From contig NC_009483.1 in NCBI RefSeq assembly GCF_000016745.1, positions 4,170,001 to 4,202,000 of the forward strand: 32,000 nucleotides of DNA, in the 5' to 3' direction. The translations under genes and the position numbers were made by a program. Positions within the stretch are counted from its first letter, which is position 1; each line of letters opens with the position of its first letter. Below the pieces are notes generated by a model. The model was not told the DNA's origin. It made no database searches and saw only the letters and a program-made list of their open reading frames with translations. The stretch is from Geotalea uraniireducens Rf4 (lineage in GTDB: Bacteria > Desulfobacterota > Desulfuromonadia > Geobacterales > Geobacteraceae). This document shows, one piece after another, positions 1 to 32,000 of this stretch.

Positions 1-357
1 GACGAGGGTTGGCGCAAGAATGGTCATGATCCGGGAGAGGACCCTGGCATCAGCCACGGCGTCCCCCCCCTCCAGGCCATGATCCCAGAACCGTATCCCC
101 CGGTCAGCCCCCATGGAGAAGGCAAGCCGCAAGGTGTCGTCAAGACGGGCGGGACCGACTGCAAGAACGGTCACCGTGGCGCCGACTCTGTCTTTAAGGC
201 AGAGCGCCTCTTCCAGGGCCGCAAGATCGGCCGGGTTCGGTACGCGCCTTAAGCCCCGGTCGCTGATGCCAGCGCCCCGCGTGATGACGCGGGCCGGGGG
301 GCGAGGATCACTGCTCTCCCGAAGGAGGACGAGTATGTTGAGTTTTTTCTGTGGCAT
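1..357 (-). CDS. etfB: Electron transfer flavoprotein beta subunit (EtfB/FixA-like). N-terminal 119 codons only; the 3' end runs off the window.
   Basis: Not in the ORF track because it is open to the window edge. Manual reverse translation from ATG at 357 gives MPQKKLNILVLLRESSDPRPPARVITRGAGISDRGLRRVPNPADLAALEEALCLKDRVGATVTVLAVGPARLDDTLRLAFSMGADRGIRFWD. This matches the usual EtfB N-terminal pattern (NP.D..ALEEAL.LK ... V.V...GP ... A.AMGADR). Confidence 0.8.
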   Translation of the reverse strand, partial: MPQKKLNILVLLRESSDPRPPARVITRGAGISDRGLRRVPNPADLAALEEALCLKDRVGATVTVLAVGPARLDDTLRLAFSMGADRGIRFWDHGLEGGDAVADARVLSRIMTILAPTLV

Positions 358-379
358 GGGTAACTCCTGAAATTAATTT

Positions 380-436
380 TGAATTATGAATGTTGAATTT
401 TGAATTAAATTCAAAATTAAGAGTTCAAAATTCAAA
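380..436. repeat. Heptamer tandem array (TGAATTN x4) abutting an inverted array (AATTCAA-like x4). The core is an 11-bp dyad, GAATTTTGAAT(T)/AATTCAAAATT.
   Basis: Read directly: tgaatta tgaatgt tgaattt tgaatta | aattcaa aattaag agttcaa aattcaa. It lies in the 86-nt gap between the fixX stop (444) and the etfB start (357). Confidence 0.8.
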
Positions 437-443
437 ATTGCCT

Positions 444-722
444 TTACGTCATTCGGTACGCGACGCCGAATCCTCCCCGCGGGTAGCGCCAGCGGGTGAA
501 GGCGTTCTTGTGGCAGACCACATAGCAGGTGCCGCATTCCAGGCAGCCGTCATGGACGAAGGTCATTATTTGCTCCTCCTCCGACCAGGTGTAGCAACGG
601 GCGGGACAGGAGTTGGTGCAGCCGCGATTGTCGCAGCCGACGCAGACCGCAGTATCGAGAACGATATGGGGTTCCCGGTCGATGGTGAAACTGGTGAAGT
701 CGAATATTTCGTCTATGTTCAC
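444..722 (-). CDS. fixX: FixX-type ferredoxin-like protein (partner of ETF-quinone oxidoreductase)
   Basis: The 92-aa ORF carries Cys clusters CVGCDNRGCTNSCPARC and CLECGTCYVVC. It has the size and motif layout of FixX. The GTG start overlaps the fixC stop (GTGA). Confidence 0.85.
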   Translation of the reverse strand: MNIDEIFDFTSFTIDREPHIVLDTAVCVGCDNRGCTNSCPARCYTWSEEEQIMTFVHDGCLECGTCYVVCHKNAFTRWRYPRGGFGVAYRMT

Positions 723-2017
723 AATGCCCTCCAGGCGGTCAGGGCGTCGGAGATGGCGTTCTTCAGGCCGACCCTCTCCTTCACCTCCCGCAGGATGAGT
801 TTGGGGATGCTCATCTTTGGGGTGCCGTCGATGCGGTAGATGTGTTCCATCATGCTGCAGACCAGTTCCGGGTACTCATTGTAGATCCGCTCGATGTGGA
901 GCATCTTGGGAGCGTTTCTGAACCCCTTCAGGTCCTTCATTACCCAGCTCAGGTCGAGCCGTTCCTTGTAGCGTTTGAGCGTTTTCAGGGAAAAGTCCTG
1001 CTGCTGATGCGCCTCGATGACGGTCTTTCCCGCCAGGATGCCGGAGTGGGAGGCCAGGTTGATCCCCTCCAGGTTGACGCCGGTGGCATTACAGAGCGCA
1101 GCGGCGTCGCCGGCGACCAGAATGCCGTTGCCGGCCAGTTCCGGAATCATGTTGTAGCCACCTTCGGGGATGACGTGTGCCGAATATTCCTGCAACCGTC
1201 CCCCCCGCACCAGCTTGGCCACCTGCGGTTGCTCCATGAACTCGTTGAGCAGGTCGTAGGGGGTCTTGCCACTGGTGCGCAGACTGGCCAGGTGAAACAC
1301 CAGGCCGATCGAAAGCGAATCGTAGTTGGTGTAGAGGAAACCGCCACCGCGAACACCGCCGGTGCAGCCGACGAACTCATTGGCAAAGCCCTGGTCCCGA
1401 ACCAGCCCAAAGCGATCGTCGATCATCTCTCGCGGCATGTCGATCAGCGCCTTGACACCCACAGCCATCTGATCGGCATTGAACTTGGGACGGCGCAATC
1501 CGGCCTTCTGGGCCGTGAACGACAGTACACCGTCGGCGGCGATCACCACCGGGGCCTTGATCTGTCCCGTGCGTCCCAGGATGGAGACCCCGGCGATCCG
1601 GTCGTTCTTGTAGATCAGGTCGTCCACCGTGGAACGGGTGATCAGGGTGGCGCCGGCTTTGACGGCCTCTTCGGCCAACCAGCGATCAAAGCGGGGGCGG
1701 AAGACGGTATAACCGTTGTAGGGGGCGCGGTCGAAGTTGGTGGTTTCATGCTGTACGTTGAAGCTGGCCTCCGCCGTCATGAAGGTTGTCCCCTTCTTGG
1801 CGATGTGCCGCTCCAGGGGCGCCTTGGTCCAGAAGTCGGGCATGAGCTCTTCGATGGAGGTCATGCGGTGCAGGATGCCGCCGAACATGTTCTTTTCGCC
1901 CGGAAATGTGCCGCGCTCAACAAGGGCCACGTCCAGCCCGGCCCGCGCCATGGTCAATGCGGCCGAGGAGCCGGCCGGTCCCGCACCGACTACGATTGCC
2001 TGATACTGTTTACTCAT
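719..2017 (-). CDS. fixC: FixC-type FAD-dependent ETF:quinone oxidoreductase
   Basis: 432 aa. The N-terminal dinucleotide fold is AIVVGAGPAGSSAALTMARAGLDVALVERG, with an internal GDAA motif (LVAGDAAALCN). The ATGA overlap with the etfA stop and the following fixX complete the context. Confidence 0.85.
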   Translation of the reverse strand: MSKQYQAIVVGAGPAGSSAALTMARAGLDVALVERGTFPGEKNMFGGILHRMTSIEELMPDFWTKAPLERHIAKKGTTFMTAEASFNVQHETTNFDRAPYNGYTVFRPRFDRWLAEEAVKAGATLITRSTVDDLIYKNDRIAGVSILGRTGQIKAPVVIAADGVLSFTAQKAGLRRPKFNADQMAVGVKALIDMPREMIDDRFGLVRDQGFANEFVGCTGGVRGGGFLYTNYDSLSIGLVFHLASLRTSGKTPYDLLNEFMEQPQVAKLVRGGRLQEYSAHVIPEGGYNMIPELAGNGILVAGDAAALCNATGVNLEGINLASHSGILAGKTVIEAHQQQDFSLKTLKRYKERLDLSWVMKDLKGFRNAPKMLHIERIYNEYPELVCSMMEHIYRIDGTPKMSIPKLILREVKERVGLKNAISDALTAWRAL

Positions 2018-3018
2018 GGCGCACCTCCGACGCTCGATTTAACCCGATCCAGGAGGCGCGGCAGCACCTCCTTCAGATCGGCCACGAACCCCTCGTCGGA
2101 GTTGGTGAAAATGGGAGCCTTGGCATCGCTGTTGACCGCCACGATCCGCTTGGAATCCTTGATCCCTCCCACGTGGTGCATGGAGCCGGAAATGCCGAGT
2201 GCCAGGTAGAGCCGCGGGACCACGGTCCGGCCGGTCTGGCCGACCATCCGCTCGAAGCCGGTCCACCCCAGGTCGTAAACGGGGCGGGTAACGCCATAGG
2301 AGACATTCAACAATTTGCAGAGTTCTTTGAACTGCTCAAAGATGGCCGGATCGCACCCCTTACCGACGCTGAAGATCACTTCCGCCTCGGTCAGATCCAC
2401 GGTCTGCGGATCGGGCGGAATCCGCTCGATGATCGTGCCGGTGGCTCCGGTCGGCAGGGCCGCCGGTTGCCAGGTGACCATTGCGGGCGTGGTTGCGGTC
2501 ACCGATGGCATCAGGACCTGGCTTAAGGAGCGGGTCGGTACGGTGATCACCAGGGGGCGGTTGCCGTCCCAATTCTTGGTCTCCGCGATCCGGCTGCCGA
2601 GGGCCTGGCGGGAGAAACGCACCCCTTCCGGACCACGGCGGCCGCTGACCACCTCGGTCATGATGGCGGCATCCAGCGCCGCCGCCACCACCGGCGCCAG
2701 GGTGGCACCCAGGTCGTTATGGGGAAGCACCAGGAGGTTGGCCGACTGCTCGGCCACGAGCTGCGCCAGTGCTTTGCCGAGCAGAACCGGCGCGTCGAGC
2801 AGGGACTCGCACCCGGCCATCCGGGTGATGGCCGGAGTACCATAGGTGCCGAATTGGGCTAGAGCCTCTCCCTCCGGGAGAACGGGAGTGACCGCCCCCC
2901 AGCTGCCGTCGATGAAGCCGGCCAGCCTGGCACCGTAGGAGAGGAGCCCCCGTCCGGTCTCACCGAGTTCGCCATCGGGGAGATCGGCAAAAACGAGGAT
3001 CTTAGCGGTGAAGGACAT
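2014..3018 (-). CDS. etfA: Electron transfer flavoprotein alpha subunit (EtfA/FixB-like)
   Basis: 334 aa. The C-terminal FAD-binding signature is LYLALGISGSMHHVGGIKDSKRIVAVNSDAKAPIF (compare GISGAIQH.AG...S..IVAIN.D..APIF). The start overlaps the upstream stop (ATGA). Confidence 0.88.
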   Translation of the reverse strand: MSFTAKILVFADLPDGELGETGRGLLSYGARLAGFIDGSWGAVTPVLPEGEALAQFGTYGTPAITRMAGCESLLDAPVLLGKALAQLVAEQSANLLVLPHNDLGATLAPVVAAALDAAIMTEVVSGRRGPEGVRFSRQALGSRIAETKNWDGNRPLVITVPTRSLSQVLMPSVTATTPAMVTWQPAALPTGATGTIIERIPPDPQTVDLTEAEVIFSVGKGCDPAIFEQFKELCKLLNVSYGVTRPVYDLGWTGFERMVGQTGRTVVPRLYLALGISGSMHHVGGIKDSKRIVAVNSDAKAPIFTNSDEGFVADLKEVLPRLLDRVKSSVGGAP

Positions 3019-4979
3019 CAGATCTCCCTCCCGATCTTGTGCCCTTCCCAGATGGCCATGTCCACCTTGCGGGGAGCAACGCAGTCGCCAATCCGATACA
3101 ACTCCGGCACCTTCCCTTTCAGGCTCATGTACAGGTCTTCCTCCACCTGCTGTCCCATGACCAGAACGATGGAGTCATAGGGACCCCAGTCGAACCAAAC
3201 GTTGGAGTAGACATTGAACCCCTTGACGGTCTTGGCACCTGCTTCACCGCCGACTTCCATCACGGCGATGTCGGGAGTAAAGGTGACCCCCTTCTGCAGC
3301 AGCCGCTGGCGTGACGAGTAGAGGTCCTGGGTCGGTCCCAGCTCTGCGCAGATGAAGAGGCTGGAGGTGATCATGTCGATCTTTTTCCCCTGGTTGGCCA
3401 GGAACTCGGCGGTCGCCGTGGCGCGCTGGTGTCCGTCGTAGTCGATCAGACAGACGTTCTGTCCCAGTTCGGCCTCACCGTTCAGCACCTGCAGGACATT
3501 GAAGATTGCCGGACCGTCGGCGCCACCCACCGGGTGCTTCTTGGGGATGCTGCCGGTGGCCACAATCACCACGTCGGGCTTCTCGGCCAGGAGCTGTTCG
3601 GTGGTCGCCTCAGCGCCAAGCTTGACGGTCACGCCGGCTTTGTCCACCTGACTCTTCTCGTTGCGGATGATGACGCCGAACTCGTCGCGGCCGGTCCCCT
3701 TCATGGCGGTCACCACCTGCCCACCCAGGCCCTCGTTCCGATCGATGAGGGTGACCTTGTGGCCGCGGCGGCCGGCCATCTTGGCGGCCCACATGCCGGC
3801 CGGGCCACCGCCGACGATGGTCACATTTTTCTTCACGCTGGCCTTTTCCAGGGTACCTTCACCCCACTCCTTTTCCCGGCCGACAGCCGGGTTCTGGACG
3901 CAGCCGAGCGTCTTGTTCATGCCGATCCGGCCGATGCACCCCTGGTTGCAGGCGATGCAGTAGCGGATGTCTTCCAGCCGACCTTCCTGCGCCTTCTTCG
4001 GGAGGAACGGGTCGCAGATGAGTCCCCGGCACATGCCGATCATGTCGGCCTGGCCGTTGGCCAGCACCTTCTCGGCCATGACCGGGTCGTTGATCCGGCC
4101 GGTGCAGAAGACCGGCAGCTTGATCCGCTCCCGGATGCCGGCAGCCAGCGGGATGGTGTAGCCGAGCGGGGTGTGCATGGAGCCTTCCACCAGGTAGAGG
4201 TTGTAGAAGGTGGCAATGGAGAGGTCCATGAAGTCGATAAGTCCCGAGGCCTCGAAGCGGGCGCAAATTTCCTGCACCTGGGCCAGGTCCAGGCCGCCTG
4301 GAATCATCTCGTCGGCGCACATCCTGATGCCGAGGGTGAAGTCGTTCCCCACCGCCTTGCGGACCGCAGCGATGAACTTGAGCGGTGCCCGCATCCGGTT
4401 CTCCAGGCTCCCGCCGTACTCGTCGTTGCGGAAGTTGGTGAGCGGCGACAAGAACTGGCGAGCCAGACTGGAATGGCCGAACTGCAACTCGATCCCGTCG
4501 AATCCACCTTCACGGACGTGAATGGCACTCTTGGCAAAATAGCGGGCCACTTCCTCGATATCCTCCGGTTCCATTGCCTTTGGCGTCTCCCGGAACAGGA
4601 CATCCGGAATCGGCGACGGTGCCCAGACCGGCAACCGGGAGATGCTGCCGTCACCCTGCTGGCCGTTGTGGTTCAACTGGGCGAAGATCTTGGCGTCATA
4701 CTGGTGCACGTAGTCGGTGATCTTCTTGAAGCCGGGAATCACCTCTGCATGGTAGACATCGATCAGCTTCTCGTAGGCCATGTCGGTCGGATGGACCGTC
4801 AACTCCTCGGTGATAATGAGACCGGCCCCCCCCTTGGCCCTCTCGCCCCAGTAGTACATCTGCCGTTCGCTGGGAAGATTGCCTATCGCCAGGTTGGTCA
4901 GGTGCGGCTGGAAGGAAATGCGGTTCTTCACCTCGGTCGTACCCAGCTTGAGGGGTGAAAACAGATTCGGGAACATCAT
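3018..4979 (-). CDS. Fe-S flavoprotein of the 2,4-dienoyl-CoA reductase / trimethylamine dehydrogenase / NADH:flavin oxidoreductase family (OYE-like FMN barrel + 4Fe-4S + ADP-binding domain)
   Basis: 653 aa. The OYE-like N-terminus is LFSPLKLGTTEVKNRISFQPH. The Cys motif is YCIACNQGCIGRIGMNKTLGCVQNP. The second Rossmann motif is VTIVGGGPAGMWAAKMAGRRGHKVTLIDR. An AAGGAG RBS is present, and the gene starts 24 nt after the mftC stop. Confidence 0.8.
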   Translation of the reverse strand: MMFPNLFSPLKLGTTEVKNRISFQPHLTNLAIGNLPSERQMYYWGERAKGGAGLIITEELTVHPTDMAYEKLIDVYHAEVIPGFKKITDYVHQYDAKIFAQLNHNGQQGDGSISRLPVWAPSPIPDVLFRETPKAMEPEDIEEVARYFAKSAIHVREGGFDGIELQFGHSSLARQFLSPLTNFRNDEYGGSLENRMRAPLKFIAAVRKAVGNDFTLGIRMCADEMIPGGLDLAQVQEICARFEASGLIDFMDLSIATFYNLYLVEGSMHTPLGYTIPLAAGIRERIKLPVFCTGRINDPVMAEKVLANGQADMIGMCRGLICDPFLPKKAQEGRLEDIRYCIACNQGCIGRIGMNKTLGCVQNPAVGREKEWGEGTLEKASVKKNVTIVGGGPAGMWAAKMAGRRGHKVTLIDRNEGLGGQVVTAMKGTGRDEFGVIIRNEKSQVDKAGVTVKLGAEATTEQLLAEKPDVVIVATGSIPKKHPVGGADGPAIFNVLQVLNGEAELGQNVCLIDYDGHQRATATAEFLANQGKKIDMITSSLFICAELGPTQDLYSSRQRLLQKGVTFTPDIAVMEVGGEAGAKTVKGFNVYSNVWFDWGPYDSIVLVMGQQVEEDLYMSLKGKVPELYRIGDCVAPRKVDMAIWEGHKIGREI

Positions 4980-5003
4980 GATTAGTGGCTCCTTGAAGAT
5001 TTA

Positions 5004-6047
5004 TCAGGCGGCCTGCGCCGCTTTATTCGCGTCGGCAATGGAGGTCACGCAGCGCTCCAGGCACTCCGGGTCTCCGCCGTTGATGTCGTTTTTCAGGTGC
5101 CAGGCAACGGCCGGACAGCCGCCGTGGCACTGGTCGAAGCGGTTGCACTCCTCGCAGGAGTGGATCCGCAGGGAACGGAACGAGTCGTATATTTCCGAGC
5201 TGTCCCAGATCTCCTGGAAGCTCTGCTCCCGGAGCGAACCGGCCTTGAACCGGTCAGTCTGAAGAAAGGCACAGGGGTACATGTTGCCAGTGGGACCAAC
5301 ACAGCAGGTCAGCTTGGCCGCACCGCAGAGGTTCAAGCCCAGCCCCTGCCGCTCCTGTGAGGTCAGGGAGAAGAAGCTGTCGCCGGTCCGAACATCGCCG
5401 CTCTTGGCCAGCCAGTCGGAGAATGCGAGCAGCTGGGCCGGTGTCGGCCGGAGTTCTTCCCAGTTGTCCGCCCCCCGCCCGGACGGACGGAAGCGGCTCA
5501 CCCGCAGCGACACGCCGAGGGAGTGTGCCATCTCGTACATGGCCGGGATCTGGCTGGCGTTCTGGGTAGTGAGAACAGTATTGATGCTGGTCGGGATCGA
5601 GGTGGCGGCCAGAAGTTTGATCGCCTCGATGGCCTTGTGGTAAACACCTTTGCCGCGGATGGCGTCGCAGGTTTCCGCTGTGGCACCATCCATGCTGACC
5701 TGGATGGCAACCAGCCGGGTCGTGGCCAGACGGGCGACCCGCTCGGCATTGAGCAGGGTCCCGTTGGTGGAGATGCAGGTCATGATGCCCCGGCCATGAC
5801 AGGCGACCAGGATCTCTTCAAAATCGGGACGGAGAAACGGTTCGCCGCCGCCGAAATTGATCTGGAAGACTCCGGCCTGGTGGACTTGCTCCACCAGGTC
5901 GAGGGCTTCGGCCGTGGAGAGCTCGCCAGCGGCGGGCTCTCCGGAAGACGAAAGACAGTGGGTGCAGCGGAGGTTGCAGGCCAACGACACTTCCCAGGTC
6001 AAGTTCACCGGGGAACGAAGCCCCAGTTCGACATATCTATTGCTCAC
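5004..6047 (-). CDS. mftC: Mycofactocin radical SAM maturase MftC (radical SAM + SPASM domain)
   Basis: 347 aa. The CxxxCxxC motif is SLACNLRCTHC. The SPASM Cys motifs are CGAAKLTCCVGPTGNMYPC and CEECNRFDQCHGGCPA...DPEC. The GTG start overlaps the mftB stop by 11 nt. It lies directly downstream of MftA/MftB-type ORFs. Confidence 0.85.
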   Translation of the reverse strand: MSNRYVELGLRSPVNLTWEVSLACNLRCTHCLSSSGEPAAGELSTAEALDLVEQVHQAGVFQINFGGGEPFLRPDFEEILVACHGRGIMTCISTNGTLLNAERVARLATTRLVAIQVSMDGATAETCDAIRGKGVYHKAIEAIKLLAATSIPTSINTVLTTQNASQIPAMYEMAHSLGVSLRVSRFRPSGRGADNWEELRPTPAQLLAFSDWLAKSGDVRTGDSFFSLTSQERQGLGLNLCGAAKLTCCVGPTGNMYPCAFLQTDRFKAGSLREQSFQEIWDSSEIYDSFRSLRIHSCEECNRFDQCHGGCPAVAWHLKNDINGGDPECLERCVTSIADANKAAQAA

Positions 6048-6291
6048 GGAGAAACCCCTTTTCTAGAAGTTGGGTAACGAATTTCTGTAATGCCCGCTTC
6101 TGGTTGTCGGTCAGTCCCTCGGGGAGTTCATCCCTGTTGCGGACGGCCCCGTAGAAGTCTGCTGGAAGCAGCTTGCCGGTCTCGGCAAAGAGAAGGCGCG
6201 GCCCCCGTGAATCATAAAAAAGGAGGCCAAACCCTTCCTGCCGCACGCGACAAGCGGGGTGAAGTCGTATGCCTGCGCCTGCCGCTGCCAT
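6037..6291 (-). CDS. mftB: Mycofactocin precursor chaperone MftB (PqqD-family RRE protein)
   Basis: The track ORF 6037..6366 is trimmed to the internal ATG at 6291, which lies one base after the mftA TAA. The product is MAAAGAGIRLHPACRVRQEGFGLLFYDSRGPRLLFAETGKLL. This fits the MftB/PqqD pattern (L.P.v..R.E.FG.L.Y......L.F). Confidence 0.8.
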   Translation of the reverse strand: MAAAGAGIRLHPACRVRQEGFGLLFYDSRGPRLLFAETGKLLPADFYGAVRNRDELPEGLTDNQKRALQKFVTQLLEKGFLREQ

Positions 6292-6292
6292 G

Positions 6293-6400
6293 TTAGTAAA
6301 CCCCGCAGATGCCGTCGATTGCGAGCTCTTCAACCTGGATCTCTTCCAGAATCCGTGGCTCCTCATTACATGTTTCGTTTGTCTGTTTTTCAGTTTCCAT
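6293..6400 (-). CDS. mftA: Mycofactocin precursor peptide MftA (35 aa), absent from the supplied ORF track
   Basis: Manual reverse translation from ATG 6400 to TAA 6293 gives METEKQTNETCNEEPRILEEIQVEELAIDGICGVY. The C-terminal IDG.CGVY is the hallmark of MftA. AAGGAG lies 7 nt upstream of the ATG. Confidence 0.85.
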   Translation of the reverse strand: METEKQTNETCNEEPRILEEIQVEELAIDGICGVY

Positions 6401-6465
6401 TTTTCTTCTCCTTTAGAGTGTTCTTTTCTGCGCAGATTTCGTTGCGCGTTTTATATACGGTATTA

Positions 6466-6481
6466 TGCAACGCCGATGCCA
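6466..6481 (-). promoter_or_regulatory. sigma54 (-24/-12) promoter for the mftA operon
   Basis: The minus strand reads TGGCAT-CGGCG-TTGCA with correct GG-N10-GC spacing. It lies about 66 nt upstream of the mftA ATG. Confidence 0.7.
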
Positions 6482-6621
6482 AAAAATAAAACAACGATTT
6501 ATACGTAAATTCCATGGCATTAGCAACAGGCAAATATGGCAGATTTCCATCGAATTGTGGAGAAATGGGGCAACCCATAAGAAAAGAACGTGTCCGCACC
6601 ATAGCTTGATTGTCGACTTTC

Positions 6622-6646
6622 TCCACAACGGGGATTTTATCTACAC
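6622..6646. promoter_or_regulatory. Candidate enhancer (UAS) site TCCACAACGGGGA plus an ATCTACAC half-site
   Basis: It lies about 148 bp upstream of the -24 GG of the mftA promoter. It matches 11 of 13 positions with TCCACACTGGGGA at 16694-16706, and resembles sites at 18215-18227, 23990-24001 and 24012-24023. Confidence 0.5.
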
Positions 6647-6741
6647 TATAATAAACCTGTGTTTTGATTTTATAGGTAGCACCATACTAAAATGGGAAAA
6701 TCGCAATTTAAATTTACCCGGCAGCGGCAATAAAAGGCTCG

Positions 6742-6773
6742 CCCGCGATGGCGGCTTGGCACCATGCCGCGGG
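6742..6773 (-). terminator. Possible terminator hairpin after the HD-GYP operon
   Basis: The minus strand reads CCCGCGGCATGG-loop-CCATCGCGGG, a 10-bp stem with a 2-nt bulge. A TTTTATT run follows, but only after a 6-nt gap, so this is a weak call. Confidence 0.3.
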
Positions 6774-6952
6774 ACCGGATTCTGTCGAAAAGGCGCTAAG
6801 GGAGCTGTTCTTTGGAGATCAAGGATAAGTTGTCAGGCGGTTTTCGGAGCTTAATATTGAGAGAGGAATCAGGGAAGATGGCTGCAGGACTCAGCGCTAT
6901 ATATGCAGGAATTGAAATATTTGGCAGGCTTTCGGAGGGCGGTACGCCCATG

Positions 6953-8212
6953 TCATCCGAAGTACTTCCTGATGCAGGCCCCCAGCTTCCCCCGCAACAG
7001 TCCCTCATCCTCGCGGCAGAGCTCTTCGTAAAAGGACGCGGCATGTTCCAGAAAAAGATCCGCAATGGCCGGATCGAAGTGGGTTCCCCTTGATTCCCGG
7101 ATAATCCCTGTCGAAACGTCGAAGCTGAAAGGTTTTTTGTAGGGACGCCTGGAGGTAAGGGCATCAAACACATCAGCTACGGCAAATATGCGTGCGTTGA
7201 GCGGAATGGCTTCCGCCGTCAGCCCCCCCAGGTAACCGCTACCGTCAAATTTCTCATGATGGCAGCGAACCACATCAACCGCATCCTTCAGCCAGTCATA
7301 GCTACAGACAATGTCCTCGCCGTGCCTCACGTGGGTCTTCATTATCTCGAATTCCTCATCGGTCAACTTTCCCGACTTGAGGAGGATCGAATCCGTGATG
7401 GCGATCTTTCCCACATCATGCAGGAAGGCCCCCTTGATCAGCCCCTGCATGGCAGTGTTCGAGAGCCCTAACTTCTCCCCGAGGCGTACCGAGTAGATCG
7501 TCACCCGGTAGTTGTGGATATTGGTGTCGCTGTCTCGTTTGGCGATGGCACTTCCCAGCACCTCCAACATACCGATATTAGCCTGCGCCAGAATGTGCGA
7601 GTAATCGATGAGTTTGCGGTTGAGCCGGATTATGAGCGGATACAGCGATAAGCTTGTCACGAAAATTACCAGCACAAGCAAGATGAGAGACCAGAGGGTT
7701 TGGCGTTTTATCTGCGTTATGATCTCTTCGGGCGCATGATAAATCCCTTCCATGTAACCGAGTTTGGTTCCCGTGCGGCTATTAATCGGGACAAATACCC
7801 TCAGGTAGGTCTCATTGCCCACCATCATCTTCTGGCGGCGCACTCCCCCCTTCCGGGCAAAGTCGGAAGTATGCTTGGGAAGCCTGGTTTCCACCGCTTT
7901 GGCAGAAGGTTTTACCACCTCGGCGATTTTGTTCGAGCCGGCGTCATAGAATTCGACCACGATGAAGTTGCCGCGGTCAAATATGTCATGAATCTTACGG
8001 TTGAGAAGCGCAAGGGTCTGCCCGGAAGGGAATCCCAGATAGGTGGTAAACTCGGCGGAGTAGTTCGCGGCCTCGGTTTCGGCCATATTAACAACGTGAT
8101 TGTCCAGTCGGGCATTGCCGAAATAATGGACCAACCCGCCGATCAATACCGACAAGACGAGCCAGACGGCCGCAAGCCTGAGTATCAGCCAGCGGTGGAG
8201 GTTATCAAACAT
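6953..8212 (-). CDS. Membrane-anchored sensor with a C-terminal HD-GYP domain (c-di-GMP phosphodiesterase type)
   Basis: 419 aa with two hydrophobic segments flanking a periplasmic-looking region. The HD motif is FLHDVGKI and the signature is HHEKFDGSGYLGG. Confidence 0.85.
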   Translation of the reverse strand: MFDNLHRWLILRLAAVWLVLSVLIGGLVHYFGNARLDNHVVNMAETEAANYSAEFTTYLGFPSGQTLALLNRKIHDIFDRGNFIVVEFYDAGSNKIAEVVKPSAKAVETRLPKHTSDFARKGGVRRQKMMVGNETYLRVFVPINSRTGTKLGYMEGIYHAPEEIITQIKRQTLWSLILLVLVIFVTSLSLYPLIIRLNRKLIDYSHILAQANIGMLEVLGSAIAKRDSDTNIHNYRVTIYSVRLGEKLGLSNTAMQGLIKGAFLHDVGKIAITDSILLKSGKLTDEEFEIMKTHVRHGEDIVCSYDWLKDAVDVVRCHHEKFDGSGYLGGLTAEAIPLNARIFAVADVFDALTSRRPYKKPFSFDVSTGIIRESRGTHFDPAIADLFLEHAASFYEELCREDEGLLRGKLGACIRKYFG

Positions 8213-8268
8213 TTATGGGTGCCCTCCTCATGTTTCCGGTTGTTTGGAGAAGGCGAGCAGACCGGCCG

Positions 8269-8685
8269 TCAGGATCCGGCCCCCCCGTTCTTCTGGAGAA
8301 ACGCGGCGAACTCCATGTCGATGCGGCTGATATGTTGAATCAACCAGGCGACCAGTGTCTGGTTTGTCTGGATAACAAGCGGCAACGTTGCCCCTTCCCT
8401 CCTGAACTGGGATTCCAGCCGATCAACGTCCTCGGTGAAGCGTGTGTGCTGCGCTTTGTGCGCATCATACCCGGGGTAGTTATGCCTGAGCTGGAGCCGC
8501 TCCTCGGCGGCAAAATGGGATTTGATATAGTCATCGAGAAACAGCAGGAGCCGCAGCACCTCATCCCTCCCTTTACCTTCGTTGCATGCGCTCAGCAGGG
8601 AGTCGAACCGGCTGAACAGCTCTTTGTGCTGATTGTCGATTTCCGCCACCCCGGTCGCCAGATTGTTATTCCATTCGATAGACAT
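8269..8685 (-). CDS. Bacteriohemerythrin-like protein
   Basis: 138 aa starting MSIEWNNNLATGVAEIDNQHKELF. It carries H....E, H...H and H....D spacing (IKSHFAAEE, HKAQH, LIQHISRID) typical of hemerythrin cation-binding domains. Confidence 0.85.
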   Translation of the reverse strand: MSIEWNNNLATGVAEIDNQHKELFSRFDSLLSACNEGKGRDEVLRLLLFLDDYIKSHFAAEERLQLRHNYPGYDAHKAQHTRFTEDVDRLESQFRREGATLPLVIQTNQTLVAWLIQHISRIDMEFAAFLQKNGGAGS

Positions 8686-8708
8686 GTAGTTCCTCCTTGT
8701 TTGGTTTA

Positions 8709-9326
8709 TTAAATTGATTCGTTCCTAGGTACGACATGTTTCCAGTTTACAAGATCGAGCCAGAAATATTCCTTCTGCGACAACTTCAGGAAGGCGGCCA
8801 CCACCTCCGGCATGAACATTCCTCCGGACTGAGCCTCGATCTGCCGGCAGATACGTTTCCTCTGGCCGAGAATGTTTCCCGATGTGCGCAGCAGCACCGC
8901 CACCCTGTCGGCCAGGTGCAGGATATGACTACCGAAAGGCGCCCCGCCACCCTGCCGTGGCCGGCCGTCGCCGTCATCCGACCTGACATGGTGGAAACGG
9001 ATTATGTCTGCCACGCCGGCTAGCGGCTCAAAGCTGCTCAGCAGGCGCCACCCCATCTCGGCATGGCTATGGGGATTGTGAAATTCGAACTGCATGGTTT
9101 GCATCCGCTCCTGACCGGATAGTGCACCGATGTCATGAAGCTTGCCGGCCAGAAGCAGCTCGTTGCGATGCTTCTGCGGCAACCCCAGCTGGGCGGCCAC
9201 GCTGTAGGCCACATAGGCGACCCGTTGGTGGTGATTGAAGAGCGCGGGGTTTACCAGATCAATAACGTCCGACAGACAGGTGATCAGATCGGAAAGCTGG
9301 ATGTGCACTTTCTTTTTAACGAGCAT
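8709..9326 (-). CDS. HD-domain protein with a degenerate HD-GYP signature
   Basis: 205 aa with HHQRVAYVA and KLHDIGAL. It has FHHVRSDDGDGRP where HD-GYP enzymes have HHE.xDGSGYP. Confidence 0.7.
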   Translation of the reverse strand: MLVKKKVHIQLSDLITCLSDVIDLVNPALFNHHQRVAYVAYSVAAQLGLPQKHRNELLLAGKLHDIGALSGQERMQTMQFEFHNPHSHAEMGWRLLSSFEPLAGVADIIRFHHVRSDDGDGRPRQGGGAPFGSHILHLADRVAVLLRTSGNILGQRKRICRQIEAQSGGMFMPEVVAAFLKLSQKEYFWLDLVNWKHVVPRNESI

Positions 9327-9601
9327 GGGGCATTCTCTTTTTATCTGTCGCAGAAAAGCACCGCCCAGCGGCTTTATCGTGCGGTATTATTTTTAACAGG
9401 CCCAAAAATGACCAAAAAGGTCGTTTTTGTCAACATATTTCCTGCCAGGATTAAGGCACTTGATTTTTTGCAGAGGGGTTTTGCCTGGAATTGCTGAAAA
9501 CGAACCTTTTTCATTTGTAAAAACTCCCCGCTGCCTTGACACCTCAAGATTAAATTTTTTCCATTTGCACAGCAACGGTCTAATGGTAGATTATTAAATG
9601 A

Positions 9602-10165
9602 TTGAAGTTAAAACGTTTTAAACAAAAGCCACATAAAGAAAATACTCGCTCTGATATTTATTATATCGGCTTGCTCCTGTTTTTCTTTAGACTTGCGTCG
9701 GCAGGAACGGTGTGGGCGGAGGAGGCAAAAATGACCCGGAACGTATCCATGGATGAACTGGTGAAGTACGAAGTGCAGACCGCCATCAGTATGCTGGAGG
9801 CACTCCATGACAAAGTCCTGAAAAAGGAACTTTCCATGGAACAGGCAGAGAAACTGGGTGCCGACCTGTTGAGGAACCTTCGATACGGAGACAAGAACGA
9901 GGGGTATTTCTGGGCCGACACGCCGGAGGGTGTAAATGTCGTTCTGTACGGCAGGAAGGATGTAGAGGGGAAGAGCAGGTACGAAGCCAACATTATGGGA
10001 GTGGATTACGTCAAGGAGATTATAGCCAAGGGGTTGCAGCCGAACGGCGGATTCTCGGATTACTGGTTCACGAAAATGGGCGGAACGGAGTTAGTGCCGA
10101 AGCGCGCATATACCCTCCAGTTCAAACCGTTCGGATGGATTGTCGGAACTGGATACTATCCTTAA
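9602..10165 (+). CDS. Stand-alone Cache (sCache_2-like) sensor-domain protein with a putative signal peptide. The start is uncertain (TTG 9602, or ATG 9731 with a strong GGAGGAGG RBS).
   Basis: 187 aa. It shows Cache_2-like motifs (AISMLEALH, LRYGDKNEGYFWADT, GWIVGTGYY). It ends right after GTGYYP, where sensor proteins normally continue into a TM helix. Confidence 0.6.
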   Translation: MKLKRFKQKPHKENTRSDIYYIGLLLFFFRLASAGTVWAEEAKMTRNVSMDELVKYEVQTAISMLEALHDKVLKKELSMEQAEKLGADLLRNLRYGDKNEGYFWADTPEGVNVVLYGRKDVEGKSRYEANIMGVDYVKEIIAKGLQPNGGFSDYWFTKMGGTELVPKRAYTLQFKPFGWIVGTGYYP

Positions 10166-10201
10166 TCCGGCCCACCGCGTGATGCCCAGCCGTACGCGAA
10201 A

Positions 10202-10238
10202 GGAGAGTCCGTCCGCAAGCCGGACGGGCTCTCCTTTT
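10202..10238 (+). terminator. Rho-independent terminator after the Cache gene
   Basis: GGAGAGTCCGTCCG-caag(c)-CGGACGGGCTCTCC forms a 14-bp stem with one G-U pair, followed by TTTT. Confidence 0.7.
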
Positions 10239-10554
10239 CCAGCAGTCTCTCTGCTTCCTGAGGGGGCTTATTCCAATTTCAAATCAAGGATGAAATCAGG
10301 TCTTGACGAATGTGAATTCGGTGGCCGGCTCGATAAGGGCCAGTACCTGCGGGCTGGTCGGCAGCCCCGTGCTGTCCGGCTGTTCCCTGCCGAGGAGCTG
10401 TTAATGAATAGCATGGTCAAAATTGCGCTCTGATTTAGGTCAGATTTGGCCGAACTGATTGAGCTAAACCGCAGACGTAGCACGGCTACGTTGAGGATTT
10501 GGCGATTGAAGATCGGCTAAAGATGACCTGAAGATGAGATGCAAGATGCCCATA

Positions 10555-12480
10555 TTATTTGTTTACAGTTCCTTTCTTGTGACTGGCCGGCAAAAGCACC
10601 GTAAACTGCGTTCCTTCTCCGGGCCGGCTTTCCACCTGGATCTCGCCGCCATGACGCTTGATGATATTATACGTCAGGGCCAGGCCGAGGCCGATCCCCT
10701 TGCCGACCTCTTTGGTTGTAAAGAAGGGGTCCCAGATCCGGTCGATCTTATCCTGTGCGATACCGCAGCCGGTATCACGGATCCTGACGGAAACCGTCGT
10801 GTCATCCAGGTTCTCCGTCGTCAATTCCACCAGACCGGTCCCTTTGATCGACTGGTGGGCGTTTATCAGCAGGTTCATGCAGACCTGCCGCAATCCGGAC
10901 GGATCACCCAGGACAGAGTGGAGGTCTTTGCTCAGATGGGTAACGACTTCAATCTGTCGATAGATCTGCTGGTGCCGCAACAGCTCAAGAATTTCCAGCA
11001 GGACCACGTTCATATCCACCTCGACAGCAGAACCGTCCGATTTCCTGCTGAAACTGAGCAGGTGGTCGATGATCCCCTTGCAGCGGTAGGACTCCCGGAC
11101 GATTACTTCGAGGTAGTGCGGAAAGACATCCAGCCGGCAATCATCTTTCAAGGCCGGTTCGTCACGGAAACGCCTCAAAAGCCCTTCTGCGTAGCCCGCT
11201 ATCGAGGTGAGAGGGTTGTTGATTTCATGGGCGATTCCGGTGGCAAGCACGCCGATGCCCGACATTTTTTCGGTCTGGATCAGATGCATTTCCTGCAATC
11301 TTTTTTCCGAGATGTCCCTGAAAAAGACGAGTGCCCTGTTTTTCTCTCCCAGTGCGTCTTTGATGGGGGTGGCGGTTATGTCAAAATACAGGGTTTTTTG
11401 CCCTTCCCGTACGGAAACCTGAGACGTCTCCACCCGCTCGCCCCGGAGAGCCCTTTCGACGGGACAAAGTTGCGGCATGGATGGAGTTTCCGGATGAAAG
11501 ATGTCCCGGCAGGATTTCCCTGGAAGTATCTCCTTGGGATATAACTGCGGACTAATGAGATTATGATGCTGGATCAGGCCGTCATGGTCGTAGACCGTGA
11601 TACCGTCGCTGATCGAGTCGAAGATCGCCTGAAGTTCGTTAGTTTTGTTTCTCAGCTCGACTTCGGCCTGTTTCCGCTCAGTGATATCCTGGGTCGTGCC
11701 GTAGAGCCGCACCACCTTGCCGGCACTGTTCACCGACGGCTCGACGATGGAATAGACCCACCGGCAGCTGCCCTCGCCGAACTGCAGGCGGTGTTCGATC
11801 TCATAGCTCTTGCCATGTTCGACACCCAGCCGCAGGTGCCACATGACGTTCTCACGATCTTCGGAATGTACCACGCTGGCAAAGGACTCCTGGGTGGCCT
11901 CGTCGCGGCTGAGATGCATGATGCGCAGCAGTTCGTCGGAGGCCTTCACCTCTGAGGTGGTCGGGTCGAAGCTCCAGGAGCCCACGTGGGTCATGGACTG
12001 GGCCTTGGCCAGGTTGTATTCGCTCTCCGACAGGGCCCGTTCGGCCAGTTTCTTCTCGGTTATGTCCACCAGCACGGCCAGACACTCTTCCCCCGATTCG
12101 GTGACCATGGCCTCAATACGCACAAATAGCGGCTGTTTGTCTCGCTGCGCAAGACCCAGCCGGCAGGTTTCCTTGCCTTGGCTGCAGAAGACCGTGGCGA
12201 GATAATTGACGAATACGAACCACTCATCATCGGCTACGAATTCCCCGAAACGCCTGCCCACCAGATCATTACGTTCGACACCCAAAAGGCGCACACCGGT
12301 CAGGTTGACCGACTGAATAACTCCTTCACGGTCGAAAGTAAAATAACCTACCGGAGCAAAATCGTAAAGCAGGGCGTACTTGTTCCTTGATGCCTCCAGT
12401 TCCTCCTGGAACTTGCGCAATTCCTCGATCTTCGTCTCCAACTCGAGTTGGTGAGCATGATTTTCACGGAATTGTTTCAA
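10555..12480 (-). CDS. Multi-PAS sensor histidine kinase (no receiver domain)
   Basis: 641 aa with an N-terminal coiled coil and repeated PAS-like blocks. The H-box is [18 protein letters not shown]. The HATPase N, G1 and G2 boxes are [17 protein letters not shown] and GKGIGLGL. Confidence 0.9.
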
Positions 12481-12609
12481 AGTTTGGTCACCTTATCATC
12501 TTCTTGTAGTTCACTCCAAGGGCGTCGGCGGTCCAGATGGAGACTCGACCATGGCGACGGTTACGGGAAACCAGGAGGCAGGATAGTTTGCCTTCGGCGG
12601 TGGCCGTTG

Positions 12610-14016
12610 TCACCAATGGCTGCGCCCGCCAGGGTCGAAACTCGGCTGACTGCCGCCACTTGTACCACGCTTATAGTAGTCCTTGGAATCATAGGTTTCC
12701 GCTGCTTTGGCTTCCTGCAGGCGTTTTTTGTCAATCGGATCTGCCCGGTCGGCATATATGTCTCGCAGCAGGTTTTCGACGACCATGCTCAGATCTTCCA
12801 CCGTTTTTACTACCTCCACCTTGTCGCAATATGCGCCGTAGATATCCATCAGACAGTCGCCGCGACTCCAGGTATCACGATCTTCCGGGGTAAGCCAGAG
12901 CATATAGCGGGCCTTCTCGCGGATCTCGTCCAGCACCCAGTCGTTGGCCTCGTCGTAGTTGTTGCGTGCATCTCCCAGGATGATAAAGGCCGGTCTCCCC
13001 CGCAGGTTTTCCAGATACCTTTTCTTGAAGTTCAGAAACACCTGGCCGAAACTGCTATTTTCATCCAGATCAACGATGTCCCCCTTGTCAATGGTTTCCA
13101 TCAGGTCGTTGACAGGCATGTTTGCCAGCATTTCTGTGATTTCCGCCACTTCCCGATTGAAGATGAAACTGCGGACATCCAGCATCTGATTATGCAGGGT
13201 ATGAAGAAGCAGCAGCATGAAGCGGGAGGCATGGCTCACGGAAAAGCTGACATCACACAGAACCACCAGTCGCGGTTTTTCCCTCCGTTTTCGACGTAAT
13301 GCCACCTGGAACGGCACCATGTCGTGACGGTAATTTTTCTGGATCGTCTTGATGACGTGGAGTTTTCCGCGATTCTGATTATTCTTCATCCGTTTCATAT
13401 CTTTGCGCAGACGCAGCATCATGCGGGAAACCACGTCCTGCATGGCGGCCTGCTCTTCAGGCGTAAAGGTGACGCCCCTGTTGGTGCTGTTGCTCTTGTT
13501 AAGCTCGATCGTGAGCGGATTCTGCGTATAGCGTCGCGACGGCCGGGGCGCTTTCGACTTTCCGCGGTACCCCTTCATCTGGACAACTATTTCAATACCA
13601 TCCGTGTCGTCCGGATCAATCTCTGTCAGGCTTTTCAGCTCGGCTAAATCTTCCGGATTGATATCGCTGTCAAGTTTGAGCAGCGGGCCGTTCTCATCGT
13701 GATCGTCACCCGGCAGTTGGTCGAGGTAGTTGAATTCCCCCTCCATGCCGATGATGGCGGCGTCCATGAGATCGGGAATATCGACGTCCGGGTCGACAGA
13801 CTGGAACCGGCTGAAAAAACGGTTGAAGACCTCATTGAATACCGGAATGTCATTGACATTCTTCACCAGAGTCAGACGCAGGAGCCGCCGGGTCAACCGG
13901 CGCCGTTCCATTCCGGCCAGCGCCAGGGCCTGGACCGCATCCAGGCTTTCACCTGGTGATACGCGGATGCCGCTTTCACGAAGAGCGGCGACGAAACGGG
14001 TGATTATTCGTTCCAT
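12610..14016 (-). CDS. VWA-domain protein of the CoxE type (partner of the MoxR/CoxD ATPase)
   Basis: 468 aa. The N-terminus is RFVAALRESGIRVSPGESLDAVQAL. A MIDAS-like VVLCDVSFSVS is present, along with the C-terminal block AFIILGDARNNY. It starts 2 nt after the MoxR stop. Confidence 0.75.
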   Translation of the reverse strand: MERIITRFVAALRESGIRVSPGESLDAVQALALAGMERRRLTRRLLRLTLVKNVNDIPVFNEVFNRFFSRFQSVDPDVDIPDLMDAAIIGMEGEFNYLDQLPGDDHDENGPLLKLDSDINPEDLAELKSLTEIDPDDTDGIEIVVQMKGYRGKSKAPRPSRRYTQNPLTIELNKSNSTNRGVTFTPEEQAAMQDVVSRMMLRLRKDMKRMKNNQNRGKLHVIKTIQKNYRHDMVPFQVALRRKRREKPRLVVLCDVSFSVSHASRFMLLLLHTLHNQMLDVRSFIFNREVAEITEMLANMPVNDLMETIDKGDIVDLDENSSFGQVFLNFKKRYLENLRGRPAFIILGDARNNYDEANDWVLDEIREKARYMLWLTPEDRDTWSRGDCLMDIYGAYCDKVEVVKTVEDLSMVVENLLRDIYADRADPIDKKRLQEAKAAETYDSKDYYKRGTSGGSQPSFDPGGRSHW

Positions 14017-14018
14017 GG

Positions 14019-15065
14019 CTAGCTCATTTCCTGCACAGCCAGTTCCGTAACCTTCTGCAGGTCTGTCTGGTGTTTGGCAATCACGCCGACGGTATTGGCT
14101 ACCACCTCCGGTGTAAGCTGTGTCGCCTTCATGATCGAAAGCACCTGTGCCCAGTCAAGGGTTTCGGAAACACTGGGGGGCTTGCGCAGATTCAGTTCGC
14201 GGGCCTTACGCAGGAATGCCACCATCTGCTGTGCCAGATCCCCGCAGAGGTCGGGGAATTTTGCCCGGACGATCGCTACTTCCCGCTCCAGCTCCGGATA
14301 ACCGATATAGAGATACAGGCAGCGCCGGCGCAACGCGTCGGAGATCATCCGCGTGCCGTTACTGGTCAGGATCGTCAGCGGCTTTCTCTTGGCCTCGATT
14401 ACCCCCAATTCGGGGATCGAAACCTGAAAGTCGCTCAGACACTCCAGAAGCAGCGCTTCGAATTCATCGTCGGAGCGGTCGATCTCATCGATAAGCAACA
14501 GCGAACGTTTTTCGGACAAGAAACTGCGCAGAATCGGTCGCTGTACCAGGAAATTTTTTGAAAAAAACAGGCTCTCTTCGGCAGAAAGACGCTCGACGGC
14601 TTCCCGCAGGTCAGCTGATACGGAGAGGTAGGTATCTAGCTGGGTACGCAGCAATTGGGTATAGAGCAGCTGTTTGCCGTACTCCCAATCATAGAGTGCC
14701 TTTCCCTCGTCGATCCCTTCGTAGCACTGCAGTCTCACCAGGGGAAAATCCAGGGCAGAGGAGAGGGCCTTGGCCAGGCCGGTCTTCCCTACACCGGGAG
14801 GGCCTTCGATCAGGATCGGCTTCTCCATGTGGATGGCCAGAAAAACGGCGGTGGCGATGGCATCGTCGGCGATGTAGCCACTTGTGTTGAGAAGATCCTT
14901 AACCCCTTGTTCGGTAATCATGATGGCCTCGTAACGTTGAATTTTATATCTGTTAGTACTGTCTTTCATTGCAATCTTTGCGCCGGCAAGAGAACATTGT
15001 TTTAGATATTCAGATGCGGTGCGGACAGCTAATAAAATAAGCCGCTGGCGCCCGGTGAGGGACAT
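14019..15065 (-). CDS. MoxR/CoxD-like AAA+ ATPase. The true start is probably the internal ATG at 14969 or 14921.
   Basis: Walker A is LIEGPPGVGKTGLAKAL and Walker B is LLLIDEIDRSDDE. The size and the VWA partner downstream fit the MoxR family. Confidence 0.85.
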   Translation of the reverse strand: MSLTGRQRLILLAVRTASEYLKQCSLAGAKIAMKDSTNRYKIQRYEAIMITEQGVKDLLNTSGYIADDAIATAVFLAIHMEKPILIEGPPGVGKTGLAKALSSALDFPLVRLQCYEGIDEGKALYDWEYGKQLLYTQLLRTQLDTYLSVSADLREAVERLSAEESLFFSKNFLVQRPILRSFLSEKRSLLLIDEIDRSDDEFEALLLECLSDFQVSIPELGVIEAKRKPLTILTSNGTRMISDALRRRCLYLYIGYPELEREVAIVRAKFPDLCGDLAQQMVAFLRKARELNLRKPPSVSETLDWAQVLSIMKATQLTPEVVANTVGVIAKHQTDLQKVTELAVQEMS

Positions 15066-15124
15066 CTTCCCTCCGGGGCCAGCGGCATAAAATTACAAAG
15101 TCAGGCAACGAATTACTATAATAA

Positions 15125-16330
15125 TTACATGCACTGGTGGAAGATGCCGATCATATCCTGCAGACCGGTATCGGTTGGGTTGCCCTCTGTGCAGATATCG
15201 TTCACGGAGAAACGCGACAGGCCTTCTACGTCTTTTTCAAGCAGACCGAGATCCGTGAAGGTCTTGGTGATGCCCAGATCGGCTTTCAGTTCCAAACAAG
15301 CCTGAATAAATGCTTCGCCAGCTTTCATATCGGACATTCCGCTTACGTCAATACCGGCAGCCTGTGCCATCATCCTGAAGCGCTCCGGGCAGGCCGGCAG
15401 GTTGAACTTCATGACCGGACCGAGACCGATGGCATTGCAGAGACCATGAGGAGCATCGTACATACCGCCCAGAGCATGGGCCATACTGTGAATAAGGCCA
15501 AGACCGGCGCTGTTGAAGCTGTAGGCGGCGGCCATTTCAGCCCATACCATCGCCTCGACAGCTTTGTCGTTGTTTCTGTTCATTGCCGATTGACGCAGGT
15601 TGCCGAAGATCAGCGAAATGGCGCTCAGGCCGGGGCCGTATGCGGAGACAACACCCAGACGGGATGTGATTGCTTCAACGCCGTGAGCAAGGGCATCCAT
15701 GCCGGTGTAACCGGCCAGGTCGCCAGACATACACTGGTGGATCAGCGGGTCATTGACGGATTTGCTGGGTGTACAGTTGGGATCGAACAAGGCCATCTTG
15801 TACTTCTTGTCGGTATGGTTGATGATCGAGAAGCAGGACACTTCCGAACCGGTACCTGAAGTGGTGTTGATGGCAAGCTGGGGAATCGTGTTGGCCTTGG
15901 TTGCCTTGAAAGCACCTTCAAAGCTTCTGACATCCTGACCGTCATGGCTGTGAACGAGTTTGATGGCCTTGCAGCAGTCGTGGGAGCTGCCGCCGCCGAG
16001 GCTGATGATACCGTCGAATTTGCCGGCGGCCAATACCTTGGCGCCTGCCATGACTTCATGATCTTTCGGGTTCGGTGTAACTTTGTCAAACACCTCGGAA
16101 GCAACCCCGGCAGCCTTCAGTACGCCCTGGATTGTCTCGACAATGCCGGTGCCGCGCAGGCCGGTAGTTACGATCAGCGCATTGGTCATACCCAGCGCCT
16201 TGGCGTCATTGCCAACCATCGTATGTGCACCCCAACCGACATTTACGGAAGGATATGCGTGCATCATCTTGATCGGGTATTCCAGCCTTTCGTTCTTCAG
16301 GGTCCGTTTTACATCTTTGTTGTGAGACAT
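15125..16330 (-). CDS. Iron-type (group III) alcohol dehydrogenase, paralog 1 (ADH1)
   Basis: 401 aa with GGGSSHDCCKAI and metal-site histidines (DALAHGVE, LIHSMAHALGGMYDAPHG). An AAGGAGGAAG RBS is present. The N-terminal region (YPIK...GWGAH...LIVTTGLRGTGI) reminds me of the nicotinoprotein methanol/NDMA-dependent subgroup, but this is not verified. Confidence 0.88.
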   Translation of the reverse strand: MSHNKDVKRTLKNERLEYPIKMMHAYPSVNVGWGAHTMVGNDAKALGMTNALIVTTGLRGTGIVETIQGVLKAAGVASEVFDKVTPNPKDHEVMAGAKVLAAGKFDGIISLGGGSSHDCCKAIKLVHSHDGQDVRSFEGAFKATKANTIPQLAINTTSGTGSEVSCFSIINHTDKKYKMALFDPNCTPSKSVNDPLIHQCMSGDLAGYTGMDALAHGVEAITSRLGVVSAYGPGLSAISLIFGNLRQSAMNRNNDKAVEAMVWAEMAAAYSFNSAGLGLIHSMAHALGGMYDAPHGLCNAIGLGPVMKFNLPACPERFRMMAQAAGIDVSGMSDMKAGEAFIQACLELKADLGITKTFTDLGLLEKDVEGLSRFSVNDICTEGNPTDTGLQDMIGIFHQCM

Positions 16331-16535
16331 AGGTACTTCCTCCTTGTGTGATGTGTGCTCTTTACGTTGCAGTTTTTATTTAGTGCTTTAAAACGATACG
16401 GCCACCGGGACTAAGACTCTTTACTGACTTAACTACCACCCCCTTATAACTTCGTTTTAGTATATTTCTGACAACCATGGAAAGAACCGCTTTACACTAC
16501 TATATGGTTCAACTTGGCCTCATAACCCATGACAT

Positions 16536-16551
16536 AGCAAGTTAGATGCCA
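16536..16551 (-). promoter_or_regulatory. sigma54 promoter for ADH1
   Basis: The minus strand reads TGGCAT-CTAAC-TTGCT, about 205 nt upstream of the ATG at 16330. Confidence 0.65.
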
Positions 16552-16693
16552 ATAGAAACATTGGTTTATTTTTGCCACTTTTAGGCGCTTTGCTGTGATT
16601 TTAAGAATATAGCCAGCCGGGCATTGCGGGGAATTATGAAACATTTTTTTAAACAATAGCCCTGTTTATGCCTCAGCAGCGCTATGGATATTA

Positions 16694-16706
16694 TCCACAC
16701 TGGGGA
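16694..16706. promoter_or_regulatory. Candidate UAS site TCCACACTGGGGA
   Basis: It lies about 150 bp upstream of the ADH1 -24 element. It is near-identical to the site at 6622-6634 and in the same orientation relative to the gene. Confidence 0.5.
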
Positions 16707-16797
16707 ATTTCACCACGTTGATTAAAGGAAGGGGATCAGAAATAGAGGGAGAAATACAAAAAAAATGCAGTAATCCGGTTAATCGTCAGAATAATTC

Positions 16798-17895
16798 TCA
16801 AGAGTTAAAGGAATTTTGTCGATGTATATTCCGTCTCAGCTCACACCGGTCGTCTGGCGCCAGAAAGTCTCCACGGCTCCCCCACGCCCGCCCCATGCAT
16901 CCACCGGCGCAGGCGAACCTGCCGGGACACTCCCGGCACTCCGCTATTGCGTCCACTCGGCAGAGGCTTGTCTGCAGCAGGGATGACCAGAGAGAAGCTC
17001 CCTCGGCAAAGGCCACGGCGAGATTTTTCCCCCATACCCCTGAAACCGAGTAATCATCGGTATGGCACAGCACACAGGGGTACAGTCTGCCGCCCGGTGT
17101 GATATATGGGTTTTCGACAAACGTGCAGCATTCCGAACGTGGGGCATCTTCCTTGCGCCACTCCAGGGCTGCCACATTGCCGATTTTATCATAGAGATCC
17201 CGGAAGCAATGGTCGGTATCGTAGCGGCGCAGTAATCGCCGATACTGATCCAGACCGGCAGGAACGACCAGAGATTCTTCTTCTGCCCGCCCGCAAAGGA
17301 CAAGGGAGCCGGTGACTACGGAACCGACACCCAGCTCGGCTGCAAGCTCGAGAAGAGCAGGAATCTCATCCAGATTGTGGCGCATCTCCGTAAAGAACAG
17401 CGTAATATGCCGCGCCAACCCTCCCCGGACGAGCAGCCGCACCCCTGCCAGCGCCCCAGCAAAGGCCCCTTCCCCTCTCACGAGGTCATGGGTCGGCGCC
17501 GCAGCCCCATCAAGGCTGACCTGAACAGATAGCCGCGGAAACTCCAGTTCGCGCAGCACAGATACTGCATCGTCATCGAACAACATGCCGTTGGTCTGAA
17601 TTGAGACGTCGCATAACCCGATTGAGCGGCCGAACTGCATGAGTTTCAACCAGGCGGGATGGCAGAGCGGCTCCCCGCCGGTGAAGCGAATCCCCGCGCC
17701 GCCAAGCGCCACGAACTCCTCCATCAGCCGGCGCAGCGTCCGTTCCGGCACATGAGCAGCAGCAGAGGACCCACCCGCTTCGACCCAGCAATGCCGGCAG
17801 GTGAGGTTACAGGCGCCGGTTATGGCGAGCGTCAACGTTTTAGGGGGACGTACTCCCGCGCGTGATAGGATTTTCACAGCTTCAGATGGCAACAT
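16798..17895 (-). CDS. Radical SAM/SPASM-domain protein with no assigned substrate
   Basis: 365 aa. The rSAM motif is GACNLTCRHC. The SPASM motifs are CCTFVENPYITPGGRLYPC, CRECPGRFACAGGC and DDRC. Confidence 0.85.
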   Translation of the reverse strand: MLPSEAVKILSRAGVRPPKTLTLAITGACNLTCRHCWVEAGGSSAAAHVPERTLRRLMEEFVALGGAGIRFTGGEPLCHPAWLKLMQFGRSIGLCDVSIQTNGMLFDDDAVSVLRELEFPRLSVQVSLDGAAAPTHDLVRGEGAFAGALAGVRLLVRGGLARHITLFFTEMRHNLDEIPALLELAAELGVGSVVTGSLVLCGRAEEESLVVPAGLDQYRRLLRRYDTDHCFRDLYDKIGNVAALEWRKEDAPRSECCTFVENPYITPGGRLYPCVLCHTDDYSVSGVWGKNLAVAFAEGASLWSSLLQTSLCRVDAIAECRECPGRFACAGGCMGRAWGSRGDFLAPDDRCELRRNIHRQNSFNS

Positions 17896-17940
17896 TAGTT
17901 ATCCTAAGCGGACAAGCCGAAACCAAAATATTTTTATTTC

Positions 17941-18040
17941 ACGCAACGACGCGACGACGCAACGTTTTAAAACCATGAACCATAATTTTAAAATGCCTTT
18001 CGTCGCGTCGTCGCGTCGTCGCGTCGTCGCGTCGTCGCGT
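17941..18040. repeat. Octamer arrays in inverted orientation: (ACGCAACG, ACGCGACG, ACGCAACG), a 36-nt AT-rich spacer, then (CGTCGCGT)x5
   Basis: Read directly. Five perfect CGTCGCGT units span 18001-18040. Three complementary units span 17941-17964, and the two variant units would give G-U pairs in RNA. The locus lies inside the predicted 5' leader of the rSAM/SPASM gene. Confidence 0.85.
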
Positions 18041-18064
18041 GAGTCATGCCTTGCTTTAACAAAG

Positions 18065-18080
18065 TGCAACGCCGGTGCCA
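18065..18080 (-). promoter_or_regulatory. sigma54 promoter for the rSAM/SPASM gene
   Basis: The minus strand reads TGGCAC-CGGCG-TTGCA, a perfect consensus. It differs from the mftA promoter at one base and has the identical CGGCG spacer. Confidence 0.7.
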
Positions 18081-18200
18081 AGCAGTAAAACAGCGGTTGC
18101 CTTGCTTTACGACTGTTTTCAAAGGATTTTGAGGCAGGCCATCAACGACGGACTATGGCGTTCGGTAGTTGTCTAAACCGCGTTACTGCAAATGGTTACA

Positions 18201-18241
18201 AAATGGGTATTTTATCCACAGTGTAGATATATTACCCATTT
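18201..18241. promoter_or_regulatory. 41-bp palindrome containing the UAS-like core ATCCACAGTGTAGAT
   Basis: The outer arms are AAATGGGTA and TACCCATTT. The inner core is TCCAC-AGT-GTAGA. The centre is about 143 bp upstream of the -24 GG at 18078-18079. Confidence 0.55.
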
Positions 18242-18449
18242 AGTCCCCGAAAAATGACATGAAAGTGGCCGGATTTTACAGAAAGCGCCTACAGCGAGGA
18301 AAAATCATGGACTAAATATAAGAATTGAGGCGGCACAGCGAAGACTTATCCTCGCCCTCAAAAGACAAGGCCCCAAACAGTGTAGAGAAATGCAACAGTG
18401 AAACAGGAAGGTGTGCGATCAACGCAAAGCAATACGGACAGACAGTTTT

Positions 18450-18887
18450 CTATGCATCGAGACGGCAGATCAAGGCGCCGACCGAAACGGTCCCGCCTTT
18501 GATGACCCTTGCGAAGATCCCCTCTTTAGGCATGACGCAGTCCCCTGCCTGATAAAAAATAGCGCAGCGGTTGTGACACTCCTTGCCGATCTGTGTTACC
18601 TCGATGACGGCATCGCCCACTGCCAGCCGGGTGCCGATCGGCAGGGCTACGAGGTCGAGACCGCGGGTCGTGATGTTTTCGGCAAAATCGCCGGAATCGA
18701 CATCGAGTCCCAAGGCCCGCATCTTCGCAATGCTCTCCGTAGCGAGCAGGCTCACCTGTCGGTGCCAATCACCCGCATGGGCATCGCCGACTATGCCGTG
18801 GTTTTCCTTCAGTTCTACAGCGTCTACCGGCGTTTTGCGCTGGCCTTTCTCTTTGCTGATACAGACAGCGACAACAGTTGGTGTCAT
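18450..18887 (-). CDS. MOSC-domain protein (molybdenum cofactor sulfurase C-terminal domain family)
   Basis: 145 aa with the pattern VGDAHAG..HRQVSLL...GDFAENITT.G......IGT.L.VG.A..EVTQ.GKEC. It is in moaA context. Confidence 0.75.
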   Translation of the reverse strand: MTPTVVAVCISKEKGQRKTPVDAVELKENHGIVGDAHAGDWHRQVSLLATESIAKMRALGLDVDSGDFAENITTRGLDLVALPIGTRLAVGDAVIEVTQIGKECHNRCAIFYQAGDCVMPKEGIFARVIKGGTVSVGALICRLDA

Positions 18888-18904
18888 TGGGTCTCCAAAG
18901 GCAT

Positions 18905-19015
18905 GTTCGAGGTTCGAGGTTCGAGGTTCGAGGTTCGAGGTTCGAGGTTCGAGGTTCGAGGTTCGAGGTTATTTTTGCTTTTCAACATCGAACCTCGAAC
19001 GTAGAACGTAGAACC
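18905..19015. repeat. Heptamer array (GTTCGAG)x9, perfect over 63 bp, then a 20-nt AT-rich spacer and an inverted degenerate array (ATCGAAC CTCGAAC GTAGAAC GTAGAAC)
   Basis: Read directly. It fills the moaA-MOSC intergenic gap (19027 to 18888). Confidence 0.9.
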
Positions 19016-19027
19016 GGTTTTAGCTGT

Positions 19028-20005
19028 TCATCCGCCGATGGCCGACATGGCAAACGGCGTGTGCTGCTGTTCCGCAGACTCAAGTGAGTGCCTGCCCGGC
19101 TTACGGGCAACGATGTCGTGCAACGCCACCGCAAGCCCCGATTCGTCCCCCGCGGCAAGAAAGGGTTTAAGATCGTATCCGATGTCGGAAAAGAGGCAAC
19201 TCCGCGCCCTGCCGCTTGCTGTAACCCGAATACGGTTGCACTCATCGCAAAAGTGCCCGGAAACCGGGGTAATGACACCAATGGTGCCGGCAGCACCGTC
19301 AATTCTGAAGGTTCTGGCCGGACCGGCCGATGCATCCCGCTCCATTGGCGAGAAACGGAATCGATTGCCGATCCGGTCGAGGATCGTTTCCCCAGGCACA
19401 ATGAGATCTTCCCAGTTGTCAGCCCGGATTGCCGGCATGTACTCGATGAAGCGGACCGTCAGGGGCCGATCGAGCGTCATTGCGGCGAAATCGAGAATCT
19501 CTCCGTCGTTGACGCCGCGCATGACAACCACGTTGATCTTGAGCGGGAATCCTGCCTGTTCCGCAGCAGCAATGCCCGCCATCACCCGATGCAGATCGGC
19601 CCCCCGGGTGATGCCGGCAAAGGTTTCCGGTTGAAGGGAATCGAGGCTGATGTTCAAGCGCTGCACCCCCGCCTGCCGCAGACTTTCAGCCATTTCGGCC
19701 AGATACAGTCCATTTGTCGTGAGAACGAGCTGGCGCAAGCCGGGGATGGCGGCCAACCGCGTAAGAAACGGGACGATCCCCTTGCGCACCAGCGGCTCCC
19801 CCCCAGTGACCCGAATTTTTTCGATACCTGAGGCAACGGCGGTTTTGGCAACGAGCAGGAGTTCCTCATAGCTCAGGATATCGTTGTGGGTGAGCAGAGG
19901 GATGCCGTCTGCCGGCATACAGTAAACACAGCGCATGTTGCAGCGGTCGGTTACTGAAAGCCGCAGGTAATTGATCGTCCTGCCGAAAGTATCTGTCAGC
20001 TCCAT
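19028..20005 (-). CDS. moaA: GTP 3',8-cyclase MoaA (molybdenum cofactor biosynthesis, radical SAM)
   Basis: The track ORF is trimmed to ATG 20005, which has a GAGGTG RBS. The product starts MELTDTFGRTINYLRLSVTDRCNMRCVYCMP and carries the C-terminal motifs CDECNRIRVTASG and the terminal GG. Confidence 0.92.
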   Translation of the reverse strand: MELTDTFGRTINYLRLSVTDRCNMRCVYCMPADGIPLLTHNDILSYEELLLVAKTAVASGIEKIRVTGGEPLVRKGIVPFLTRLAAIPGLRQLVLTTNGLYLAEMAESLRQAGVQRLNISLDSLQPETFAGITRGADLHRVMAGIAAAEQAGFPLKINVVVMRGVNDGEILDFAAMTLDRPLTVRFIEYMPAIRADNWEDLIVPGETILDRIGNRFRFSPMERDASAGPARTFRIDGAAGTIGVITPVSGHFCDECNRIRVTASGRARSCLFSDIGYDLKPFLAAGDESGLAVALHDIVARKPGRHSLESAEQQHTPFAMSAIGG

Positions 20006-20057
20006 GGTATCACCTCTTGCAGGGGGGGGATTTACTACGTCCTGCAATGCCTTGCGC

Positions 20058-21431
20058 CTACACGGCGAGGCCGTAACGTTCCAGCTTAGTGTAAAGGGTC
20101 TTGCGGTCGATTTCAAGTACCTTCGCAGCCTTGCTCTTGTTCCCCTCCAACTTCTCGAGCACCTTCTGGATATAGTCACGTTCGACGACCCAGAGCGGCA
20201 GCGGCAATACGTCGGGCAAACCGGTGACGGCAAACGACGGCGCAGTTTTGGGCGGCGAAAACGGCAGCAGGTCGGAAGAAATAATCTGGTCGGTTGCCAG
20301 GATACTGGCACGGCGGATGGTGTTCCGCAGCTCCCTTACGTTTCCCGGCCAGGAATAGGCGCAGAGGGCAGCCATTGCTTCCTCGGAGATCTCCCAGTTG
20401 GCGCTGCCGCTCTCGTTGGCGCTTTTAAGAAAATAGTACGAAAGCGGTATGATATCTTCCGGCCGCTCCCGCAAAGGGGGGATGTTGATGGGGAGGAGGT
20501 TGATGCGGTGGAACAGGTCTTCCCGGAACTCGCCACGATTCACGCAATCCTCGAGCTTTTTGTTGGAAGCGAAGACGAACCGGACATCTACGCTGATGTC
20601 GTGGTTCCCCCCCATGCGTCGGAAGGTGCCGGTCTCCAGGATACGGAGAAGCTTCACCTGTACATCCAGCGGCATTTCCGATATCTCGTCCATGAACAGG
20701 GTACCGGTGTCGGCCAATTCGAAGAGACCGGCCCGACCTTTATTTGCGCCGGTGAAAGCCCCCTGCACATGGCCGAATAGTTCGCTCTCGGCGGTGTTGG
20801 CGCTGAGCCGGCCGCAATTGACCGTTACAAAAGGCTTGTTGGCCCGACGACTGGCGTCGTGGACGGCCCGGGCGAACAGTTCCTTGCCGGCGCCGCTCTC
20901 TCCGCAGATGAGGACATGCTCGTCGGTGGCCCCCCAACGCCGGACGGTTTCAAGTACCTTTTGGATGACCTGGCTTTTGCCGACAATACGGTGTTGGTCA
21001 AGCTTGCTGATTTCCAGTTTCAGATTGATATTTTCCAGACGCAGGCGGTTTTTTTCATTGGCCTTGTCGATCACCATCTCCAGTTCATCCAGCTTGACCG
21101 GCTTGGTAAGGTAGTCATACGCCCCATACTTGATGCATTCGACAGCCGTTTCGATGGTACCGTGGCCGGTAAAGACGATAACCTCGGGGATTGTCGATTC
21201 GGTCCGCATCTGCCTGAGAACCTCCACCCCGTCCATCCCCGGCATCCTCATGTCGAGAAGAACGACATTGAAAACCTCCTGCCGGTATTTGTCGAGTCCT
21301 TCTTCACCGTCAGACGCTGATTCGACCTTGTAGCCGCTCCGGGTAAGTTCCATGTGAAGGAGCTCCCGTAATGGTTTGTCATCTTCTATAACAAGAATTT
21401 TTGCCTCTTTGCGCGTTACTACTGTTGACAT
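20058..21431 (-). CDS. NtrC-family sigma54-dependent response regulator (REC + AAA+ + Fis-type HTH)
   Basis: 457 aa. The REC domain shows ILVIEDD...VVLLDMRMPGMDG. Walker A is GESGAGKE. GAFTGA is present (HVQGAFTGAN). The C-terminal HTH is NKSKAAKVLEIDRKTLYTKL. Confidence 0.93.
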   Translation of the reverse strand: MSTVVTRKEAKILVIEDDKPLRELLHMELTRSGYKVESASDGEEGLDKYRQEVFNVVLLDMRMPGMDGVEVLRQMRTESTIPEVIVFTGHGTIETAVECIKYGAYDYLTKPVKLDELEMVIDKANEKNRLRLENINLKLEISKLDQHRIVGKSQVIQKVLETVRRWGATDEHVLICGESGAGKELFARAVHDASRRANKPFVTVNCGRLSANTAESELFGHVQGAFTGANKGRAGLFELADTGTLFMDEISEMPLDVQVKLLRILETGTFRRMGGNHDISVDVRFVFASNKKLEDCVNRGEFREDLFHRINLLPINIPPLRERPEDIIPLSYYFLKSANESGSANWEISEEAMAALCAYSWPGNVRELRNTIRRASILATDQIISSDLLPFSPPKTAPSFAVTGLPDVLPLPLWVVERDYIQKVLEKLEGNKSKAAKVLEIDRKTLYTKLERYGLAV

Positions 21432-22627
21432 GCTGGAAGCCTCACCGTGAATTTAGATCCTTCTCCATGCTTACTTTCTACGTGGATCTCGCCGCCGTGC
21501 TTCTTAATAATATTATAGGTAACAGCCAGGCCGAGGCCAAGCCCCTGGCCCACATCTTTCGTGGTAAAGAACGGATCCCAAATCTGGTCCATGAGAGATG
21601 AAGGGATGCCGCACCCGCTATCGCAGATAGTGGCGGTCACCACTCCGTTCTGATCGAAGGTGGCAATTTTTATCATCCCGGGTCCGTCAATGGCCTGGAG
21701 AGCGTTCATAGTCAGGTTCATGAAAACCTGTCGTAGACCGGCCTCATCCCCCTTAATCATAGGCAGGTCCGGCTGCATGGATTCCTGTATCTCGATTTTT
21801 TCATTGCGGGCCTTATGCCGAACCAGTTCCAGGACCTCATTCAGGATCTTATTGAGATCCACAAACCCGACCGAACCCTCCGATTTCCGACTGAAACTCA
21901 GCAGACTGTCAATAATCCCCTTGCACCGGTAAGACTCGCGGATTATGACCTCCAGATATTTCTTGAAATCTTTGAGCCGGTTGTCCTCCACCAGTCCAGT
22001 CTCATCGCGGAACCTTCGCAGCAAGGCTTCGGCGTAACCGGCCACGGAGGTGAGCGGGTTGTTGATCTCGTGCGCCACACCAGCGGCAAGCATGCCGATA
22101 CTCGACATTTTCTCGGCCTGCACAAGTTGGAGCTCGTTAAGCCGCTTTTCGGTAACATCCCGGATGAATACGAGCGCGCGTGTTTGTTCGTTGGGATCTT
22201 CAATCGGGGTCGCCGTGACGTCGAAATAACGGCTTTCTCCGATCCCTTTCGTCGTTGTAAAGGAAATCTGCATGCTCTTGCCGGCCAAGGCCTGTTCTAC
22301 CGGGCATTGCTGGGGCGAATGGTCGCTTTCGGGGTGAAAAAGCGCCCTGCAACTCCGCCCGACAAGGGTTTCCGTGGGGAACAGCCTGGGACATACGTGA
22401 TTTCGATGCTGAATGCACCCATTATGATCGTAGATGACCACGCTGTCACTAATGGCATCAAAGACAGCCTGGAGTTCATTGGTTTTGATCCGCAAACCAA
22501 GGTTGGCTGCCTCCAATTCCTGGATTTTCTGTTTGACTTCCGAATAGAATCCGATCTTTGAGCTTTCAAGGCCCAGCAGACGTTCGAGATTCGGTTCGTC
22601 AATCAGTGTTCGCTTTGCTTCTCCCAT
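21419..22627 (-). CDS. PAS sensor histidine kinase (cognate to the adjacent regulator)
   Basis: The H-box is [18 protein letters not shown]. HATPase boxes are NLTMNALQA, DSGCGI and GQGLGLGL. The preferred start is ATG 22627, one nt after the ADH2 stop. The track start at 22669 would overlap ADH2 by 41 nt. Confidence 0.88.
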   Translation of the reverse strand: MGEAKRTLIDEPNLERLLGLESSKIGFYSEVKQKIQELEAANLGLRIKTNELQAVFDAISDSVVIYDHNGCIQHRNHVCPRLFPTETLVGRSCRALFHPESDHSPQQCPVEQALAGKSMQISFTTTKGIGESRYFDVTATPIEDPNEQTRALVFIRDVTEKRLNELQLVQAEKMSSIGMLAAGVAHEINNPLTSVAGYAEALLRRFRDETGLVEDNRLKDFKKYLEVIIRESYRCKGIIDSLLSFSRKSEGSVGFVDLNKILNEVLELVRHKARNEKIEIQESMQPDLPMIKGDEAGLRQVFMNLTMNALQAIDGPGMIKIATFDQNGVVTATICDSGCGIPSSLMDQIWDPFFTTKDVGQGLGLGLAVTYNIIKKHGGEIHVESKHGEGSKFTVRLPACQQ

Positions 22628-22628
22628 C

Positions 22629-23792
22629 TCAGTAGGCCCTTTCGAGAATTGCCAGGAGGTCTTTTTCATCGGCCTGGCGTGGTGAAGTCACGATGCAAAC
22701 GTCTTTGAGAGCCTTTCGGGCCAGTTCCGGCAAATCCTTGCGTACAACACCCAGACTTCTCAGGCTCCGGGGCGCACCAGCGGCTTCGAGCATGGAAACC
22801 AGCGTTTCCTGAACCACTTCCGACGCAGTGTTAGTGCTCCCGTCAGTCCGGTGGCCGAGGCCCCAGGCCAGTTCCGGCAGTTTTTCCGTTACGACCGGGA
22901 TGTCATACTTGATCACTTCCGGCAGCAGTACCGCATTGATGCTGCCATGGTTCGCGTCGTAGAGTCCGCCGATCGGGTGAGCCAGGGCATGGACAATGCC
23001 GAGAAGGGAATTGGAAAACGCCATCCCGGCGTGAAGGCTGGCCCTGGCAAGATTCTCCAGGTCGGCTGCTTTTCGCTCCCTGACTGCCTCGACCAAGCTG
23101 GTCGAAACAAGGCGTAATGCCTTAATGGCATGGACGTCGGTGAGGGAGGTGGAAGCCACTGAAAAAAAGGCCTCAAGCGCATGGCTGAGAGCGTCGGTTG
23201 CAGTAGTGCAGACATACTCGTCAGGAAGGGTTTCAAGGGTATCCGGGTCGGTCAGGCTGATGTCGGGAGCGACGCAGCGGCTCATGATGGTCAATTTGCA
23301 GTGCTGCTCGGTGTCGGTGATGATGGCGAACTGGGAAACATCGGAACCGGTCCCGCAGGTGGTCGGACAAAGGACAAGCGGAGGAAGTGGACGGAAAATC
23401 TTGTCGGACCCTTCGAAATCCTTGATCCGCCCGCCATTGGAAACGAGTATGGCGATACCTTTGGCCGCATCCATGGCGCTCCCCCCTCCAAGCCCCACAA
23501 TGACATCGGCCCCGTGACGAATATATTCCAGGGCTCCAGCCTCCACCTCCACATCCTTCGGATTCGGCGTGATATTATCGTAGAAAATCACCTCAAGCCC
23601 CGCATCCATGATGTTTTTGATGGCCTTGTCCACCCATCCGGCGCTGAAGAGCCCCTGATCGCTGACCAGAAAAACCTTGTGACCACCCAGGCGTCGGGCG
23701 CACGAGCCGATCTGGCTCAGCAGCCCTCTGCCGAAGATGATCTCCGGCACTTCGAATTTGCAGTGATGAAGATTGCTCTCCACATTAACCAT
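22629..23792 (-). CDS. Iron-type alcohol dehydrogenase, paralog 2 (ADH2)
   Basis: 387 aa with GLGGGSAMDAAKGI, DALSHALE and IVHALAHPIGGLYDANHG. An AAGAGG RBS is present. Confidence 0.9.
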   Translation of the reverse strand: MVNVESNLHHCKFEVPEIIFGRGLLSQIGSCARRLGGHKVFLVSDQGLFSAGWVDKAIKNIMDAGLEVIFYDNITPNPKDVEVEAGALEYIRHGADVIVGLGGGSAMDAAKGIAILVSNGGRIKDFEGSDKIFRPLPPLVLCPTTCGTGSDVSQFAIITDTEQHCKLTIMSRCVAPDISLTDPDTLETLPDEYVCTTATDALSHALEAFFSVASTSLTDVHAIKALRLVSTSLVEAVRERKAADLENLARASLHAGMAFSNSLLGIVHALAHPIGGLYDANHGSINAVLLPEVIKYDIPVVTEKLPELAWGLGHRTDGSTNTASEVVQETLVSMLEAAGAPRSLRSLGVVRKDLPELARKALKDVCIVTSPRQADEKDLLAILERAY

Positions 23793-23881
23793 ATCTAGCC
23801 TCTTGCTTATTTTAACATAGTTCTAGTGTTCCGAAATCCAAATTTTCAGTCCCATCTTCGTGTATTAATACTATTTACAAT

Positions 23882-23897
23882 AGCAATAGGTATGCCG
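23882..23897 (-). promoter_or_regulatory. sigma54 promoter for the ADH2-kinase-regulator operon
   Basis: The minus strand reads CGGCAT-ACCTA-TTGCT, with GG and GC correctly spaced. It lies about 90 nt upstream of the ATG at 23792. The flanks resemble the ADH1 promoter (ATAGCAA.T.G.TATGCC). Confidence 0.55.
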
Positions 23898-23989
23898 ATA
23901 TGTCAAACAAGGTTTTACTATTTCAAATTATTTAATTTTTGTTTTTGCCTGCCGCCCCCCTCTCATTCATTAACGATTTGATCGCTTTT

Positions 23990-24037
23990 TCCACGTTGTG
24001 GCGGGAAATTCTCCACGGTGTGGCTATTCTCCACACC
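23990..24037. promoter_or_regulatory. Cluster of UAS-like sites: TCCACGTTGTGG, TCCACGGTGTGG and the half-site TCCACACC
   Basis: There are two CCAC-N3-GTGG palindromes 22 bp apart plus a third half-site. They lie between the divergent sigma54 promoters at 23882-23897 (-) and 24178-24193 (+). Confidence 0.55.
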
Positions 24038-24177
24038 ATTTATTCTCTTTTGCGCCAGGATCTATTGACGGCGAACTAAGGCGAACTCACCACGCAAATT
24101 CTTTTTTACACGTTTTTACAAGCTCTGGCGGCAAATTTTCATGAACGCTTTGCAGAAAAAAAATAATGTTTTATTTA

Positions 24178-24193
24178 TGGCACTCACGTTGCA
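24178..24193 (+). promoter_or_regulatory. sigma54 promoter, perfect consensus, facing the porin operon
   Basis: TGGCAC-TCACG-TTGCA on the plus strand. It lies about 450 nt upstream of the porin ATG at 24647. Confidence 0.65.
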
Positions 24194-24646
24194 GAACTAG
24201 TCTCGAAAAGCGGTCGGCGCACCGGGCGACGGCAGTAAAGAGAAGCAAAAAGTGCAGAGCGCATCAATGCTCTGACGGCAGGCGTGAAGCAGGAATAGAC
24301 ATTAGGGGTAGGACTCGCCCCTAACCTGTAAACTGAATTTCACAAGCAGATGGTTATCCCTCTGATCATTAAAATAGTATTTTATGATAAAAGGGATGGT
24401 CGTTGTCACATCCATACAGGATGTCATTAAGGGCTCACTGAAAGGCCGATAATTGCCGGTTCAGCCATGATCCGAATAAACGGTGTGCAGGCAGGCAGTT
24501 GAGCCACTCACTATTTGCCCAGCCCTTAATTGTCAAACAACGTTCAACAAACAGAGGGTCTCTTATCTCACCAACGGTTGCTGAAGAGAGGCCGATTCTC
24601 TGATAAGTTATTTAATGCTCCACACATCACGAGAAGGAGGTAACAC

Positions 24647-25891
24647 ATGAAAAAATTAGCATCATTAGTCGCAGCGCTGCTCCTGGCACTAACCGCAATA
24701 CCCTCAGCCGAGGCAGCGTTCGTCATCGGTGGAGAAAACGGCTGGCAGTTGAGCACGGACGGTATCGTCGACGTTTTCTCCGTCTATCAGTCTACCAGTC
24801 CGAAGCCTTCAGGTGACAGGTTTACAACCTTTCTCAGCGGTTCTCCGGATCAGTTCCAGAATTTCGGGGTGAAGGTAGGGCTTCTGCCGTCGTTAATCGC
24901 ATTCAACATCAAGGCCCCCACCGTCAATGGGGTCGACTCGAACGTACGGGTCGGTATCTATCCGAGTATTCAGAATAAGAACCAGGACACCAGATTTGAA
25001 GTCAATCCCAACATCGATTTCCGGGAATTCTACTACACCGCAAAGGGGACATACGGCGAATTGCTTGCCGGCCGTGCCCTGAACCTTTACCAGGCGAAAA
25101 ACATCCTGACCGACATGACGCTCCTTACGGCAGGCGTTGTTCCGGCACCCGGCACCTCCACGACCCTGGGCCATATCGGCTACGGCTACCTCTACACCAA
25201 CTTCGGCCCCCAGATCCGTTACACCACTCCCGATCTTAACGGCGTCAAGGTGGCCTTCAGTGTCAACGAGCCTTACAAGATCAGTTCCGATACCGCCAAG
25301 ACCAACACCCCGCGCCTCGAAACCGAGATCTCCTACGCCACGGTCCTGAACGGCGGCACTACGCTGCAGGCTTGGGCGTCCGGCCTCTTCGAGACTGCAA
25401 CCCGCAGTAAAGCGGCTGGCGTAGCACGTCCGGGTGAGCAGAACCAATCCATCGGCGGTGCGGCCGGCATCGAAGCCGGCTTCGGCGGCGTCGATCTTAT
25501 GGCGTCCGGTTACGCCGGCGAGGGGCTCGGCATGATCAGTGCGCAGGACGGCGATGCGTTCGGTTCCTCATCGACGGATGCCGCCGGCAAGGAGCGGACC
25601 CATTTCGGCTTCCTGGTCCAGGCGACCTACAAGTTGACTCCCGATATCAAGATCGGAGCCAACTACGGGCAAAACCGCCAGGTAGAAAGCGATGACGACA
25701 AGACCAAGCGCGGCGTAGGCGGTTCCTTCTCCCCCATGAAGAAACAGGAAGCGGCAGTGGGCATGGTCACTTACAACTTCAACAAGTTCACACAATTCAT
25801 CGTTGAGTACGCCTATGCCCAGAACACCTGGCATGACCGCGCCACGCAGCATTCCAACAGCGTTGCGATAGGCACGATGTTTTACTGGTAG
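24647..25891 (+). CDS. Outer-membrane beta-barrel porin
   Basis: 414 aa. The signal peptide is MKKLASLVAALLLALTAIPSAEA. The sequence has alternating, aromatic-rich strands and a C-terminal ...GTMFYW. A GAAGGAGG RBS is present. Confidence 0.75.
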   Translation: MKKLASLVAALLLALTAIPSAEAAFVIGGENGWQLSTDGIVDVFSVYQSTSPKPSGDRFTTFLSGSPDQFQNFGVKVGLLPSLIAFNIKAPTVNGVDSNVRVGIYPSIQNKNQDTRFEVNPNIDFREFYYTAKGTYGELLAGRALNLYQAKNILTDMTLLTAGVVPAPGTSTTLGHIGYGYLYTNFGPQIRYTTPDLNGVKVAFSVNEPYKISSDTAKTNTPRLETEISYATVLNGGTTLQAWASGLFETATRSKAAGVARPGEQNQSIGGAAGIEAGFGGVDLMASGYAGEGLGMISAQDGDAFGSSSTDAAGKERTHFGFLVQATYKLTPDIKIGANYGQNRQVESDDDKTKRGVGGSFSPMKKQEAAVGMVTYNFNKFTQFIVEYAYAQNTWHDRATQHSNSVAIGTMFYW

Positions 25892-25959
25892 GCCGGCCCT
25901 GAGACGGGTTGAGCAACGCCTTTAACGGCAAACTCTCAGTAAAGAAAGGAAGTCAGACA

Positions 25960-26232
25960 ATGCCTAAATATGTCATCGAACGTGAACTTCCGGGAGCGGG
26001 ACAATTAACCGCTGATACGCTGCAGGCCATTTCCCAGAAATCATGCGGCGTGCTCAAGGGACTTGGCCCACAGATTCAGTGGGTACAGAGCTACGTCACC
26101 GATAATAAGATTTACTGCATCTACATAGCGCCTAATGCAGAGATCGTGCTGGAGCACGCCAAACAGGGAGGCTTCCCCGCCAACAGCGTGGCCGAGGTGA
26201 GAACCATTATCGATCCAACCACTGCCGAGTAG
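25960..26232 (+). CDS. DUF4242-family small protein
   Basis: Trimmed to ATG 25960 (AAGGAAG RBS). The product is MPKYVIERELPGAGQLTADTLQAISQKSCGVLKGLGPQIQWVQSYVTDNKIYCIYIAPN...GGFPAN...IIDPTTAE. This matches my memory of DUF4242 conserved blocks. Confidence 0.7.
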   Translation: MPKYVIERELPGAGQLTADTLQAISQKSCGVLKGLGPQIQWVQSYVTDNKIYCIYIAPNAEIVLEHAKQGGFPANSVAEVRTIIDPTTAE

Positions 26233-26304
26233 CATCAAAGAAACCATTCGACATAATCTGGTCGAATTAACGCAGAAAAATTTTGCTATAATAAGGAGAT
26301 AACA

Positions 26305-26835
26305 ATGACGTTAGCACTGCTTCTTTTGATTTGCATGATGTGGGTTCCGGTCGGGTTGCTTTTCCTGGGCTCGGGTGAGGCCAAAAGTACCGGTTTTGTT
26401 ACCGCTGTTGTGGGTGTAGTCGTTATCATAGGCGCTATTCTTCAGGCAGCAGTTTTTACCGATCCATTTACCGCCGGGCTGCTTTTCGTATTCGGCGTCC
26501 TTTATCTGCAGACTGCTCATGCTCTTCTGACTGGGCTGGAAGATATGCGTAGTGTCGGAAACGGCGCATTGGTTGTTGCCGTTGTATGTGCCGTATATGC
26601 GTATCTGTTTTTCACCGGCGGCGGCGTGAAGCCCGATGGCAAGACAATCATCGGCGTAACTCCCTACCTGGGATTCATGAACGTTACGTTCACCGTTATT
26701 TGCTTAACCGTTGTCGGCGTGACTTATGGCAAGGTCAACGCCAAGGTTGCTGCGTGGATGTTCCTTGTCCTGAGCTTCACCTGTCTCTTTGTTCCGGCTA
26801 TCGGCCTTTTGGGATACGGAAAACTTCCGTTCTAG
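26305..26835 (+). CDS. AmiS/UreI-family inner-membrane channel (6 TM)
   Basis: 176 aa and six hydrophobic helices. The blocks KSTGFVTAVVGVVVII and GLLFVFGVLYLQTAHALLTGLED resemble the UreI/AmiS blocks KSTAVMNFFVGGLSII and GLLFGFTYLYAAINHTFGLD. Confidence 0.6.
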   Translation: MTLALLLLICMMWVPVGLLFLGSGEAKSTGFVTAVVGVVVIIGAILQAAVFTDPFTAGLLFVFGVLYLQTAHALLTGLEDMRSVGNGALVVAVVCAVYAYLFFTGGGVKPDGKTIIGVTPYLGFMNVTFTVICLTVVGVTYGKVNAKVAAWMFLVLSFTCLFVPAIGLLGYGKLPF

Positions 26836-26877
26836 GCATAGGCAGAAACCACAAACCAACGCACATTGGAGGTATGC

Positions 26878-27153
26878 ATGAAAAAGAGCGCCATAGTACT
26901 CATCACAGCATTGCTGCTGTCCCCCGCTGGATATATCTTTGCCCAGCAGACACATGAAGAGAAAGTGATTTGCGAGCTTGCGGCGAAAAATTGCCTCAAT
27001 CGAATAGAAATCATTCAAAAGAAGGTTAAGAAATTAAATGACCAGATCAAGAAAGGCTCAAAGACTTATTCAGCGGAAGAACTGAAAAAGCTCGAGCAGA
27101 AGCTGCAAGAGACAAAGGATCTGCTGGACAAGCTGGAAGACGCCGGCAAGTAA
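26878..27153 (+). CDS. Small secreted coiled-coil protein of unknown function
   Basis: Trimmed to ATG 26878 (GGAGG 5 nt upstream). The signal peptide is MKKSAIVLITALLLSPAGYIFAQ, followed by a K/E-rich helical sequence. Confidence 0.6.
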   Translation: MKKSAIVLITALLLSPAGYIFAQQTHEEKVICELAAKNCLNRIEIIQKKVKKLNDQIKKGSKTYSAEELKKLEQKLQETKDLLDKLEDAGK

Positions 27154-27327
27154 GCAGGCAGCTGCCAAGTTCACCGTTGGCAACAAAAAGTGGGTCAGGT
27201 TTCAACAGCCGGCAGATGCCGGAGTTGGGACCTGACCCATTGCCTATTGCTGTCTTCTCCCCCAGGGGATTTGCCGAAGACCGGATTGTTGGGGTCTGTC
27301 CAAAATAAGCACGAAAGGGAGCAAACC

Positions 27328-28218
27328 ATGGAAAAATCGGCTCGTCGGAAAAAGAGAATGGGAGCAGGATGGCTGCCTGATTTCTTGCGGTTCTTCATGC
27401 TTGCGATTGCGGGACTTCTGATCGTGTCATCCGGCACGGCCCTGGCCGGCAGGGATAAAACCATCTGGCAATCGCGCGACCAGTTCGTGGCAATCGAAAA
27501 ACAGGATGGCGAAGGAACGGCAGCCAACGACCATCCGGCGAAGCTTTCCGCCGAGCAGCTCCGCAGCATGCTCGAATCGCTGGAAATCACGGAGAGCGGC
27601 AGAAACAAGGTGCTGCCGGTTTTTAACGAACCGGAACGTGAGATACTGGTTGAGATGCTCCGTGATGGGCTCAGCCAGGCGGGTCCCAAGGAGGACGTAA
27701 CCTTCGCCGTTATCGGCCAATTCCCGGCATTGTTGGGTCTTGCCAGAGAACGCAAAGTAACCACCGGCAGGGTTTTTTACCGGGGAGGAGAACTGAACAT
27801 CATTTTCGGCATGGTGCACCGGGATTTCAGGGACAACGAAGACCGGCGTCTCGCCCCCTTTGTCCCCGGCTCGCGAACGCGCCCGGCAGAACTTGGCGGG
27901 AGAATCTCGGCCGCCGCCGGTGAGCCCGGCTCTACTATGAAACGGGGAGACTGGATTGTATTTTCCCCTGCAAGCATCGGTTCCTCTCCCGGCATGCCCG
28001 GGGAATCCGCCACACCGGCAATAAAGCCGGAGCCGTCGGAACGTAGACCACCGGAGACGGACACTACCCGAAAACAAGAGAGCAAGCCCGCCAAGCAGGA
28101 TAAACAGGGGAGAACCGTGGAAGAACGACTGATGCTCCTCAATGATTTGAGAAACAAAAAGCTGATCACCGAAGAGGAATACCGGTCCAAGCGCCTGGAA
28201 ATCCTCAACGAACTGTAA
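27328..28218 (+). CDS. Membrane-anchored or secreted protein with a C-terminal SHOCT-like domain
   Basis: Trimmed to ATG 27328 (AGGGAG RBS). The N-terminal anchor is FLRFFMLAIAGLLIVSSGTALA. The C-terminus is VEERLMLLNDLRNKKLITEEEYRSKRLEILNEL, the SHOCT pattern. Confidence 0.65.
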   Translation: MEKSARRKKRMGAGWLPDFLRFFMLAIAGLLIVSSGTALAGRDKTIWQSRDQFVAIEKQDGEGTAANDHPAKLSAEQLRSMLESLEITESGRNKVLPVFNEPEREILVEMLRDGLSQAGPKEDVTFAVIGQFPALLGLARERKVTTGRVFYRGGELNIIFGMVHRDFRDNEDRRLAPFVPGSRTRPAELGGRISAAAGEPGSTMKRGDWIVFSPASIGSSPGMPGESATPAIKPEPSERRPPETDTTRKQESKPAKQDKQGRTVEERLMLLNDLRNKKLITEEEYRSKRLEILNEL

Positions 28219-28257
28219 CCCGCAGCCCAACAATGGCCACAGACGAGGGAGAATGAG

Positions 28258-28557
28258 ATGACAAACGGAAAAGTTACCGTAGTAGCAAGGTTCAAGGCCC
28301 GGCCGGGAATGGAAGAAACACTCCGTCGCGAACTGCTGGCCCTTATCGACCCCACCACAGCCGAAGATGGGTGTATCAACTACGATTTACACCAGTCAGC
28401 CGACGACAAGGCACTGTTCATGTTCCACGAAAACTGGCTGAGTCGCGAGGATCTGGATGACCATCTGCAGATGCCTTATCTACAGGCATTCCTGGCCAGG
28501 ACCGATGAATTGCTGGCTGAACCGGCAGAGATCAGCCTCTGGAAGATGATCAGCTGA
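28258..28557 (+). CDS. ABM-domain (antibiotic biosynthesis monooxygenase / YgiN-like) protein
   Basis: 99 aa: VTVVARFKARPG...E..R..L..L...T..E.GCINYDLHQS.DD...F.F.E.W.S...LD.H...PY. Confidence 0.75.
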   Translation: MTNGKVTVVARFKARPGMEETLRRELLALIDPTTAEDGCINYDLHQSADDKALFMFHENWLSREDLDDHLQMPYLQAFLARTDELLAEPAEISLWKMIS

Positions 28558-29009
28558 TCCCTGTTGTGGGGCGATGACTGATCGCGTATCTGCCGGGAGA
28601 CCCATAATGATGGAATCAAAATCGCTATGGTCGAAAGGGAAAATACAAGGACGCAAAACATATTGTAGAGTTTAATCACCTGCGCTGGGAGCGCTGGTTG
28701 CGCCATCTGTACATTTTGTGGATTTTAACCACAACAAGAACTAAATACAGGTGGTTTTCCATCGCTCACAGCATGGGGACTTTCACCTCAATGGGGATTT
28801 AGACCACATTTCCGCCATGTTGTATCACTCTCTTCACCTCTCACCGAGACAATCGACAACATGCCACTCCAGCTAGTATCGCCCCGCAAACAGTGATGTC
28901 AGAGCTACCCAACCCCGTAAACCCCAGTTTTTACGGGAATTGCATACATTACACACAATAACCCCATGGAAAAACAGCGTTTTCTTGAAACCAACAATTA
29001 ATGAGAGTT

Positions 29010-29025
29010 TGGCGCAGCTTTTGCT
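29010..29025 (+). promoter_or_regulatory. Candidate sigma54 promoter for hdrCBA
   Basis: TGGCGC-AGCTT-TTGCT with correct GG/GC spacing. It lies 77 nt upstream of the hdrC ATG at 29102. Confidence 0.4.
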
Positions 29026-29101
29026 AAAAAGCGATGGTAACGATTTAGCGCCCTACCAGACAGCCGGTTCTTCAGCATCGACGGCATCAGGAAATGAGTC
29101 T

Positions 29102-29680
29102 ATGAAAAACACCAAGATGACACTCTCCACCGAAACGATGAACCTCGACTTCGTTCGCAAGGTGGAGTCCCTCTCCGGCAGTTCGGTACGGCGCTGCTTC
29201 CAGTGCGGCAAGTGCACGGCCGGCTGCCCCATGCGAAGCTTCATGGAACACCCGCCCAACCGGATCATGCGCCTGTTGCAGCTCGGCCAGTGGGAGCGGA
29301 TTCTGGCCGGTCGATCCATCTGGTACTGCGCCTCGTGCGAGACCTGCTCCACCCGCTGCCCCAACAAGGTGGACCTGGCAGCGATCATGGATGCGCTGCG
29401 CAAACTCTCCTGGGACGCCAACGGCCCCTCCAAGGAGAGCTATGTCCAGCTCGCCAACCGGCTCTTCATCGAGAACATAAAAACCTACGGCCGCCAGTAC
29501 GAGATGCGGCTCGGCGCCGTGTTCAACGTCAAGAGCGGGCAGTTCCTGAAGGACCTGCTGCTCGGCCCCAAGCTCCTCTCCCGGGGGAAGCTTAAAATGT
29601 TCCACTCCAAAAACAAGAACATCACCGAGATTGAAAATATCTTCAACCGGATCGAAGAGATGCGGAAAACCGTTTTATGA
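29102..29680 (+). CDS. hdrC: Heterodisulfide reductase subunit C-like 4Fe-4S protein
   Basis: Trimmed to ATG 29102. It carries CFQCGKCTAGCP and CASCETCSTRCP motifs. It is followed by hdrB- and hdrA-type genes. Confidence 0.85.
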   Translation: MKNTKMTLSTETMNLDFVRKVESLSGSSVRRCFQCGKCTAGCPMRSFMEHPPNRIMRLLQLGQWERILAGRSIWYCASCETCSTRCPNKVDLAAIMDALRKLSWDANGPSKESYVQLANRLFIENIKTYGRQYEMRLGAVFNVKSGQFLKDLLLGPKLLSRGKLKMFHSKNKNITEIENIFNRIEEMRKTVL

Positions 29681-29761
29681 GTTTTATGAGTTTTATGAGT
29701 TTTATGAGTTTTATGAGTTTTATGAGTTTTATGAGTTTTATGAGTTTTATGAGTTCGATGA
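29672..29761 (+). repeat. Nonamer tandem array (GTTTTATGA)x9 perfect plus one degenerate unit. The first unit contains the hdrC stop codon.
   Basis: Read directly with a period of 9 nt. Units start at 29672+9k for k=0..8, followed by GTTCGATGA. Confidence 0.9.
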
Positions 29762-29782
29762 GTTATGGTGTTGAACCCATGT

Positions 29783-29944
29783 AACTCAATAAACTCAATA
29801 AACTCAATAAACTCAATAAACTCAATAAACTCAATAAACTCAATAAACTCAATAAACTCAATAAACTCAATAAACTCAATAAACTCAATAAACTCAAAGA
29901 ACTCAAAGAACTCAAAGAACTCTATGAACTCTACAAACTCAAAA
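29783..29944 (+). repeat. Nonamer tandem array of 18 units (162 bp): (AACTCAATA)x12, (AACTCAAAG)x3 and 3 degenerate units
   Basis: Read directly. The reverse complement of the unit (GAGTTTATT in register) matches the first array unit GAGTTTTAT at 7 of 9 positions. The two arrays therefore form an imperfect long inverted repeat. Confidence 0.9.
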
Positions 29945-30811
29945 CTCACCTACTCCTACTATCCCGGCTGCTCACTGCACGCCTCGGGCAAGGAGTACGA
30001 CATATCCACCCGCGGTCTGTTCAAGGCGCTGAAGATCGGTCTCAAGGAAGTGCCGGACTGGCTCTGCTGCGGCGCCACCCCGGCCCACAACGTGGACGAA
30101 CTGTTGTCGCTCTCCCTGTGCGCCAAGAACCTCTCCCTGGCCGACGAAGTCAAGGGGGACCTGGCAGTCGCCTGCGCCGCCTGCTTCTCCAGACTCAAGA
30201 CCACCCAGCACAGACTGGCCGACAACCCGGAGAAGCGCAAGCAGGTGGAGCACGCCATTGCCGGCAGCGTACCGGAGAAGAAGGTCAAGCACCTGCTGGA
30301 GATCCTGGCCAAAGACTACGGCCTGGAGCAACTCCAGGAAGCGGTGCAAAAGCCCCTCTCCGGCCTCAAGGTAGCCTGCTACTACGGCTGCCTCCTCACC
30401 CGGCCCCCAGAAGTGCCGGAACTGGACTGCACCGAAGCCCCGACCATCATGGAGCGGGTCATCGGCGCCACCGGAGCCGAGACCGTCGCCTGGAGCCACC
30501 GGCTCGAGTGCTGCGGCGCCAACTTCACCCTGTCGCGCCCCGGCGTGGTATTGAAGCTTTCGGGCGACATCCTCGCCTCGGCCAAAGCGGCCGGCGCCGA
30601 CTGCCTCATGGTCGCCTGTCCGCTTTGCCACGGCAACCTGGACATCCGCCAGAAGGAGATCGAAGAGGCCACCGGCACCCGTTACAACATGCCGGTCTTC
30701 TACATGACCCAGCTCCTGGCCCTGGCCGTCGGGGTTCCAGCAGCCAAACTCGGCTTCAACAGCATGATGGTCAGTCCCTTGCCGTTATTAAAAGAAAAGA
30801 ACCTACTGTAG
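29924..30811 (+). CDS. hdrB: Heterodisulfide reductase subunit B-like protein (two CCG domains). The alternative start at ATG 29765 would add an (NSI)12(NSK)3 N-terminal tract.
   Basis: The conserved part begins ...KLTYSYYPGCSLHASG, which is normally within about 10 aa of the N-terminus. The CCG motifs are DWLCCGATPAH and LECCGANF. The in-frame ATG at 29924 gives MNSTNSKLTYSYYPGC. Confidence 0.8.
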   Translation: MNSTNSKLTYSYYPGCSLHASGKEYDISTRGLFKALKIGLKEVPDWLCCGATPAHNVDELLSLSLCAKNLSLADEVKGDLAVACAACFSRLKTTQHRLADNPEKRKQVEHAIAGSVPEKKVKHLLEILAKDYGLEQLQEAVQKPLSGLKVACYYGCLLTRPPEVPELDCTEAPTIMERVIGATGAETVAWSHRLECCGANFTLSRPGVVLKLSGDILASAKAAGADCLMVACPLCHGNLDIRQKEIEEATGTRYNMPVFYMTQLLALAVGVPAAKLGFNSMMVSPLPLLKEKNLL

Positions 30812-30948
30812 GGGCGGGGTTTCCCCGCCCTGTTGGAACAATGCGAAAAAAGGACGGACCCCCGCCCTGTTGGAACAATGCGAAAAAAGGACGGACCCCC
30901 GCCCTGCCGGAACAACGATAAATAAGGGCGGGAAGACCCCGCCCCTAC
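30808..30948. mobile_element. MITE/REP-like element of 141 bp. It has 13-bp perfect terminal inverted repeats (GTAGGGGCGGGGT / ACCCCGCCCCTAC) and an internal 37-bp direct repeat (2 perfect copies plus 1 diverged).
   Basis: Read directly. The 37-bp period is shown by CCGCCCTG at 30825, 30862 and 30899. There are several GGGCGGG/CCCGCCC hairpins. The left TIR contains the hdrB TAG stop (30809-30811). Confidence 0.6.
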
Positions 30949-30961
30949 AAGGAATTGATGC

Positions 30962-32000
30962 ATGTCCAGAATCGGCGTATTCGTCTGCCACTGTGGTGAA
31001 AACATATCCAGAACCGTTGACGTGGAACGGGTAGCCCGGGAAGCGGGAGCGCTCTCCGGCGTCGCTTTTGCCACCGACTACAAGTACATGTGCTCCGACC
31101 CGGGGCAAAACCTGCTCAAAAAGGCCGTTGCCGAGCACAATCTCGACGGCATCGTCGTTGCCGCCTGCTCCCCGCGGATGCACGAGAAGACCTTCAGGAA
31201 AGCTGCCCAGAGCGCGGGTCTGAACCCCTTTTTGTGCGAGATGGCCAACATCCGCGAGCACTGCTCCTGGGTCCACGAGGACCGGGAAGAAGCCACGGCC
31301 AAGGCGAGCGAGATCGTCGCCATGCTGGTCGAGCGGGTGAAGAAGGACAAGAAACTTGCACCCATCACCGTCCCGATCACCAAAAGGTCGCTCGTCATCG
31401 GCGGCGGCATCGCCGGCATCCAGGCAGCCCTGGACATCGCCGACGCCGGCCACCAGGTGGTGCTGGTCGAGCGGGAGCCCTCCATCGGCGGCCACATGGC
31501 CCAGCTCTCCGAGACCTTCCCGACCCTGGACTGCTCCCAGTGCATCATGACCCCGAAGATGGTCGACGTGGCCAACCACCCGAACATCACCCTTCATACC
31601 TACAGCGAGATCGAGAACGTCGACGGCTACATCGGCAACTTCCAGATCACCATCAAGAAGAAGGCCCGCAGCGTCGACATGGCCAAGTGCACCGGCTGCG
31701 GGATCTGCATGGCCAAGTGCCCGCAGAAGAAGATCCCCAACGCCTTTGACCGGAATATGGGAATGCGCCCCGCCATCTACGTCCCCTTCCCCCAGGCCGT
31801 CCCCAACACCCCGGTCATCGACCGGGAGAACTGCACCTGGTTCAAGACCGGCAAGTGCGGGGTCTGCCAGAAGGTCTGCGGCCCCGGAGCCGTTGACTAC
31901 ACCCAGGAAGATGAACTCATCGTGGAAAAGGTCGGGGCCATCGTCGTCGCCACCGGCTTCGAGCTCTACGACATCACCGAAAAGCCCAAGGGCTCCCCGA
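30962..32000 (+). CDS. hdrA: Heterodisulfide reductase subunit A-like FAD/Fe-S protein, N-terminal 346 codons; it continues past the window
   Basis: Manual translation gives MSRIGVFVCHCGENISRTVDV. It contains LVIGGGIAGIQAALDIADAGHQVVLVEREPSIGGHM, FPTLDCSQCIMTPKM and the ferredoxin-type motifs CTGCGICMAKCP and CGVCQKVC. An AAGGAA RBS is present. Confidence 0.9.
   Translation, partial: MSRIGVFVCHCGENISRTVDVERVAREAGALSGVAFATDYKYMCSDPGQNLLKKAVAEHNLDGIVVAACSPRMHEKTFRKAAQSAGLNPFLCEMANIREHCSWVHEDREEATAKASEIVAMLVERVKKDKKLAPITVPITKRSLVIGGGIAGIQAALDIADAGHQVVLVEREPSIGGHMAQLSETFPTLDCSQCIMTPKMVDVANHPNITLHTYSEIENVDGYIGNFQITIKKKARSVDMAKCTGCGICMAKCPQKKIPNAFDRNMGMRPAIYVPFPQAVPNTPVIDRENCTWFKTGKCGVCQKVCGPGAVDYTQEDELIVEKVGAIVVATGFELYDITEKPKGSP

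Follow-up and report, generated by a model that had tools for sequence, protein, structure and literature searches.

An OYE-family flavoprotein, ETF and FixCX genes inside the mycofactocin cluster of Geotalea uraniireducens: a candidate route from the cofactor to the quinone pool

Gene content and transcription signals

The window (the whole 32,000-nt stretch of DNA analysed here) almost certainly carries at its left end the mycofactocin gene cluster of Geotalea (Geobacter) uraniireducens, of the type found in anaerobes. We base this identification on the four core genes, whose products score above the curated cutoffs, and on the flavoprotein OYE2, which is 100% identical to the NCBI Geotalea uraniireducens protein named "mycofactocin system FadH/OYE family oxidoreductase 2". 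In order of transcription, the features of the string are as follows.

6466..6481, minus strand: sigma-54 (-24/-12) promoter element TGGCATCGGCGTTGCA, TGGCAT-N5-TTGCA, upstream of mftA
6293..6400, minus strand: mftA, mycofactocin precursor peptide, 35 aa, C-terminus IDGICGVY (NF040489 variant_MftA 47.4 bits, cutoff 30; TIGR03969 43.7 bits, cutoff 25; PF23709)
6037..6291, minus strand: mftB, precursor-binding chaperone, 84 aa from the ATG at 6291 (TIGR03967 68.1 bits, cutoff 33)
5004..6047, minus strand: mftC, radical SAM/SPASM maturase, 347 aa, GTG start (TIGR03962 353.1 bits, cutoff 265; domains Radical_SAM and SPASM)
3018..4979, minus strand: OYE2, FMN / 4Fe-4S / FAD flavoprotein, 653 aa (TIGR03997 1016.7 bits, cutoff 793)
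2014..3018, minus strand: etfA, electron transfer flavoprotein (ETF) alpha subunit, 334 aa (PF00766, PF01012)
719..2017, minus strand: fixC, ETF:quinone-oxidoreductase-type flavoprotein, 432 aa (NF007450 358 bits and NF007542 FixC 354 bits, both below cutoff; a weak ETFQO_UQ-bd match, and an ETF-QO_FixC_C domain on record)
444..722, minus strand: fixX, ferredoxin-like partner of FixC, 92 aa, GTG start (best model NF011993 FixX, 56 bits, below cutoff; Fer4_9)
358..443, minus strand: AU-rich intercistronic hairpin of inverted arrays of AATTTTGAA-like repeats, between fixX and etfB
1..357, minus strand: etfB, first 119 of 296 codons, crossing the left window edge (PF01012)

The junctions are tight and were, with one exception, measured as an earlier note on this DNA had described them: a 1-nt spacing between mftA and mftB, an 11-nt overlap of mftB and mftC, 24 nt between mftC and the flavoprotein gene, an ATGA overlap of etfA and fixC, a GTGA overlap of fixC and fixX, and 86 nt with a hairpin between fixX and etfB. 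The exception is the junction of the flavoprotein gene and etfA, where the ATGA overlap that had been claimed is a 1-nt TGATG overlap. The RNA hairpin has a minimum free energy of -18.6 kcal/mol (z -3.2), and equal stability was reached in 0 of 200 shuffles. Its repeat occurs in seven copies, all in the fixX/etfB junction and nowhere else in the window; in most Desulfuromonadales loci the same junction holds a hairpin of unrelated sequence.

The sigma-54 promoter of the earlier note was recovered by a regular-expression search and is conserved: TGGCA[CT]-N5-TTGCA lies at a similar distance 5' of mftA in 73 of 74 Desulfuromonadales loci, so that it is no chance match, and it was found upstream of mftA in none of the loci of a second clade (clade 2, below). 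A pattern scan of the minus strand from 1 to 7000 gave no terminator-like or sigma-70-like site. The canonical actinobacterial mycofactocin system is controlled by MftR, whereas a sigma-54 promoter stands in its place here. Two genes further along the window are candidate regulators of this promoter, a link that we infer.

20058-21431, minus strand: NtrC/AtoC-type sigma-54 activator (Sigma54_activat, Response_reg, HTH_8)
21419-22669, minus strand: PAS histidine kinase (HisKA, HATPase)

A third group of genes likely constitutes a mycofactocin-dependent dehydrogenase set.

15125-16330, minus strand: Fe-type alcohol dehydrogenase (Pfam Fe-ADH; best NCBIfam model TIGR04266 NDMA-dependent methanol dehydrogenase, 302 bits, below cutoff)
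14019-15065, minus strand: AAA ATPase (Pfam AAA; MadB-family ATPase match)
12610-14016, minus strand: VWA/CoxE protein (Pfam VWA_CoxE)

This trio (12610..16330) recurs 5' of mftA in many related loci, and Fe-ADH paralogues of G. uraniireducens have been tied to mycofactocin (Haft 2011). Genes for Fe-ADH, Zn-ADH (TIGR03989) and a mycofactocin-type SDR flank the related clusters, and nicotinoprotein dehydrogenases of these three types are also associated with the canonical system (Haft 2011).

Extent of the cluster and conservation of the module

The locus had been described in the earlier note as a minimal mftABC set in a unit of eight genes, coupled to an ETF chain and not to mftD, mftE or mftF. 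Within the 32 kb the absence of these protein types was borne out: the products of 28 large ORFs, scanned against Pfam or NCBIfam, include no MftD, MftE, MftF or GMC-type protein, a tblastn search for MftD, MftF and an MftE-like protein also found none, and MftR, as claimed, and MftG types are likewise not encoded. However, two contigs that are 100% identical to the window over 1-10294 and 1-6004 (L003 and L004, respectively) carry the full-length etfB (296 aa) and then, after a 73-nt gap and on the same strand, a gene for a 477-aa MftF (TIGR03965 381.8 bits, cutoff 280). The string thus runs on into mftF directly past the left edge, an arrangement that the note itself had named as contrary to its claim, and the cluster is therefore not minimal. 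Because the order etfB-mftF also recurs in essentially all related loci, and because MftC, MftF and MftB are always found together (Haft 2011), a minimal cluster with a non-glycosylated product, coupled to the ETF chain instead of mftD, mftE and mftF, is scarcely credible. Farther 3' of mftF, outside the window, this genome has a 67-aa ORF, a NosP-like sensor gene and an aldehyde:ferredoxin oxidoreductase gene.

Like the canonical system (Mycobacterium, Rhodococcus; mftR, mftA-F, mftG), the cluster encodes an MftA ending in CGVY, MftB, MftC and MftF (GT2), all above curated cutoffs. In contrast to that system, none of MftD, MftE, the TetR-type MftR and the GMC-type MftG is encoded in it, the MftA core is IDGICGVY with a "variant-type" precursor as the best model, and a five-gene module, OYE2-etfA-fixC-fixX-etfB, lies between mftC and mftF. 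With the exception of one spurious match, every related locus in which MftA was matched (127 in total) keeps the C-terminal DG[IV]CGVY.

In a neighbourhood check of relatives, the flavoprotein, etf and fixCX genes co-occur with mftABC, are co-oriented and lie between mftC and mftF. The order mftABC-OYE2-etfA-fixCX-etfB-mftF was found in 55 of 58 Desulfuromonadales loci (MftC-seeded search), in 28 of 29 loci of clade 2, a deeply divergent metagenomic clade with only about 50% identity in MftC and about 35% in EtfA (OYE2-seeded search), and in one Firmicutes MAG; in clade 2, mftC accompanies every OYE2 gene for which 1.5 kb or more of upstream sequence is available. Three Desulfuromonadales loci (L020, L065 and L067) have mftABC-mftF without the module, which is therefore dispensable or encoded elsewhere there. 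The suggestion that this functional unit had not been characterized overstated its novelty at the level of catalogues, in which the G. uraniireducens cluster (shown in Haft 2011), TIGR03997 and mycofactocin ETF models already figure; what is added here is the gene order of the module across Desulfuromonadales, clade 2 and the Firmicutes MAG.

The flavoprotein and its electron partners

The closest solved structures to OYE2 are 2-naphthoyl-CoA reductase (NCR, 6QKG), 2,4-dienoyl-CoA reductase (DCR, 1PS9), trimethylamine dehydrogenase (TMADH) and histamine dehydrogenase; match scores are 391 bits for BaiCD, 339 for NCR, 284 for DCR and, weaker than these, 236 for TMADH. As OYE2 is nearer to reductases than to ETF-linked dehydrogenases, homology leaves the direction of electron flow unfixed. 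The protein keeps the CxxCxxC...C motif (4Fe-4S) and the first GGGPAG dinucleotide loop, but its second loop reads DYDGHQ where DCR has GCGGIG (the NADPH loop), and this replacement points to a protein redox partner. With TMADH of the TMADH-ETF complex (Methylophilus methylotrophus, PDB 1O94) it shares the three-domain architecture, the FMN barrel and the cysteine cluster, both have lost the NAD(P)H site, and a dedicated ETF is the partner of TMADH and putatively also that of OYE2; TMADH, a homologue, naturally donates to ETF. However, OYE2 has Leu at the position of TMADH Cys30, so no 6-S-cysteinyl FMN is expected, and Gln at the equivalent of Tyr169. The earlier label of a DCR/TMADH-family substrate dehydrogenase is only loosely right, since the Cys30 hallmark of TMADH and the NADPH loop of DCR are both missing.

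With such relatives, OYE2 could be a reductase fed by ETF-FixCX, or a dehydrogenase of a substrate other than the cofactor (enoyl-, dienoyl- or aromatic-CoA-like, or an amine), sharing only an alcohol/aldehyde regulon with the mycofactocin genes. Its nearest characterized relatives (NCR, DCR, BaiCD and bilirubin reductase) are C=C reductases, systems of the FixABCX type probably supply reductases in E. coli, and two OYE paralogues in the Firmicutes cluster suggest substrate diversification. We nevertheless consider this quite unlikely, because OYE2 lies inside the biosynthetic genes (mftC/mftF) in three deep lineages, whatever the flanking dehydrogenases. Among the OYE2 genes of the OYE2-seeded search that are preceded by 1.5 kb or more of sequence, a single one (L156) has no upstream mftC, and mftA is adjacent even there; moreover, the Tyr proton donor of classical ene-reductases is missing (HSS for HGY).

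The ETF subunits match best the NCBIfam models of mycofactocin-associated ETFs, with which they share the genomic association, but EtfA reaches 134 bits with NF038209 mft_etfA (cutoff 240) and full-length EtfB 74 bits with TIGR04503 (cutoff 200). As the ETFs of the Firmicutes locus are also far below these cutoffs (163 and 79 bits, respectively), both belong to a different, uncurated branch. The best PDB matches of EtfA are 5OW0 (the G. metallireducens ETF) and 7KOE_B (the alpha subunit of Thermotoga EtfABCX), and that of EtfB is 1O94_C, the beta subunit of the TMADH-ETF complex.

The same four protein types make up FixABCX/EtfABCX of Azotobacter vinelandii and Thermotoga maritima (7KOE) and FixABCX/YdiQRST of E. 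coli, and the 4-nt overlap of fixC and fixX is typical. A bifurcating or confurcating complex of this type, coupling mycofactocinol oxidation by OYE2 to the reduction of both menaquinone and ferredoxin, or the reverse, would suit the gene set, identical to the set behind the bifurcating complexes in Azotobacter and Thermotoga, the 7KOE_B match, and the gene for a ferredoxin-dependent aldehyde oxidoreductase downstream in most loci (3' of mftF in about 30). In contrast to those systems, however, the order here is etfA-fixC-fixX-etfB instead of fixABCX, an OYE-family dehydrogenase is part of the operon, and the bifurcating-FAD motif is not kept in EtfB, which reads DRGNDPVPA where the bifurcating ETF 5OL2 has DGDTAQVGP; the best EtfB match, 1O94, is a non-bifurcating ETF, and no sign of NADH binding was obtained. 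We consider bifurcation very unlikely and EtfAB probably non-bifurcating, judging from one motif in one pairwise alignment.

MftD, MftG and the fate of cofactor electrons

In M. smegmatis, MftD is essential for the redox centre of the cofactor, and a mutant accumulates AHDP and makes no mycofactocin. MftD is probably oxygen-dependent. An MftD gene is missing from the window, from 78 of the 80 Desulfuromonadales loci, from all 66 loci of clade 2 and from the cluster of the Firmicutes MAG, and MftE and MftG were not detected in the mycofactocin loci examined. If these genomes truly have no MftD, some enzyme must form the keto-amide redox centre, and OYE2 is the obvious candidate, which would leave an explanation by cofactor regeneration incomplete.

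OYE2 might accordingly be an oxygen-independent replacement of MftD, converting AHDP to premycofactocin by oxidative deamination, with ETF-FixCX merely the electron sink of that step. It depends on FMN and has ETF-linked amine dehydrogenases among its relatives, and beside the cluster of L065, one of the loci without the module, lies a bona fide MftD gene (TIGR03966 667 bits, cutoff 471). The MftD proteins that do occur, rarely, in Desulfuromonadales share up to 83% identity with their actinobacterial counterparts, as if the gene had been acquired late. However, two loci (L087 and L034) carry the complete module and a bona fide MftD gene side by side, and OYE2 is therefore not simply MftD. MftD genes are unlinked to mft genes in L086, L168 and L169, so that absence from the neighbourhood is no proof of absence from the genome. 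The residue that carries covalent FMN in TMADH and histamine dehydrogenase is replaced in OYE2, as is Tyr169, and a four-gene electron chain would be lavish for a low-flux biosynthetic step. On balance, the replacement of MftD by OYE2 seems unlikely.

We tentatively favour, at close to but somewhat below an even chance, the proposal that OYE2 oxidizes reduced mycofactocin and that the electrons reach menaquinone by way of a non-bifurcating ETF and FixCX. As in mycobacteria, the C-terminal Val-Tyr of MftA would be the target of decarboxylation and cross-linking by MftB and MftC, with MftF glycosylating the cofactor core. The nearby Fe-type alcohol dehydrogenases would then reduce mycofactocin, and the resulting mycofactocinol (E0' about -255 mV) would be re-oxidized at the FMN of OYE2. 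From there, electrons may travel to the dedicated ETF by way of the Fe-S cluster and probably also the FAD of OYE2, and FixCX would hand them to menaquinone (about -74 mV) in anaerobic respiration, a direction that is downhill from the one potential to the other. Against this mechanism we count the sequence of OYE2, which is nearer to reductases than to ETF-linked dehydrogenases, the probable supply of a reductase by FixABCX in E. coli, the ETF scores below the mycofactocin cutoffs, the single pairwise alignment behind the non-bifurcating motif, the need for an enzyme in place of MftD if that is truly absent, and the three loci without the module.

G. uraniireducens and G. pickeringii, whose genomes both have the module, have been listed with MftC but without MftG or another GMC enzyme, and what substitutes for MftG in such genomes was left as an open question (Graca et al. 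2025, PMC11778925, supplementary table); the quinone-pool route is therefore viable and is the reading that we prefer. A literature search found no paper linking mycofactocin with ETF or FixCX, and the flavoprotein-ETF-FixCX module is a candidate for passing cofactor electrons to the quinone pool in anaerobes. Its proposed role, the re-oxidation of mycofactocinol with delivery to the respiratory chain, would be that of MftG, the GMC mycofactocinol dehydrogenase of M. smegmatis (PMC11778925). Whereas MftG is a single GMC-family FAD enzyme, the module consists of an FMN/4Fe-4S/FAD OYE-family enzyme with ETF and FixCX, and as the two share no homology, it would be a non-homologous counterpart.

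The mycofactocin gene string and its continuation to the left

At the left end of the window, the 653-aa flavoprotein OYE2 ("mycofactocin system FadH/OYE family oxidoreductase 2") and a set of electron-transfer genes follow directly on the genes for the mycofactocin precursor and its maturation, all on the minus strand.

Genes of the mycofactocin string within the window
6293-6400, minus: mftA, 35 aa, C-terminus IDGICGVY; TIGR03969, 43.7 bits (cutoff 25), and NF040489, 47.4 bits (cutoff 30)
6037-6291, minus: mftB; TIGR03967, 68.1 bits (cutoff 33)
5004-6047, minus: mftC, radical SAM/SPASM maturase; TIGR03962, 353.1 bits (cutoff 265)
3018-4979, minus: OYE2, 653 aa; TIGR03997, 1016.7 bits over residues 5-653 (cutoff 793)
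2014-3018, minus: etfA; NCBIfam and Pfam
719-2017, minus: fixC; NCBIfam and Pfam
444-722, minus: fixX; NCBIfam and Pfam
1-357, minus: etfB, first 119 codons; NCBIfam and Pfam

The precursor ends in IDGICGVY and so has the C-terminal CGVY that marks membership of the mycofactocin system of Haft 2011, and mftB and mftC adjoin it, with a 1-nt gap between mftA and mftB and an 11-nt overlap between mftB and mftC. The gene list and junctions of the earlier note are borne out, save that OYE2 and etfA overlap by 1 nt in TGATG and not in ATGA. A GGAG-type ribosome-binding site lies ahead of every start codon in the string other than those of mftB and mftC, and a pattern scan of the minus strand over window positions 1-7000 found no terminator-like or sigma-70-like site. 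The sigma-54 promoter that had been proposed is real in a comparative sense: the element lies at 6481-6466, and in 73 of 74 Desulfuromonadales loci TGGCA[CT]-N5-TTGCA precedes mftA at a similar distance. The cluster appears to be controlled through sigma-54 and not through MftR, and candidate regulators are encoded further to the right.

20058-22669: NtrC/AtoC-type activator and PAS kinase, candidate regulators

Two public contigs that are 100% identical to the window over positions 1-10294 (L003) and 1-6004 (L004) extend the string past the left edge. In these contigs etfB is complete (296 aa) and is followed after 73 nt, on the same strand, by mftF, which encodes a 477-aa GT2 glycosyltransferase (TIGR03965, 381.8 bits, cutoff 280). 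MftC, MftF and MftB always co-occur (Haft 2011, PMC3023750), and the MftF that is universal with the other two in that system is present here, its gene lying outside the window. The earlier note had read the cluster as a minimal mftABC joined to none of mftD, mftE and mftF, a reading that it had tied beforehand to what lies past the left edge and that is ruled out by the mftF found there. The flavoprotein, ETF and FixCX genes are an insertion between mftC and mftF and replace no tailoring genes. Further genes follow mftF on the operon strand.

L004:8135-12134, operon strand, after mftF and left of the window: 67-aa ORF, NosP-like FIST sensor, AFOR, ThiS/MoaD-like protein

The AFOR, a tungsten/molybdenum aldehyde:ferredoxin oxidoreductase, is among the most conserved proteins of the cluster (87-94% identity across most Desulfuromonadales loci); its gene follows mftF in about 30 Desulfuromonadales loci, and the coding strand shows its first terminator-like site beyond this gene. 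The region looks like a single alcohol-to-acid oxidation island.

The 86-nt spacer between fixX and etfB (358-443, minus) contains a long AU-rich hairpin of inverted AATTTTGAA arrays, with repeats of roughly 7 nt. In most Desulfuromonadales loci (L007-L087), a strong hairpin of wholly different sequence stands at this junction, with heptad-repeat arms such as GGATGAA/TTCATCC or as GC-rich palindromes; in clade 2, a deeply divergent metagenomic group of mft loci, fixX and etfB abut without a spacer. Conservation of the position and not of the sequence suggests an intra-operon element for RNA processing or stability, or a hotspot for small repeats.

Conservation and prior knowledge of the cluster

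Comparison of the window MftC with species-representative genomes yielded 80 loci, all from Desulfuromonadales, at 72-97% identity. The module OYE2-etfA-fixC-fixX-etfB stands in this order between mftC and mftF in 55 of the 58 loci that span the interval, and in L020, L065 and L067 mftABC is followed directly by mftF without the module. Several other neighbours recur in the Desulfuromonadales loci: a trio of Fe-type alcohol dehydrogenase (Fe-ADH), AAA and VWA genes, genes for an MFS transporter and a PAS kinase, and a divergent NUDIX gene. Clade 2, obtained from a metagenome scan seeded with an OYE2 representative of 66% identity, is far more distant from the window proteins (MftC about 50%, FixC about 52%, MftF about 38%, EtfA about 35% and EtfB about 30% identity), and the same gene order was found in 28 of 29 spanning loci. 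No clade-2 OYE2 gene stands without mftC among those with enough upstream sequence, and Zn-ADH, Fe-ADH and SDR genes surround the clade-2 clusters. The order also occurs in a Firmicutes locus, from an Alicyclobacillaceae MAG (L170), in which a Zn-ADH gene (TIGR03989) lies upstream of mftA-mftB-mftC-OYE paralogue-OYE2-etfA-fixC-fixX-etfB-mftF, followed by genes for an SDR and a creatininase-family protein. Against the TIGR03997 cutoff of 793 bits, the clade-2 representative P0121 scores 943 bits and the Firmicutes protein 881 bits. Counted over three locus sets, OYE2 lies directly downstream of mftC, as in the window, in 69/80, 9/14 and 45/66 loci, the loci without a visible mftC-adjacent OYE2 being mostly contigs too short to show it. 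Because the same order is found in Desulfuromonadales, clade 2 and Firmicutes, the nine-gene core is an old and cohesive unit of at least three deep lineages, and the suggestion that the flavoprotein and etf/fixCX genes co-occur with mftABC holds in each of them.

This cluster is already known as a catalogued object. G. uraniireducens Rf4 is among the published mycofactocin carriers, with its cluster drawn in Figure 2, and its Fe-type alcohol dehydrogenase paralogues have been tied to mycofactocin (Haft 2011, PMC3023750). The OYE2 of the window is 100% identical to an NCBI-named Geotalea uraniireducens protein, and EtfA and full-length EtfB score highest with the NCBIfam "mycofactocin-associated ETF alpha/beta" models, in both cases far below cutoff (NF038209, 134.2 bits against 240; TIGR04503, 73.6 against 200). 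As the cluster with its OYE-family enzyme is covered by Haft 2011 and by named NCBIfam/RefSeq families, it is catalogued knowledge, and the earlier claim of novelty was overstated, since the cluster was published in 2011 and is named in RefSeq. The result is a sound and testable hypothesis on a catalogued cluster, the biochemistry of which we infer, and no new system has been discovered. A literature search returned no paper joining mycofactocin with ETF or FixCX, or describing any test in an anaerobe; on mycofactocin with ETF, FixCX or Geobacterales it returned nothing beyond Haft 2011 and a G. pickeringii genome note.

OYE2 and a candidate electron route to menaquinone

Mycofactocin biology has been worked out almost wholly in aerobic actinobacteria. 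About one quarter of MftC-encoding genomes lack MftG, the GMC oxidoreductase that converts mycofactocinol to mycofactocin, and what substitutes for it was stated to be an open question (Graca et al. 2025, PMC11778925); in the supplementary table of that study, G. uraniireducens and G. pickeringii have MftC without MftG, and G. uraniireducens also lacks any other GMC enzyme. The 32-kb window encodes no MftD, MftE, MftF or GMC-type protein and has no ORF of GMC size. A candidate for the MftG substitute is the OYE-family Fe-S flavoprotein together with its dedicated ETF and FixCX, a set strictly conserved in at least three deep anaerobic lineages.

The closest solved relatives of OYE2 are 2-naphthoyl-CoA reductase (NCR, 339 bits), 2,4-dienoyl-CoA reductase (DCR, 284) and trimethylamine dehydrogenase (TMADH, 236), followed by histamine dehydrogenase. 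Its first GGGPAG loop is kept, as is the 4Fe-4S motif CxxCxxC...C after the FMN barrel, where ryCiaCnqgCigrigmnktlgC aligns with the clusters of DCR, NCR and TMADH. In contrast to 2,4-dienoyl-CoA reductase (FadH, 1PS9), in which the second, NADPH loop is GCGGIG, OYE2 reads DYDGHQ; in contrast to ene-reductases, HGY is replaced by HSS. The PHC of TMADH and histamine dehydrogenase (1DJN, 6DE6), which contains the 6-S-cysteinyl-FMN Cys30, reads PHL in OYE2, and the Tyr169 position of TMADH is occupied by Gln. Membership of the TMADH-like amine dehydrogenases is ruled out by the Leu at the Cys30 position. With these motif changes, OYE2 can be placed neither with the reductases that depend on NADPH nor with the amine dehydrogenases that bind their flavin covalently. 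The pyridine-nucleotide site has likely been lost, which would agree with a protein redox partner. Its kinship with two CoA-ester reductases could also point to a reductase, or to a dehydrogenase of a substrate other than the cofactor, fed by or feeding ETF; given the altered HGY position and the place of the gene between mftC and mftF, we consider this quite unlikely.

From gene identity, order and conservation and from the promoter element, all of which are observed, we infer a function for OYE2, ETF and FixCX. MftBC and MftF would act as in mycobacteria, neighbouring nicotinoprotein alcohol dehydrogenases would reduce mycofactocin, and OYE2 would oxidize the resulting mycofactocinol and pass the electrons via ETF and FixCX to menaquinone, a direction that would be downhill by quoted literature values (from about -255 mV to about -74 mV). 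We hold this reading of OYE2 tentatively, at close to an even chance. The idea of a quinone electron route in anaerobes without MftG, put forward in the earlier note, survives, is backed by the broad conservation and bears on the question raised for such genomes. If true, it would explain how electrons from alcohol oxidation enter menaquinone in iron reducers and other anaerobes, and would add a new physiological donor for the ETF/FixCX family.

A bifurcating ETF-FixCX complex would be a different use of the same genes. Among solved structures, EtfB matches best the ETF of the TMADH-ETF complex (1O94), and EtfA has its nearest relatives in the non-bifurcating ETF of G. metallireducens and in Thermotoga EtfABCX. 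In one pairwise alignment, the EtfB of the window reads DRGNDPVPA where the clostridial ETF (5OL2_B) has DGDTAQVGP, which we take to be the EtfB motif binding the bifurcating FAD, and bifurcation seems to us very unlikely.

A further question posed by the cluster is by what means the redox-active keto-amide arises in loci that lack a neighbouring MftD gene. MftD, which converts AHDP to premycofactocin, is probably oxygen-dependent. Neither an FMN_dh ORF (TIGR03966) nor a tblastn match to MftD was found in the window and 5.5 kb to its left, and 78 of 80 Desulfuromonadales loci and all 66 clade-2 loci lack MftD. This near-universal absence from these clusters favours the main rival explanation, that OYE2 stands in for MftD. 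However, two loci (L087 and L034) hold the full module together with MftD just downstream of mftF, Cys30 is missing in OYE2, and a four-gene electron sink would be extravagant for a biosynthetic step; we judge the substitution unlikely. Strict mutual exclusion of MftD and OYE2, suggested by L065, where a bona fide MftD (TIGR03966, 667 bits) adjoins a cluster lacking the module, is ruled out by L087 and L034. It is rather improbable that OYE2 takes the place of both MftD and MftG, oxidizing a single carbon of the cofactor scaffold in its amine as well as its hydroxyl form and in both cases passing electrons via ETF-FixCX to menaquinone; if true, mycofactocin would be made and recycled independently of oxygen, and the few lineages with MftD would have gained it late and could do without it. 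At L170:7968-10004, a second OYE-family paralogue lies directly upstream of OYE2, below the cutoffs of TIGR03996 and TIGR03997; deamination in that cluster could be the task of such a dedicated enzyme.

MftD genes unlinked to any mft gene occur in L086, L168 and L169, so that a cluster without a neighbouring MftD gene may still belong to a genome that has one. Among the best 120 matches listed for Desulfuromonadales MftD queries against the whole database, none is a Geotalea entry, which is suggestive only, as MftD retains 69-93% identity across phyla and such an absence weighs little. In Desulfuromonadales contigs, MftD is followed by the same genes whether or not an mft cluster adjoins.

L087:10001-14293: MftD, conserved 207-210-aa ORF, eutBC (ethanolamine ammonia-lyase)
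L168:10001-14298: MftD, conserved 207-210-aa ORF, eutBC

Identity of the Desulfuromonadales MftD proteins to actinobacterial ones reaches 83%, and this closeness suggests a recent horizontal transfer. For MftE (creatininase, TIGR03964), no creatininase domain was found among the scanned window ORFs, and a tblastn search of the window and about 165 loci with the MftE-like protein of L170 gave no match, although this query is divergent (133 bits against a cutoff of 172) and of limited sensitivity. Clustering of all ORFs of 57 and 37 loci, with Pfam applied to every recurrent family, gave no MftE as a conserved neighbour. The only MftE-like gene seen is that of L170, a locus without MftD, and its best match is MftE, below cutoff.

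Neighbouring genes in the window

Features of the window outside the mycofactocin string
6953-9326, minus: two HD-GYP-type proteins and hemerythrin, directly upstream of the mft promoter
12610-16330, minus: Fe-type alcohol dehydrogenase with MadB-like AAA ATPase and VWA/CoxE protein
16798-17895, minus: radical SAM/SPASM protein of no assigned family, about 25-30% identical to MftC (tblastn)
19028-20311, minus: MoaA with a 100-aa N-terminal extension
22629-23792, minus: second Fe-type alcohol dehydrogenase, ErcA-like
28940-30811, plus: HdrC/QmoC-like and HdrB-like (CCG domain) gene pair, right end of the window

The best model for the Fe-ADH of the 12610-16330 region is NDMA-dependent methanol dehydrogenase, below cutoff, and both Fe-ADHs are probably the mycofactocin-dependent enzymes flagged by Haft 2011 for G. 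uraniireducens. Neither Pfam nor NCBIfam gave a family for the ORFs at 24647-25891 and 27190-28218. The radical SAM protein at 16798-17895 recurs in 7 related loci, and another radical SAM/SPASM protein follows mftF in 9 loci. In place of the HD-GYP and hemerythrin genes next to the mft promoter, a divergently transcribed NUDIX (NAD+ diphosphatase-like) gene is found in 29 of 57 related loci; phylogenetic profiling also picked up NADH pyrophosphatase (Haft 2011, PMC3023750).

Follow-up and report, generated by a model that had tools for sequence, protein, structure and literature searches.

A TMADH/DCR-superfamily oxidoreductase from the mycofactocin locus of Geotalea uraniireducens, a candidate ETF-linked dehydrogenase of the cofactor head group

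The stretch of Geotalea uraniireducens Rf4 DNA analysed here (32,000 nucleotides, NC_009483.1:4170001-4202000; the window) carries a mycofactocin (mft) gene cluster on its minus strand. The open reading frame at 3018..4979 on this strand encodes 653 amino acids and fills the interval exactly from ATG to TGA; the protein described in the earlier note is real, and the strand, missing there, is minus. The product, mycofactocin-system FadH/OYE family oxidoreductase 2 (OYE_2), comprises an FMN TIM barrel (Oxidored_FMN, PF00724, residues 6-334, E=2.8e-63), 4Fe-4S ligands in the arrangement C-x2-C-x3-C-x11-C (C341/C344/C348/C360), which align with the cluster ligands of TMADH, DCR, and NCR, and a Pyr_redox_2 domain (PF07992, residues 385-646) with the dinucleotide motif GGGPAG (residues 390-395) as its ADP/FAD site; the second nucleotide site is degenerate. 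An AlphaFold model computed from 80 aligned sequences (pLDDT 85.4, pTM 0.85), in which the active-site loop 256-268 is of low confidence, can be superposed from end to end on NCR, DCR, HADH, TMADH, and HisD with TM scores of 0.89-0.91 (Foldseek). Pfam domains, cysteine motif, and fold matches all agree with the three-module architecture and the superfamily proposed earlier.

The translated protein scores 1016.7 bits against the NCBIfam model TIGR03997 (cutoff 793.15) and covers profile positions 1-645 of 645, so that the family match is not due to chance; a G. uraniireducens RefSeq entry named 'mycofactocin system FadH/OYE family oxidoreductase 2' is 100% identical. Judged by this profile, OYE_2 is a full, founding-type member of a curated family and had been catalogued before. 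This family escaped the earlier note, as did the link between mycofactocin and electron transfer flavoprotein (ETF), which is already curated (NF038209, TIGR04503).

OYE_2 belongs to the tightly coupled operon mftA-mftB-mftC-OYE_2-etfA-fixC-fixX-etfB-mftF, in which mftC ends 24 nt upstream of OYE_2 and the OYE_2/etfA, etfA/fixC, and fixC/fixX pairs overlap by 1, 4, and 4 nt, respectively. The genes given with coordinates below are all on the minus strand. The precursor peptide gene mftA (6293..6400) encodes 35 aa with the C-terminus ...EELAIDGICGVY (NF040489, 47.4 bits; TIGR03969, 43.7 bits). It is followed by the peptide chaperone gene mftB (6037..6291; 84 aa if the ATG lying 1 nt past the mftA stop is taken as the start; TIGR03967, 67 bits, cutoff 33) and by mftC (5004..6047, 347 aa), encoding the radical SAM/SPASM maturase (TIGR03962, 353 bits, cutoff 265; Pfam Radical_SAM and SPASM). 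Downstream lies etfA for the ETF alpha subunit (2014..3018, 334 aa, PF00766 and PF01012), whose start codon shares one nucleotide with the OYE_2 stop codon, in accord with the earlier remark that ETF is encoded next door. EtfA has PDB relatives 5OW0_A and 7KOE_B, and its best NCBIfam match, mft_etfA (NF038209), is at 134 bits, below the cutoff of 240. The fixC gene (719..2017, 432 aa) encodes an ETF:quinone oxidoreductase-type flavoprotein (354-358 bits against FixC models; 278 bits against 7KOE_C, the FixC of Thermotoga maritima EtfABCX), and fixX (444..722, 92 aa) a ferredoxin-like protein (NF011993, 56 bits, below the cutoff; Fer4 families on contig L001). The etfB gene (1..357) runs off the edge, with the N-terminal 119 codons inside the window; the whole ETF beta subunit has 296 aa on contigs L001/L002. 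Its best NCBIfam match is mft_etfB (TIGR04503) at 74 bits, below the cutoff of 200, and among PDB chains it matches 1O94_C best, the beta subunit of the ETF that is in complex with TMADH. EtfA and EtfB of S. pogona pass the same two cutoffs (458 and 376 bits). Just beyond the window, next after etfB, is mftF (477 aa, TIGR03965, 382 bits). Profile searches of the 32-kb window and the extension contigs found no mftD, mftE, or mftG.

At higher coordinates, on the same strand, are genes for an iron-containing alcohol dehydrogenase related to NDMA-methanol dehydrogenase (15125-16330), a MadB-like AAA ATPase (14019-15065), and a MadC-like VWA protein (12610-14016), all three matching below the curated cutoffs. 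The region 12610..16330 is probably a mycofactocin-dependent alcohol dehydrogenase module and a source of reduced cofactor. The same trio adjoins mft/OYE clusters on contigs L003, L012-14, L016, L029, L031, L035, L037, and L075. On L001/L002 an aldehyde:ferredoxin oxidoreductase gene lies just downstream of the mft operon.

Among solved structures, NCR (339 bits) and DCR (284 bits) are closest in sequence, ahead of TMADH (236 bits), and the next-best matches in the superfamily are BaiCD, bilirubin reductase, NCR, DCR, TMADH, and HisD. In a distance-based neighbor-joining tree, built without bootstrap, the mft-linked OYE proteins form a superclade separate both from DCR/NCR (32-34% identity) and from TMADH and HADH (27-30% identity), and orthology to either group was rejected. 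The phylogeny that the earlier note had called for thus places the enzyme outside the dienoyl-CoA reductase clade, and outside the amine dehydrogenase clade as well. Orthology to a characterised acyl-CoA reductase clade, which the note had named as a refutation of its proposal, was not found; Tyr166, His252, and the NADPH motif of DCR are all absent.

Examination of the alignment revealed which catalytic positions have changed. Ser171 of OYE_2 stands in place of the proton-donor tyrosine of ene-reductases (Y166 in DCR, Tyr also in NCR), and His252 of DCR is not retained, the aligned position being occupied by Phe258/Tyr259. His169 aligns with the active-site His172 of TMADH and is invariant across all MftD-less clusters. 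Relative to the classical OYE pair His/His(Asn) plus Tyr (His164/His167/Tyr169 in the ene-reductase YqjM), OYE_2 has Gln166/His169/Ser171, the second histidine alone being retained. A polar signature of H26, E58/E59, Q101/N103/H104/N105, Q166, and H169 is invariant in three clades, and the 'AHGY' motif is retained by many homologues not linked to mft genes. The cysteine that forms 6-S-cysteinyl-FMN in TMADH (Cys30) and HADH (Cys35) is absent from OYE_2, the alignment having a family-invariant Leu27 there. The aromatic bowl of TMADH (Tyr60/Trp264/Trp355) is likewise missing, with Glu59, approximately Leu261 (the alignment near 261 is uncertain), and Ile352 in its place. The second Rossmann motif, 'LIDYDGHQ', is degenerate (compared with 'ILNADTYF' in TMADH and 'IIGCGGIG' in DCR; that of HADH is degenerate too), and the third-domain segment VCLIDYDGHQRA, like VVILNADTYFMA of TMADH and VVVYDDDHYYLG of HADH, appears to be an NAD(P)H motif without function.

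We compared 68 mft clusters, each sequenced for 6 kb or more downstream of mftC, and looked for mftD within about 10 kb of each cluster. MftD alone was found in 26 clusters, OYE alone in 39, both in 2, and neither in 1, counts in which two biased samples are pooled and kinship is ignored; exactly one of the two proteins is thus present in 65 of the 68, and the MftC-selected sample by itself gives only p = 0.02. MftG and ETF never occur together in this set (MftG only, 19 clusters; ETF only, 36). In two clusters (L145 and L162) with the order C-OYE1-OYE2-E-F, the OYE pair occupies the usual mftD slot between mftC and mftE. Orthologues of OYE_2 above the TIGR03997 cutoff adjoin mftA/C/F and EtfAB genes in Geobacterales, Desulfobacterales, Dehalococcoidia, Acidobacteriota, and Competibacter, and the same synteny recurs in Chloroflexi, Acidimicrobiia, Streptomyces, Saccharopolyspora, and Amycolatopsis. 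The OYE_2-mft arrangement is conserved in at least eight phyla, and across many phyla OYE_2 is present in one copy per cluster in a fixed place between mftC and etfA. It stands alone in Geobacterales; actinobacterial clusters have an OYE_1 and OYE_2 pair and Desulfobacterales a separate paralogue, and neither OYE_1 nor the latter paralogue has His169 or Arg295. Desulfobacterales-type clusters have no FixCX and contain, between etfA and etfB, genes for a multihaem cytochrome c and for an HdrD/TfrB-like Fer4 and CCG protein. Since FixCX is swapped here for another module leading from ETF to the membrane, the conserved element is 'OYE to ETF to membrane acceptor'.

A different arrangement is observed in two Prescottella-type clusters (L060 and L083), where a bona fide TIGR03997 protein carrying the substitution H169Q is encoded alongside MftD, MftE, and MftG, with no ETF. 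Both copies fall in one clade, so the coexistence with MftD represents a single evolutionary event; it also means that the family cannot be seen as a mere substitute for MftD and that it has another or an additional role there at least. Furthermore, mftD-less OYE-ETF clusters are common in the aerobic genera Streptomyces, Amycolatopsis, and Saccharopolyspora, which weakens the argument of the earlier note that such a dehydrogenase would make sense as an oxygen-independent substitute in a strict anaerobe.

Published data on mycofactocin producers bear on the same question. Biosynthetic clusters of Saccharopolyspora lack mftD and contain TIGR03997 (PMC11162802), and S. erythraea, like A. methanolica, produces genuine (methyl)mycofactocinone and mycofactocinol, the masses in S. 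erythraea being those of M. smegmatis (PMC9679996); some enzyme must therefore perform the MftD step in S. erythraea. G. uraniireducens, G. pickeringii, Saccharopolyspora spp., and Amycolatopsis spp. are listed as possessing MftC and lacking MftG (supplement of PMC11778925). The suggestion made earlier, that the enzyme replaces MftD or acts as a mycofactocin:ETF oxidoreductase, gains from the MftD/OYE and MftG/ETF complementarity, from the occupied mftD slot, and from Saccharopolyspora, and loses from the TIGR03997 proteins found beside MftD and MftG.

The above analysis suggests, with a probability that we set somewhat above even, that OYE_2, as a three-domain protein of the TMADH/DCR superfamily, is an ETF-linked dehydrogenase whose most likely substrate is the pyrrolidinone head group of mycofactocin. 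A hydride would pass from C3 of the head group to the FMN of the TIM barrel, and the electrons would leave singly through the 4Fe-4S cluster, the NAD(P)H site being apparently absent. They would then be taken up by EtfAB, the product of the same translationally coupled operon, and pass through FixC/FixX, as the ETF:quinone oxidoreductase, to the menaquinone pool. With potentials of -255 mV for PMFT/PMFTH2 and -74 mV for menaquinone, electrons would flow downhill in this direction. If C3 bears a hydroxyl group (mycofactocinol), the reaction would regenerate the cofactor after its reduction by the iron-containing alcohol dehydrogenase, the mycobacterial counterpart being MftG; we give this recycling role about an even chance. 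If C3 bears an amino group (AHDP), an imine would be formed and hydrolysed to premycofactocin, as a counterpart of the O2-using MftD, a substitution that we hold to be slightly less probable than recycling; that one enzyme does both jobs is rather unlikely. The comparative genomics suggests that an OYE_2-ETF-quinone module may replace both MftD and MftG, the oxygen-era finishers and recyclers of the cofactor, an idea now open to bench testing. Several points count against the head-group dehydrogenase. The solved structures that rank ahead of TMADH in sequence score, NCR and DCR, are CoA-thioester reductases, and OYE barrels are chiefly known for C=C reduction. The covalent-FMN cysteine and the aromatic bowl of TMADH are missing, family members stand beside MftD, MftE, and MftG in the Prescottella-type clusters, and EtfA and EtfB of the operon score below the curated mft_etfA/B cutoffs. 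MftE is missing in 28 of the 36 OYE+ETF loci (Geobacter-type clusters), which makes a supply of free AHDP harder to account for.

Other functions were considered. In some sources, proteins of this family go by the name '2,4-dienoyl-CoA reductase (NADPH2)' or 'NADH:flavin oxidoreductase', and DCR is the second-best PDB sequence match, so that an ordinary NADPH-dependent FadH or flavin oxidoreductase with incidental mft adjacency could be imagined. It is highly improbable in view of the separate superclade, the replaced DCR residues Tyr166 and His252, the degenerate NADPH GxGxxG motif, the synteny kept in at least eight phyla, and the curated models, which assign TIGR03997 far above other families. 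The enzyme could instead be a client whose substrate is a small molecule unrelated to the cofactor (an amine, an enoate, or a compound derived from an aldehyde) and whose redox partner is ETF or mycofactocin, with unlinked genes providing the MftD-type and MftG-type functions. Client dehydrogenases typically gather at mycofactocin clusters (Haft 2011), catalysis in the superfamily is very diverse (BaiCD, bilirubin reductase, NCR, DCR, TMADH, and HisD), and the Prescottella-type clusters combine MftD, MftE, and MftG with a mycofactocin-coupled SDR gene wedged between OYE_1 and OYE_2. However, so tight a correlation with the absence of MftD and MftG (65/68 and 0/68, respectively) is not what one would predict for a client, nor is occupation of the mftD slot, the genes for client SDR and ADH enzymes vary in number and position, unlike single-copy OYE_2, and an MftD step is needed in S. 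erythraea; we therefore regard this function as unlikely.

Still less likely, in our estimate, is an electron flow in reverse, from quinol or ferredoxin through FixCX and ETF to OYE_2, which would reduce mycofactocinone to mycofactocinol and thereby drive reductive reactions of nicotinoprotein clients. Such a role would suit the usual function of OYE-family proteins as reductases, the reversibility of FixABCX-type complexes (7KOE relatives), which join pools of quinone, NADH, and ferredoxin, and the aldehyde:ferredoxin oxidoreductase encoded downstream. Nevertheless, menaquinol at its potential would need an energy input to reduce mycofactocin, and the complementarity with MftG, itself an oxidising enzyme, suits the oxidative direction. 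The Fe-ADH/MadBC neighbours and an ErcA-type alcohol regulon (PMC4358379) also point to alcohol oxidation, and the reduced cofactor so produced would need a sink.

As a dehydrogenase of the head group, OYE_2 would do the same job as MftD and MftG, namely oxidation at C3 of AHDP or mycofactocinol, respectively. MftD is an alpha-hydroxy-acid oxidase-type barrel with O2 as acceptor (PMC8406134), and MftG an FAD-containing GMC enzyme that passes electrons into the respiratory chain (PMC11778925). FMN dependence is common to MftD and OYE_2, whereas the 4Fe-4S cluster and the proposed ETF acceptor are additional in the latter. Homology was rejected in both cases, OYE_2 matching neither PF01070 or TIGR03966 nor the GMC models (TIGR03970, TIGR04542, and NF038210), and the likeness is functional at most.

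Among proteins of known structure, TMADH (2TMD/1O94), HADH (3K30), and the 6-HPON amine oxidase HisD (6L6J) share with OYE_2 the three-domain fold (TM 0.89), the 4Fe-4S cysteine motif (C345/348/351/364 in TMADH), the histidine at the position of TMADH His172, and a third domain without the Gly-rich NAD(P)H motif. Of the five three-domain relatives with solved structures, these three oxidise C-N bonds. ETF is the acceptor of TMADH, and by analogy it may be that of OYE_2, which shares an operon with ETF genes. TMADH-type enzymes use small free amines, whereas the proposed substrate here is a cofactor head group. FadH/DCR (1PS9) and NCR (6QKG) resemble OYE_2 in the Fe-S motif, the first GxGxxG, and the fold (TM 0.89-0.91), but differ in the proton-donor tyrosine, His252, and the NADPH motif of DCR, and, unlike theirs, the setting of OYE_2 has no CoA-metabolism genes. 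As in FixABCX/EtfABCX systems, FixC, FixX, and EtfAB are encoded here by tightly coupled genes, in the unusual order etfA-fixC-fixX-etfB; the input, NADH or an acyl-CoA dehydrogenase in those systems, is here seemingly a dedicated FMN/Fe-S dehydrogenase. Syntroph-type EtfAB:menaquinone Fe-S oxidoreductases are also among the closest known systems, the HdrD/TfrB-like protein and cytochrome c of Desulfobacterales-type clusters standing where FixCX would be. Finally, the mft neighbourhood of OYE_2 matches that of the other members of TIGR03997, the paralogue family of which is TIGR03996 (OYE_1).

The gene for OYE_2, the 653-aa flavoenzyme considered here, is an ATG-to-TGA frame of 653 codons that precisely fills the interval 3018-4979 of the window, on its minus strand; a plus-strand gene in the same interval was ruled out, its translation being riddled with stops. 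The earlier note described the product correctly as a three-module protein, as can be seen from its Pfam domains, its cysteine motif, and the superposition of its full-length fold. Residues 6-334 make up an OYE-type FMN barrel (PF00724; E = 2.8e-63), residues 385-646 belong to a dinucleotide domain of the pyridine-nucleotide-disulfide type (PF07992), and Cys341, Cys344, Cys348, and Cys360 form a C-x2-C-x3-C-x11-C motif aligned to the 4Fe-4S ligands of TMADH, 2,4-dienoyl-CoA reductase (DCR), and 2-naphthoyl-CoA reductase (NCR). An AlphaFold model based on an 80-sequence, three-clade alignment (pLDDT 85.4, pTM 0.85), in which the active-site lid (residues 256-268) is of low quality, superposes over its full length on NCR, E. 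coli DCR, HADH, TMADH, and the 6-hydroxypseudooxynicotine amine oxidase HisD with TM 0.89-0.91; a model from a shallow alignment (16 sequences, at least 87% identity) reached pLDDT 44 and was discarded. OYE_2 scores 1016.7 bits against the NCBIfam model TIGR03997 (cutoff 793), whereas the runner-up families BaiCD, OYE_1, and bilirubin reductase give 330-391 bits, all well under their own cutoffs, and it is 100% identical to a G. uraniireducens protein named at NCBI 'mycofactocin system FadH/OYE family oxidoreductase 2'. It thus belongs to a family already curated since the original mycofactocin bioinformatics, which drew on the G. uraniireducens genome itself (Haft 2011, PMC3023750).

All genes of the surrounding operon lie on the minus strand: mftA (6293-6400; 35 aa, C-terminus ...IDGICGVY), mftB (6037-6291), mftC (5004-6047), OYE_2, etfA (2014-3018), fixC (719-2017), fixX (444-722), and etfB, which runs from 357 to before position 1 and crosses the window edge. 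The stop/start overlaps of 1 nt (OYE_2/etfA), 4 nt (etfA/fixC), and 4 nt (fixC/fixX) indicate translational coupling. In contigs with an identical OYE_2, etfB (296 aa) is followed beyond the window edge by mftF (TIGR03965, 382 bits, cutoff 280), a small ORF, a FIST/NosP-like sensor, and an aldehyde:ferredoxin oxidoreductase. Neither the window nor these extension contigs encode MftD (PF01070/TIGR03966), MftE (PF02633/TIGR03964), or MftG (GMC family). The Geobacter EtfA and EtfB fall below the NCBIfam 'mycofactocin-associated ETF' cutoffs, and the ETF subunits of Saccharopolyspora pogona lie above them. The 86-nt spacer between fixX and etfB (~358-443, minus strand) is very AT-rich amid a GC-rich, tightly packed operon and carries repeated, palindromic AATTTTGAA / TTCAAAATT units; it may serve for regulation or processing ahead of etfB-mftF. 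The G+C content is 60-64% in the mft-OYE-ETF region (1-6000) versus 50-56% in the flanking 24 kb (6001-30000), a step that agrees with the entire module having been acquired horizontally; such an origin would suit the sporadic occurrence of mycofactocin that Haft (2011, PMC3023750) described.

Directly upstream of mftA, two HD-GYP-type (HD_5) proteins flank a hemerythrin-domain protein (6953-9326 and 8269-8685, minus strand), a group that could act next to the cofactor operon as a sensory unit linked to O2/NO or c-di-GMP. An iron-containing alcohol dehydrogenase (Fe-ADH) related to NDMA-methanol dehydrogenase, encoded with a MadB-like AAA ATPase and a MadC-like VWA protein (12610-16330, minus strand), together with the genes for MoaA, a sigma-54 response regulator, a PAS histidine kinase, and an ErcA-like Fe-ADH regulator (19028-23792, minus strand), resembles a regulon for alcohol oxidation; methanol use has been tied to a related Geobacter cluster (PMC4358379). 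The moaA ORF as listed spans 19028-20311 and overlaps the regulator, and it matches MoaA only from residue 105 onward, which probably puts its true start close to 20000. A second radical SAM/SPASM protein (16798-17895, minus strand; 365 aa) matches ScmF, AhbD, and MftC at 112, 103, and 95 bits, all sub-threshold; no precursor peptide was identified near its gene, and a radical SAM/SPASM gene is also found downstream of mftF in the comparison locus L024. Farther along, an HdrC/QmoC-like Fe-S protein and an HdrB/SdhE-like CCG protein are encoded at 28940-30811 (plus strand), near an AmiS/UreI-like transporter (26305-26835) and several ORFs without a family match (24647-28557).

A family-alignment scan with one genome per species yielded 80 loci, which were mapped by tblastn with verified seed proteins; about 50 of them are mycofactocin-linked and fall into four types, a representative OYE_2 of each passing the TIGR03997 cutoff. 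Type Ia (A-B-C-OYE_2-EtfA-FixC-FixX-EtfB-F) occurs in Geobacterales, Anaeromyxobacter, and some Actinomycetes, as well as in Dehalococcoidia and Acidobacteriota MAGs, and type Ib (A-B-C-paralog-OYE_2-EtfA-[insert]-EtfB-F) in Desulfobacterales and relatives; both are devoid of MftD, MftE, and MftG. In type Ib FixCX is replaced by a multihaem cytochrome c and an HdrD/TfrB-like Fer4+CCG protein, as in L024, where the former and a 638-aa Fer4-dicluster + 2xCCG protein are encoded between etfA and etfB (12902-15578 of that locus); equivalent inserts of ~3 kb are present in L019-L026, L032, L036, L040, L041, and L070. Type Ic (A-(B)-C-OYE_1-(SDR)-OYE_2-EtfA-FixC-FixX-EtfB-E-F), with MftE as the only one of the three, is found in Acidimicrobiia, Streptomyces, Frankiales, Mycobacteriaceae, Chloroflexi, and Competibacter. 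Gene calls with precomputed Pfam labels reveal the same layout in S. pogona and Amycolatopsis and a type Ia-like layout in a Dehalococcoidia-type contig, with no PF01070 gene in any of these contigs. Type II (C-MftD-OYE_1-SDR-OYE_2...MftE-MftF-MftG), seen in Prescottella equi and relatives, has no ETF and carries MftD, MftE, and MftG (740, 346, and 652 bits in L060, against 969 for OYE_2).

In several Geobacterales, Dehalococcoidia, and Acidobacteriota orthologs (L007, L010, L011, L015, L018, L022, and L028) the second 4Fe-4S ligand is Asp, not Cys ('RYCVADNQGC' vs 'RYCIACNQGC', aligned to residues 341-348 of the window protein), which points to a cluster that is Asp-ligated, or altered in some other way, in some members of the family. 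The second paralogs, namely OYE_1 (TIGR03996; L043-L062, L083, L145, and L162) and the separate Desulfobacterales paralog (L020-L041), lack His169 and have Arg295 replaced by Ser or Gln. Two representative proteins, P0122 (1334 aa) and P0129 (1456 aa), were matched twice or more by the query, which hints at fused tandem OYE modules and possibly at a heterodimer of OYE_1 and OYE_2 with one catalytically degenerate subunit.

As a control sample, unselected for OYE, 80 MftC-centered metagenome loci were mapped likewise. Most of them have the canonical order C-D-E-F(-G), and two (L145 and L162) have C-OYE_1-OYE_2-E-F, the two OYE genes standing in the position of mftD. The pooled set of 68 clusters, each with at least 6 kb downstream of mftC, combines two deliberately biased samples viewed to ~10 kb on each side, and was counted with phylogeny ignored: MftD alone is present in 26, OYE alone in 39, both in two, and neither in one, while MftG and ETF never occur together (MftG only, 19; ETF only, 36; neither, 13). 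The MftC-selected sample alone gives a Fisher p of 0.02. Despite the sample bias, the complementarity between MftD and OYE, and between MftG and ETF, is strong and extends over many phyla. Two rare metagenomic C-E-F clusters (L143 and L154) have neither an MftD nor an OYE gene within reach; either mftD is unlinked in them, as in the rearranged loci L104 and L156, or they represent a third solution.

To our knowledge, mycofactocin biology has been worked out almost wholly in mycobacteria, and we know of no enzyme named for the MftD and MftG steps in organisms that lack both. Many clusters are without MftD, among them those of strict anaerobes (Geobacter, Dehalococcoidia, and Desulfobacterales) and of industrial actinomycetes (Saccharopolyspora, Amycolatopsis, and Streptomyces). 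The chemistry of MftD, the premycofactocin synthase, is held to be aerobic (PMC8406134), O2 being required in mycobacteria to make the redox-active keto group. MftG, the mycofactocinol dehydrogenase that re-oxidizes the cofactor into the respiratory chain, is missing from 77 of 311 mftC genomes, about a quarter, with no alternative enzyme named (PMC11778925). In the supplement of that study, genomes with MftC but without MftG include G. uraniireducens, G. pickeringii, Desulfofarcimen, Desulfonema, four Saccharopolyspora species, four Amycolatopsis species, and Prauserella marina, and Prescottella equi has MftG; our locus types agree with this listing at the genome level. BGCFlow (PMC11162802) reported 17 Saccharopolyspora mycofactocin-like clusters without mftD, with a TIGR03997 gene 'with unknown function' instead, and Ellerhorst et al. 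(PMC9679996) detected MMFT-2, MMFT-2H2, and MMFT-3 in S. erythraea and mycofactocins in A. methanolica; both species make MMFT on ethanol, and PMFTH2 and AHDP have been synthesized (PMC9679996). Since authentic keto- and hydroxy-mycofactocin are thus made in genera without MftD in the cluster or MftG in the genome, both steps must fall to some other enzyme, and such clusters contain the OYE/ETF module instead. The searchable literature yielded no published function for TIGR03997 or TIGR03996 and no account of the ETF link. The gene and its family were already catalogued, and for one genus the mftD/TIGR03997 swap had been remarked; neither the complementarity with MftD and MftG across phyla nor the ETF-to-quinone logic turned up in the searchable literature.

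The candidate that emerges for both the MftD and the MftG steps is a single conserved module made up of OYE_2, alone or with OYE_1, of EtfAB, and of an ETF:quinone oxidoreductase. On balance we lean toward OYE_2 acting on the mycofactocin head group and handing electrons to ETF. In the best-supported model the electron path would be TMADH-style: a hydride would pass from a substrate C-H to the FMN, and the electrons would move through the 4Fe-4S cluster to EtfAB, then to FixCX or, in Desulfobacterales, to the HdrD-like protein and cytochrome c as ETF:quinone oxidoreductase, and finally to the menaquinone pool. Non-orthologous replacement of this last component argues that what is conserved would be electron transfer from OYE_2 to the membrane. 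The existence of a path reserved for entry into the quinone pool is best understood if the role is catalytic and of high flux, such as mycofactocinol re-oxidation equivalent to that by MftG. An additional MftD-equivalent role is plausible, given the near-exclusivity with MftD, the position in the mftD slot, and the amine oxidation carried out by TMADH, HADH, and HisD; the two reactions would differ chemically only in having -NH2 or -OH on the hydride-losing carbon. We regard replacement of MftD and mycofactocin:ETF oxidoreduction, offered in the earlier note as alternatives, as compatible, and the note's interpretation is partly supported. If the model is correct, there would be an oxygen-independent route to mycofactocin, the TMADH/DCR superfamily would gain a new class of physiological substrate, the wiring of alcohol oxidation to metal respiration in Geobacter would be explained, and BGC-detection rules demanding mftD, a problem already noted in PMC11162802, would be corrected. 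The complementarity and the ETF-to-quinone logic turn an open question of mycofactocin biology into a directly testable one.

The family is not simply a replacement for MftD or MftG, as Prescottella-type clusters contain it alongside MftD, MftE, and MftG, and oxygen independence, the rationale of the earlier note, cannot be the sole driver, since the OYE-ETF module is common in obligately aerobic actinomycetes. The type II OYE_2 copies, which have no ETF, carry Gln in place of His169, a substitution observed only where MftD and/or MftG are present (L060, L083, and L062); these three sequences are monophyletic, so it represents one event and weak evidence. The absence of MftE, too, from Geobacter-type clusters is a further caveat. 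We give lower weight to OYE_2 being a client enzyme with another substrate, and likewise to reverse electron flow through the OYE_2/ETF module. It is very improbable that OYE_2-EtfAB-FixCX would form an electron-bifurcating/confurcating complex, in which mycofactocinol (about -255 mV) would replace NADH as the mid-potential donor, sending one electron downhill via FixCX to menaquinone (-74 mV) and the other uphill to ferredoxin. Such a complex would be compatible with the closest solved relative of FixC being a component of T. maritima EtfABCX, a bifurcating complex, with the position of the aldehyde:ferredoxin oxidoreductase just downstream, and with EtfA and EtfB scoring about equally to bifurcating and non-bifurcating PDB neighbors. 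The energetics would also be roughly balanced, judging from the potentials of PMFT/PMFTH2 and menaquinone (PMC11778925), and, if this were true, an anaerobe could conserve energy from alcohol oxidation via a RiPP-derived cofactor.

An ordinary FadH function is likewise of lower weight and was rejected on four grounds, namely its catalytic residues, its NADPH motif, its place in the tree, and its synteny. The solved structures closest to OYE_2 in sequence are NCR (339 bits) and DCR (284), followed by TMADH (236) and HADH (225), and a Foldseek search against the PDB did not separate amine dehydrogenases from CoA reductases (TM 0.89-0.91 for all). Orthology to a characterized acyl-CoA reductase clade, which the earlier note had regarded as decisive against its proposal, is not observed, since in the distance tree all mycofactocin-linked OYE proteins (OYE_2, actinobacterial OYE_1, and the Desulfobacterales paralog) form one superclade apart from DCR/NCR and also from TMADH/HADH. 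The proton-donor Tyr166 of DCR, also Tyr in NCR and many non-mft homologs, corresponds to Ser171 in OYE_2, and the His252 of DCR, which is not conserved, to Phe258/Tyr259; the DCR NADPH motif 'IIGCGGIG' is degenerate in OYE_2 ('LIDYDGHQ'), resembling 'ILNADTYF' of TMADH and 'VYDDDHYY' of HADH. A polar signature, His26, Glu58-Glu59, Gln101/Asn103/His104/Asn105, Gln166, His169, and Ser170-Ser171, is invariant over the Geobacterales, Dehalococcoidia, and Actinomycetes members. The picture drawn from these residues is of an enzyme that would not use NAD(P)H, would exchange electrons with a protein partner via its Fe-S cluster, and would bind a polar substrate other than a CoA thioester or a small cationic amine. 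Compared with the characterized enzymes, the active site is mixed and distinctive: His172 of TMADH is conserved as His169, whereas its covalent-FMN Cys30 is replaced by Leu27 and its aromatic bowl by Glu59, ~Leu261, and Ile352.

Follow-up and report, generated by a model that had tools for sequence, protein, structure and literature searches.

In the PQQ system, a short precursor (PqqA), a small peptide-binding chaperone (PqqD) and a radical SAM/SPASM enzyme that introduces a C-C cross-link (PqqE) together lead to a redox cofactor, and the mycofactocin (Mft) system follows the same logic. In mycobacteria, MftB binds the precursor MftA, and MftC decarboxylates and cyclises its C-terminal Val-Tyr to AHDP; AHDP is then freed by MftE and deaminated by MftD to premycofactocin, and MftF adds glucose units (PMC11778925). 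Among the genomes with this system, the radical SAM enzyme, the glycosyltransferase and the peptide always co-occur, MftD, MftE and MftR are present in most but not all species, and MftA was described as a "missed gene call"; Geotalea uraniireducens Rf4 was one of these genomes, and its cluster was drawn in Figure 2 of that study (Haft 2011, PMC3023750).

Canonical actinobacterial precursors (TIGR03969), such as those of the plasmid copies in Tsukamurella and Mycolicibacterium (...LVEEVSIDGMCGVY), are encoded in mftR-ABCDEFG clusters. A variant type, modelled by NF040489, is represented by WP_083764939.1 and by WP_145022245.1 of Geobacter argillaceus. The DNA considered here, referred to as the window, is the whole analysed stretch of 32,000 nucleotides from G. 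uraniireducens Rf4 (NC_009483.1, positions 4,170,001 to 4,202,000), and its left part carries a mycofactocin locus of the variant type.

The precursor gene mftA

The features at the start of this locus are as follows.

6408..6413 (-): Shine-Dalgarno sequence AAGGAG of mftA, read from the sequence, 7 nt 5′ of the ATG
6293..6400 (-): mftA, 35-aa variant-type mycofactocin precursor (start ATG 6400..6398, stop TAA 6295..6293), assigned by HMM scores, RefSeq identity and conservation
6037..6291 (-): mftB, 84-aa precursor-binding chaperone (TIGR03967, 68.1 bits, cut-off 33)
5004..6047 (-): mftC, 347-aa radical SAM/SPASM maturase with a GTG start (TIGR03962, 353.1 bits, cut-off 265)

Reading and translating the minus strand over 6293..6400 gives an ATG-to-TAA ORF of 35 codons with the product METEKQTNETCNEEPRILEEIQVEELAIDGICGVY. 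An earlier note on this DNA had proposed exactly this ORF and translation as an MftA gene, with an AAGGAG ribosome-binding site and a TAA one base from the ATG of an MftB-like gene, and all of these are present in the sequence, the single intervening base being C6292, before the mftB ATG (6291..6289). The peptide comprises a variable leader followed by a conserved recognition/core region (EEPRILEEIQVEELAIDGICGVY), and its end, ...AIDGICGVY followed at once by the stop codon, agrees with the IDG[MI]CGVY-stop pattern of MftA. It passes the MftA model TIGR03969 (43.7 bits, curated cut-off 25), the variant-type mycofactocin precursor model NF040489 (47.4 bits, cut-off 30) and the Pfam MftA family PF23709 (27.3 bits, gathering score 27), and the HMM E-values of 1.7e-12 and 1.7e-11 are well beyond chance. 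The searches with MftA, MftB and MftC models that the note had suggested thus all gave scores above the cut-offs. A Mycobacterium-type MftA, used as a control, passed TIGR03969 (52.7 bits) but failed NF040489 (18.2 bits, cut-off 30), which shows that NF040489 singles out the Geobacter type.

An exact-sequence look-up showed that the peptide does not differ from WP_083764939.1, the "variant-type mycofactocin precursor" of G. uraniireducens, so that the MftA reading and the RefSeq name coincide. This database entry has a WP accession only, whereas the neighbouring products have both ABQ (GenBank) and WP (RefSeq) accessions, which suggests that mftA was missed by the original annotation. On the family matches, mftA is assigned as a real gene and a member of the MftA family, in its Geobacter variant-type subgroup. 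It is also already known: since RefSeq already includes the exact peptide and the cluster of the same strain was reported in 2011, the finding is correct yet not new, and it adds nothing as a gene call. The case nevertheless shows that length-filtered ORF tracks overlook small RiPP precursor genes.

As the note had pointed out, the mechanical ORF list instead contains an over-extended ORF at 6037..6366 (109 aa), in the mftB frame, that overlaps mftA. It is the longest ORF of its frame, and the small ORF could accordingly be a chance occurrence within an MftB gene bearing an N-terminal extension. The deposited and RefSeq MftB, however, is the 84-aa form (exact sequence ABQ27715/WP_011940374, named MftB), and the TIGR03967 alignment begins at residue 7 of that form. 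The comparison with relatives bears on the same question. It covered 80 Desulfuromonadales loci, one genome being taken per species, in which MftC is 72-97% identical to that of the window. An ORF ending in DGICGVY-stop occupies the equivalent position in each of the 76 loci whose sequence reaches upstream of mftB; the conservation of the reading frame in related genomes, proposed earlier as a check, is therefore borne out.

The last 22 codons were compared in 77 copies (the 76 loci and the window copy, 75 distinct DNA sequences). Variable columns fall at 11 first, 4 second and 22 third codon positions, and the codon differences from the window copy comprise 536 synonymous and 87 nonsynonymous changes. 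The stretch EELAIDGICGVY is identical in 76 of the 77 copies and the C-terminal 12 residues are near-invariant, while the N-terminal leader is free to vary in sequence and length (26-50 aa). A GGAG/GAGG/AGGA motif lies 5′ of the chosen mftA ATG in all copies but one (76/77), and the stop-N-ATG junction between mftA and mftB is kept in every copy (77/77). The C-terminal 22 residues of MftA are under strong purifying selection, and the overall pattern, at the level of sequence, is characteristic of a translated RiPP precursor. The substitutions track the mftA frame, in which every third position is variable and only four second positions are; together with the conserved junction, this rules out that the 109-aa ORF is the true gene, and an extended MftB with a fortuitous small ORF is given next to no credence.

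In its short, acidic leader, its C-terminal IDGxCGVY, its position directly before mftB/mftC and the presence of MftF, the window peptide resembles actinobacterial MftA. It differs in having Ile instead of Met in the core (IDGICGVY) and EEPRILEEIQVEELA instead of ELVTESLVEEVS in the recognition region. The MftA on plasmid pHTUR01 (NC_013744) of the archaeon Haloterrigena turkmenica also ends in IDGICGVY, and it is this peptide that matches the Geobacter-type peptides best by tblastn, in 74 loci.

The mycofactocin operon and its putative sigma-54 promoter

Downstream of mftC, the window contains an oxidoreductase gene and a set of electron-transfer genes, and a promoter-like site precedes mftA.

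6466..6481 (-): putative sigma-54 (-24/-12) promoter TGGCATCGGCGTTGCA, an exact match to TGGCAY-N5-TTGCW, 66 nt 5′ of the mftA ATG
3018..4979 (-): OYE2, 653-aa mycofactocin-system FadH/OYE oxidoreductase 2 (TIGR03997, 1016.7 bits, cut-off 793)
2014..3018 (-): etfA, FixB-like electron transfer flavoprotein (ETF) alpha (Pfam ETF and ETF_alpha; ABQ27712)
719..2017 (-): FixC-like ETF-quinone oxidoreductase (NF007542/NF007450, about 355 bits, below cut-off; ETFQO_UQ-bd domain)
444..722 (-): FixX-like ferredoxin (NF011993, 56 bits, below cut-off)
1..357 (-): 5′ part of etfB (ETF beta), the gene continuing leftwards outside the window

MftC, whose gene overlaps the end of mftB by 11 nt, has the Pfam Radical_SAM and SPASM domains and the CxxxCxxC motif in the form CNLRCTHC (exact sequence ABQ27714). 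It also matches many other radical SAM/SPASM maturase models, including PqqE (147 bits) and StsB (148 bits), which could point to an unrelated radical-SAM RiPP as the product of the peptide, for instance a PQQ-like or sactipeptide-like one. These scores are far under the cut-offs (381 for PqqE), TIGR03962 alone is exceeded by MftC, the peptide carries neither a PqqA nor a sactipeptide motif, and MftB and MftF are proteins confined to mycofactocin systems. The PQQ system is thus a different family, and an unrelated RiPP is extremely improbable here.

OYE2 (ABQ27713) combines an FMN (OYE) domain with an FAD/NAD(P) domain, and its gene lies 3′ of mftC in 69 of the 80 related loci. The best NCBIfam match of EtfA is mft_etfA, at 134 bits and under the cut-off of 240; the ETF subunits stay below cut-off for the "mycofactocin-associated ETF" models. 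The region beyond the left end was followed on a public contig (L001) that matches the window exactly in the genes they have in common, the 653-aa OYE2 included, and extends further. There, the full etfB is followed by the gene for MftF (TIGR03965, 381.8 bits, cut-off 280), so that mftF is located just outside the left edge of the window and the co-occurrence of MftF with MftA holds for this locus. On the same contig (3895..5291), the 35-aa mftA is called and the 84-aa mftB is not, leaving a gap from 4002 to 4248, the reverse of the usual failure.

In the conserved arrangement of the relatives, [radical SAM]-Fe-dependent alcohol dehydrogenase (Fe-ADH)-MadB-MadC-histidine kinase is followed by mftA-mftB-mftC-OYE2-etfA-fixC-fixX-etfB-mftF-AFOR, a synteny that extends across the Desulfuromonadales. 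The actinobacterial cluster differs in that it contains mftD, mftE, mftG and mftR, whereas the cluster of the window is without these genes and has OYE2-etfA-fixC-fixX-etfB between mftC and mftF. The conserved unannotated neighbours, namely a 205-aa ORF after AFOR and ORFs of 67 and 72 aa, gave no Pfam or NCBIfam match, and therefore no candidate peptidase comes from them.

Control also differs between the two types, with a TetR regulator (MftR) in the actinobacterial clusters and a predicted sigma-54 promoter in the window cluster. In 72 of 73 relatives, GGCAY-N5-TTGCA stands at a corresponding distance before mftA, and the site at 6466..6481 is taken to act as a promoter. It is highly probable (roughly 0.93) that mftA is a mycofactocin precursor gene standing first in a sigma-54-dependent operon, mftA-mftB-mftC-OYE2-etfA-fixC-fixX-etfB-mftF.

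Further sites of this kind occur elsewhere in the window.

16536..16551 (-): exact sigma-54 site before the Fe-alcohol dehydrogenase/MadB/MadC genes
18065..18080 (-): exact sigma-54 site before the second radical SAM gene
24178..24193 (+): exact sigma-54 site before the ORF at 24647
23882..23897 (-): sigma-54 site with 1 mismatch, before the ErcA-like gene

The four exact sites in the window, including that of mftA, are all intergenic and correctly oriented. This arrangement suggests that alcohol oxidation and mycofactocin form one sigma-54 regulon. A sigma-54-dependent response regulator and a PAS histidine kinase are encoded at 20058..22669 (-); with the gene for an ErcA-like Fe-alcohol dehydrogenase, which comes first, they make up a set (20058..23792, minus strand) that resembles an alcohol-sensing regulatory module.

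Alcohol dehydrogenases and other neighbours

The earlier note had also held that the precursor gene anchors the interpretation of the whole left third of the window. This applies only to 1..6481; the block at 6953..10165 does not belong to the conserved locus, whereas conserved mycofactocin-linked neighbours are encoded to the right of it, at 10555..16330.

6953..10165: genes for an HD-GYP protein (419 aa), a bacteriohemerythrin, a second HD-domain protein and a Cache-domain protein, between the histidine kinase gene and mftA
10555..12480 (-): PAS sensor histidine kinase, whose counterpart adjoins mftA directly upstream in 38 related loci
12610..14016 (-): MadC-like VWA protein
14019..15065 (-): MadB-like AAA ATPase
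15125..16330 (-): Fe-dependent alcohol dehydrogenase
16798..17895 (-): second radical SAM protein, 365 aa, with a SPASM-like Cys-rich C-terminal region

None of the genes at 6953..10165 is present in the 80 related loci, and the block is a lineage-specific insertion. In 55 relatives, the same slot holds a divergent gene for a zinc-ribbon NUDIX (NudC-like) protein instead; an NADH pyrophosphatase was also flagged in the profiling study (Haft 2011, PMC3023750).

The Fe-ADH, MadB and MadC genes are kept upstream of mftA in 21-27 related loci, and the three at 12610..16330 constitute a candidate mycofactocin-dependent dehydrogenase module. The best match of the Fe-ADH (15125..16330) is to NDMA-dependent methanol dehydrogenase, at 301.7 bits and below the cut-off of 625, and the ErcA-like enzyme likewise falls short, with 421.9 bits against a cut-off of 550. 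Dependence on mycofactocin has been tied to a hot spot in the NAD site, TSNPKDYEVH (Haft 2011, PMC3023750), which the motifs of the two enzymes, TPNPKDHEV in the Fe-ADH and TPNPKDVEV in the ErcA-like protein, both fit. By this shared NPKD-EV motif, the two Fe-dependent alcohol dehydrogenases are likely users of the cofactor. The same arrangement in G. pickeringii has been linked to methanol use (PMC4358379).

The second radical SAM protein reaches no NCBIfam cut-off (the best score is ScmF, 111 bits against 400). Orthologues that are 47-53% identical are encoded upstream of Fe-ADH/MadB/MadC in at least 8 relatives, and no convincing precursor-like small ORF was found beside the gene in the window. 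Its leader, between the sigma-54 site and the gene, contains a perfect octamer repeat (TCGTCGCG, 5.1 copies, 18000..18040) and, downstream, three copies of ACGCAACG (17941..17964) that are partly complementary to the octamer; the two could form a hairpin. Further intergenic tandem repeats are located at 375..439, 18905..18970, 29672..29764, 29783..29942 and 30823..30915; they comprise the heptamers AATTTTG/AAATTCA between fixX and etfB, within the mft operon (375..439), 9.4 copies of GTTCGAG before moaA (18905..18970), the nonamers GTTTTATGA (10 copies) and AACTCAATA (18 copies) between HdrC-like and HdrB-like genes, and a 37-mer (2.5 copies). Rfam at gathering thresholds gave no match in the window.

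Maturation and recycling in the variant system

By clear orthology, the steps of MftB binding, MftC and MftF are probably carried over from mycobacteria: MftB would bind the conserved region of the peptide and present MftA to MftC, MftC would oxidatively decarboxylate the C-terminal Tyr and cross-link it to the penultimate Val to form the AHDP lactam, and MftF would glycosylate the phenol. For AHDP release, deamination and re-oxidation of the cofactor, the locus offers no identified catalyst, MftE, MftD and MftG being absent.

Family searches revealed no pre-mycofactocin synthase MftD (TIGR03966), MftE, MftG (a GMC oxidoreductase) or MftR in the window, nor on contig L001 beyond the left edge. 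Annotated MftD, E, G, R and M sequences from the plasmid-borne clusters of Tsukamurella, Mycolicibacterium, Thermomicrobium and Haloterrigena were then used as tblastn queries against the window and 80-82 related loci (about 1.3 Mb, that is, loci and not whole genomes), in which MftE, MftG, MftR and MftM had no match. The Creatininase Pfam family, to which MftE (TIGR03964) belongs, was not found on L001, L002 or L088, and regular expressions for the signatures GSxEQHG (creatininase) and SNHGGRQ (FMN_dh) had no hit in 1.32 Mb, the latter missing the MftD of L062, which reads SNHGGNN. A published table lists Geotalea uraniireducens with MftC (WP_011940373) and has NA for its other accessions, which we read as no MftG (PMC11778925, supplementary file 2).

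MftD was detected by tblastn in only 2 of the 80 loci, namely L062, with its gene divergent from mftA, and L031; it also follows mftF on a metagenome contig (L088) with the same operon and an MftC 84% identical to that of the window.

L062 7093..8259 (-): MftD
L031 19044..20206 (+): MftD, split over two frames
L088 10001..11197 (+): MftD

The L031 copy may be a pseudogene or reflect a sequencing error. These Desulfuromonadales MftD proteins are 70-83% identical to actinobacterial MftD, far better conserved than MftC (only about 42%), and horizontal acquisition of the sporadic copies is possible. A mutually exclusive distribution of MftD and OYE2/ETF was considered and rejected: L062 has MftD without OYE2/ETF, but L031 and L088 have both, and L017 and L064 lack both in the DNA examined, so that no clear pattern of replacement emerges. 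Thus, at the level of the cluster, the MftE, MftD and MftG/MftR components of a canonical mftABCDEF(G,R) set are wanting. Because MftE, MftG and MftR were in no case detected near these clusters and MftD is sporadic, we can only infer how this lineage carries out late maturation and re-oxidation; genes for the missing enzymes could lie elsewhere in the genome, or the end product could be unlike the mycobacterial MFT-n.

The latter idea amounts to a true MftA-family precursor that yields a different end product, or is completed by non-homologous late enzymes, in which case the label "mycofactocin" would overstate what is known of the mature molecule. It is favoured by the lack of MftE in the window and all 80 loci and the restriction of MftD to L062, L031 and L088, and by the separate variant-type model that NCBI keeps, which the canonical Mycobacterium-type MftA fails (18.2 bits against 30). 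In addition, no MftD named Geotalea or Geobacter was present among the best 120 homologues of two Desulfuromonadales MftD queries, a result that is suggestive, not conclusive. Yet the core has the canonical motif, IDGICGVY, the canonical MftA model is passed as well as the variant one, and MftF is retained. Some clusters of just this kind, moreover, do include MftD, which suggests that the chemistry is shared. The absence of MftD and MftE also rests on the loci and the best 120 homologues and falls short of proof. A different product is, on balance, rather unlikely, and the variant precursor is treated here as one of mycofactocin.

It is tempting to speculate that the OYE2-ETF-FixCX module compensates for the missing enzymes, as it is the obvious candidate for deamination and/or re-oxidation, with electrons passing to the quinone pool. 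In a tentative model, to which we assign a low likelihood, the Desulfuromonadales would mature and recycle the cofactor anoxically through OYE2-ETF-FixCX, with neither MftE nor MftG and, in most cases, no MftD. The flavoenzyme module would then perform an O2-independent oxidative deamination of AHDP, and alternatively or additionally would couple the re-oxidation of mycofactocinol to the menaquinone pool, taking the place of MftD/MftG under anaerobic conditions; release of the core would fall to some further peptidase. In Haloterrigena, genes for EtfB, a 4Fe-4S ferredoxin (FixX), a FixC-like protein, EtfA and an FAD-dependent oxidoreductase also lie beside mftF on pHTUR01 (L086, 10486..14918), so that the link between mycofactocin and an electron-transfer module spans domains of life. 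The archaeal cluster differs from that of the window in having mftE, an "MftB2"-type chaperone and the ETF block on the opposite strand.

To our knowledge, all mycofactocin biochemistry comes from aerobic Actinobacteria. Our literature search found no paper with the phrase "variant-type mycofactocin" and none linking mycofactocin with ETF/FixC. The remaining interest of the locus therefore lies in the variant system itself, that is, in how strict anaerobes would carry out release, oxidation and recycling when MftE and MftG are lacking and MftD is mostly absent, and in the part that the conserved OYE2-ETF-FixCX module may play in it.

Follow-up and report, generated by a model that had tools for sequence, protein, structure and literature searches.

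A probable sigma-54 regulon for alcohol oxidation and mycofactocin genes in Geotalea uraniireducens

Genes and promoters of the locus

The window, i.e. the whole 32,000-nucleotide stretch of the Geotalea uraniireducens genome analysed here, encodes two Fe-ADHs, mycofactocin genes, a radical SAM protein, an NtrC-type activator, two PAS kinases and a porin operon (Table 1). MftA, MftB, MftC and an OYE-2 oxidoreductase all scored above the NCBIfam cut-offs, and ADH1, ADH2 and the MadB- and MadC-like proteins all below the equivalog cut-offs. The gene order ADH1/MadB-like/MadC-like was the same in the related loci L081, L082, L084, L086-L088 and L093. The intact GAFTGA motif initially reported for the activator was confirmed, together with a REC domain with the aspartate of DMRMPGMDG, a Walker A motif (GESGAGKE) and a C-terminal HTH, i.e. 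all domains of the NtrC class. The window holds no other enhancer-binding protein gene, and no other is always present in the cluster. In NCBIfam the activator matched AtoC best, whereas HK1 and HK2 both matched AtoS best. The initial annotation had assigned the activator a single PAS kinase, HK1 of the ADH2 operon; HK1 stands, but the C-terminal 372 amino acids of HK2 are 58% identical to it, with a near-identical DHp helix, and by this similarity the activator is probably fed by two paralogous kinases, not one.

Table 1. Genes and sequence features of the window (scores are those of the 17-bp PWM)
Feature	Position (strand)	Sequence or score	Details
mftC	5004-6047		downstream of mftA
mftB	6037-6366		downstream of mftA
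mftA	6293..6400 (-)		35 aa; C-terminal end IDGICGVY
mftA sigma-54 promoter	6466..6481 (-)	TGGCATCGGCGTTGCA	81 bp from first T to mftA ATG
mftA promoter-proximal element	6482..6502 (-)	ATAAATCGTTGTTTTATTTTT	AAAYC-N2-4-TGTTT class; abuts -24
mftA weak third 17-bp unit	6556..6572	TGCCCCATTTCTCCACA (- strand reading)	centre 83 bp upstream of the T of TGGCA
mftA putative enhancer	6611..6645	14.7 + 16.9	abutting dyads 6611-6627, 6629-6645 (18-bp spacing); contains 13-mer 6622-6634
HK2	10555..12480 (-)		cytoplasmic multi-PAS histidine kinase; last gene of ADH1 operon
MadC-like VWA protein	12610-14016 (-)		ADH1 operon
MadB-like AAA ATPase	14019-15065 (-)		ADH1 operon
ADH1	15125-16330 (-)		related to NDMA-dependent methanol dehydrogenase
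ADH1 sigma-54 promoter	16536..16551 (-)	TGGCATCTAACTTGCT	conserved in 12 orthologous loci
ADH1 promoter-proximal element	16552..16570 (-)	AATAAACCAATGTTTCTAT
ADH1 third 17-bp unit	16627..16643	TGTTTCATAATTCCCCG (- strand reading); 9.2	centre 84 bp upstream of the T of TGGCA
ADH1 putative enhancer	16683..16717	20.4 + 16.0	two abutting 17-bp dyads; contains 13-mer 16694-16706
Radical SAM protein	16798..17895 (-)		365 aa
Radical SAM sigma-54 promoter	18065..18080 (-)	TGGCACCGGCGTTGCA
Radical SAM putative enhancer	18204..18238	17.9 + 16.0	two abutting 17-bp dyads; contains 13-mer 18215-18227
Extra single 17-bp unit	18381-18397	13.2
Regulator operon	18450..23792 (-)		same order in orthologous loci
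MOSC protein	18450-18887 (-)		regulator operon
MoaA	19028 to about 20005 (-)		regulator operon
NtrC-type activator	20058-21431 (-)		regulator operon
HK1	21419-22669 (-)		PAS-HisKA-HATPase
ADH2	22629-23792 (-)		ErcA-like
ADH2-HK1-activator operon sigma-54 promoter	23882..23897 (-)	CGGCATACCTATTGCT
Putative enhancer common to divergent ADH2/porin promoters	24001..24035	10.7 + 20.6	two abutting 17-bp dyads
Porin operon sigma-54 promoter	24178..24193 (+)	TGGCACTCACGTTGCA	preceded by TGTTTTATTTA; conserved in 9 loci
Porin operon genes			porin / SCO4226-like / AmiS-UreI channel
Single near-perfect 17-bp unit	28717-28733	TGTGGATTTTAACCACA; 18.2
Abutting pair of 17-bp dyads	28774-28808	13.1 + 14.7
Probable sixth sigma-54 promoter	29010..29025 (+)	TGGCGCAGCTTTTGCT	92 bp from first T to ATG (29102)

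Five -24/-12 elements (mftA, ADH1, radical SAM, ADH2 and porin) had been proposed, and their 16-mers were found exactly as described in sequence, coordinates and strand, far above chance. The pattern TGGCAYN5TTGCW without mismatches has 4 matches in the 32-kb window against 0.11 expected, a count seen in 0/100 shuffles, and all four are intergenic and directed toward the adjacent gene. The ADH2 element (CGGCAT) differs from this pattern at one position; in 9 orthologous promoters GG-N10-GC is kept and the first base is variable, and in the window a sigma-70-like TTGACA-18-TATTGT (23906-23877) overlaps it. The mftA promoter is conserved upstream of mftA in L088, L090-L093 and L003. The radical SAM promoter has the same architecture in L089 and is non-canonical in L082, L084, L002 and L005; its enhancer is conserved, with a canonical -24/-12 element absent in several relatives. 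A conserved AAAYC-N2-4-TGTTT element abutting -24 was missed in the initial annotation, as was a probable sixth regulon target, the promoter at 29010-29025, which precedes genes for an HdrC-like Fe-S protein and an HdrB-like CCG-domain protein. This promoter is off consensus (TGGCGC) and was confirmed in one close relative only, L030, where a pair of dyads lies 200 bp upstream of the equivalent promoter.

The upstream element and its conservation

The five 12- to 13-mers noted upstream of these promoters are exact in position and strand, and far above chance: with up to one mismatch, TCCACN3GTGGA has 8 matches in the window against 1.05 expected (0/100 shuffles reach 8), and 5 of these have a sigma-54 element 99-182 bp downstream. 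The distances of 148, 150 and 143 bp given between dyad centre and GG for mftA, ADH1 and radical SAM were right within 1 bp (148, 150 and 142 to the first G; 143 to the second G in the radical SAM case). The common dyad is thus real, but the 13-mer is too narrow a description of it, as the conserved element is 35 bp long and consists of two abutting 17-bp dyads (TGKGGA-N5-TCCMCA / N / YGTGGA-N5-TCCMYA), with the 13-mer as their junction, i.e. the two inner half-sites. Across 32 orthologous sites, information content spans 35 bp with two-fold symmetry, the outer half-sites reaching 1.2-1.4 bits at key positions and mirroring the inner ones.

Phylogenetic footprinting covered about 15 related genomes; in almost every one, the junction of this composite precedes the T of TGGCA by 146-151 bp at the promoters of ADH1 and mftA. 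The mftA enhancer is supported by an orthologue footprint, with the pair at -154/-157 and -136/-139 in 7 genomes, and the ADH1 enhancer by a 36-bp footprint across 8 genomes. A weaker third 17-bp unit near -83, also missed initially, is often present; in the orthologue alignments it is an invariant block at ADH1, and at mftA its CTCCACA half is conserved. Lone full 17-bp units occur at regulon promoters at 28717 and, in relatives, at -84 (L088) and -105 (L093). Between the divergent ADH2 and porin operons the distance from the junction is 121 bp to the ADH2 promoter and 160 bp to that of the porin operon; the 13-mer at 24012 proved to be the core of the conserved composite, whereas the copy at 23990 is shared only by the window and its nearest relative.

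A 17-bp PWM trained solely on other genomes, with the window left out, found 5 pairs in the window at exactly 18-bp spacing, all upstream of a sigma-54 element, against 0 in 300 shuffles; other spacings from 10 to 30 gave one pair only, at 20. Such pairs numbered 38 in related loci totalling 335 kb, against 0 in unrelated loci totalling 1.22 Mb. A metagenome-wide scan, whose pattern left out the outer half-sites and allowed a 31-bp spacing range, gave 81 matches, 23 of them with strong outer half-sites; 22 of these 23 precede ADH1 (16) or mftA/B/C (6), and 22 have a spacing of 146-151. The gene cluster is found again, with its promoters and upstream sites, in Geobacteraceae and in Desulfuromonadales related to them, in loci of G. 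pickeringii, G. pelophilus, a G. metallireducens-like type and Desulfuromonadales whose activators are only 72-77% identical. The elements are non-random in occurrence, fixed in geometry and conserved with the gene cluster.

Predicted regulon and alternative readings

The initial proposal, in which sigma-54 promoters and a common activator site place mftABC and the Fe-ADH operons under one locally encoded, autoregulated NtrC-type activator, is supported by three independent computational tests (footprinting, the window-blind PWM and the metagenome scan), and we consider it probable that the window holds a sigma-54 regulon for alcohol oxidation; that this regulon would be of NtrC type is well supported by sequence. 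We infer the binding protein, the inducing signal, the transcription starts and the role of ADH2. The response regulator would be phosphorylated by one or both of the cytoplasmic PAS kinases HK1 and HK2, with ADH2, encoded beside HK1, probably as alcohol/redox sensing partner. Its dimers would occupy the 17-bp dyads (NtrC format TGTGGA-N5-TCCACA), which at each main target form an abutting pair with centres at about -156 and -138 relative to the T of TGGCA, and would build an AAA+ ring that, by DNA looping, contacts RNA polymerase-sigma-54 at -24/-12. Predicted targets are the operon of the activator itself (positive autoregulation), the divergent porin/AmiS-type channel operon, the ADH1-MadB-MadC-HK2 operon, the radical SAM gene, the mftABC-OYE-ETF operon and, probably, the HdrCB-like pair. 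With one activator for all of them, the uptake functions, the sensors, the dehydrogenase and its probable redox cofactor would be co-induced. One two-component activator is thus predicted to turn on an ADH operon and the synthesis of mycofactocin, the probable redox cofactor, jointly. It should be noted that adjacent dimers at 18 bp centre to centre fall on different helical faces, which counts against this reading, and we know of no described precedent for such an arrangement.

Sites and promoters may be real and yet the 35-bp element bound by another regulator, encoded elsewhere or acting as HK2's partner, with the local activator controlling part of the set. Geobacter genomes encode many enhancer-binding proteins, and a MimR-like GAF-type activator (L081, L089) or a truncated sigma-54 activator (L084) that adjoins the cluster could bind the sites. 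We regard this as unlikely, as all genomes examined carry the composite in the promoter region of the local activator itself, no other enhancer-binding protein gene is constant in the cluster, and NtrC-class HTH_8 dimers use such 6-N5-6 dyads with AT-rich centres. Somewhat more doubtful still is a recognition unit of 13 bp (TCCAC-N3-GTGGA) bound by one dimer, with flanks that are incidental or belong to another factor: the inner half-sites do have the highest information content and the 13-mer at 23990 lacks outer halves, but that isolated copy is not conserved past the closest relative, full 17-bp units stand alone, and the mirrored outer halves, absent from the metagenome search pattern, cleanly split true sites from chance. 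Moreover, half-site centres 7-8 bp apart are unusual for an HTH dimer.

That the shared motifs are copied promoter modules (duplication or mobile cassette), or chance, with no common regulation, seems very improbable. The promoter regions are indeed alike in short blocks (enhancer, TGTTT element, -24/-12), yet the flanks between them are unalignable within and between genomes while blocks and spacing are conserved even where activator identity falls to about 73%, and exceptions in spacing differ by about one helical turn (137-138 vs 147-150), as a face-of-helix constraint predicts; chance is excluded by the shuffles of promoters, 13-mers and PWM pairs.

Comparison with known systems

The predicted activator-site system resembles the NtrC/AtoC/ZraR class (E. 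coli AtoSC-atoDAEB, NtrBC-glnAp2) in its REC, AAA+ (GAFTGA) and HTH_8 domains, 17-bp 6-N5-6 dyads with AT-rich centre, several sites 100-190 bp upstream of a -24/-12 promoter and predicted autoregulation of its operon. The activator scored far under the equivalog cut-offs (416 vs 714 for AtoC; 393 vs 559 for NtrC) and is therefore not orthologous to a named regulator. The half-site TGTGGA, the two paralogous soluble PAS kinases and the targets, an Fe-ADH operon and mycofactocin genes, set it apart from the named systems, and its two dyads adjoin each other, with 18 bp between their centres, unlike those of glnAp2, which are about 3 turns apart.

According to PMC12997753, which cites Hempel et al. 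2013, ErcA/ErcS of Pseudomonas aeruginosa (PA1991/PA1992) are an Fe-ADH-like regulatory protein and a sensor kinase encoded with it, in ethanol oxidation control. By sequence, ADH2 resembles the regulatory ErcA more than a catabolic enzyme (422 bits on the ErcA model, its best match, under the 550-bit cut-off), and its gene lies directly upstream of, and overlaps, that of a PAS histidine kinase, with alcohol oxidation genes linked to the system. Unlike the hybrid kinase ErcS, HK1 is a plain PAS-HisKA-HATPase protein; the output here would be a sigma-54 activator instead of the LuxR-type ErbR/AgmR, and the downstream enzyme an Fe-ADH with mycofactocin genes instead of a PQQ enzyme.

The initial annotation had tied mycofactocin to both Fe-ADHs; this would hold for ADH1, which alone is, by sequence, related to the mycofactocin-linked methanol dehydrogenase family, whereas ADH2 is the more ErcA-like. 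None of mftD, mftE and mftG was seen in the loci examined, and we found no paper on a mycofactocin-sigma-54 connection. A link between the cofactor and alcohols had already been inferred for G. uraniireducens (PMC3023750) and G. pickeringii (PMC4358379), and alcohol oxidation in mycobacteria is mycofactocin-dependent (PMC6529628, PMC11778925). As in mycofactocin systems, the mft genes here are linked to ADH1, an Fe-ADH akin to NDMA-dependent methanol dehydrogenase, and to MadB/MadC-like partners; unlike in mycobacteria, the operon includes ETF/FixCX genes, and the predicted control is by sigma-54 and an enhancer-binding protein and not by a TetR repressor such as MftR (PMC8728441).

Sigma-54 elements and the sequence adjoining them

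The initial annotation had proposed five sigma-54 promoter elements of 16 nt in the window, and all five lie exactly where it had placed them. Four are exact matches and one carries a single mismatch, with the GG and GC 10 bp apart (TGGCAC-N5-TTGCW-like), in agreement with the sigma-54 consensus of G. sulfurreducens, TTGGCACGGTTTTTGCT (PMC2725144). With no mismatch allowed, TGGCAYN5TTGCW is present four times against 0.11 expected, a count reached by no shuffle. The elements are intergenic, point at the downstream gene and are kept at the orthologous position, the one exception being the radical SAM gene: its upstream enhancer pair is conserved, and its canonical -24/-12 element was seen only in the window and in one related locus (L089), being missing from the radical SAM upstream regions of L082, L084, L002 and L005, in which the pair is present. 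Both G. sulfurreducens and G. metallireducens have rpoN, the gene for sigma-54, which is essential in the former (PMC2725144, PMC2700814). A probable sixth regulon promoter, judged from its sequence, is TGGCGCAGCTTTTGCT (TGGCGC...TTGCT, one mismatch) upstream of the HdrC-like gene, preceded by an enhancer pair and a near-perfect single unit, with the same layout in a close relative. The sigma-54 promoter of ADH2, the iron-dependent alcohol dehydrogenase (Fe-ADH) gene heading the regulator operon, is overlapped by a sigma-70-like element (TTGACA-18-TATTGT, 10/12 matches), the TTGACA of which is kept in six of nine orthologues and which could supply basal expression of the sensor/activator operon.

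Directly abutting the -24 is a further element, AAAYC-N2-4-TGTTT, the outer bases of which often form an AAAC-N4-GTTT palindrome. Of 41 regulon promoters, 31 have TGTT 6–11 nt upstream of the GG, and it is missing from the one sigma-54 promoter among the loci that clearly lies outside the regulon (L091, 5139). The element may be the operator of a further regulator or a lineage-specific upstream part of the sigma-54 promoter. Compared by eye with the IHF consensus WATCARNNNNTTR, the ATGTTTCAWAATTCCCC block and this promoter-proximal element matched only in part, and we make no claim for IHF.

Features of the window
Feature	Position (nt)	Strand
mftA, mftB, mftC, mycofactocin OYE-2 oxidoreductase, EtfA-like, FixC	6400 down to 719	-
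HD-GYP, hemerythrin and Cache genes	6953-10165	
ADH1, MadB-like AAA ATPase, MadC-like VWA protein, multi-PAS kinase HK2	16330-10555	-
HK2	10555-12480	
Radical SAM gene	17895-16798	-
ADH2, PAS kinase HK1, NtrC-type activator, MoaA, MOSC protein	23792-18450	-
HK1	21419-22669	
Porin-like protein, SCO4226-like, AmiS/UreI channel, two unknowns, ABM protein	24647-28557	+
HdrC-like and HdrB-like proteins	29102-30811	+
Dyad pairs at 18-bp spacing	6611/6629, 16683/16701, 18204/18222, 24001/24019, 28774/28792	
Pair of the sixth candidate promoter, full extent	28774-28808	
Single full unit	28717	
Weak single unit	9514	
Isolated 13-mer	23990	
Sixth candidate promoter	29010-29025	+
Sigma-70-like element	23877-23906	-
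RAACAnnGGTTT block	6650-6680	
ADH1 5'UTR with CTAWAACGAWGTTAYAAGGAGG block	16360-16450	
Porin mRNA leader	24194-24646	
GGTCGGCGCACCGGGCGACGG block in porin leader	about 24212-24232	
Tandem repeat, 8-nt unit	18000-18040	
Tandem repeat, 7-nt unit	18905-18970	
Tandem repeats, 9-nt unit	29672-29764, 29783-29942	
Tandem repeat, 37-nt unit	30823-30915	
Rejected ORF	18411-19004	+
ORF with 'NSINSINS' N-terminus	29765-30811	

A predicted 35-bp enhancer and its geometry

Upstream of the promoters, the initial annotation had placed five 13/12-mers of the TCCAC-N3-GTGGA type, which are all found exactly as positioned; what is conserved is a longer site. Allowing at most one mismatch, TCCACN3GTGGA occurs eight times in the window against 1.05 expected, and five of the eight lie 99–182 bp upstream of a sigma-54 element. 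Across 32 orthologous sites, information content is high from -17 to +17 about the 13-mer centre, with the consensus TGKGGA-nAAWn-TCCMCA-N-YGTGGA-nAAtn-TCCMYA. Read from this alignment, the upstream site is a pair of abutting 17-bp dyads in a 6-N5-6 format with an AT-rich centre, and the 13-mer corresponds to the two inner half-sites. Such a 6-N5-6 dyad with an AT-rich centre is the format of NtrC-type sites; for the 18-bp spacing of adjacent dyads we know of no precedent. A symmetric 17-bp PWM, trained with the window left out, gave 18 hits of at least 9 bits in the window versus 5.2 ± 2.2 in shuffles. Five pairs of these hits are spaced by exactly 18 bp, a spacing at which no pair occurred across 300 shuffles, and of the other spacings from 10 to 30 only 20 occurs in the window, in one pair. 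The related loci, 335 kb in all, have 38 pairs at 18-bp spacing, as against none in 1.22 Mb of unrelated DNA (74 loci from the activator search, mostly paralogues from other phyla; the same search supplied at least six useful loci). Single full 17-bp units stand at regulon promoters at 28717 in the window, at -84 in L088 and at -105 in L093, and the isolated 13-mer at 23990 is without outer halves and conserved only in the closest relative; for these reasons we read the recognition unit as the 17-bp dyad. The sites have the attributes of enhancers, being dyad-symmetric, multiple, 80–200 bp upstream of the -24/-12 element and common to the predicted co-regulated promoters.

The distances of 148, 150 and 143 bp first reported between dyad centre and promoter hold to within 1 bp. 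Counted from the T of TGGCA, the unit centres of ADH1 (the Fe-ADH gene heading the second dehydrogenase operon) and of mftA lie near -156 and -138 in almost all genomes, with the junction at 145–150 and two exceptions at -147/-129. At the porin promoter they are mostly at about -158/-140, with variants approximately one helical turn to either side, and at ADH2 they are at about -128/-110, in an enhancer held in common with the porin promoter. Most mftA promoters have a third and weaker unit at -81 to -84, which at the threshold used was also detected in roughly half of those of ADH1.

Orthologous loci, retrieved through the activator and through MftC, came from G. pickeringii, a G. metallireducens-like contig, G. 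pelophilus, several uncultured Geobacteraceae and Desulfuromonadales, with activator identities down to 72–77%. All share a cluster in which a porin/SCO4226/AmiS operon, often with an aldehyde dehydrogenase as its last gene, is divergent from ADH2-kinase-activator(-MoaA-MOSC), followed by ADH1-AAA-VWA-kinase, and in several loci the radical SAM gene precedes ADH1. Many continue with mftA-B-C-OYE2-EtfA-FixC-FixX-EtfB-glycosyltransferase and then an aldehyde:ferredoxin oxidoreductase gene. Upstream alignments consist of short conserved islands within otherwise unalignable DNA, namely the -24/-12 element, AAAYC-N2-4-TGTTT adjoining it on the upstream side, a block near -83 and a block of approximately 36 bp about the 13-mer. 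In L093 the aldehyde:ferredoxin oxidoreductase gene is preceded by a promoter and an enhancer pair of its own, and in L087 a TGTTTTA-type promoter with a strong single unit serves an aldehyde dehydrogenase gene.

Metagenomic data were scanned for the inner 13-mer core followed by a gap of 112–142 nt, TGTTT, a gap of 3–9 nt and GGCAY-N5-TTGC. Strong outer half-sites were found in 23 of the 81 matches, though the outer halves were absent from the search pattern. All except one of these 23 are followed by ADH1 (16) or mftA/B/C (6), and the junction-to-T distance is 146–151 in 22 and 138 in one. The remaining 58 matches, without outer half-sites, have scattered distances and unrelated genes. This outcome indicates that the composite site travels with its spacing and with its target genes across environmental Geobacteraceae.

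Proteins and non-coding features of the island

The NtrC-type activator with a GAFTGA loop claimed in the initial annotation was confirmed: Pfam, NCBIfam and the sequence itself give the REC, AAA+ and C-terminal HTH_8 domains of an NtrC-class response-regulator enhancer-binding protein, with the receiver Asp (DMRMPGMDG), Walker A (GESGAGKE), GAFTGA and the C-terminal HTH. The protein is 100% identical to a Geotalea uraniireducens regulator annotated as sigma-54-dependent. Orthology to AtoC, NtrC or ZraR was rejected, as the scores are under the curated cut-offs (415.7 versus 714, 393.4 versus 558.6 and 357.3 versus 760, respectively). By a wide margin, the best family match of ADH2 is ErcA (NF041833; 421.9 bits, below the 550 cut-off), and its gene overlaps that of the kinase HK1 by 41 bp, the same pair being present in all orthologous loci. 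ADH1, only 30% identical to ADH2, is best matched by NDMA-dependent methanol dehydrogenase (301.7 bits, below the cut-off of 625), and its MadB-like and MadC-like neighbours are likewise under their equivalog cut-offs (296.9 versus 475 and 156.9 versus 600). By sequence similarity, the three proteins are related to Mno/Mdo and MadB/MadC, with the order ADH/AAA ATPase/VWA kept. HK1 is 58% identical to the C-terminal 372 residues of HK2, the kinase of the ADH1 operon, with which it has a Cys-containing PAS domain and a near-identical DHp helix in common; a crude hydropathy scan gave no membrane segments in either. The conserved PAS cysteines (SCRxxFHPE...CPVExAL) could form a metal- or redox-sensing site, and both kinases would signal to the single activator. 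For ethanol regulation in Pseudomonas, PMC12997753 lists the Fe-ADH ErcA and the kinase ErcS, and ADH2-HK1 would, by analogy, work like this couple.

The MftA precursor has 35 aa and ends in the conserved motif IDGICGVY, and MftB (67 versus 33), MftC (353 versus 265) and OYE-2 (1017 versus 793) score above their cut-offs. Orthologous mft (mycofactocin) operons end in an MftF-like glycosyltransferase gene, and the window ends short of that region; in L090-L093 the aldehyde:ferredoxin oxidoreductase and then ThiS/ThiF-like genes follow downstream. No mftD, mftE or mftG was seen in these four 21-kb loci, which suggests a maturation or re-oxidation route unlike the mycobacterial one. The interval between the mft and ADH1 operons encodes two HD/HD-GYP proteins, a bacteriohemerythrin and a Cache-domain ORF, with no regulon site upstream of these genes except one weak single unit.

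Several non-coding features were also observed. The RAACAnnGGTTT block, conserved approximately 20 bp past the distal edge of the mftA enhancer (also in L088 and L090-L093), is intergenic, and in relatives a divergent NUDIX gene shares this region. The ADH1 5'UTR has a conserved CTAWAACGAWGTTAYAAGGAGG block, which includes an SD-like sequence approximately 110 nt upstream of the real ribosome-binding site; a small ORF after the SD-like sequence is not conserved in the alignment, and a structured leader was dismissed for the block, as RNAalifold returned zero consensus pairs for the ADH1 5'UTRs of 10 genomes. The porin leader, with an invariant GC-rich block, is about 443 nt long in the window versus approximately 165–205 nt in relatives (about 270 nt extra). 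Short tandem repeats, perfect or near-perfect and with up to 18 copies, occur in untranslated or intergenic DNA, and the 'NSINSINS' N-terminus is probably a translated repeat rather than genuine protein. The rejected ORF is without family match, the real gene there being that of the minus-strand MOSC protein. An Rfam scan of the whole window at the gathering threshold found zero RNA families.

A predicted circuit for mycofactocin

With the corrections to the form of its sites, the regulon interpretation of the initial annotation is supported by sequence evidence. This evidence argues strongly for an NtrC-type, positively autoregulated sigma-54 regulon; we infer which protein binds its sites, what the signal is and where transcription begins. 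The activator would induce the alcohol (methanol/ethanol) dehydrogenase operon together with mycofactocin synthesis and an ETF-type electron outlet, would co-induce uptake functions and Moco/aldehyde-oxidising functions, and would have its own operon as a target. The shared sites would assign an outer-membrane porin, an AmiS/UreI-type channel, a radical SAM protein and Moco genes to one response, to which the relatives add aldehyde oxidoreductase and aldehyde dehydrogenase genes. The ErcA-like Fe-ADH may act with the two paralogous Cys-containing PAS kinases as a redox/alcohol gate on the timing of synthesis of a ribosomally made redox cofactor. We offer this gate, and a second layer of control at the TGTTT element, tentatively, as a reading that we regard as rather unlikely. 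If true, the gate would be the first mycofactocin regulatory circuit outside Actinobacteria. The 35-bp site is specific enough for finding regulon members in metagenomes, and the predicted promoters would provide an alcohol-inducible set for Geobacter engineering.

Haft (PMC3023750) gave an account of the mycofactocin cluster in G. uraniireducens and of the Fe-ADHs next to it, and Badalamenti and Bond (PMC4358379) noted for G. pickeringii a methanol-oxidation cluster adjoining mycofactocin genes; neither paper reports a sigma-54 promoter for the cluster. Its regulation is not described in the G. metallireducens genome paper (PMC2700814) or in that on the G. sulfurreducens RpoN regulon, which mentions only an alcohol dehydrogenase among RpoN-linked genes (PMC2725144), and we found no literature linking mycofactocin with sigma-54. 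In Geobacter, the link between mycofactocin and Fe-ADH methanol/ethanol dehydrogenases has so far come from gene neighbourhood alone, and shared regulation would be independent evidence for it. Mycobacterial alcohol metabolism requires mycofactocin (PMC6529628, PMC11778925), and control of the cofactor is known only in mycobacteria; the regulon described here, with sites at base-pair resolution, is the first predicted regulatory circuit for it outside Actinobacteria. In Geobacteraceae, control of the mft genes is predicted to involve sigma-54, an NtrC-type activator and an ADH-kinase sensor module, whereas in mycobacteria it is exerted by the TetR repressor MftR (PMC8728441).

Follow-up and report, generated by a model that had tools for sequence, protein, structure and literature searches.

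rSAM-X, a 365-aa protein encoded in a 32,000-nucleotide stretch of DNA (the window), is a radical SAM/SPASM enzyme of compact, three-cluster build that resembles anSME in its architecture and has no RRE domain. As judged from sequence searches, it belongs to a discrete family that is captured by no NCBIfam model, and the name rSAM-X is given here. The gene neighbourhoods of its relatives indicate that the enzyme probably works in the mycofactocin (Mft) pathway. rSAM-X may be an accessory enzyme dedicated to a mycofactocin system of the anaerobe type, a reading to which we give about even chances. The features of the window on which the analyses are based are collected in Table 1.

Table 1 Genes and regulatory elements in the window, with the basis for each or a remark
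Feature	Coordinates	Strand	Basis or remark
fixX	about 444-722	-	mycofactocin-associated redox module
fixC	719-2017	-	mycofactocin-associated redox module
etfA	2014-3018	-	mycofactocin-associated redox module
OYE2	3018-4979	-	mycofactocin-associated redox module
mftC	5004-6047	-	353 bits versus cut-off 265
mftB	6037-about 6291	-	mft cluster
mftA (...IDGICGVY)	6293-6400	-	mycofactocin precursor gene
mftA sigma54 promoter TGGCATCGGCGTTGCA	6466-6481	-	upstream motif at 6634-6645
VWA/CoxE-like protein	12610-14016	-	domain and neighbourhood comparison
moxR AAA+ ATPase	14019-15065	-	domain and neighbourhood comparison
ADH1, Fe-alcohol dehydrogenase related to NDMA-dependent methanol dehydrogenase	15125-16330	-	downstream of rSAM-X in 50 loci
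ADH1 sigma54 promoter	16536-16551	-	upstream motif at 16688-16699
rSAM-X CDS	16798-17895	-	ORF; 365-aa radical SAM/SPASM protein
SPASM region, residues 257-351	16843-17127	-	seven invariant Cys, two auxiliary clusters; anSME-like fold
C29-x3-C33-x2-C36 codons, radical SAM cluster motif	17788-17811	-	translation; invariant in 40 sequences
Octamer inverted-array element, inserted in rSAM-X leader	17938-18044	-	107 bp; forms hairpin (predicted fold)
Sigma54-type -24/-12 promoter of rSAM-X, TGGCACCGGCGTTGCA	18065-18080	-	pattern search; kept in 92%-identical L083, L084
Palindromic upstream site (47 bp) with TGTGGATAAAAT	18198-18244	.	probable activator binding site
MOSC-domain protein	18450-18887	-	optional upstream neighbour
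MoaA paralogue	19028-about 20011	-	optional upstream neighbour
Sigma54-dependent response regulator	20058-21431	-	regulatory module, conserved upstream of rSAM-X
PAS histidine kinase	21419-22669	-	regulatory module, conserved upstream of rSAM-X
ErcA-like Fe-ADH	22629-23792	-	regulatory module, conserved upstream of rSAM-X

Protein architecture and family assignment

The protein scored 68.4 bits against the Pfam Radical_SAM model (PF04055; cut-off 29.5), which places it in the superfamily, and its C-terminal extension carries the seven-cysteine pattern by which SPASM proteins are recognised (Cx9-15Gx4C ... Cx2Cx5Cx3C ... C), here in the form C257-x11-G-x4-C274 ... C320-x2-C323-x5-C329-x3-C333 ... 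C351. All radical SAM and SPASM cysteines are invariant in an alignment of 40 family members, bearing out the complete CxxxCxxC and full SPASM motifs that an earlier sequence-only reading of this DNA had described; the GGE motif at residues 73-75 is likewise invariant across the 40 sequences, and the invariant motifs specific to the family include TEMxHN and EW. The Pfam SPASM model (PF13186) matches some other family members and stays below threshold on the protein of the window, and we assigned the SPASM domain because both the cysteine motif and the fold support it. The AlphaFold model (pLDDT 91) found anSME as its best whole-chain match in a fold search, with a TM-score of 0.74 in both directions over ~375 aligned columns. 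Only ~17 residues precede the core, and they hold no RRE domain. The anSME structures (PDB 4K36-4K39) share this compact build with three clusters and likewise lack an RRE, whereas sequence identity to them is only 16-18% (E ~1e-7). rSAM-X is not itself an anSME, the likeness being at the level of fold only, and no sulfatase gene was seen in the window or in the related loci examined. The reaction of anSME is an O2-independent two-electron oxidation ending in a carbonyl.

HMM classification, which the sequence-only reading had proposed as a check, placed rSAM-X in no housekeeping heme, Moco or PQQ family. All 70 NCBIfam matches fell far under their curated cut-offs, leaving no curated SPASM family for the protein, and searches of the PDB by sequence and by fold returned generic radical SAM relatives only. 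The heme-related models AhbD (TIGR04545; 103 bits versus a cut-off of 500) and NirJ (TIGR04051; 83 versus 515) matched the N-terminal half only, and membership also failed for PqqE (TIGR02109; 55.5 versus 381), GeoRSP (TIGR04303; 83.5 versus 400), ScmF (TIGR04251; 111.6 versus 400) and the SCIFF maturase (TIGR03974; 52.6 versus 425). MftC (TIGR03962) is the best full-length curated match, at 94.9 bits against a cut-off of 265, and the co-resident MftC is 29% identical (E = 6e-33). The two proteins have in common a radical SAM core with SPASM, the lack of a fused RRE and the same gene clusters, but a genuine MftC is already encoded in the window (Table 1). PqqE with PqqD offers a parallel as a SPASM enzyme that works with a separate small chaperone on a redox cofactor derived from a ribosomal peptide, although no pqq genes are present. 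In the paired ScmE/ScmF and GeoRSP cassettes the resemblance is that a second SPASM enzyme (rSAM-Y, or Y) travels with rSAM-X, and ScmF is the top N-terminal NCBIfam match; however, we saw none of the partner genes that characterise those cassettes.

What marks an RRE-dependent RiPP maturase is a PqqD-like RRE, either fused to it or encoded next to it, together with a neighbouring precursor peptide, and rSAM-X has neither. In agreement with the sequence-only reading, no PqqD/RRE gene flanks it in >60 loci, and an all-against-all comparison of small ORFs across >60 loci yielded no conserved small ORF that could be a precursor beside it. The closest RRE protein is MftB, ~11.5 kb away. Apart from shadows of known genes, the small-ORF comparison returned, in a single subgroup, an ORF of 54 aa that is ribbon-helix-helix-like.

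Gene neighbourhoods and the mycofactocin link

We viewed the relatives of rSAM-X (X) as loci of +/-10 kb around each match, which are cited below by number (L) where they need to be told apart. The isolates reported to carry mft genes (G. uraniireducens Rf4, Geobacter sp. M18 and G. pickeringii) are not among the 79 loci of the genome scan, and their isolate records are not among the MftF homologues either. In Geobacterales the gene sits in a strongly conserved multi-gene block (ErcA-like ADH, kinase, sigma54 activator, optionally moaA-MOSC, X, Fe-ADH, moxR, VWA ... mftABC), rather than being the orphan it had been called. Downstream on the same strand, mftABC lie 8-11 kb from X in the window and in L001, L008, L024, L051, L053, L064, L065 and L085; in L046/L091 mftABC are found 22 kb away on the same contig. 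The redox module of the window (OYE2, etfA, fixC, fixX) runs on beyond its end with etfB and mftF. In more distant Desulfobacterota, X lies within the mft operon, directly beside mftF. Adjacency to mftF recurs in independent lineages: L086 and L090 have the order mftA-B-C, OYE, OYE, etfA, cytochrome c, HdrD-like, etfB, X, mftF, Y, the genes overlapping or lying only 4-18 bp apart, L068 has etfB, X, MftF (322 bits versus a cut-off of 280), Y, and L072 has mftABC, OYE2, etfA, fixCX, etfB, mftF, X, moxR, VWA. In L063, mftF is ~2 kb from X and mftCBA are in the same locus; in L089, X is 7-8 kb from mftC. The physical linkage to mft genes spans Desulfobacterota and one Spirochaetota MAG, and neighbourhood or same-contig linkage with mftA/B/C/F is consistent with the exception of seven loci (L004, L005, L031, L036, L042, L045 and L087) in which neither mft genes nor ADH1 lie within 5-10 kb. 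The sequence-only reading had offered three options for the enzyme (a second maturase acting on MftA or its product, a maturase for neighbouring enzymes, or part of a system with its substrate encoded elsewhere), and the link to mycofactocin is the best supported of these, since in many genomes a relative adjoins mftF or shares a contig with mftABC.

The direct adjacency of X and mftF in L068, L086, L090 and L072 would also suit a late tailoring enzyme of mycofactocin that acts, for example, on the glucose chain added by MftF or on the aromatic ring and has no part in making the redox centre. Among the leading PDB matches, by sequence as well as by fold, is BlsE, a radical SAM enzyme that modifies sugars. 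This likeness is, however, generic (68 bits in the PDB; 54 bits against the curated BlsE model with its cut-off of 400), and tailoring would leave the redox-active product of clusters without mftD/mftE unexplained; we regard the role as rather unlikely.

In Geobacterales, X has ADH1-moxR-VWA and moaA-MOSC as closer neighbours than mftABC. Together with MoxR and VWA, it might be a maturase or activase of the nicotinoprotein ADH1, modifying the enzyme or helping to install its metal or a tightly bound nucleotide, and the order X, ADH1, moxR, VWA is indeed kept in ~50 Geobacterales loci, X is followed directly by moxR-VWA in L072 and the anSME-like fold has a protein-modifying precedent. Yet L086, L090, L068 and L063 hold X with mftF and with no Fe-ADH, moxR or VWA within 10 kb, L015 has X without ADH1 downstream, and the neighbours in L088 are a Zn-ADH and an SDR. 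Moreover, the 300-800 bp between X and ADH1 contain ADH1's own promoter, and in the same loci the conservation of ADH1 (90-97%) exceeds that of X (50-70%). Maturation or activation of ADH1 is an unlikely function in our estimate. Since the class of the neighbouring dehydrogenase varies (Fe-ADH; Zn-ADH and SDR in L088; none in L086 and L090), rSAM-X appears to be linked to the cofactor system and not to one enzyme.

The moaA-MOSC genes, which immediately precede X in roughly half of the loci, raise a further alternative, in which X would help with the molybdenum/tungsten cofactor of an aldehyde oxidoreductase (AOR) of the same pathway. AOR genes occur near X or mftF in L080/L081, L091, L063 and L086, and X begins 26-27 bp past moaA in L085. 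Against this, X scored only 69 bits with the tungsten-cofactor maturase model (TIGR04317; cut-off 380) and 65 bits with MoaA (TIGR02666; cut-off 284), moaA-MOSC are optional neighbours only, and L090 has no AOR within 10 kb, and we consider such a helper role very improbable. Gaps upstream of X are mostly 100-450 bp, with L085 as the exception, and an operon with the upstream regulator genes is not clearly indicated.

Y adjoins X via mftF in the L086/L090/L068 region and directly in L087, and it accompanies the block in L012, L023, L027, L030, L034, L053 and L058. The L087 pair, which has no mft genes nearby, the company of Y in the other loci and the unrelated neighbourhoods of some X genes would all fit an independent two-enzyme radical SAM system of X and Y with its own peptide or small-molecule substrate encoded elsewhere, only co-regulated with alcohol metabolism. 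This is a quite unlikely arrangement, as mft or Mft-dependent genes are near X in most loci, and the conserved small ORF that might be sought beside X is absent from the >60 loci compared.

Promoter, upstream site and leader of rSAM-X

Paired GG/GC elements, their spacing, an upstream site and a nearby activator gene (Table 1) mark a putative sigma54 promoter at rSAM-X. As the sequence-only reading had it, this promoter (TGGCACCGGCGTTGCA) differs by one base from that of mftA (TGGCATCGGCGTTGCA). The pattern TGGC-N7-TTGCW was observed six times in the window versus 0.75 expected, and none of 100 shuffles reached six; the local regulon has at least four such promoters, at mftA, ADH1, rSAM-X and the porin operon. 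In favour of the mycofactocin reading, mftA, ADH1 and rSAM-X of the window have the sigma54 promoter type and the motif TGTRGATAAWAT in common. The motif lies 140 bp upstream of the promoter at rSAM-X, 164 bp at mftA and 148 bp at ADH1, and at ADH1 it is present in 34 of 50 loci, mostly 145-149 bp from the promoter. The 41-bp palindromic site described earlier is contained in a 47-bp palindrome (arms 18198-18220 and 18222-18244, 83% complementary), but the distances at rSAM-X and mftA, supposed to be equal, are only similar (140 versus 164 bp for the shared motif), and no comparable palindrome was found at mftA.

Conservation of these elements differs from gene to gene. The ADH1 promoter is kept in 50/50 loci and the mftA promoter in 8/8, and the rSAM-X promoter was recovered in 3/64 orthologue loci in a strict search and 9/64 in a relaxed one. 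These counts rule out sigma54 control as a trait of the whole rSAM-X family; the promoter and upstream site are local to this lineage.

Between the -12 element and the start codon, the leader of rSAM-X spans ~170 nt, and the octamer arrays reported in it are present (five copies of CGCGACGA and inverted copies; hairpin of -71 kcal/mol, z = -6). They are nevertheless a strain-specific insertion of 107 bp and not a conserved regulatory leader, because the element is missing as one block in the 92%-identical L083 and L084 and is missing in all 90 loci. Similar short octamer arrays occur in other intergenic regions of the genome.

A candidate oxygen-independent step in mycofactocin biosynthesis

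Mycofactocin biosynthesis is regarded as solved for mycobacteria (MftA to MftF). In the clusters seen here, mftA-B-C and mftF are present and mftD (FMN dehydrogenase) and mftE (creatininase family) are absent, as checked within the clusters: neither mftD (PF01070) nor mftE (PF02633) was found in ~45 kb of the window genome or in the L086, L090 and L091 clusters. MftD and MftE occur in most mft species, not in all (Haft 2011), and anaerobic lineages with mftABC and mftF were noted in 2011 as missing some other genes. Our search of the open-access literature for mycofactocin in anaerobes yielded Haft 2011 and the genome note on G. pickeringii, and nothing further. Because the clusters seen are without these two known biosynthetic enzymes, rSAM-X is a candidate for the missing O2-independent step. 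Its best whole-chain fold match, a two-electron-oxidising SPASM enzyme, is by analogy consistent with the mycofactocin reading, and we tentatively propose, while leaning against it, that rSAM-X performs the specific keto-amide-forming step.

In the mechanism that we propose for this step, MftC would first form the cyclised Val-Tyr core on MftA. The 5'-deoxyadenosyl radical of rSAM-X would then remove a hydrogen from C-alpha of the modified valine, either in MftA* that is still bound to the peptide and presented by MftB or in free AHDP, and the auxiliary clusters would take the second electron. The resulting (acyl)imine would hydrolyse to the alpha-keto amide, premycofactocin, so that rSAM-X would stand in for the MftD step, and possibly the MftE step too, without O2. 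rSAM-X has no homology to MftD (an FMN dehydrogenase) or to MftE (a peptidase of the creatininase family), and the functional equivalence that we infer would lie in a shared net outcome, namely core release and oxidative deamination to the keto-amide. Against this assignment, the OYE2 flavoprotein, with FMN, Fe-S and ETF partners, could equally be the O2-independent substitute for MftD. In this genome rSAM-X has additionally gained a putative sigma54 promoter with an upstream site, both of the mftA/ADH1 type, and the adjacent module of ErcA-like ADH, kinase and sigma54 activator would induce it jointly with the precursor of the cofactor and with the alcohol dehydrogenase that depends on Mft. 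More doubtful is a version in which anaerobes would use a different late pathway, with rSAM-X, perhaps together with rSAM-Y, cleaving the C-alpha-N bond oxidatively in the MftC-modified peptide to yield the keto-amide directly, in place of both MftE and MftD and without oxygen.

Should the missing steps be carried out by rSAM-X, and perhaps by rSAM-Y, this would be a new type of radical SAM reaction in cofactor biosynthesis; it would explain how strict anaerobes obtain redox-active mycofactocin for alcohol oxidation and would provide a small set of candidate genes for heterologous production under anaerobic conditions. Even if the mechanism is wrong, the analyses define two unnamed, discrete SPASM families (X and Y) with a clear genomic context, and a conserved Geobacterales sigma54 alcohol regulon that comprises the regulator module, Fe-ADH, moxR, VWA, mft and AOR.

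An unnamed radical SAM/SPASM family

The 365-aa product of rSAM-X, the radical SAM/SPASM gene of the window, carries the radical SAM motif C29-x3-C33-x2-C36 and, as the sequence-only reading had described, a full SPASM cysteine pattern (C257...G-x4-C274, C320-x2-C323-x5-C329-x3-C333, C351), all invariant in a family alignment (n = 40). Pfam matched the radical SAM core (68 bits), its SPASM model gave no match on this protein, and no RRE-type N-terminal extension was present. The AlphaFold model (pLDDT 91, pTM 0.89) superposes along the full chain on anSME, a SPASM enzyme (TM 0.74). HMM classification yielded no housekeeping family, with no NCBIfam model at or above its cut-off (score versus cut-off: ScmF, 112 vs 400; AhbD, 103 vs 500; MftC, 95 vs 265; GeoRSP, 84 vs 400; NirJ, 83 vs 515; W-cofactor maturase, 69 vs 380; MoaA, 65 vs 284; PqqE, 55 vs 381). 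MftC was the best full-length match among these models, and MftC of the window shares 29% identity with rSAM-X. By searching the rSAM-X profile exhaustively against 1.84 billion representatives, we found about two dozen full-length clusters (50% identity level) at 350 bits or more, below which scores fall to 250 bits or less and belong to other families, whose enzymes are mostly 440-470 aa long and extended at the N-terminus. Because of this gap from 350 to 250 bits, the family is discrete, small and unnamed; it marks a variant, anaerobe-type mycofactocin system.

Gene neighbourhoods across lineages

The comparison covered 79 genome loci with rSAM-X relatives (L-numbers) and additional contigs; none of the 79, which came from the rSAM-X scan, was an mft-positive isolate already known. 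Synteny is striking among Geobacterales and Desulfuromonadales, and runs ErcA-like Fe-ADH, PAS kinase, sigma54 response regulator, (moaA-MOSC), rSAM-X, the Fe-alcohol dehydrogenase ADH1, moxR, VWA/CoxE and kinase, with moaA-MOSC present at about half of these loci; mftA-B-C-OYE2 comes next wherever the flank is long enough (in L046/L091 a distance of 22 kb separates rSAM-X from the mft block, both on one contig and strand). In the genome of the window, the block goes on with etfA, fixC, fixX, etfB and mftF and with genes for a FIST protein, an aldehyde oxidoreductase of the tungsten type and a ThiS/MoaD-like protein. Among members at greater distance (35-50% identity), rSAM-X lies inside the mft operon itself (table). 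The gene had been called an orphan, which its place in a conserved block or in mft operons contradicts; the suspected mycofactocin link holds, with relatives in or near mft clusters. In seven loci rSAM-X stands apart from mft and ADH genes alike. Two Geobacteraceae MAGs carry it outside the alcohol/mft block, with a gene for a ThiI-like PP-loop ATPase bearing a Cys-rich motif coming after it.

The absence of a flanking precursor was upheld, as no conserved small ORF was found beside rSAM-X in the loci compared. One marine subgroup has a 54-aa ribbon-helix-helix-like ORF (MSRVAE.PKKHVLSFRVS..EWKLLKKA) between MOSC and rSAM-X, which resembles a small regulator rather than a precursor peptide. 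ADH1 shares 90-97% identity across genera whose rSAM-X shares only 50-70%, reflecting either unusually strong conservation or recent spread, and its NPKDHEV stretch resembles Haft's site for mycofactocin-dependent Fe-ADHs. Tungsten-type aldehyde:ferredoxin oxidoreductase (AOR) genes recur by mft/rSAM-X, often with ThiS/MoaD-like and ThiF genes, which suggests an alcohol-to-aldehyde-to-acid pathway and would account for the extra moaA-MOSC copy.

rSAM-Y (Y; ~380 aa, CIAKCIMC motif), another radical SAM/SPASM family without a name, overlaps the mftF stop in Desulfobacterota operons, comes after VWA at seven Geobacterales loci (L012, L023, L027, L030, L034, L053, L058) and is the only recognisable partner of rSAM-X (X) in L087; none was found in the window or in L080/L081.

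Features of the window and of compared loci
Feature	Locus	Position	Strand	Remarks
rSAM-X CDS	window	16798-17895	-	ORF
rSAM-X sigma54-type promoter	window	18065-18080	-	
rSAM-X upstream palindrome	window	18198-18244		23+23 nt; contains TGTGGATAAAAT
Octamer-array insertion	window	17938-18044		107 bp
ADH1	window	15125-16330	-	
ADH1 upstream motif	window	16688-16699		
mftA promoter	window	6466-6481	-	
mftA upstream motif	window	6634-6645		
mftC	window	5004-6047		
HD-GYP/HD proteins, bacteriohemerythrin	window	6953-9326		
Regulator module	window	20058-23792		
Fourth sigma54 promoter	window	24178-24193	opposite	
Porin-like gene operon	window	24647-26835		
Short tandem arrays	window	375-439; 18905-18970; 29672-29764; 29783-29942; 30823-30915		
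rSAM-X	L004	3986-5023		
rSAM-X	L005	3968-5002		
54-aa ORF	L051	9579-9743		
54-aa ORF	L053	9489-9653		
54-aa ORF	L055			
rSAM-Y	L086	12739-13881		
rSAM-Y	L090	12610-13755		
rSAM-Y	L068	3962-5116		
rSAM-Y	L087	8829-9974		
AOR	L080	13916-15652		
AOR	L081	9626-12134		
AOR	L091	11600-15155		
AOR	L063	~14426-16261		
AOR	L086	16842-18914		
Gene order	L086, L090			mftA-B-C, OYE, OYE, etfA, cytochrome c, HdrD-like, etfB, X, mftF, Y; gaps short or overlapping
Gene order	L068			etfB, X, MftF, Y
Gene order	L072			...etfB, mftF, X, moxR, VWA
Gene order	L063			mftF 2 kb from X; mftCBA and AOR on same locus
Gene order	L089			X adjoins kinase/activator pair, Fe-ADH, aldehyde dehydrogenase, mftC
Gene order	L088 (Spirochaetota MAG)			OYE, OYE, etfA, cytochrome c3, HdrD-like, etfB, X; Zn-ADH and SDR nearby

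Promoters and the rSAM-X leader

The proposed mftA-like sigma54 promoter at rSAM-X was borne out (TGGCACCGGCGTTGCA vs TGGCATCGGCGTTGCA at mftA). The window holds six occurrences of the loose pattern TGGC-N7-TTGCW (0.75 expected), four sites preceding apparent-regulon genes (mftA, ADH1, rSAM-X and the porin/AmiS-like operon), and TGTRGATAAWAT with no mismatches is found only upstream of the rSAM-X, ADH1 and mftA minus-strand promoters (at 140, 148 and 164 bp, respectively). Given these counts and this placement, the observation is real and above chance. The palindromic upstream site at rSAM-X exists, its distance being similar rather than equal to that at mftA (TGTRGATAAWAT at 140 bp for rSAM-X vs 164 bp for mftA); at mftA and ADH1, TGTRGATAAWAT is followed ~18 bp later by another half-site like it, giving a direct repeat. 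All of 50 loci have the ADH1 promoter (~-215 from the ATG), 34 of the 50 with TGTRGATAAWAT, mostly 145-149 bp 5' of it, and the mftA promoter recurs in 8 of 8.

The weight placed on the rSAM-X promoter and its octamer leader did not survive comparison: the strict promoter pattern occurs in only 3 of 64 loci (a relaxed pattern adds few more), and the octamer insertion is missing as one clean block from L083 and L084 (92% identical), which retain promoter and upstream site, and its arrays occur in no other rSAM-X locus compared. Promoter-to-ATG spacing (63 nt for rSAM-X without the insertion vs 65 nt for mftA) and similarity to the mftA region reaching ~15 nt 5' of the -24 element would fit the recruitment to rSAM-X, in this lineage, of a control region like that of mftA. 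The inserted element is predicted to fold into a very stable hairpin. Other intergenic short tandem arrays in the window, perfect or near-perfect, have units of 7-mers, 9-mers (up to 18 copies) and one 37-mer; the leader array is a further case of this genome-wide habit. The earlier observation is confirmed and its interpretation partly supported.

The ErcA-like Fe-ADH, PAS kinase and sigma54 response regulator, conserved 5' of rSAM-X, are probably an alcohol or aldehyde sensor driving the mftA, ADH1 and porin promoters. The genes for a porin-like protein, a small SCO4226-like protein and an AmiS/UreI-family channel, 3' of the fourth sigma54 promoter, are all conserved and divergent from this module in most loci. 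Two HD-GYP/HD-domain proteins and a bacteriohemerythrin, encoded between kinase and mftA, might feed an O2/NO or c-di-GMP signal into the regulon.

A proposed role in completing mycofactocin

ADH1-moxR-VWA directly downstream of rSAM-X in Geobacterales keeps alive the reading that rSAM-X is an enzyme maturase, and moaA-MOSC directly upstream does the same for a pterin-cofactor helper. Across lineages, its most general partners are mycofactocin genes, mftF and etfB above all, and it is not tied to one dehydrogenase, since the neighbour varies between Fe-ADH, Zn-ADH plus SDR, and no dehydrogenase at all. From the mft association, the substrate of rSAM-X is therefore likely MftA or an MftA derivative; a substrate of this type, with MftB available, would explain why rSAM-X has no private precursor or RRE.

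Canonically, MftD and MftE turn MftC-modified MftA (MftA*) into a redox-active keto-amide, and the MftD oxidant in vitro is reportedly O2. A local search found no FMN-dehydrogenase (PF01070, MftD) or creatininase (PF02633, MftE) gene in the clusters seen; MftD and MftE occur in most, not all, mft species, and Geobacter is named as an mft carrier (Haft 2011). Since the same clusters retain MftC (core formation) and MftF (glycosylation) and miss MftD and MftE, we propose that rSAM-X makes the keto-amide without oxygen. It would abstract a C-alpha hydrogen from the MftA-derived substrate, a chemistry reported for sactisynthases and peptide epimerases; the SPASM clusters might then carry the oxidation, by analogy with anSME, which oxidises via such clusters, and the resulting (acyl)imine would be hydrolysed to the keto-amide. 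The OYE2/ETF/FixCX module could be an MftD substitute; more likely it is a re-oxidation route for reduced mycofactocin, standing in for MftG, which is absent from 25% of mftC genomes. With rSAM-X, how anaerobes complete mycofactocin becomes a directly testable question.

Follow-up and report, generated by a model that had tools for sequence, protein, structure and literature searches.

Paired nonamer arrays between hdrC and hdrB of Geotalea uraniireducens Rf4, most likely an expanded copy of a widespread hairpin-forming repeat element

Described repeat systems compared with the hdrC-hdrB arrays

Among the 'multicopy nucleotide sequences' of Geobacter genomes are paired tandem repeats of classes 1-4, named 'putative global regulator binding sites' (Aklujkar et al. 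2009, PMC2700814; 2010, PMC2996986). The paired sites consist of three to five tandem units of 7-9 nt, with the complement on the other strand at a variable distance, and are intergenic, including within one operon (proB-proA). For the paired arrays of G. metallireducens, Aklujkar et al. 2009 proposed, as a guess, the binding of an IHF/HU-like global regulator (PMC2700814). The arrays described here, found in the 32-kb window (the whole stretch of DNA analysed, 32,000 nt), come from the same bacterial family and possess the same architecture, namely tandem units, an opposite-strand complement and location in an intergenic spacer. However, the Geobacter consensus sequences (GTTGCTYN, TCTCCGTS[Y], MTYCTGA and CCYTC) differ from the window units GAGTTTTAT and AATAAACTC, and the window copy has far more units (10 + 18), with stop and start codons embedded. 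Units resembling classes 1 and 2, GAGCAACG and CACGGAGA, were recovered in relatives. The window arrays are an element of the same kind as the Aklujkar sites, from a different sequence family.

REP, BIME and REPIN elements are likewise dispersed transcribed palindromes, forming RNA hairpins and inverted dimers, and lie mostly after coding regions in co-directional or convergent spacers and rarely in promoter spacers (Di Nocera 2013, PMC3733652). A canonical GTAG-tagged REP-like pair occupies the next spacer of the same operon (30808-30950). However, a REP is a single palindrome of 20-40 nt, whereas the arms of the window element are tandem arrays of short units with variable copy number. The nonamer family described below also spans distant phyla, unlike REP, and no RAYT was seen in the window. 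Neither a GTAG nor a CGTC tag was found in the window arrays.

The GGGAATC heptamer repeats of Xanthomonas (Rehm et al., 2015) are intergenic tandem arrays of 7-nt units, among them 70-75 cases in which plus- and minus-strand arrays converge and could fold into stem-loops or cruciforms. Similar to the window element, they lie mostly in co-directional spacers near the upstream ORF, conserved in position and variable in length. They differ in being G-rich and discussed as G-quadruplex formers, in their period (7 versus 9), and in having no reported tie to stop and start codons or to downstream genes devoid of a Shine-Dalgarno sequence (SD).

Phage T4 genes 38 and 25 reportedly possess hairpin-bridged ribosome-binding sites, and a scanning model of termination-reinitiation coupling is said to go back to Adhin and van Duin. 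Similar to the situation proposed for hdrB, a stable hairpin shortens the effective distance in such sites, and the downstream cistron lacks a strong SD of its own. These are single short hairpins in specific genes, whereas the window element, across which coupling is proposed, belongs to a dispersed repeat family. Two further candidates were considered and rejected: integron attC sites, by reasoning, given the wrong core orientation (GTT left, AAC right) and the hdr and ribosomal-protein contexts, and IHF sites, as the units do not resemble the IHF consensus WATCAANNNNTTR when compared by eye.

The arrays within the hdrC-hdrB-hdrA operon

The presence of hdrA downstream places the arrays inside an hdrC-hdrB-hdrA operon, with the following features:

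29102-29680, plus strand: hdrC, 192 aa, 4Fe-4S dicluster subunit (Pfam Fer4_8/Fer4_17; termini compared with relatives)
29672-29764, plus strand: left arm, GTTTTATGA x9 perfect and 2 degenerate units
29677-29784, plus strand: 35-codon ORF, (MSF)8MSSMSYGVEPM and stop; its ATG overlaps the hdrC stop (ATGA)
29765-29782, plus strand: apical spacer or loop ATGGTGTTGAACCCATGT, 18 nt, carrying the in-frame ATG 29765, base-paired in the predicted fold
29783-29890, plus strand: right arm, canonical part, AACTCAATA x12 perfect
29891-29944, plus strand: right arm, distal part, AACTCAAAG x3 (29891-29917), then AACTCTATG, AACTCTACA and AACTCAAAA (to 29944)
29924-30811, plus strand: hdrB, 295 aa, two CCG domains (Pfam CCG); ATG 29924 lies inside a TATGAACTC unit
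30808-30950, plus strand: second palindromic repeat block, REP-like, in the hdrB-hdrA spacer
30962-32000, plus strand: hdrA, 5' part, MSRIGVFVCHCG...

TRF reported the left array at 29672-29764 (period 9, 10.3 copies, 97% matches, score 172) and the right array at 29783-29942 (period 9, 17.8 copies, 95%, score 250). Read unit by unit, the left arm comprises perfect GTTTTATGA x9 (29672-29752) followed by GTTCGATGA and GTTATGGTG. Both readings agree to the base with the two arrays of the original prediction, and its figure of 7 complementary positions out of 9 per unit was reproduced on recomputation. Array 1 also starts, as had been claimed, inside the end of hdrC: its unit 1 supplies the final two codons and the stop (GTT TTA TGA, with TGA at 29678-29680). 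HdrC ends in ..EEMRKTVL and lacks the ..KKGEAL/P terminus conserved in relatives; the exact protein is present on two other assemblies. The hdrB start ATG 29924 is orthologous in position to the hdrB starts of relatives and has no SD (duplex -1.1 kcal/mol).

Exact-protein look-ups led only to short Logan contigs of the same strain, short-read assemblies that end in the arrays or collapse them. One such contig (L082) shows 2 units, which was attributed to assembly collapse of the perfect repeat. Rfam gave no family match in the window at gathering thresholds, the promoter and terminator scan found nothing within the arrays, and an exact 21-nt loop probe had no match in metagenomes.

The very long interrupted hairpin that had been proposed was recovered as a predicted fold. 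The array region folds at -93.8 kcal/mol, compared with -47.2 ± 4.7 kcal/mol in shuffles (z = -9.95), and its minimum-free-energy structure consists of 7-bp helices split by 2x2 internal loops. In this fold the left arm pairs with the first ~10 right-arm units, and pairing in the distal right-arm units is predicted to be weaker than in the stem (mean P unpaired 0.39-0.99 per 9-nt bin). In orthologous elements the two arms covary, with 14 double-change cells compared with 7.5 ± 1.8 in shuffles, none of 500 of which reached the observed value. An excess of sense-strand G.U over A.C was not found in Geobacteraceae (42 versus 29, p = 0.15), and in the metagenomic family the counts, among the matches listed, run opposite to such an excess (93 versus 131). 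The comparison of sense and antisense minimum free energies likewise gave no clear signal of RNA-level selection. Given the lack of a sense-strand G.U excess, pairing may be kept at the DNA level and not by selection on the mRNA; cruciforms, single-stranded DNA hairpins or template switching may be the routes.

Three further inverted array pairs, with periods of 7 and 8 nt, were found in the window:

375-439, minus strand: (AATTTTG)x4.6 / (AAATTCA)x4.7, 7/7 complementary, between a ferredoxin gene (444-722) and an ETF-beta gene (start 357)
17941-18040, minus strand: ACGCAACG x3 / TCGTCGCG x5, 7/8 complementary, 45 nt upstream of a radical-SAM gene; hairpin of -72.5 kcal/mol
18905-19015, minus strand: (GTTCGAG)x9.4 / (GAACCTA)x3.7, 6/7 complementary, between moaA (ends 19028) and a MOSC gene (starts 18887)

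Gene neighbours were assigned with a custom gene caller, which missed two Pfam-supported genes (moaA and radical-SAM); gaps were filled with the longest ORFs.

Junctions in relatives and the GAGTT/AACTC nonamer family

The original prediction had suggested a comparison of hdrC-hdrB spacing in relatives. About half of 46 Geobacteraceae possess a 4-nt GTGA overlap with a strong SD (-11.1 kcal/mol), and most of the remaining ones carry inverted arrays or hairpins built from other units. The unit sequences at the junction are wholly different between lineages. One relative (L002) carries an orthologous nonamer element and the same hdrC truncation. Four others (L014, L022, L026 and L038) show at this junction the unit pair of the 375-439 element of the window (AATTTTG / AAATTCA), and in L024 the left arm is a degenerate variant of the unit of that element. 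L012 and L046 share a closely similar junction element although the identity of hdrB at 4-fold sites is only 0.53. Conservation of junction elements beyond synonymous-site divergence suggests some constraint, and not a purely neutral history.

In a Planctomycetia-like hdrCBA operon (L181) the element occupies precisely those ATGA overlaps which are empty in relatives of the operon. The HdrB of this operon is 50% identical to the window HdrB and 83% identical to that of L047. In the window, the element has taken the place of the ancestral 4-nt stop/start overlap, together with the strong SD in the 3' end of hdrC. The nonamer family has displaced this classic overlap coupling at least two times in hdrCBA operons.

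The family was defined by a metagenome scan for GAGTT(N4)x3-gap-AACTC(N4)x3, which returned at least 120 loci, with a contig GC content of 0.35-0.66 among the matches listed. In the window the pattern (GAGTT+N4 in at least three units, a short loop, N4+AACTC in at least three units) is matched at 29733-29814, and it had no occurrence in 100 dinucleotide-preserving shuffles of the window. Among the matches listed, the unconstrained unit positions follow a Y-R-T-W pattern, and the right-arm units of the window, AATAAACTC, TATGAACTC, TACAAACTC and AAAGAACTC, are all frequent. The right-arm AACTCAATA corresponds to AATAAACTC, the reverse complement of GAGTTTATT, the commonest metagenomic family unit among the matches listed. 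The left-arm unit reads GAGTTTTAT in the GAGTT register and is absent from 118 family members among the matches listed, which points to a derived, amplified left-arm variant.

Where both neighbours were called, the flanking genes are mostly co-directional (70 of 82 elements among the matches listed), and just 4 of these 82 elements lie in divergent, promoter spacers; family neighbourhoods include hdr and ribosomal-protein operons. For 46 of 65 elements among the matches listed, the upstream stop codon is located at -7 to 0 from the first unit, and it is TAG in 34 of the 65. The window hdrC TGA overlaps TGAGTT at register -1, as in 7 family members among the matches listed. Downstream genes start 0-10 nt past the last unit, and have weaker SDs than the remaining genes of their contigs (median +0.2 versus -3.6 kcal/mol, p = 5.6e-9; both among the matches listed). 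The window copy shares with the family the array pattern, the Y-R-T-W units, a stop codon in unit 1 and a downstream start without SD. It departs from it in size and symmetry: a family arm has 5 units in the median and 9 at most, with an arm difference of -1 to +1 in 59 of 70 (among the matches listed), whereas the window copy, with 10 + 18 units, is an over-expanded outlier.

A MITE would have terminal inverted repeats, a target-site duplication and presence/absence polymorphism at orthologous sites; inverted arms and filled versus empty orthologous junctions were seen here. Several contigs hold two element copies, and in one of them (L117) the loops are homologous and oppositely oriented. 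Among the matches listed, some family units contain cGTAGAGTT and the borders of the elements mostly read (A/T)TAGTT; a consistent target-site duplication was not recognisable there. Scanning of 29 ORFs in the window, which holds one nonamer copy, revealed no transposase domain. With no transposase there and no target-site duplication, the case for mobility is the distribution of the elements. BLAST of the family consensus against plasmids gave one insignificant match. Literature searches by unit sequence returned bisulfite-PCR primers only, and searches for nonamers or STRRs nothing specific.

Proposed role of the hairpin and competing explanations

In the most likely reading, the arrays are a non-coding, unusually expanded copy of a widespread intra-operon repeat element that forms a hairpin. 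The element would be co-transcribed and would fold into the long imperfect hairpin of 7-bp helices and 2x2 loops, looping most of the spacer out of the mRNA, so that ribosomes that terminate on hdrC would come off close to the hdrB start. For its synthesis, HdrB would then rely on coupling or re-initiation, or on the unstructured A-rich distal units, and not on an SD. The perfect runs of 9 and 12 units may represent recent slippage expansions of one unit variant per arm, which would account for the excess size of this copy, its asymmetry (10 versus 18 units) and a probable variability in length. The asymmetry leaves ~50 nt between the hairpin base and ATG 29924, and spatial coupling would accordingly be weaker than in typical members. 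As a REP/MITE-like tolerated element, it would have at most a modest effect on hdrB translation or mRNA stability and would not be a dedicated regulator. We assign this explanation as a whole, a non-coding copy of a dispersed family that forms a co-transcribed, tolerated hairpin with at most a modest effect on hdrB, a probability of roughly 0.6.

A bolder version is conceivable, and we hold it only tentatively. The nonamer hairpin would be a mobile 'intercistronic cassette' of a cross-phylum class not described before, one that inserts exactly where the stop and start codons of operon genes overlap, supplies a stop codon of its own and permits SD-independent (re)initiation by loop-out; it would be selfish and translationally transparent, and a runaway-expanded copy would control HdrB synthesis at this locus.

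With this locus, a large class of essentially uncharacterised bacterial repeats comes into view, in which 7-9-nt tandem arrays form inverted pairs that fill intercistronic spacers. Similar paired arrays were noted without explanation in Geobacter in 2009 and 2010 (PMC2700814, PMC2996986) and in Xanthomonas in 2015. The nonamer family occurs in distant phyla, placed between the stop codon of one gene and the SD-less start of the next. Should the hairpin preserve coupling, this would explain the harmless invasion of highly expressed or stoichiometric operons, including those for ribosomal proteins, and would offer a natural system for structure-bridged re-initiation.

An adaptive RNA regulator, with selection on the hairpin for its control of the HdrC:HdrB ratio or of transcript half-life, is an unlikely alternative with several points in its favour. 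It could act like REP/BIME or SRPS 3' stem-loops, or as an RNase III/E site, with unit number tuning its strength. For the structured intercistronic regulator of the original prediction, structure and location are supported and the regulatory role is putative. In favour of an adaptive regulator are the very stable hairpin, the strictly intercistronic position, the covariation of the arms and the conservation of elements beyond 4-fold-site divergence. Control of complex stoichiometry by intercistronic stem-loops has also been reported (PMC4423207). Against such selection stand the wholly different junction units across lineages and the missing sense-strand G.U excess, and the expansion of different, non-complementary variants in the two arms looks like slippage and not like tuning. 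HdrABC is, moreover, a stoichiometric complex, and about half of the relatives manage with the 4-nt overlap and no element.

Binding of a protein to the DNA is improbable as the function of the arrays, either as sites for a nucleoid-associated or 'global regulator' protein (IHF/HU-like) or for a transposase or recombinase. It is the published hypothesis for the same architecture (PMC2700814). The symmetric G.U/A.C pattern would fit a strand-neutral constraint at the DNA level, and a unit made of a conserved 5-nt core and a variable 4-nt part is reminiscent of iterated binding sites. However, with periods of 7, 8 and 9 nt and many unrelated units per genome, many different proteins would be needed. 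Promoter spacers are avoided (the 4 of 82 above, among the matches listed), the ties of the element ends to stop and start codons point to the level of mRNA or translation, and the units, by eye, are unlike the IHF consensus.

A contingency switch, in which slippage in unit number shifts the hairpin register and the accessibility of the hdrB start and so gives heritable ON or low HdrB states, is quite improbable. The perfect 9- and 12-unit runs would be expected to be highly slippage-prone, and the start codon lies in the distal units, whose pairing depends on the number of right-arm units left over. However, Hdr is a core enzyme of energy metabolism and an unlikely target of phase variation, and the heterogeneous units typical of the family, among the matches listed, are poor slippage substrates. 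The features of a phase-variable contingency locus are missing as well, as period 9 keeps every frame, no promoter-like site was found in the arrays, and these are flanked by a stop and a start codon.

The least likely explanation is that HdrB starts at ATG 29765 with a length-variable (NSI)12(NSK)3 low-complexity N-terminal extension. The open frame from ATG 29765 into the HdrB core (348 aa, MVLNPC(NSI)12(NSK)3NSMNSTNSKLTYSYYPGC...) and the in-frame ATG 29924 are as first described, and the 9-nt period does keep the frame at any copy number. Neither ATG 29765 nor ATG 29924 has an SD, and the 35-codon ORF ending at 29784 could bring terminating ribosomes within 20 nt of ATG 29765. Nonetheless, two of the three frames of the unit are open anyway, and ATG 29765 is predicted to be paired in the stem (P unpaired 0.06). 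The orthologous element of L002 lies in a different frame relative to hdrB, with no in-frame start upstream, and the genes following family elements start after the last unit. In 46 of 46 relatives HdrB starts 4-8 codons before L-x-Y-S-Y-Y-P-G-C, where ATG 29924 also lies, and no N-terminal extension was found among these relatives (L001-L046) or in L181. The 7- and 8-nt periods of the sister elements cannot preserve a frame, which also argues against a coding reading. The extension, one of the two options of the original prediction, is thus not supported, although the open frame leaves it a small probability, and the 348-aa ORF is very likely an artefact of the 9-nt period. In annotation, 29924 is the appropriate start of hdrB, with the arrays entered as a repeat element.

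The 35-codon (MSF)8 ORF, which is not conserved in L002, ends with a TAA that reaches the first base of array 2; it may serve as a relay ORF, whose translation would melt the left arm. The block at 30808-30950 comprises GTAGGGGCGGGG...CCCCGCCCCTAC, an inverted GTAG-tagged REP-like hairpin pair around 2.5 copies of a 37-bp unit. The sole terminator-like sites found are on the minus strand in this REP-like block after hdrB, and the hdrB stop codon TAG falls within its first GTAG.

Arrays and predicted fold between hdrC and hdrB

The arrays sit within an operon of hdrC (Fer4), hdrB (CCG) and hdrA, and the closest relatives of the HdrB core belong to Geobacteraceae, with identities of at most 84%. 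Gene contexts are ORF-based calls. TRF detected the following arrays, separated by 18 nt:

29672-29764: array 1 (left arm), period 9, 10.3 copies, score 172
29783-29942: array 2 (right arm), period 9, 17.8 copies, score 250

Read unit by unit, array 1 consists of nine perfect copies of GTTTTATGA, then GTTCGATGA and GTTATGGTG; array 2 of twelve perfect copies of AACTCAATA, three of AACTCAAAG, then AACTCTATG, AACTCTACA and AACTCAAAA. Both TRF and this reading confirm the composition given in the original prediction (nine units; twelve, three and three degenerate ones). Also as predicted, array 1 starts inside the hdrC end, its unit 1 being the last two codons and stop (GTT TTA TGA; stop 29678-29680), and the arms are complementary at 7 of 9 positions per unit, as the array-1 unit matched the best-rotated reverse complement of the array-2 unit. 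The very long interrupted hairpin regarded as possible is recovered in the predicted fold of the sense RNA 29650-29975, with 7-bp helices in a ladder and 2x2 internal loops between them (MFE -93.8 kcal/mol vs -47.2 +/- 4.7 in shuffles, z = -9.95).

The arrays are a copy of a dispersed family of palindromic nonamer arrays. This copy is intercistronic: unit 1 carries the upstream stop codon, and the next gene begins without an SD within the distal units. It has a strong predicted hairpin, it has replaced the ancestral hdrC-hdrB overlap and its SD, and one variant per arm has recently and homogeneously expanded. The element would be co-transcribed, with the larger part of the 245-nt spacer possibly looped out by its hairpin. 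HdrB may then be made by ribosomes delivered from hdrC (termination-reinitiation or 70S scanning) and/or via the unstructured A-rich distal units, presumably with a modest net effect on HdrC:HdrB and an unstable unit number. We assign this whole mechanism a probability of about 0.6; confidences were judged statement by statement, and the readings partly overlap and need not sum to 1. The locus is probably a tolerated repeat.

The junction in Geobacteraceae relatives

The comparison of hdrC-hdrB spacing suggested originally was made in 46 Geobacteraceae relatives. About half possess no spacer, as the hdrC stop and the hdrB GTG overlap (GTGA), with a strong SD within the hdrC 3' end (duplex of -11.1 kcal/mol in Geotalea toluenoxydans). 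Most of the others have an inverted pair of short arrays or a hairpin at the same junction, with quite different units.

Repeats at the hdrC-hdrB junction of Geobacteraceae loci
L001: CGTTCAC
L003: TATGAAT
L012, L046: GATCGGACC
L014, L022, L026, L038: AATTTTG; degenerate variant in L024
L023, L045: GGATGAA
L004, L005, L009: single GGGAC/GGGTC-type tandem array, paired arm not identified
L002: GAGTTnnTA/AACTC nonamer pair, homologous to that of the window

Across the window and the 46 relatives compared, the conserved HdrC C-terminus ..KKGEAL/P is missing only in the window and L002; the two therefore have a single insertion in common, which eliminated the SD-bearing hdrC end. In L038, two successive AATTTTG-type hairpins occupy the spacer (3080-3230), the entire element having been duplicated in tandem.

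Covariation was evaluated in seven orthologous junction elements (L014, L022, L024, L026, L045, L023 and L003), which have common flanks and units drifting from AATTTTG to AAGGATG. RNAalifold gave an 18-pair helix with 89% of cells paired. Double-change cells numbered 14, and shuffles gave 7.5 +/- 1.8 (0/500 as high); all slid controls scored much lower. The hdrB identity at 4-fold sites among these species is 0.44-0.64 (about half differ); the pairing is therefore maintained, as in part is the sequence. Sense-strand G.U was not enriched over A.C in Geobacteraceae (42 vs 29, p = 0.15) or among the listed metagenomic family matches (93 vs 131), and the pairing is thus not assignable to selection on mRNA; hairpins in ssDNA or template switching between the arms are DNA-level alternatives. 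Regarding the original proposal of a structured intercistronic regulator, the hairpin and the class membership stand, and its function is not yet supported. An adaptive regulator of stability or stoichiometry, with which maintained pairing would be consistent, is unlikely.

Inverted array pairs and the nonamer family

Three further pairs of an array, a spacer and a near-reverse-complement array are present in the window; for each, the strand that is sense for the neighbouring genes is predicted to fold into a hairpin:

375-439 (-): (AATTTTG)x4.6 / (AAATTCA)x4.7, period 7, 7/7 complementary
17941-18040: ACGCAACG/TCGTCGCG, period 8, 7/8 complementary, -72.5 kcal/mol
18905-19015: GTTCGAG x9.4 / GAACCTA x3.7, period 7, 6/7 complementary

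The first occupies the ferredoxin/ETF-beta spacer and the third the moaA/MOSC spacer, each in one operon, and a radical-SAM gene is downstream of the second. The unit of the first is also the AATTTTG junction unit of L014, L022, L026 and L038. A stringent TRF-based screen of 752 kb of Geobacteraceae loci revealed 38 inverted and 4 direct array pairs. Co-directional genes flank 35 of the 38 inverted pairs; as a rule, the pair begins 1-17 nt past the end of the upstream gene, and 13-30 nt separate it from the start of the next. Geotalea toluenoxydans carries five alternating 8-nt arrays (CCTTAGTG / CACGAAGG / ...) at L010 13060-13416, spaced 53-68 nt, which resemble a BIME-like cluster of inverted arrays. 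Inverted 7-8-nt pairs were also found in non-Geobacter genomes (Armatimonadota, Vulcanimicrobiota and one unclassified bacterium; L058 8555-8632, L064 4661-6281 and 13409-13482, L071 6680-17298), and the phenomenon therefore reaches beyond one family.

Tandem octa-, hepta- and nona-nucleotide repeats have been catalogued in G. metallireducens as pairs with one array on each strand (classes 1-4; 24, 21 and 8 pairs, one of them between proB/proA), and were guessed to bind IHF/HU-like global regulators (Aklujkar et al. 2009, PMC2700814). In G. bemidjiensis, multicopy sequences make up 12% of the intergenic regions (PMC2996986). Xanthomonas has 70-75 convergent pairs of GGGAATC heptamer arrays. 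Protein-binding arrays acting at the DNA level, as in the guess for G. metallireducens, are a still less likely reading of the hdrC-hdrB arrays. The unit of these arrays matches none of the published Geobacter classes. To our knowledge, none of the Geobacter and Xanthomonas paired arrays has been experimentally characterised.

The hdrC-hdrB element shares its architecture with these Geobacter sites and Xanthomonas pairs, and in its working would be closest to transcribed palindromes of the REP/BIME/REPIN or MITE type. Canonical REPs carry a GTAG/CGTC tag, whereas this element lacks the tag and its arms are tandem arrays. In the next spacer (hdrB-hdrA, 30808-30950), by contrast, GTAGGGGCGGGG... 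and ...CCCCGCCCCTAC form inverted canonical GTAG-tagged REP-like palindromes at the two borders of 2.5 copies of a 37-bp unit; the hdrB stop TAG falls within the first GTAG.

A search pattern of our own definition, GAGTT(N4)GAGTT(N4)GAGTT, 4-34 nt, AACTC(N4)AACTC(N4)AACTC, revealed at least 120 metagenome loci and also matched seven viral contigs; it did not occur in shuffled window sequence. The listed contigs have GC of 0.35-0.66. Family statistics refer to 118 non-redundant elements among the matches listed. In these, the unconstrained unit positions are Y-R-T-W; GAGTTTATT, GAGTTCATA, GAGTTCGTT and GAGTTCGTA are the leading units, and GAGTTGACC-like units form a minor subfamily. Reverse-complementing the window array-2 unit yields the commonest listed unit; the array-1 unit (GAGTTTTAT) is absent from the 118. 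In the listed elements the median arm is 5 units long and the longest has 9, and the two arms are equal or one unit apart in 59 of 70 elements; the window copy, with 10 + 18 units, is an over-expanded, lopsided outlier. A phase-variable switch is very improbable.

Among the matches listed, neighbouring genes are co-directional in 70 cases, convergent in 8 and divergent in 4. In 46 of the 65 listed co-directional cases, the upstream gene stops at -7..0 relative to the first unit, often with the TAG of 'TAGTT' (15) or the TGA/TAA of 'TGAGTT' (7, the register of the window copy). TAG is the stop of 34 of the 65 listed upstream genes (L083-L202), usually from a terminal 'TAGTT' unit, and the element appears to be the source of the stop codon. 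Listed downstream genes start 0-10 nt past the last unit, with a weaker SD than other genes of the same contig (median +0.2 vs -3.6 kcal/mol, p = 5.6e-9).

Recognisable downstream genes are rpsC, rplF, hdrB and hdrA. Elements lie directly 5' of rpsC (MGQKVNPIG; L176, about 5281-5344) and rplF (MSRIGKKPI; L095 2243-2308, = L179) in ribosomal-protein operons; even operons with very high expression thus tolerate them. A viral-classified IMG/VR contig (L205) has three within 12 kb (553-627, 1248-1325, 10765-10840), and in L132 and L161 a tRNA-gene-end-like sequence (..CCCAGCTGAGCTACATCC..) directly adjoins the element on its upstream side, a non-protein-gene context.

Metagenome contig L181 (GC 0.42) carries a Planctomycetia/Omnitrophota-like hdrCBA operon at 500-1950, with HdrB identities of 83% to a Planctomycetia MAG, 77% to Omnitrophota MAGs and 50% to the window. 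Its relatives (L047-L060) have ATGA overlaps at hdrC-hdrB and hdrB-hdrA; in L181 a nonamer element replaces each, so that the stop codon is now the first three bases of the element and the ATG directly follows the last unit. Contig L117 has two copies with homologous loops in opposite orientation. The family distribution, the filled L181 junctions and the L117 loops indicate spread by dispersal rather than local de novo origin, and on sequence evidence the family is dispersed and cross-phylum, with a distinctive architecture. No description of the family or its stop/start architecture was found in open-access literature text. The family, which appears to be compatible with translational coupling, merits attention.

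The start of hdrB

The ORF of the original prediction that opens at ATG 29765 (348 codons) and the ATG in its frame at 29924 are both present. Some room for an (Asn-Ser-Ile)n extension of HdrB from ATG 29765 is left by the lack of an SD at either ATG (duplexes of -2.2 and -1.1 kcal/mol, respectively) and by an ORF that runs from the hdrC stop to 17 nt past ATG 29765:

29677-29784: 35-codon ORF, (MSF)8MSSMSYGVEPM*; ATG overlaps the hdrC TGA (ATGA), TAA ends about where array 2 begins

Translation of this ORF would unwind the predicted left arm. The ORF is not shared by L002; its counterpart there reads MSS* by eye. An open frame in array 2 is unsurprising, because two thirds of unit frames are open. 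Against the extension, the L002 right arm is read in another frame relative to hdrB (GAA CTC..), with no in-frame start found between the loop TAA and the hdrB ATG; HdrB of all 46 relatives starts 4-8 codons before L-x-Y-S/A-Y-Y-P-G-C, the position of ATG 29924; genes of the listed family matches begin after the last unit; the three other pairs in the window have 7- and 8-nt periods; and ATG 29765 is predicted to be paired (P unpaired 0.06). The extension is thus not supported and very improbable. ATG 29924 is less paired in the predicted fold (P unpaired 0.34 for the start codon, 0.52 for the region), and an SD-less start there is typical of the nonamer family.
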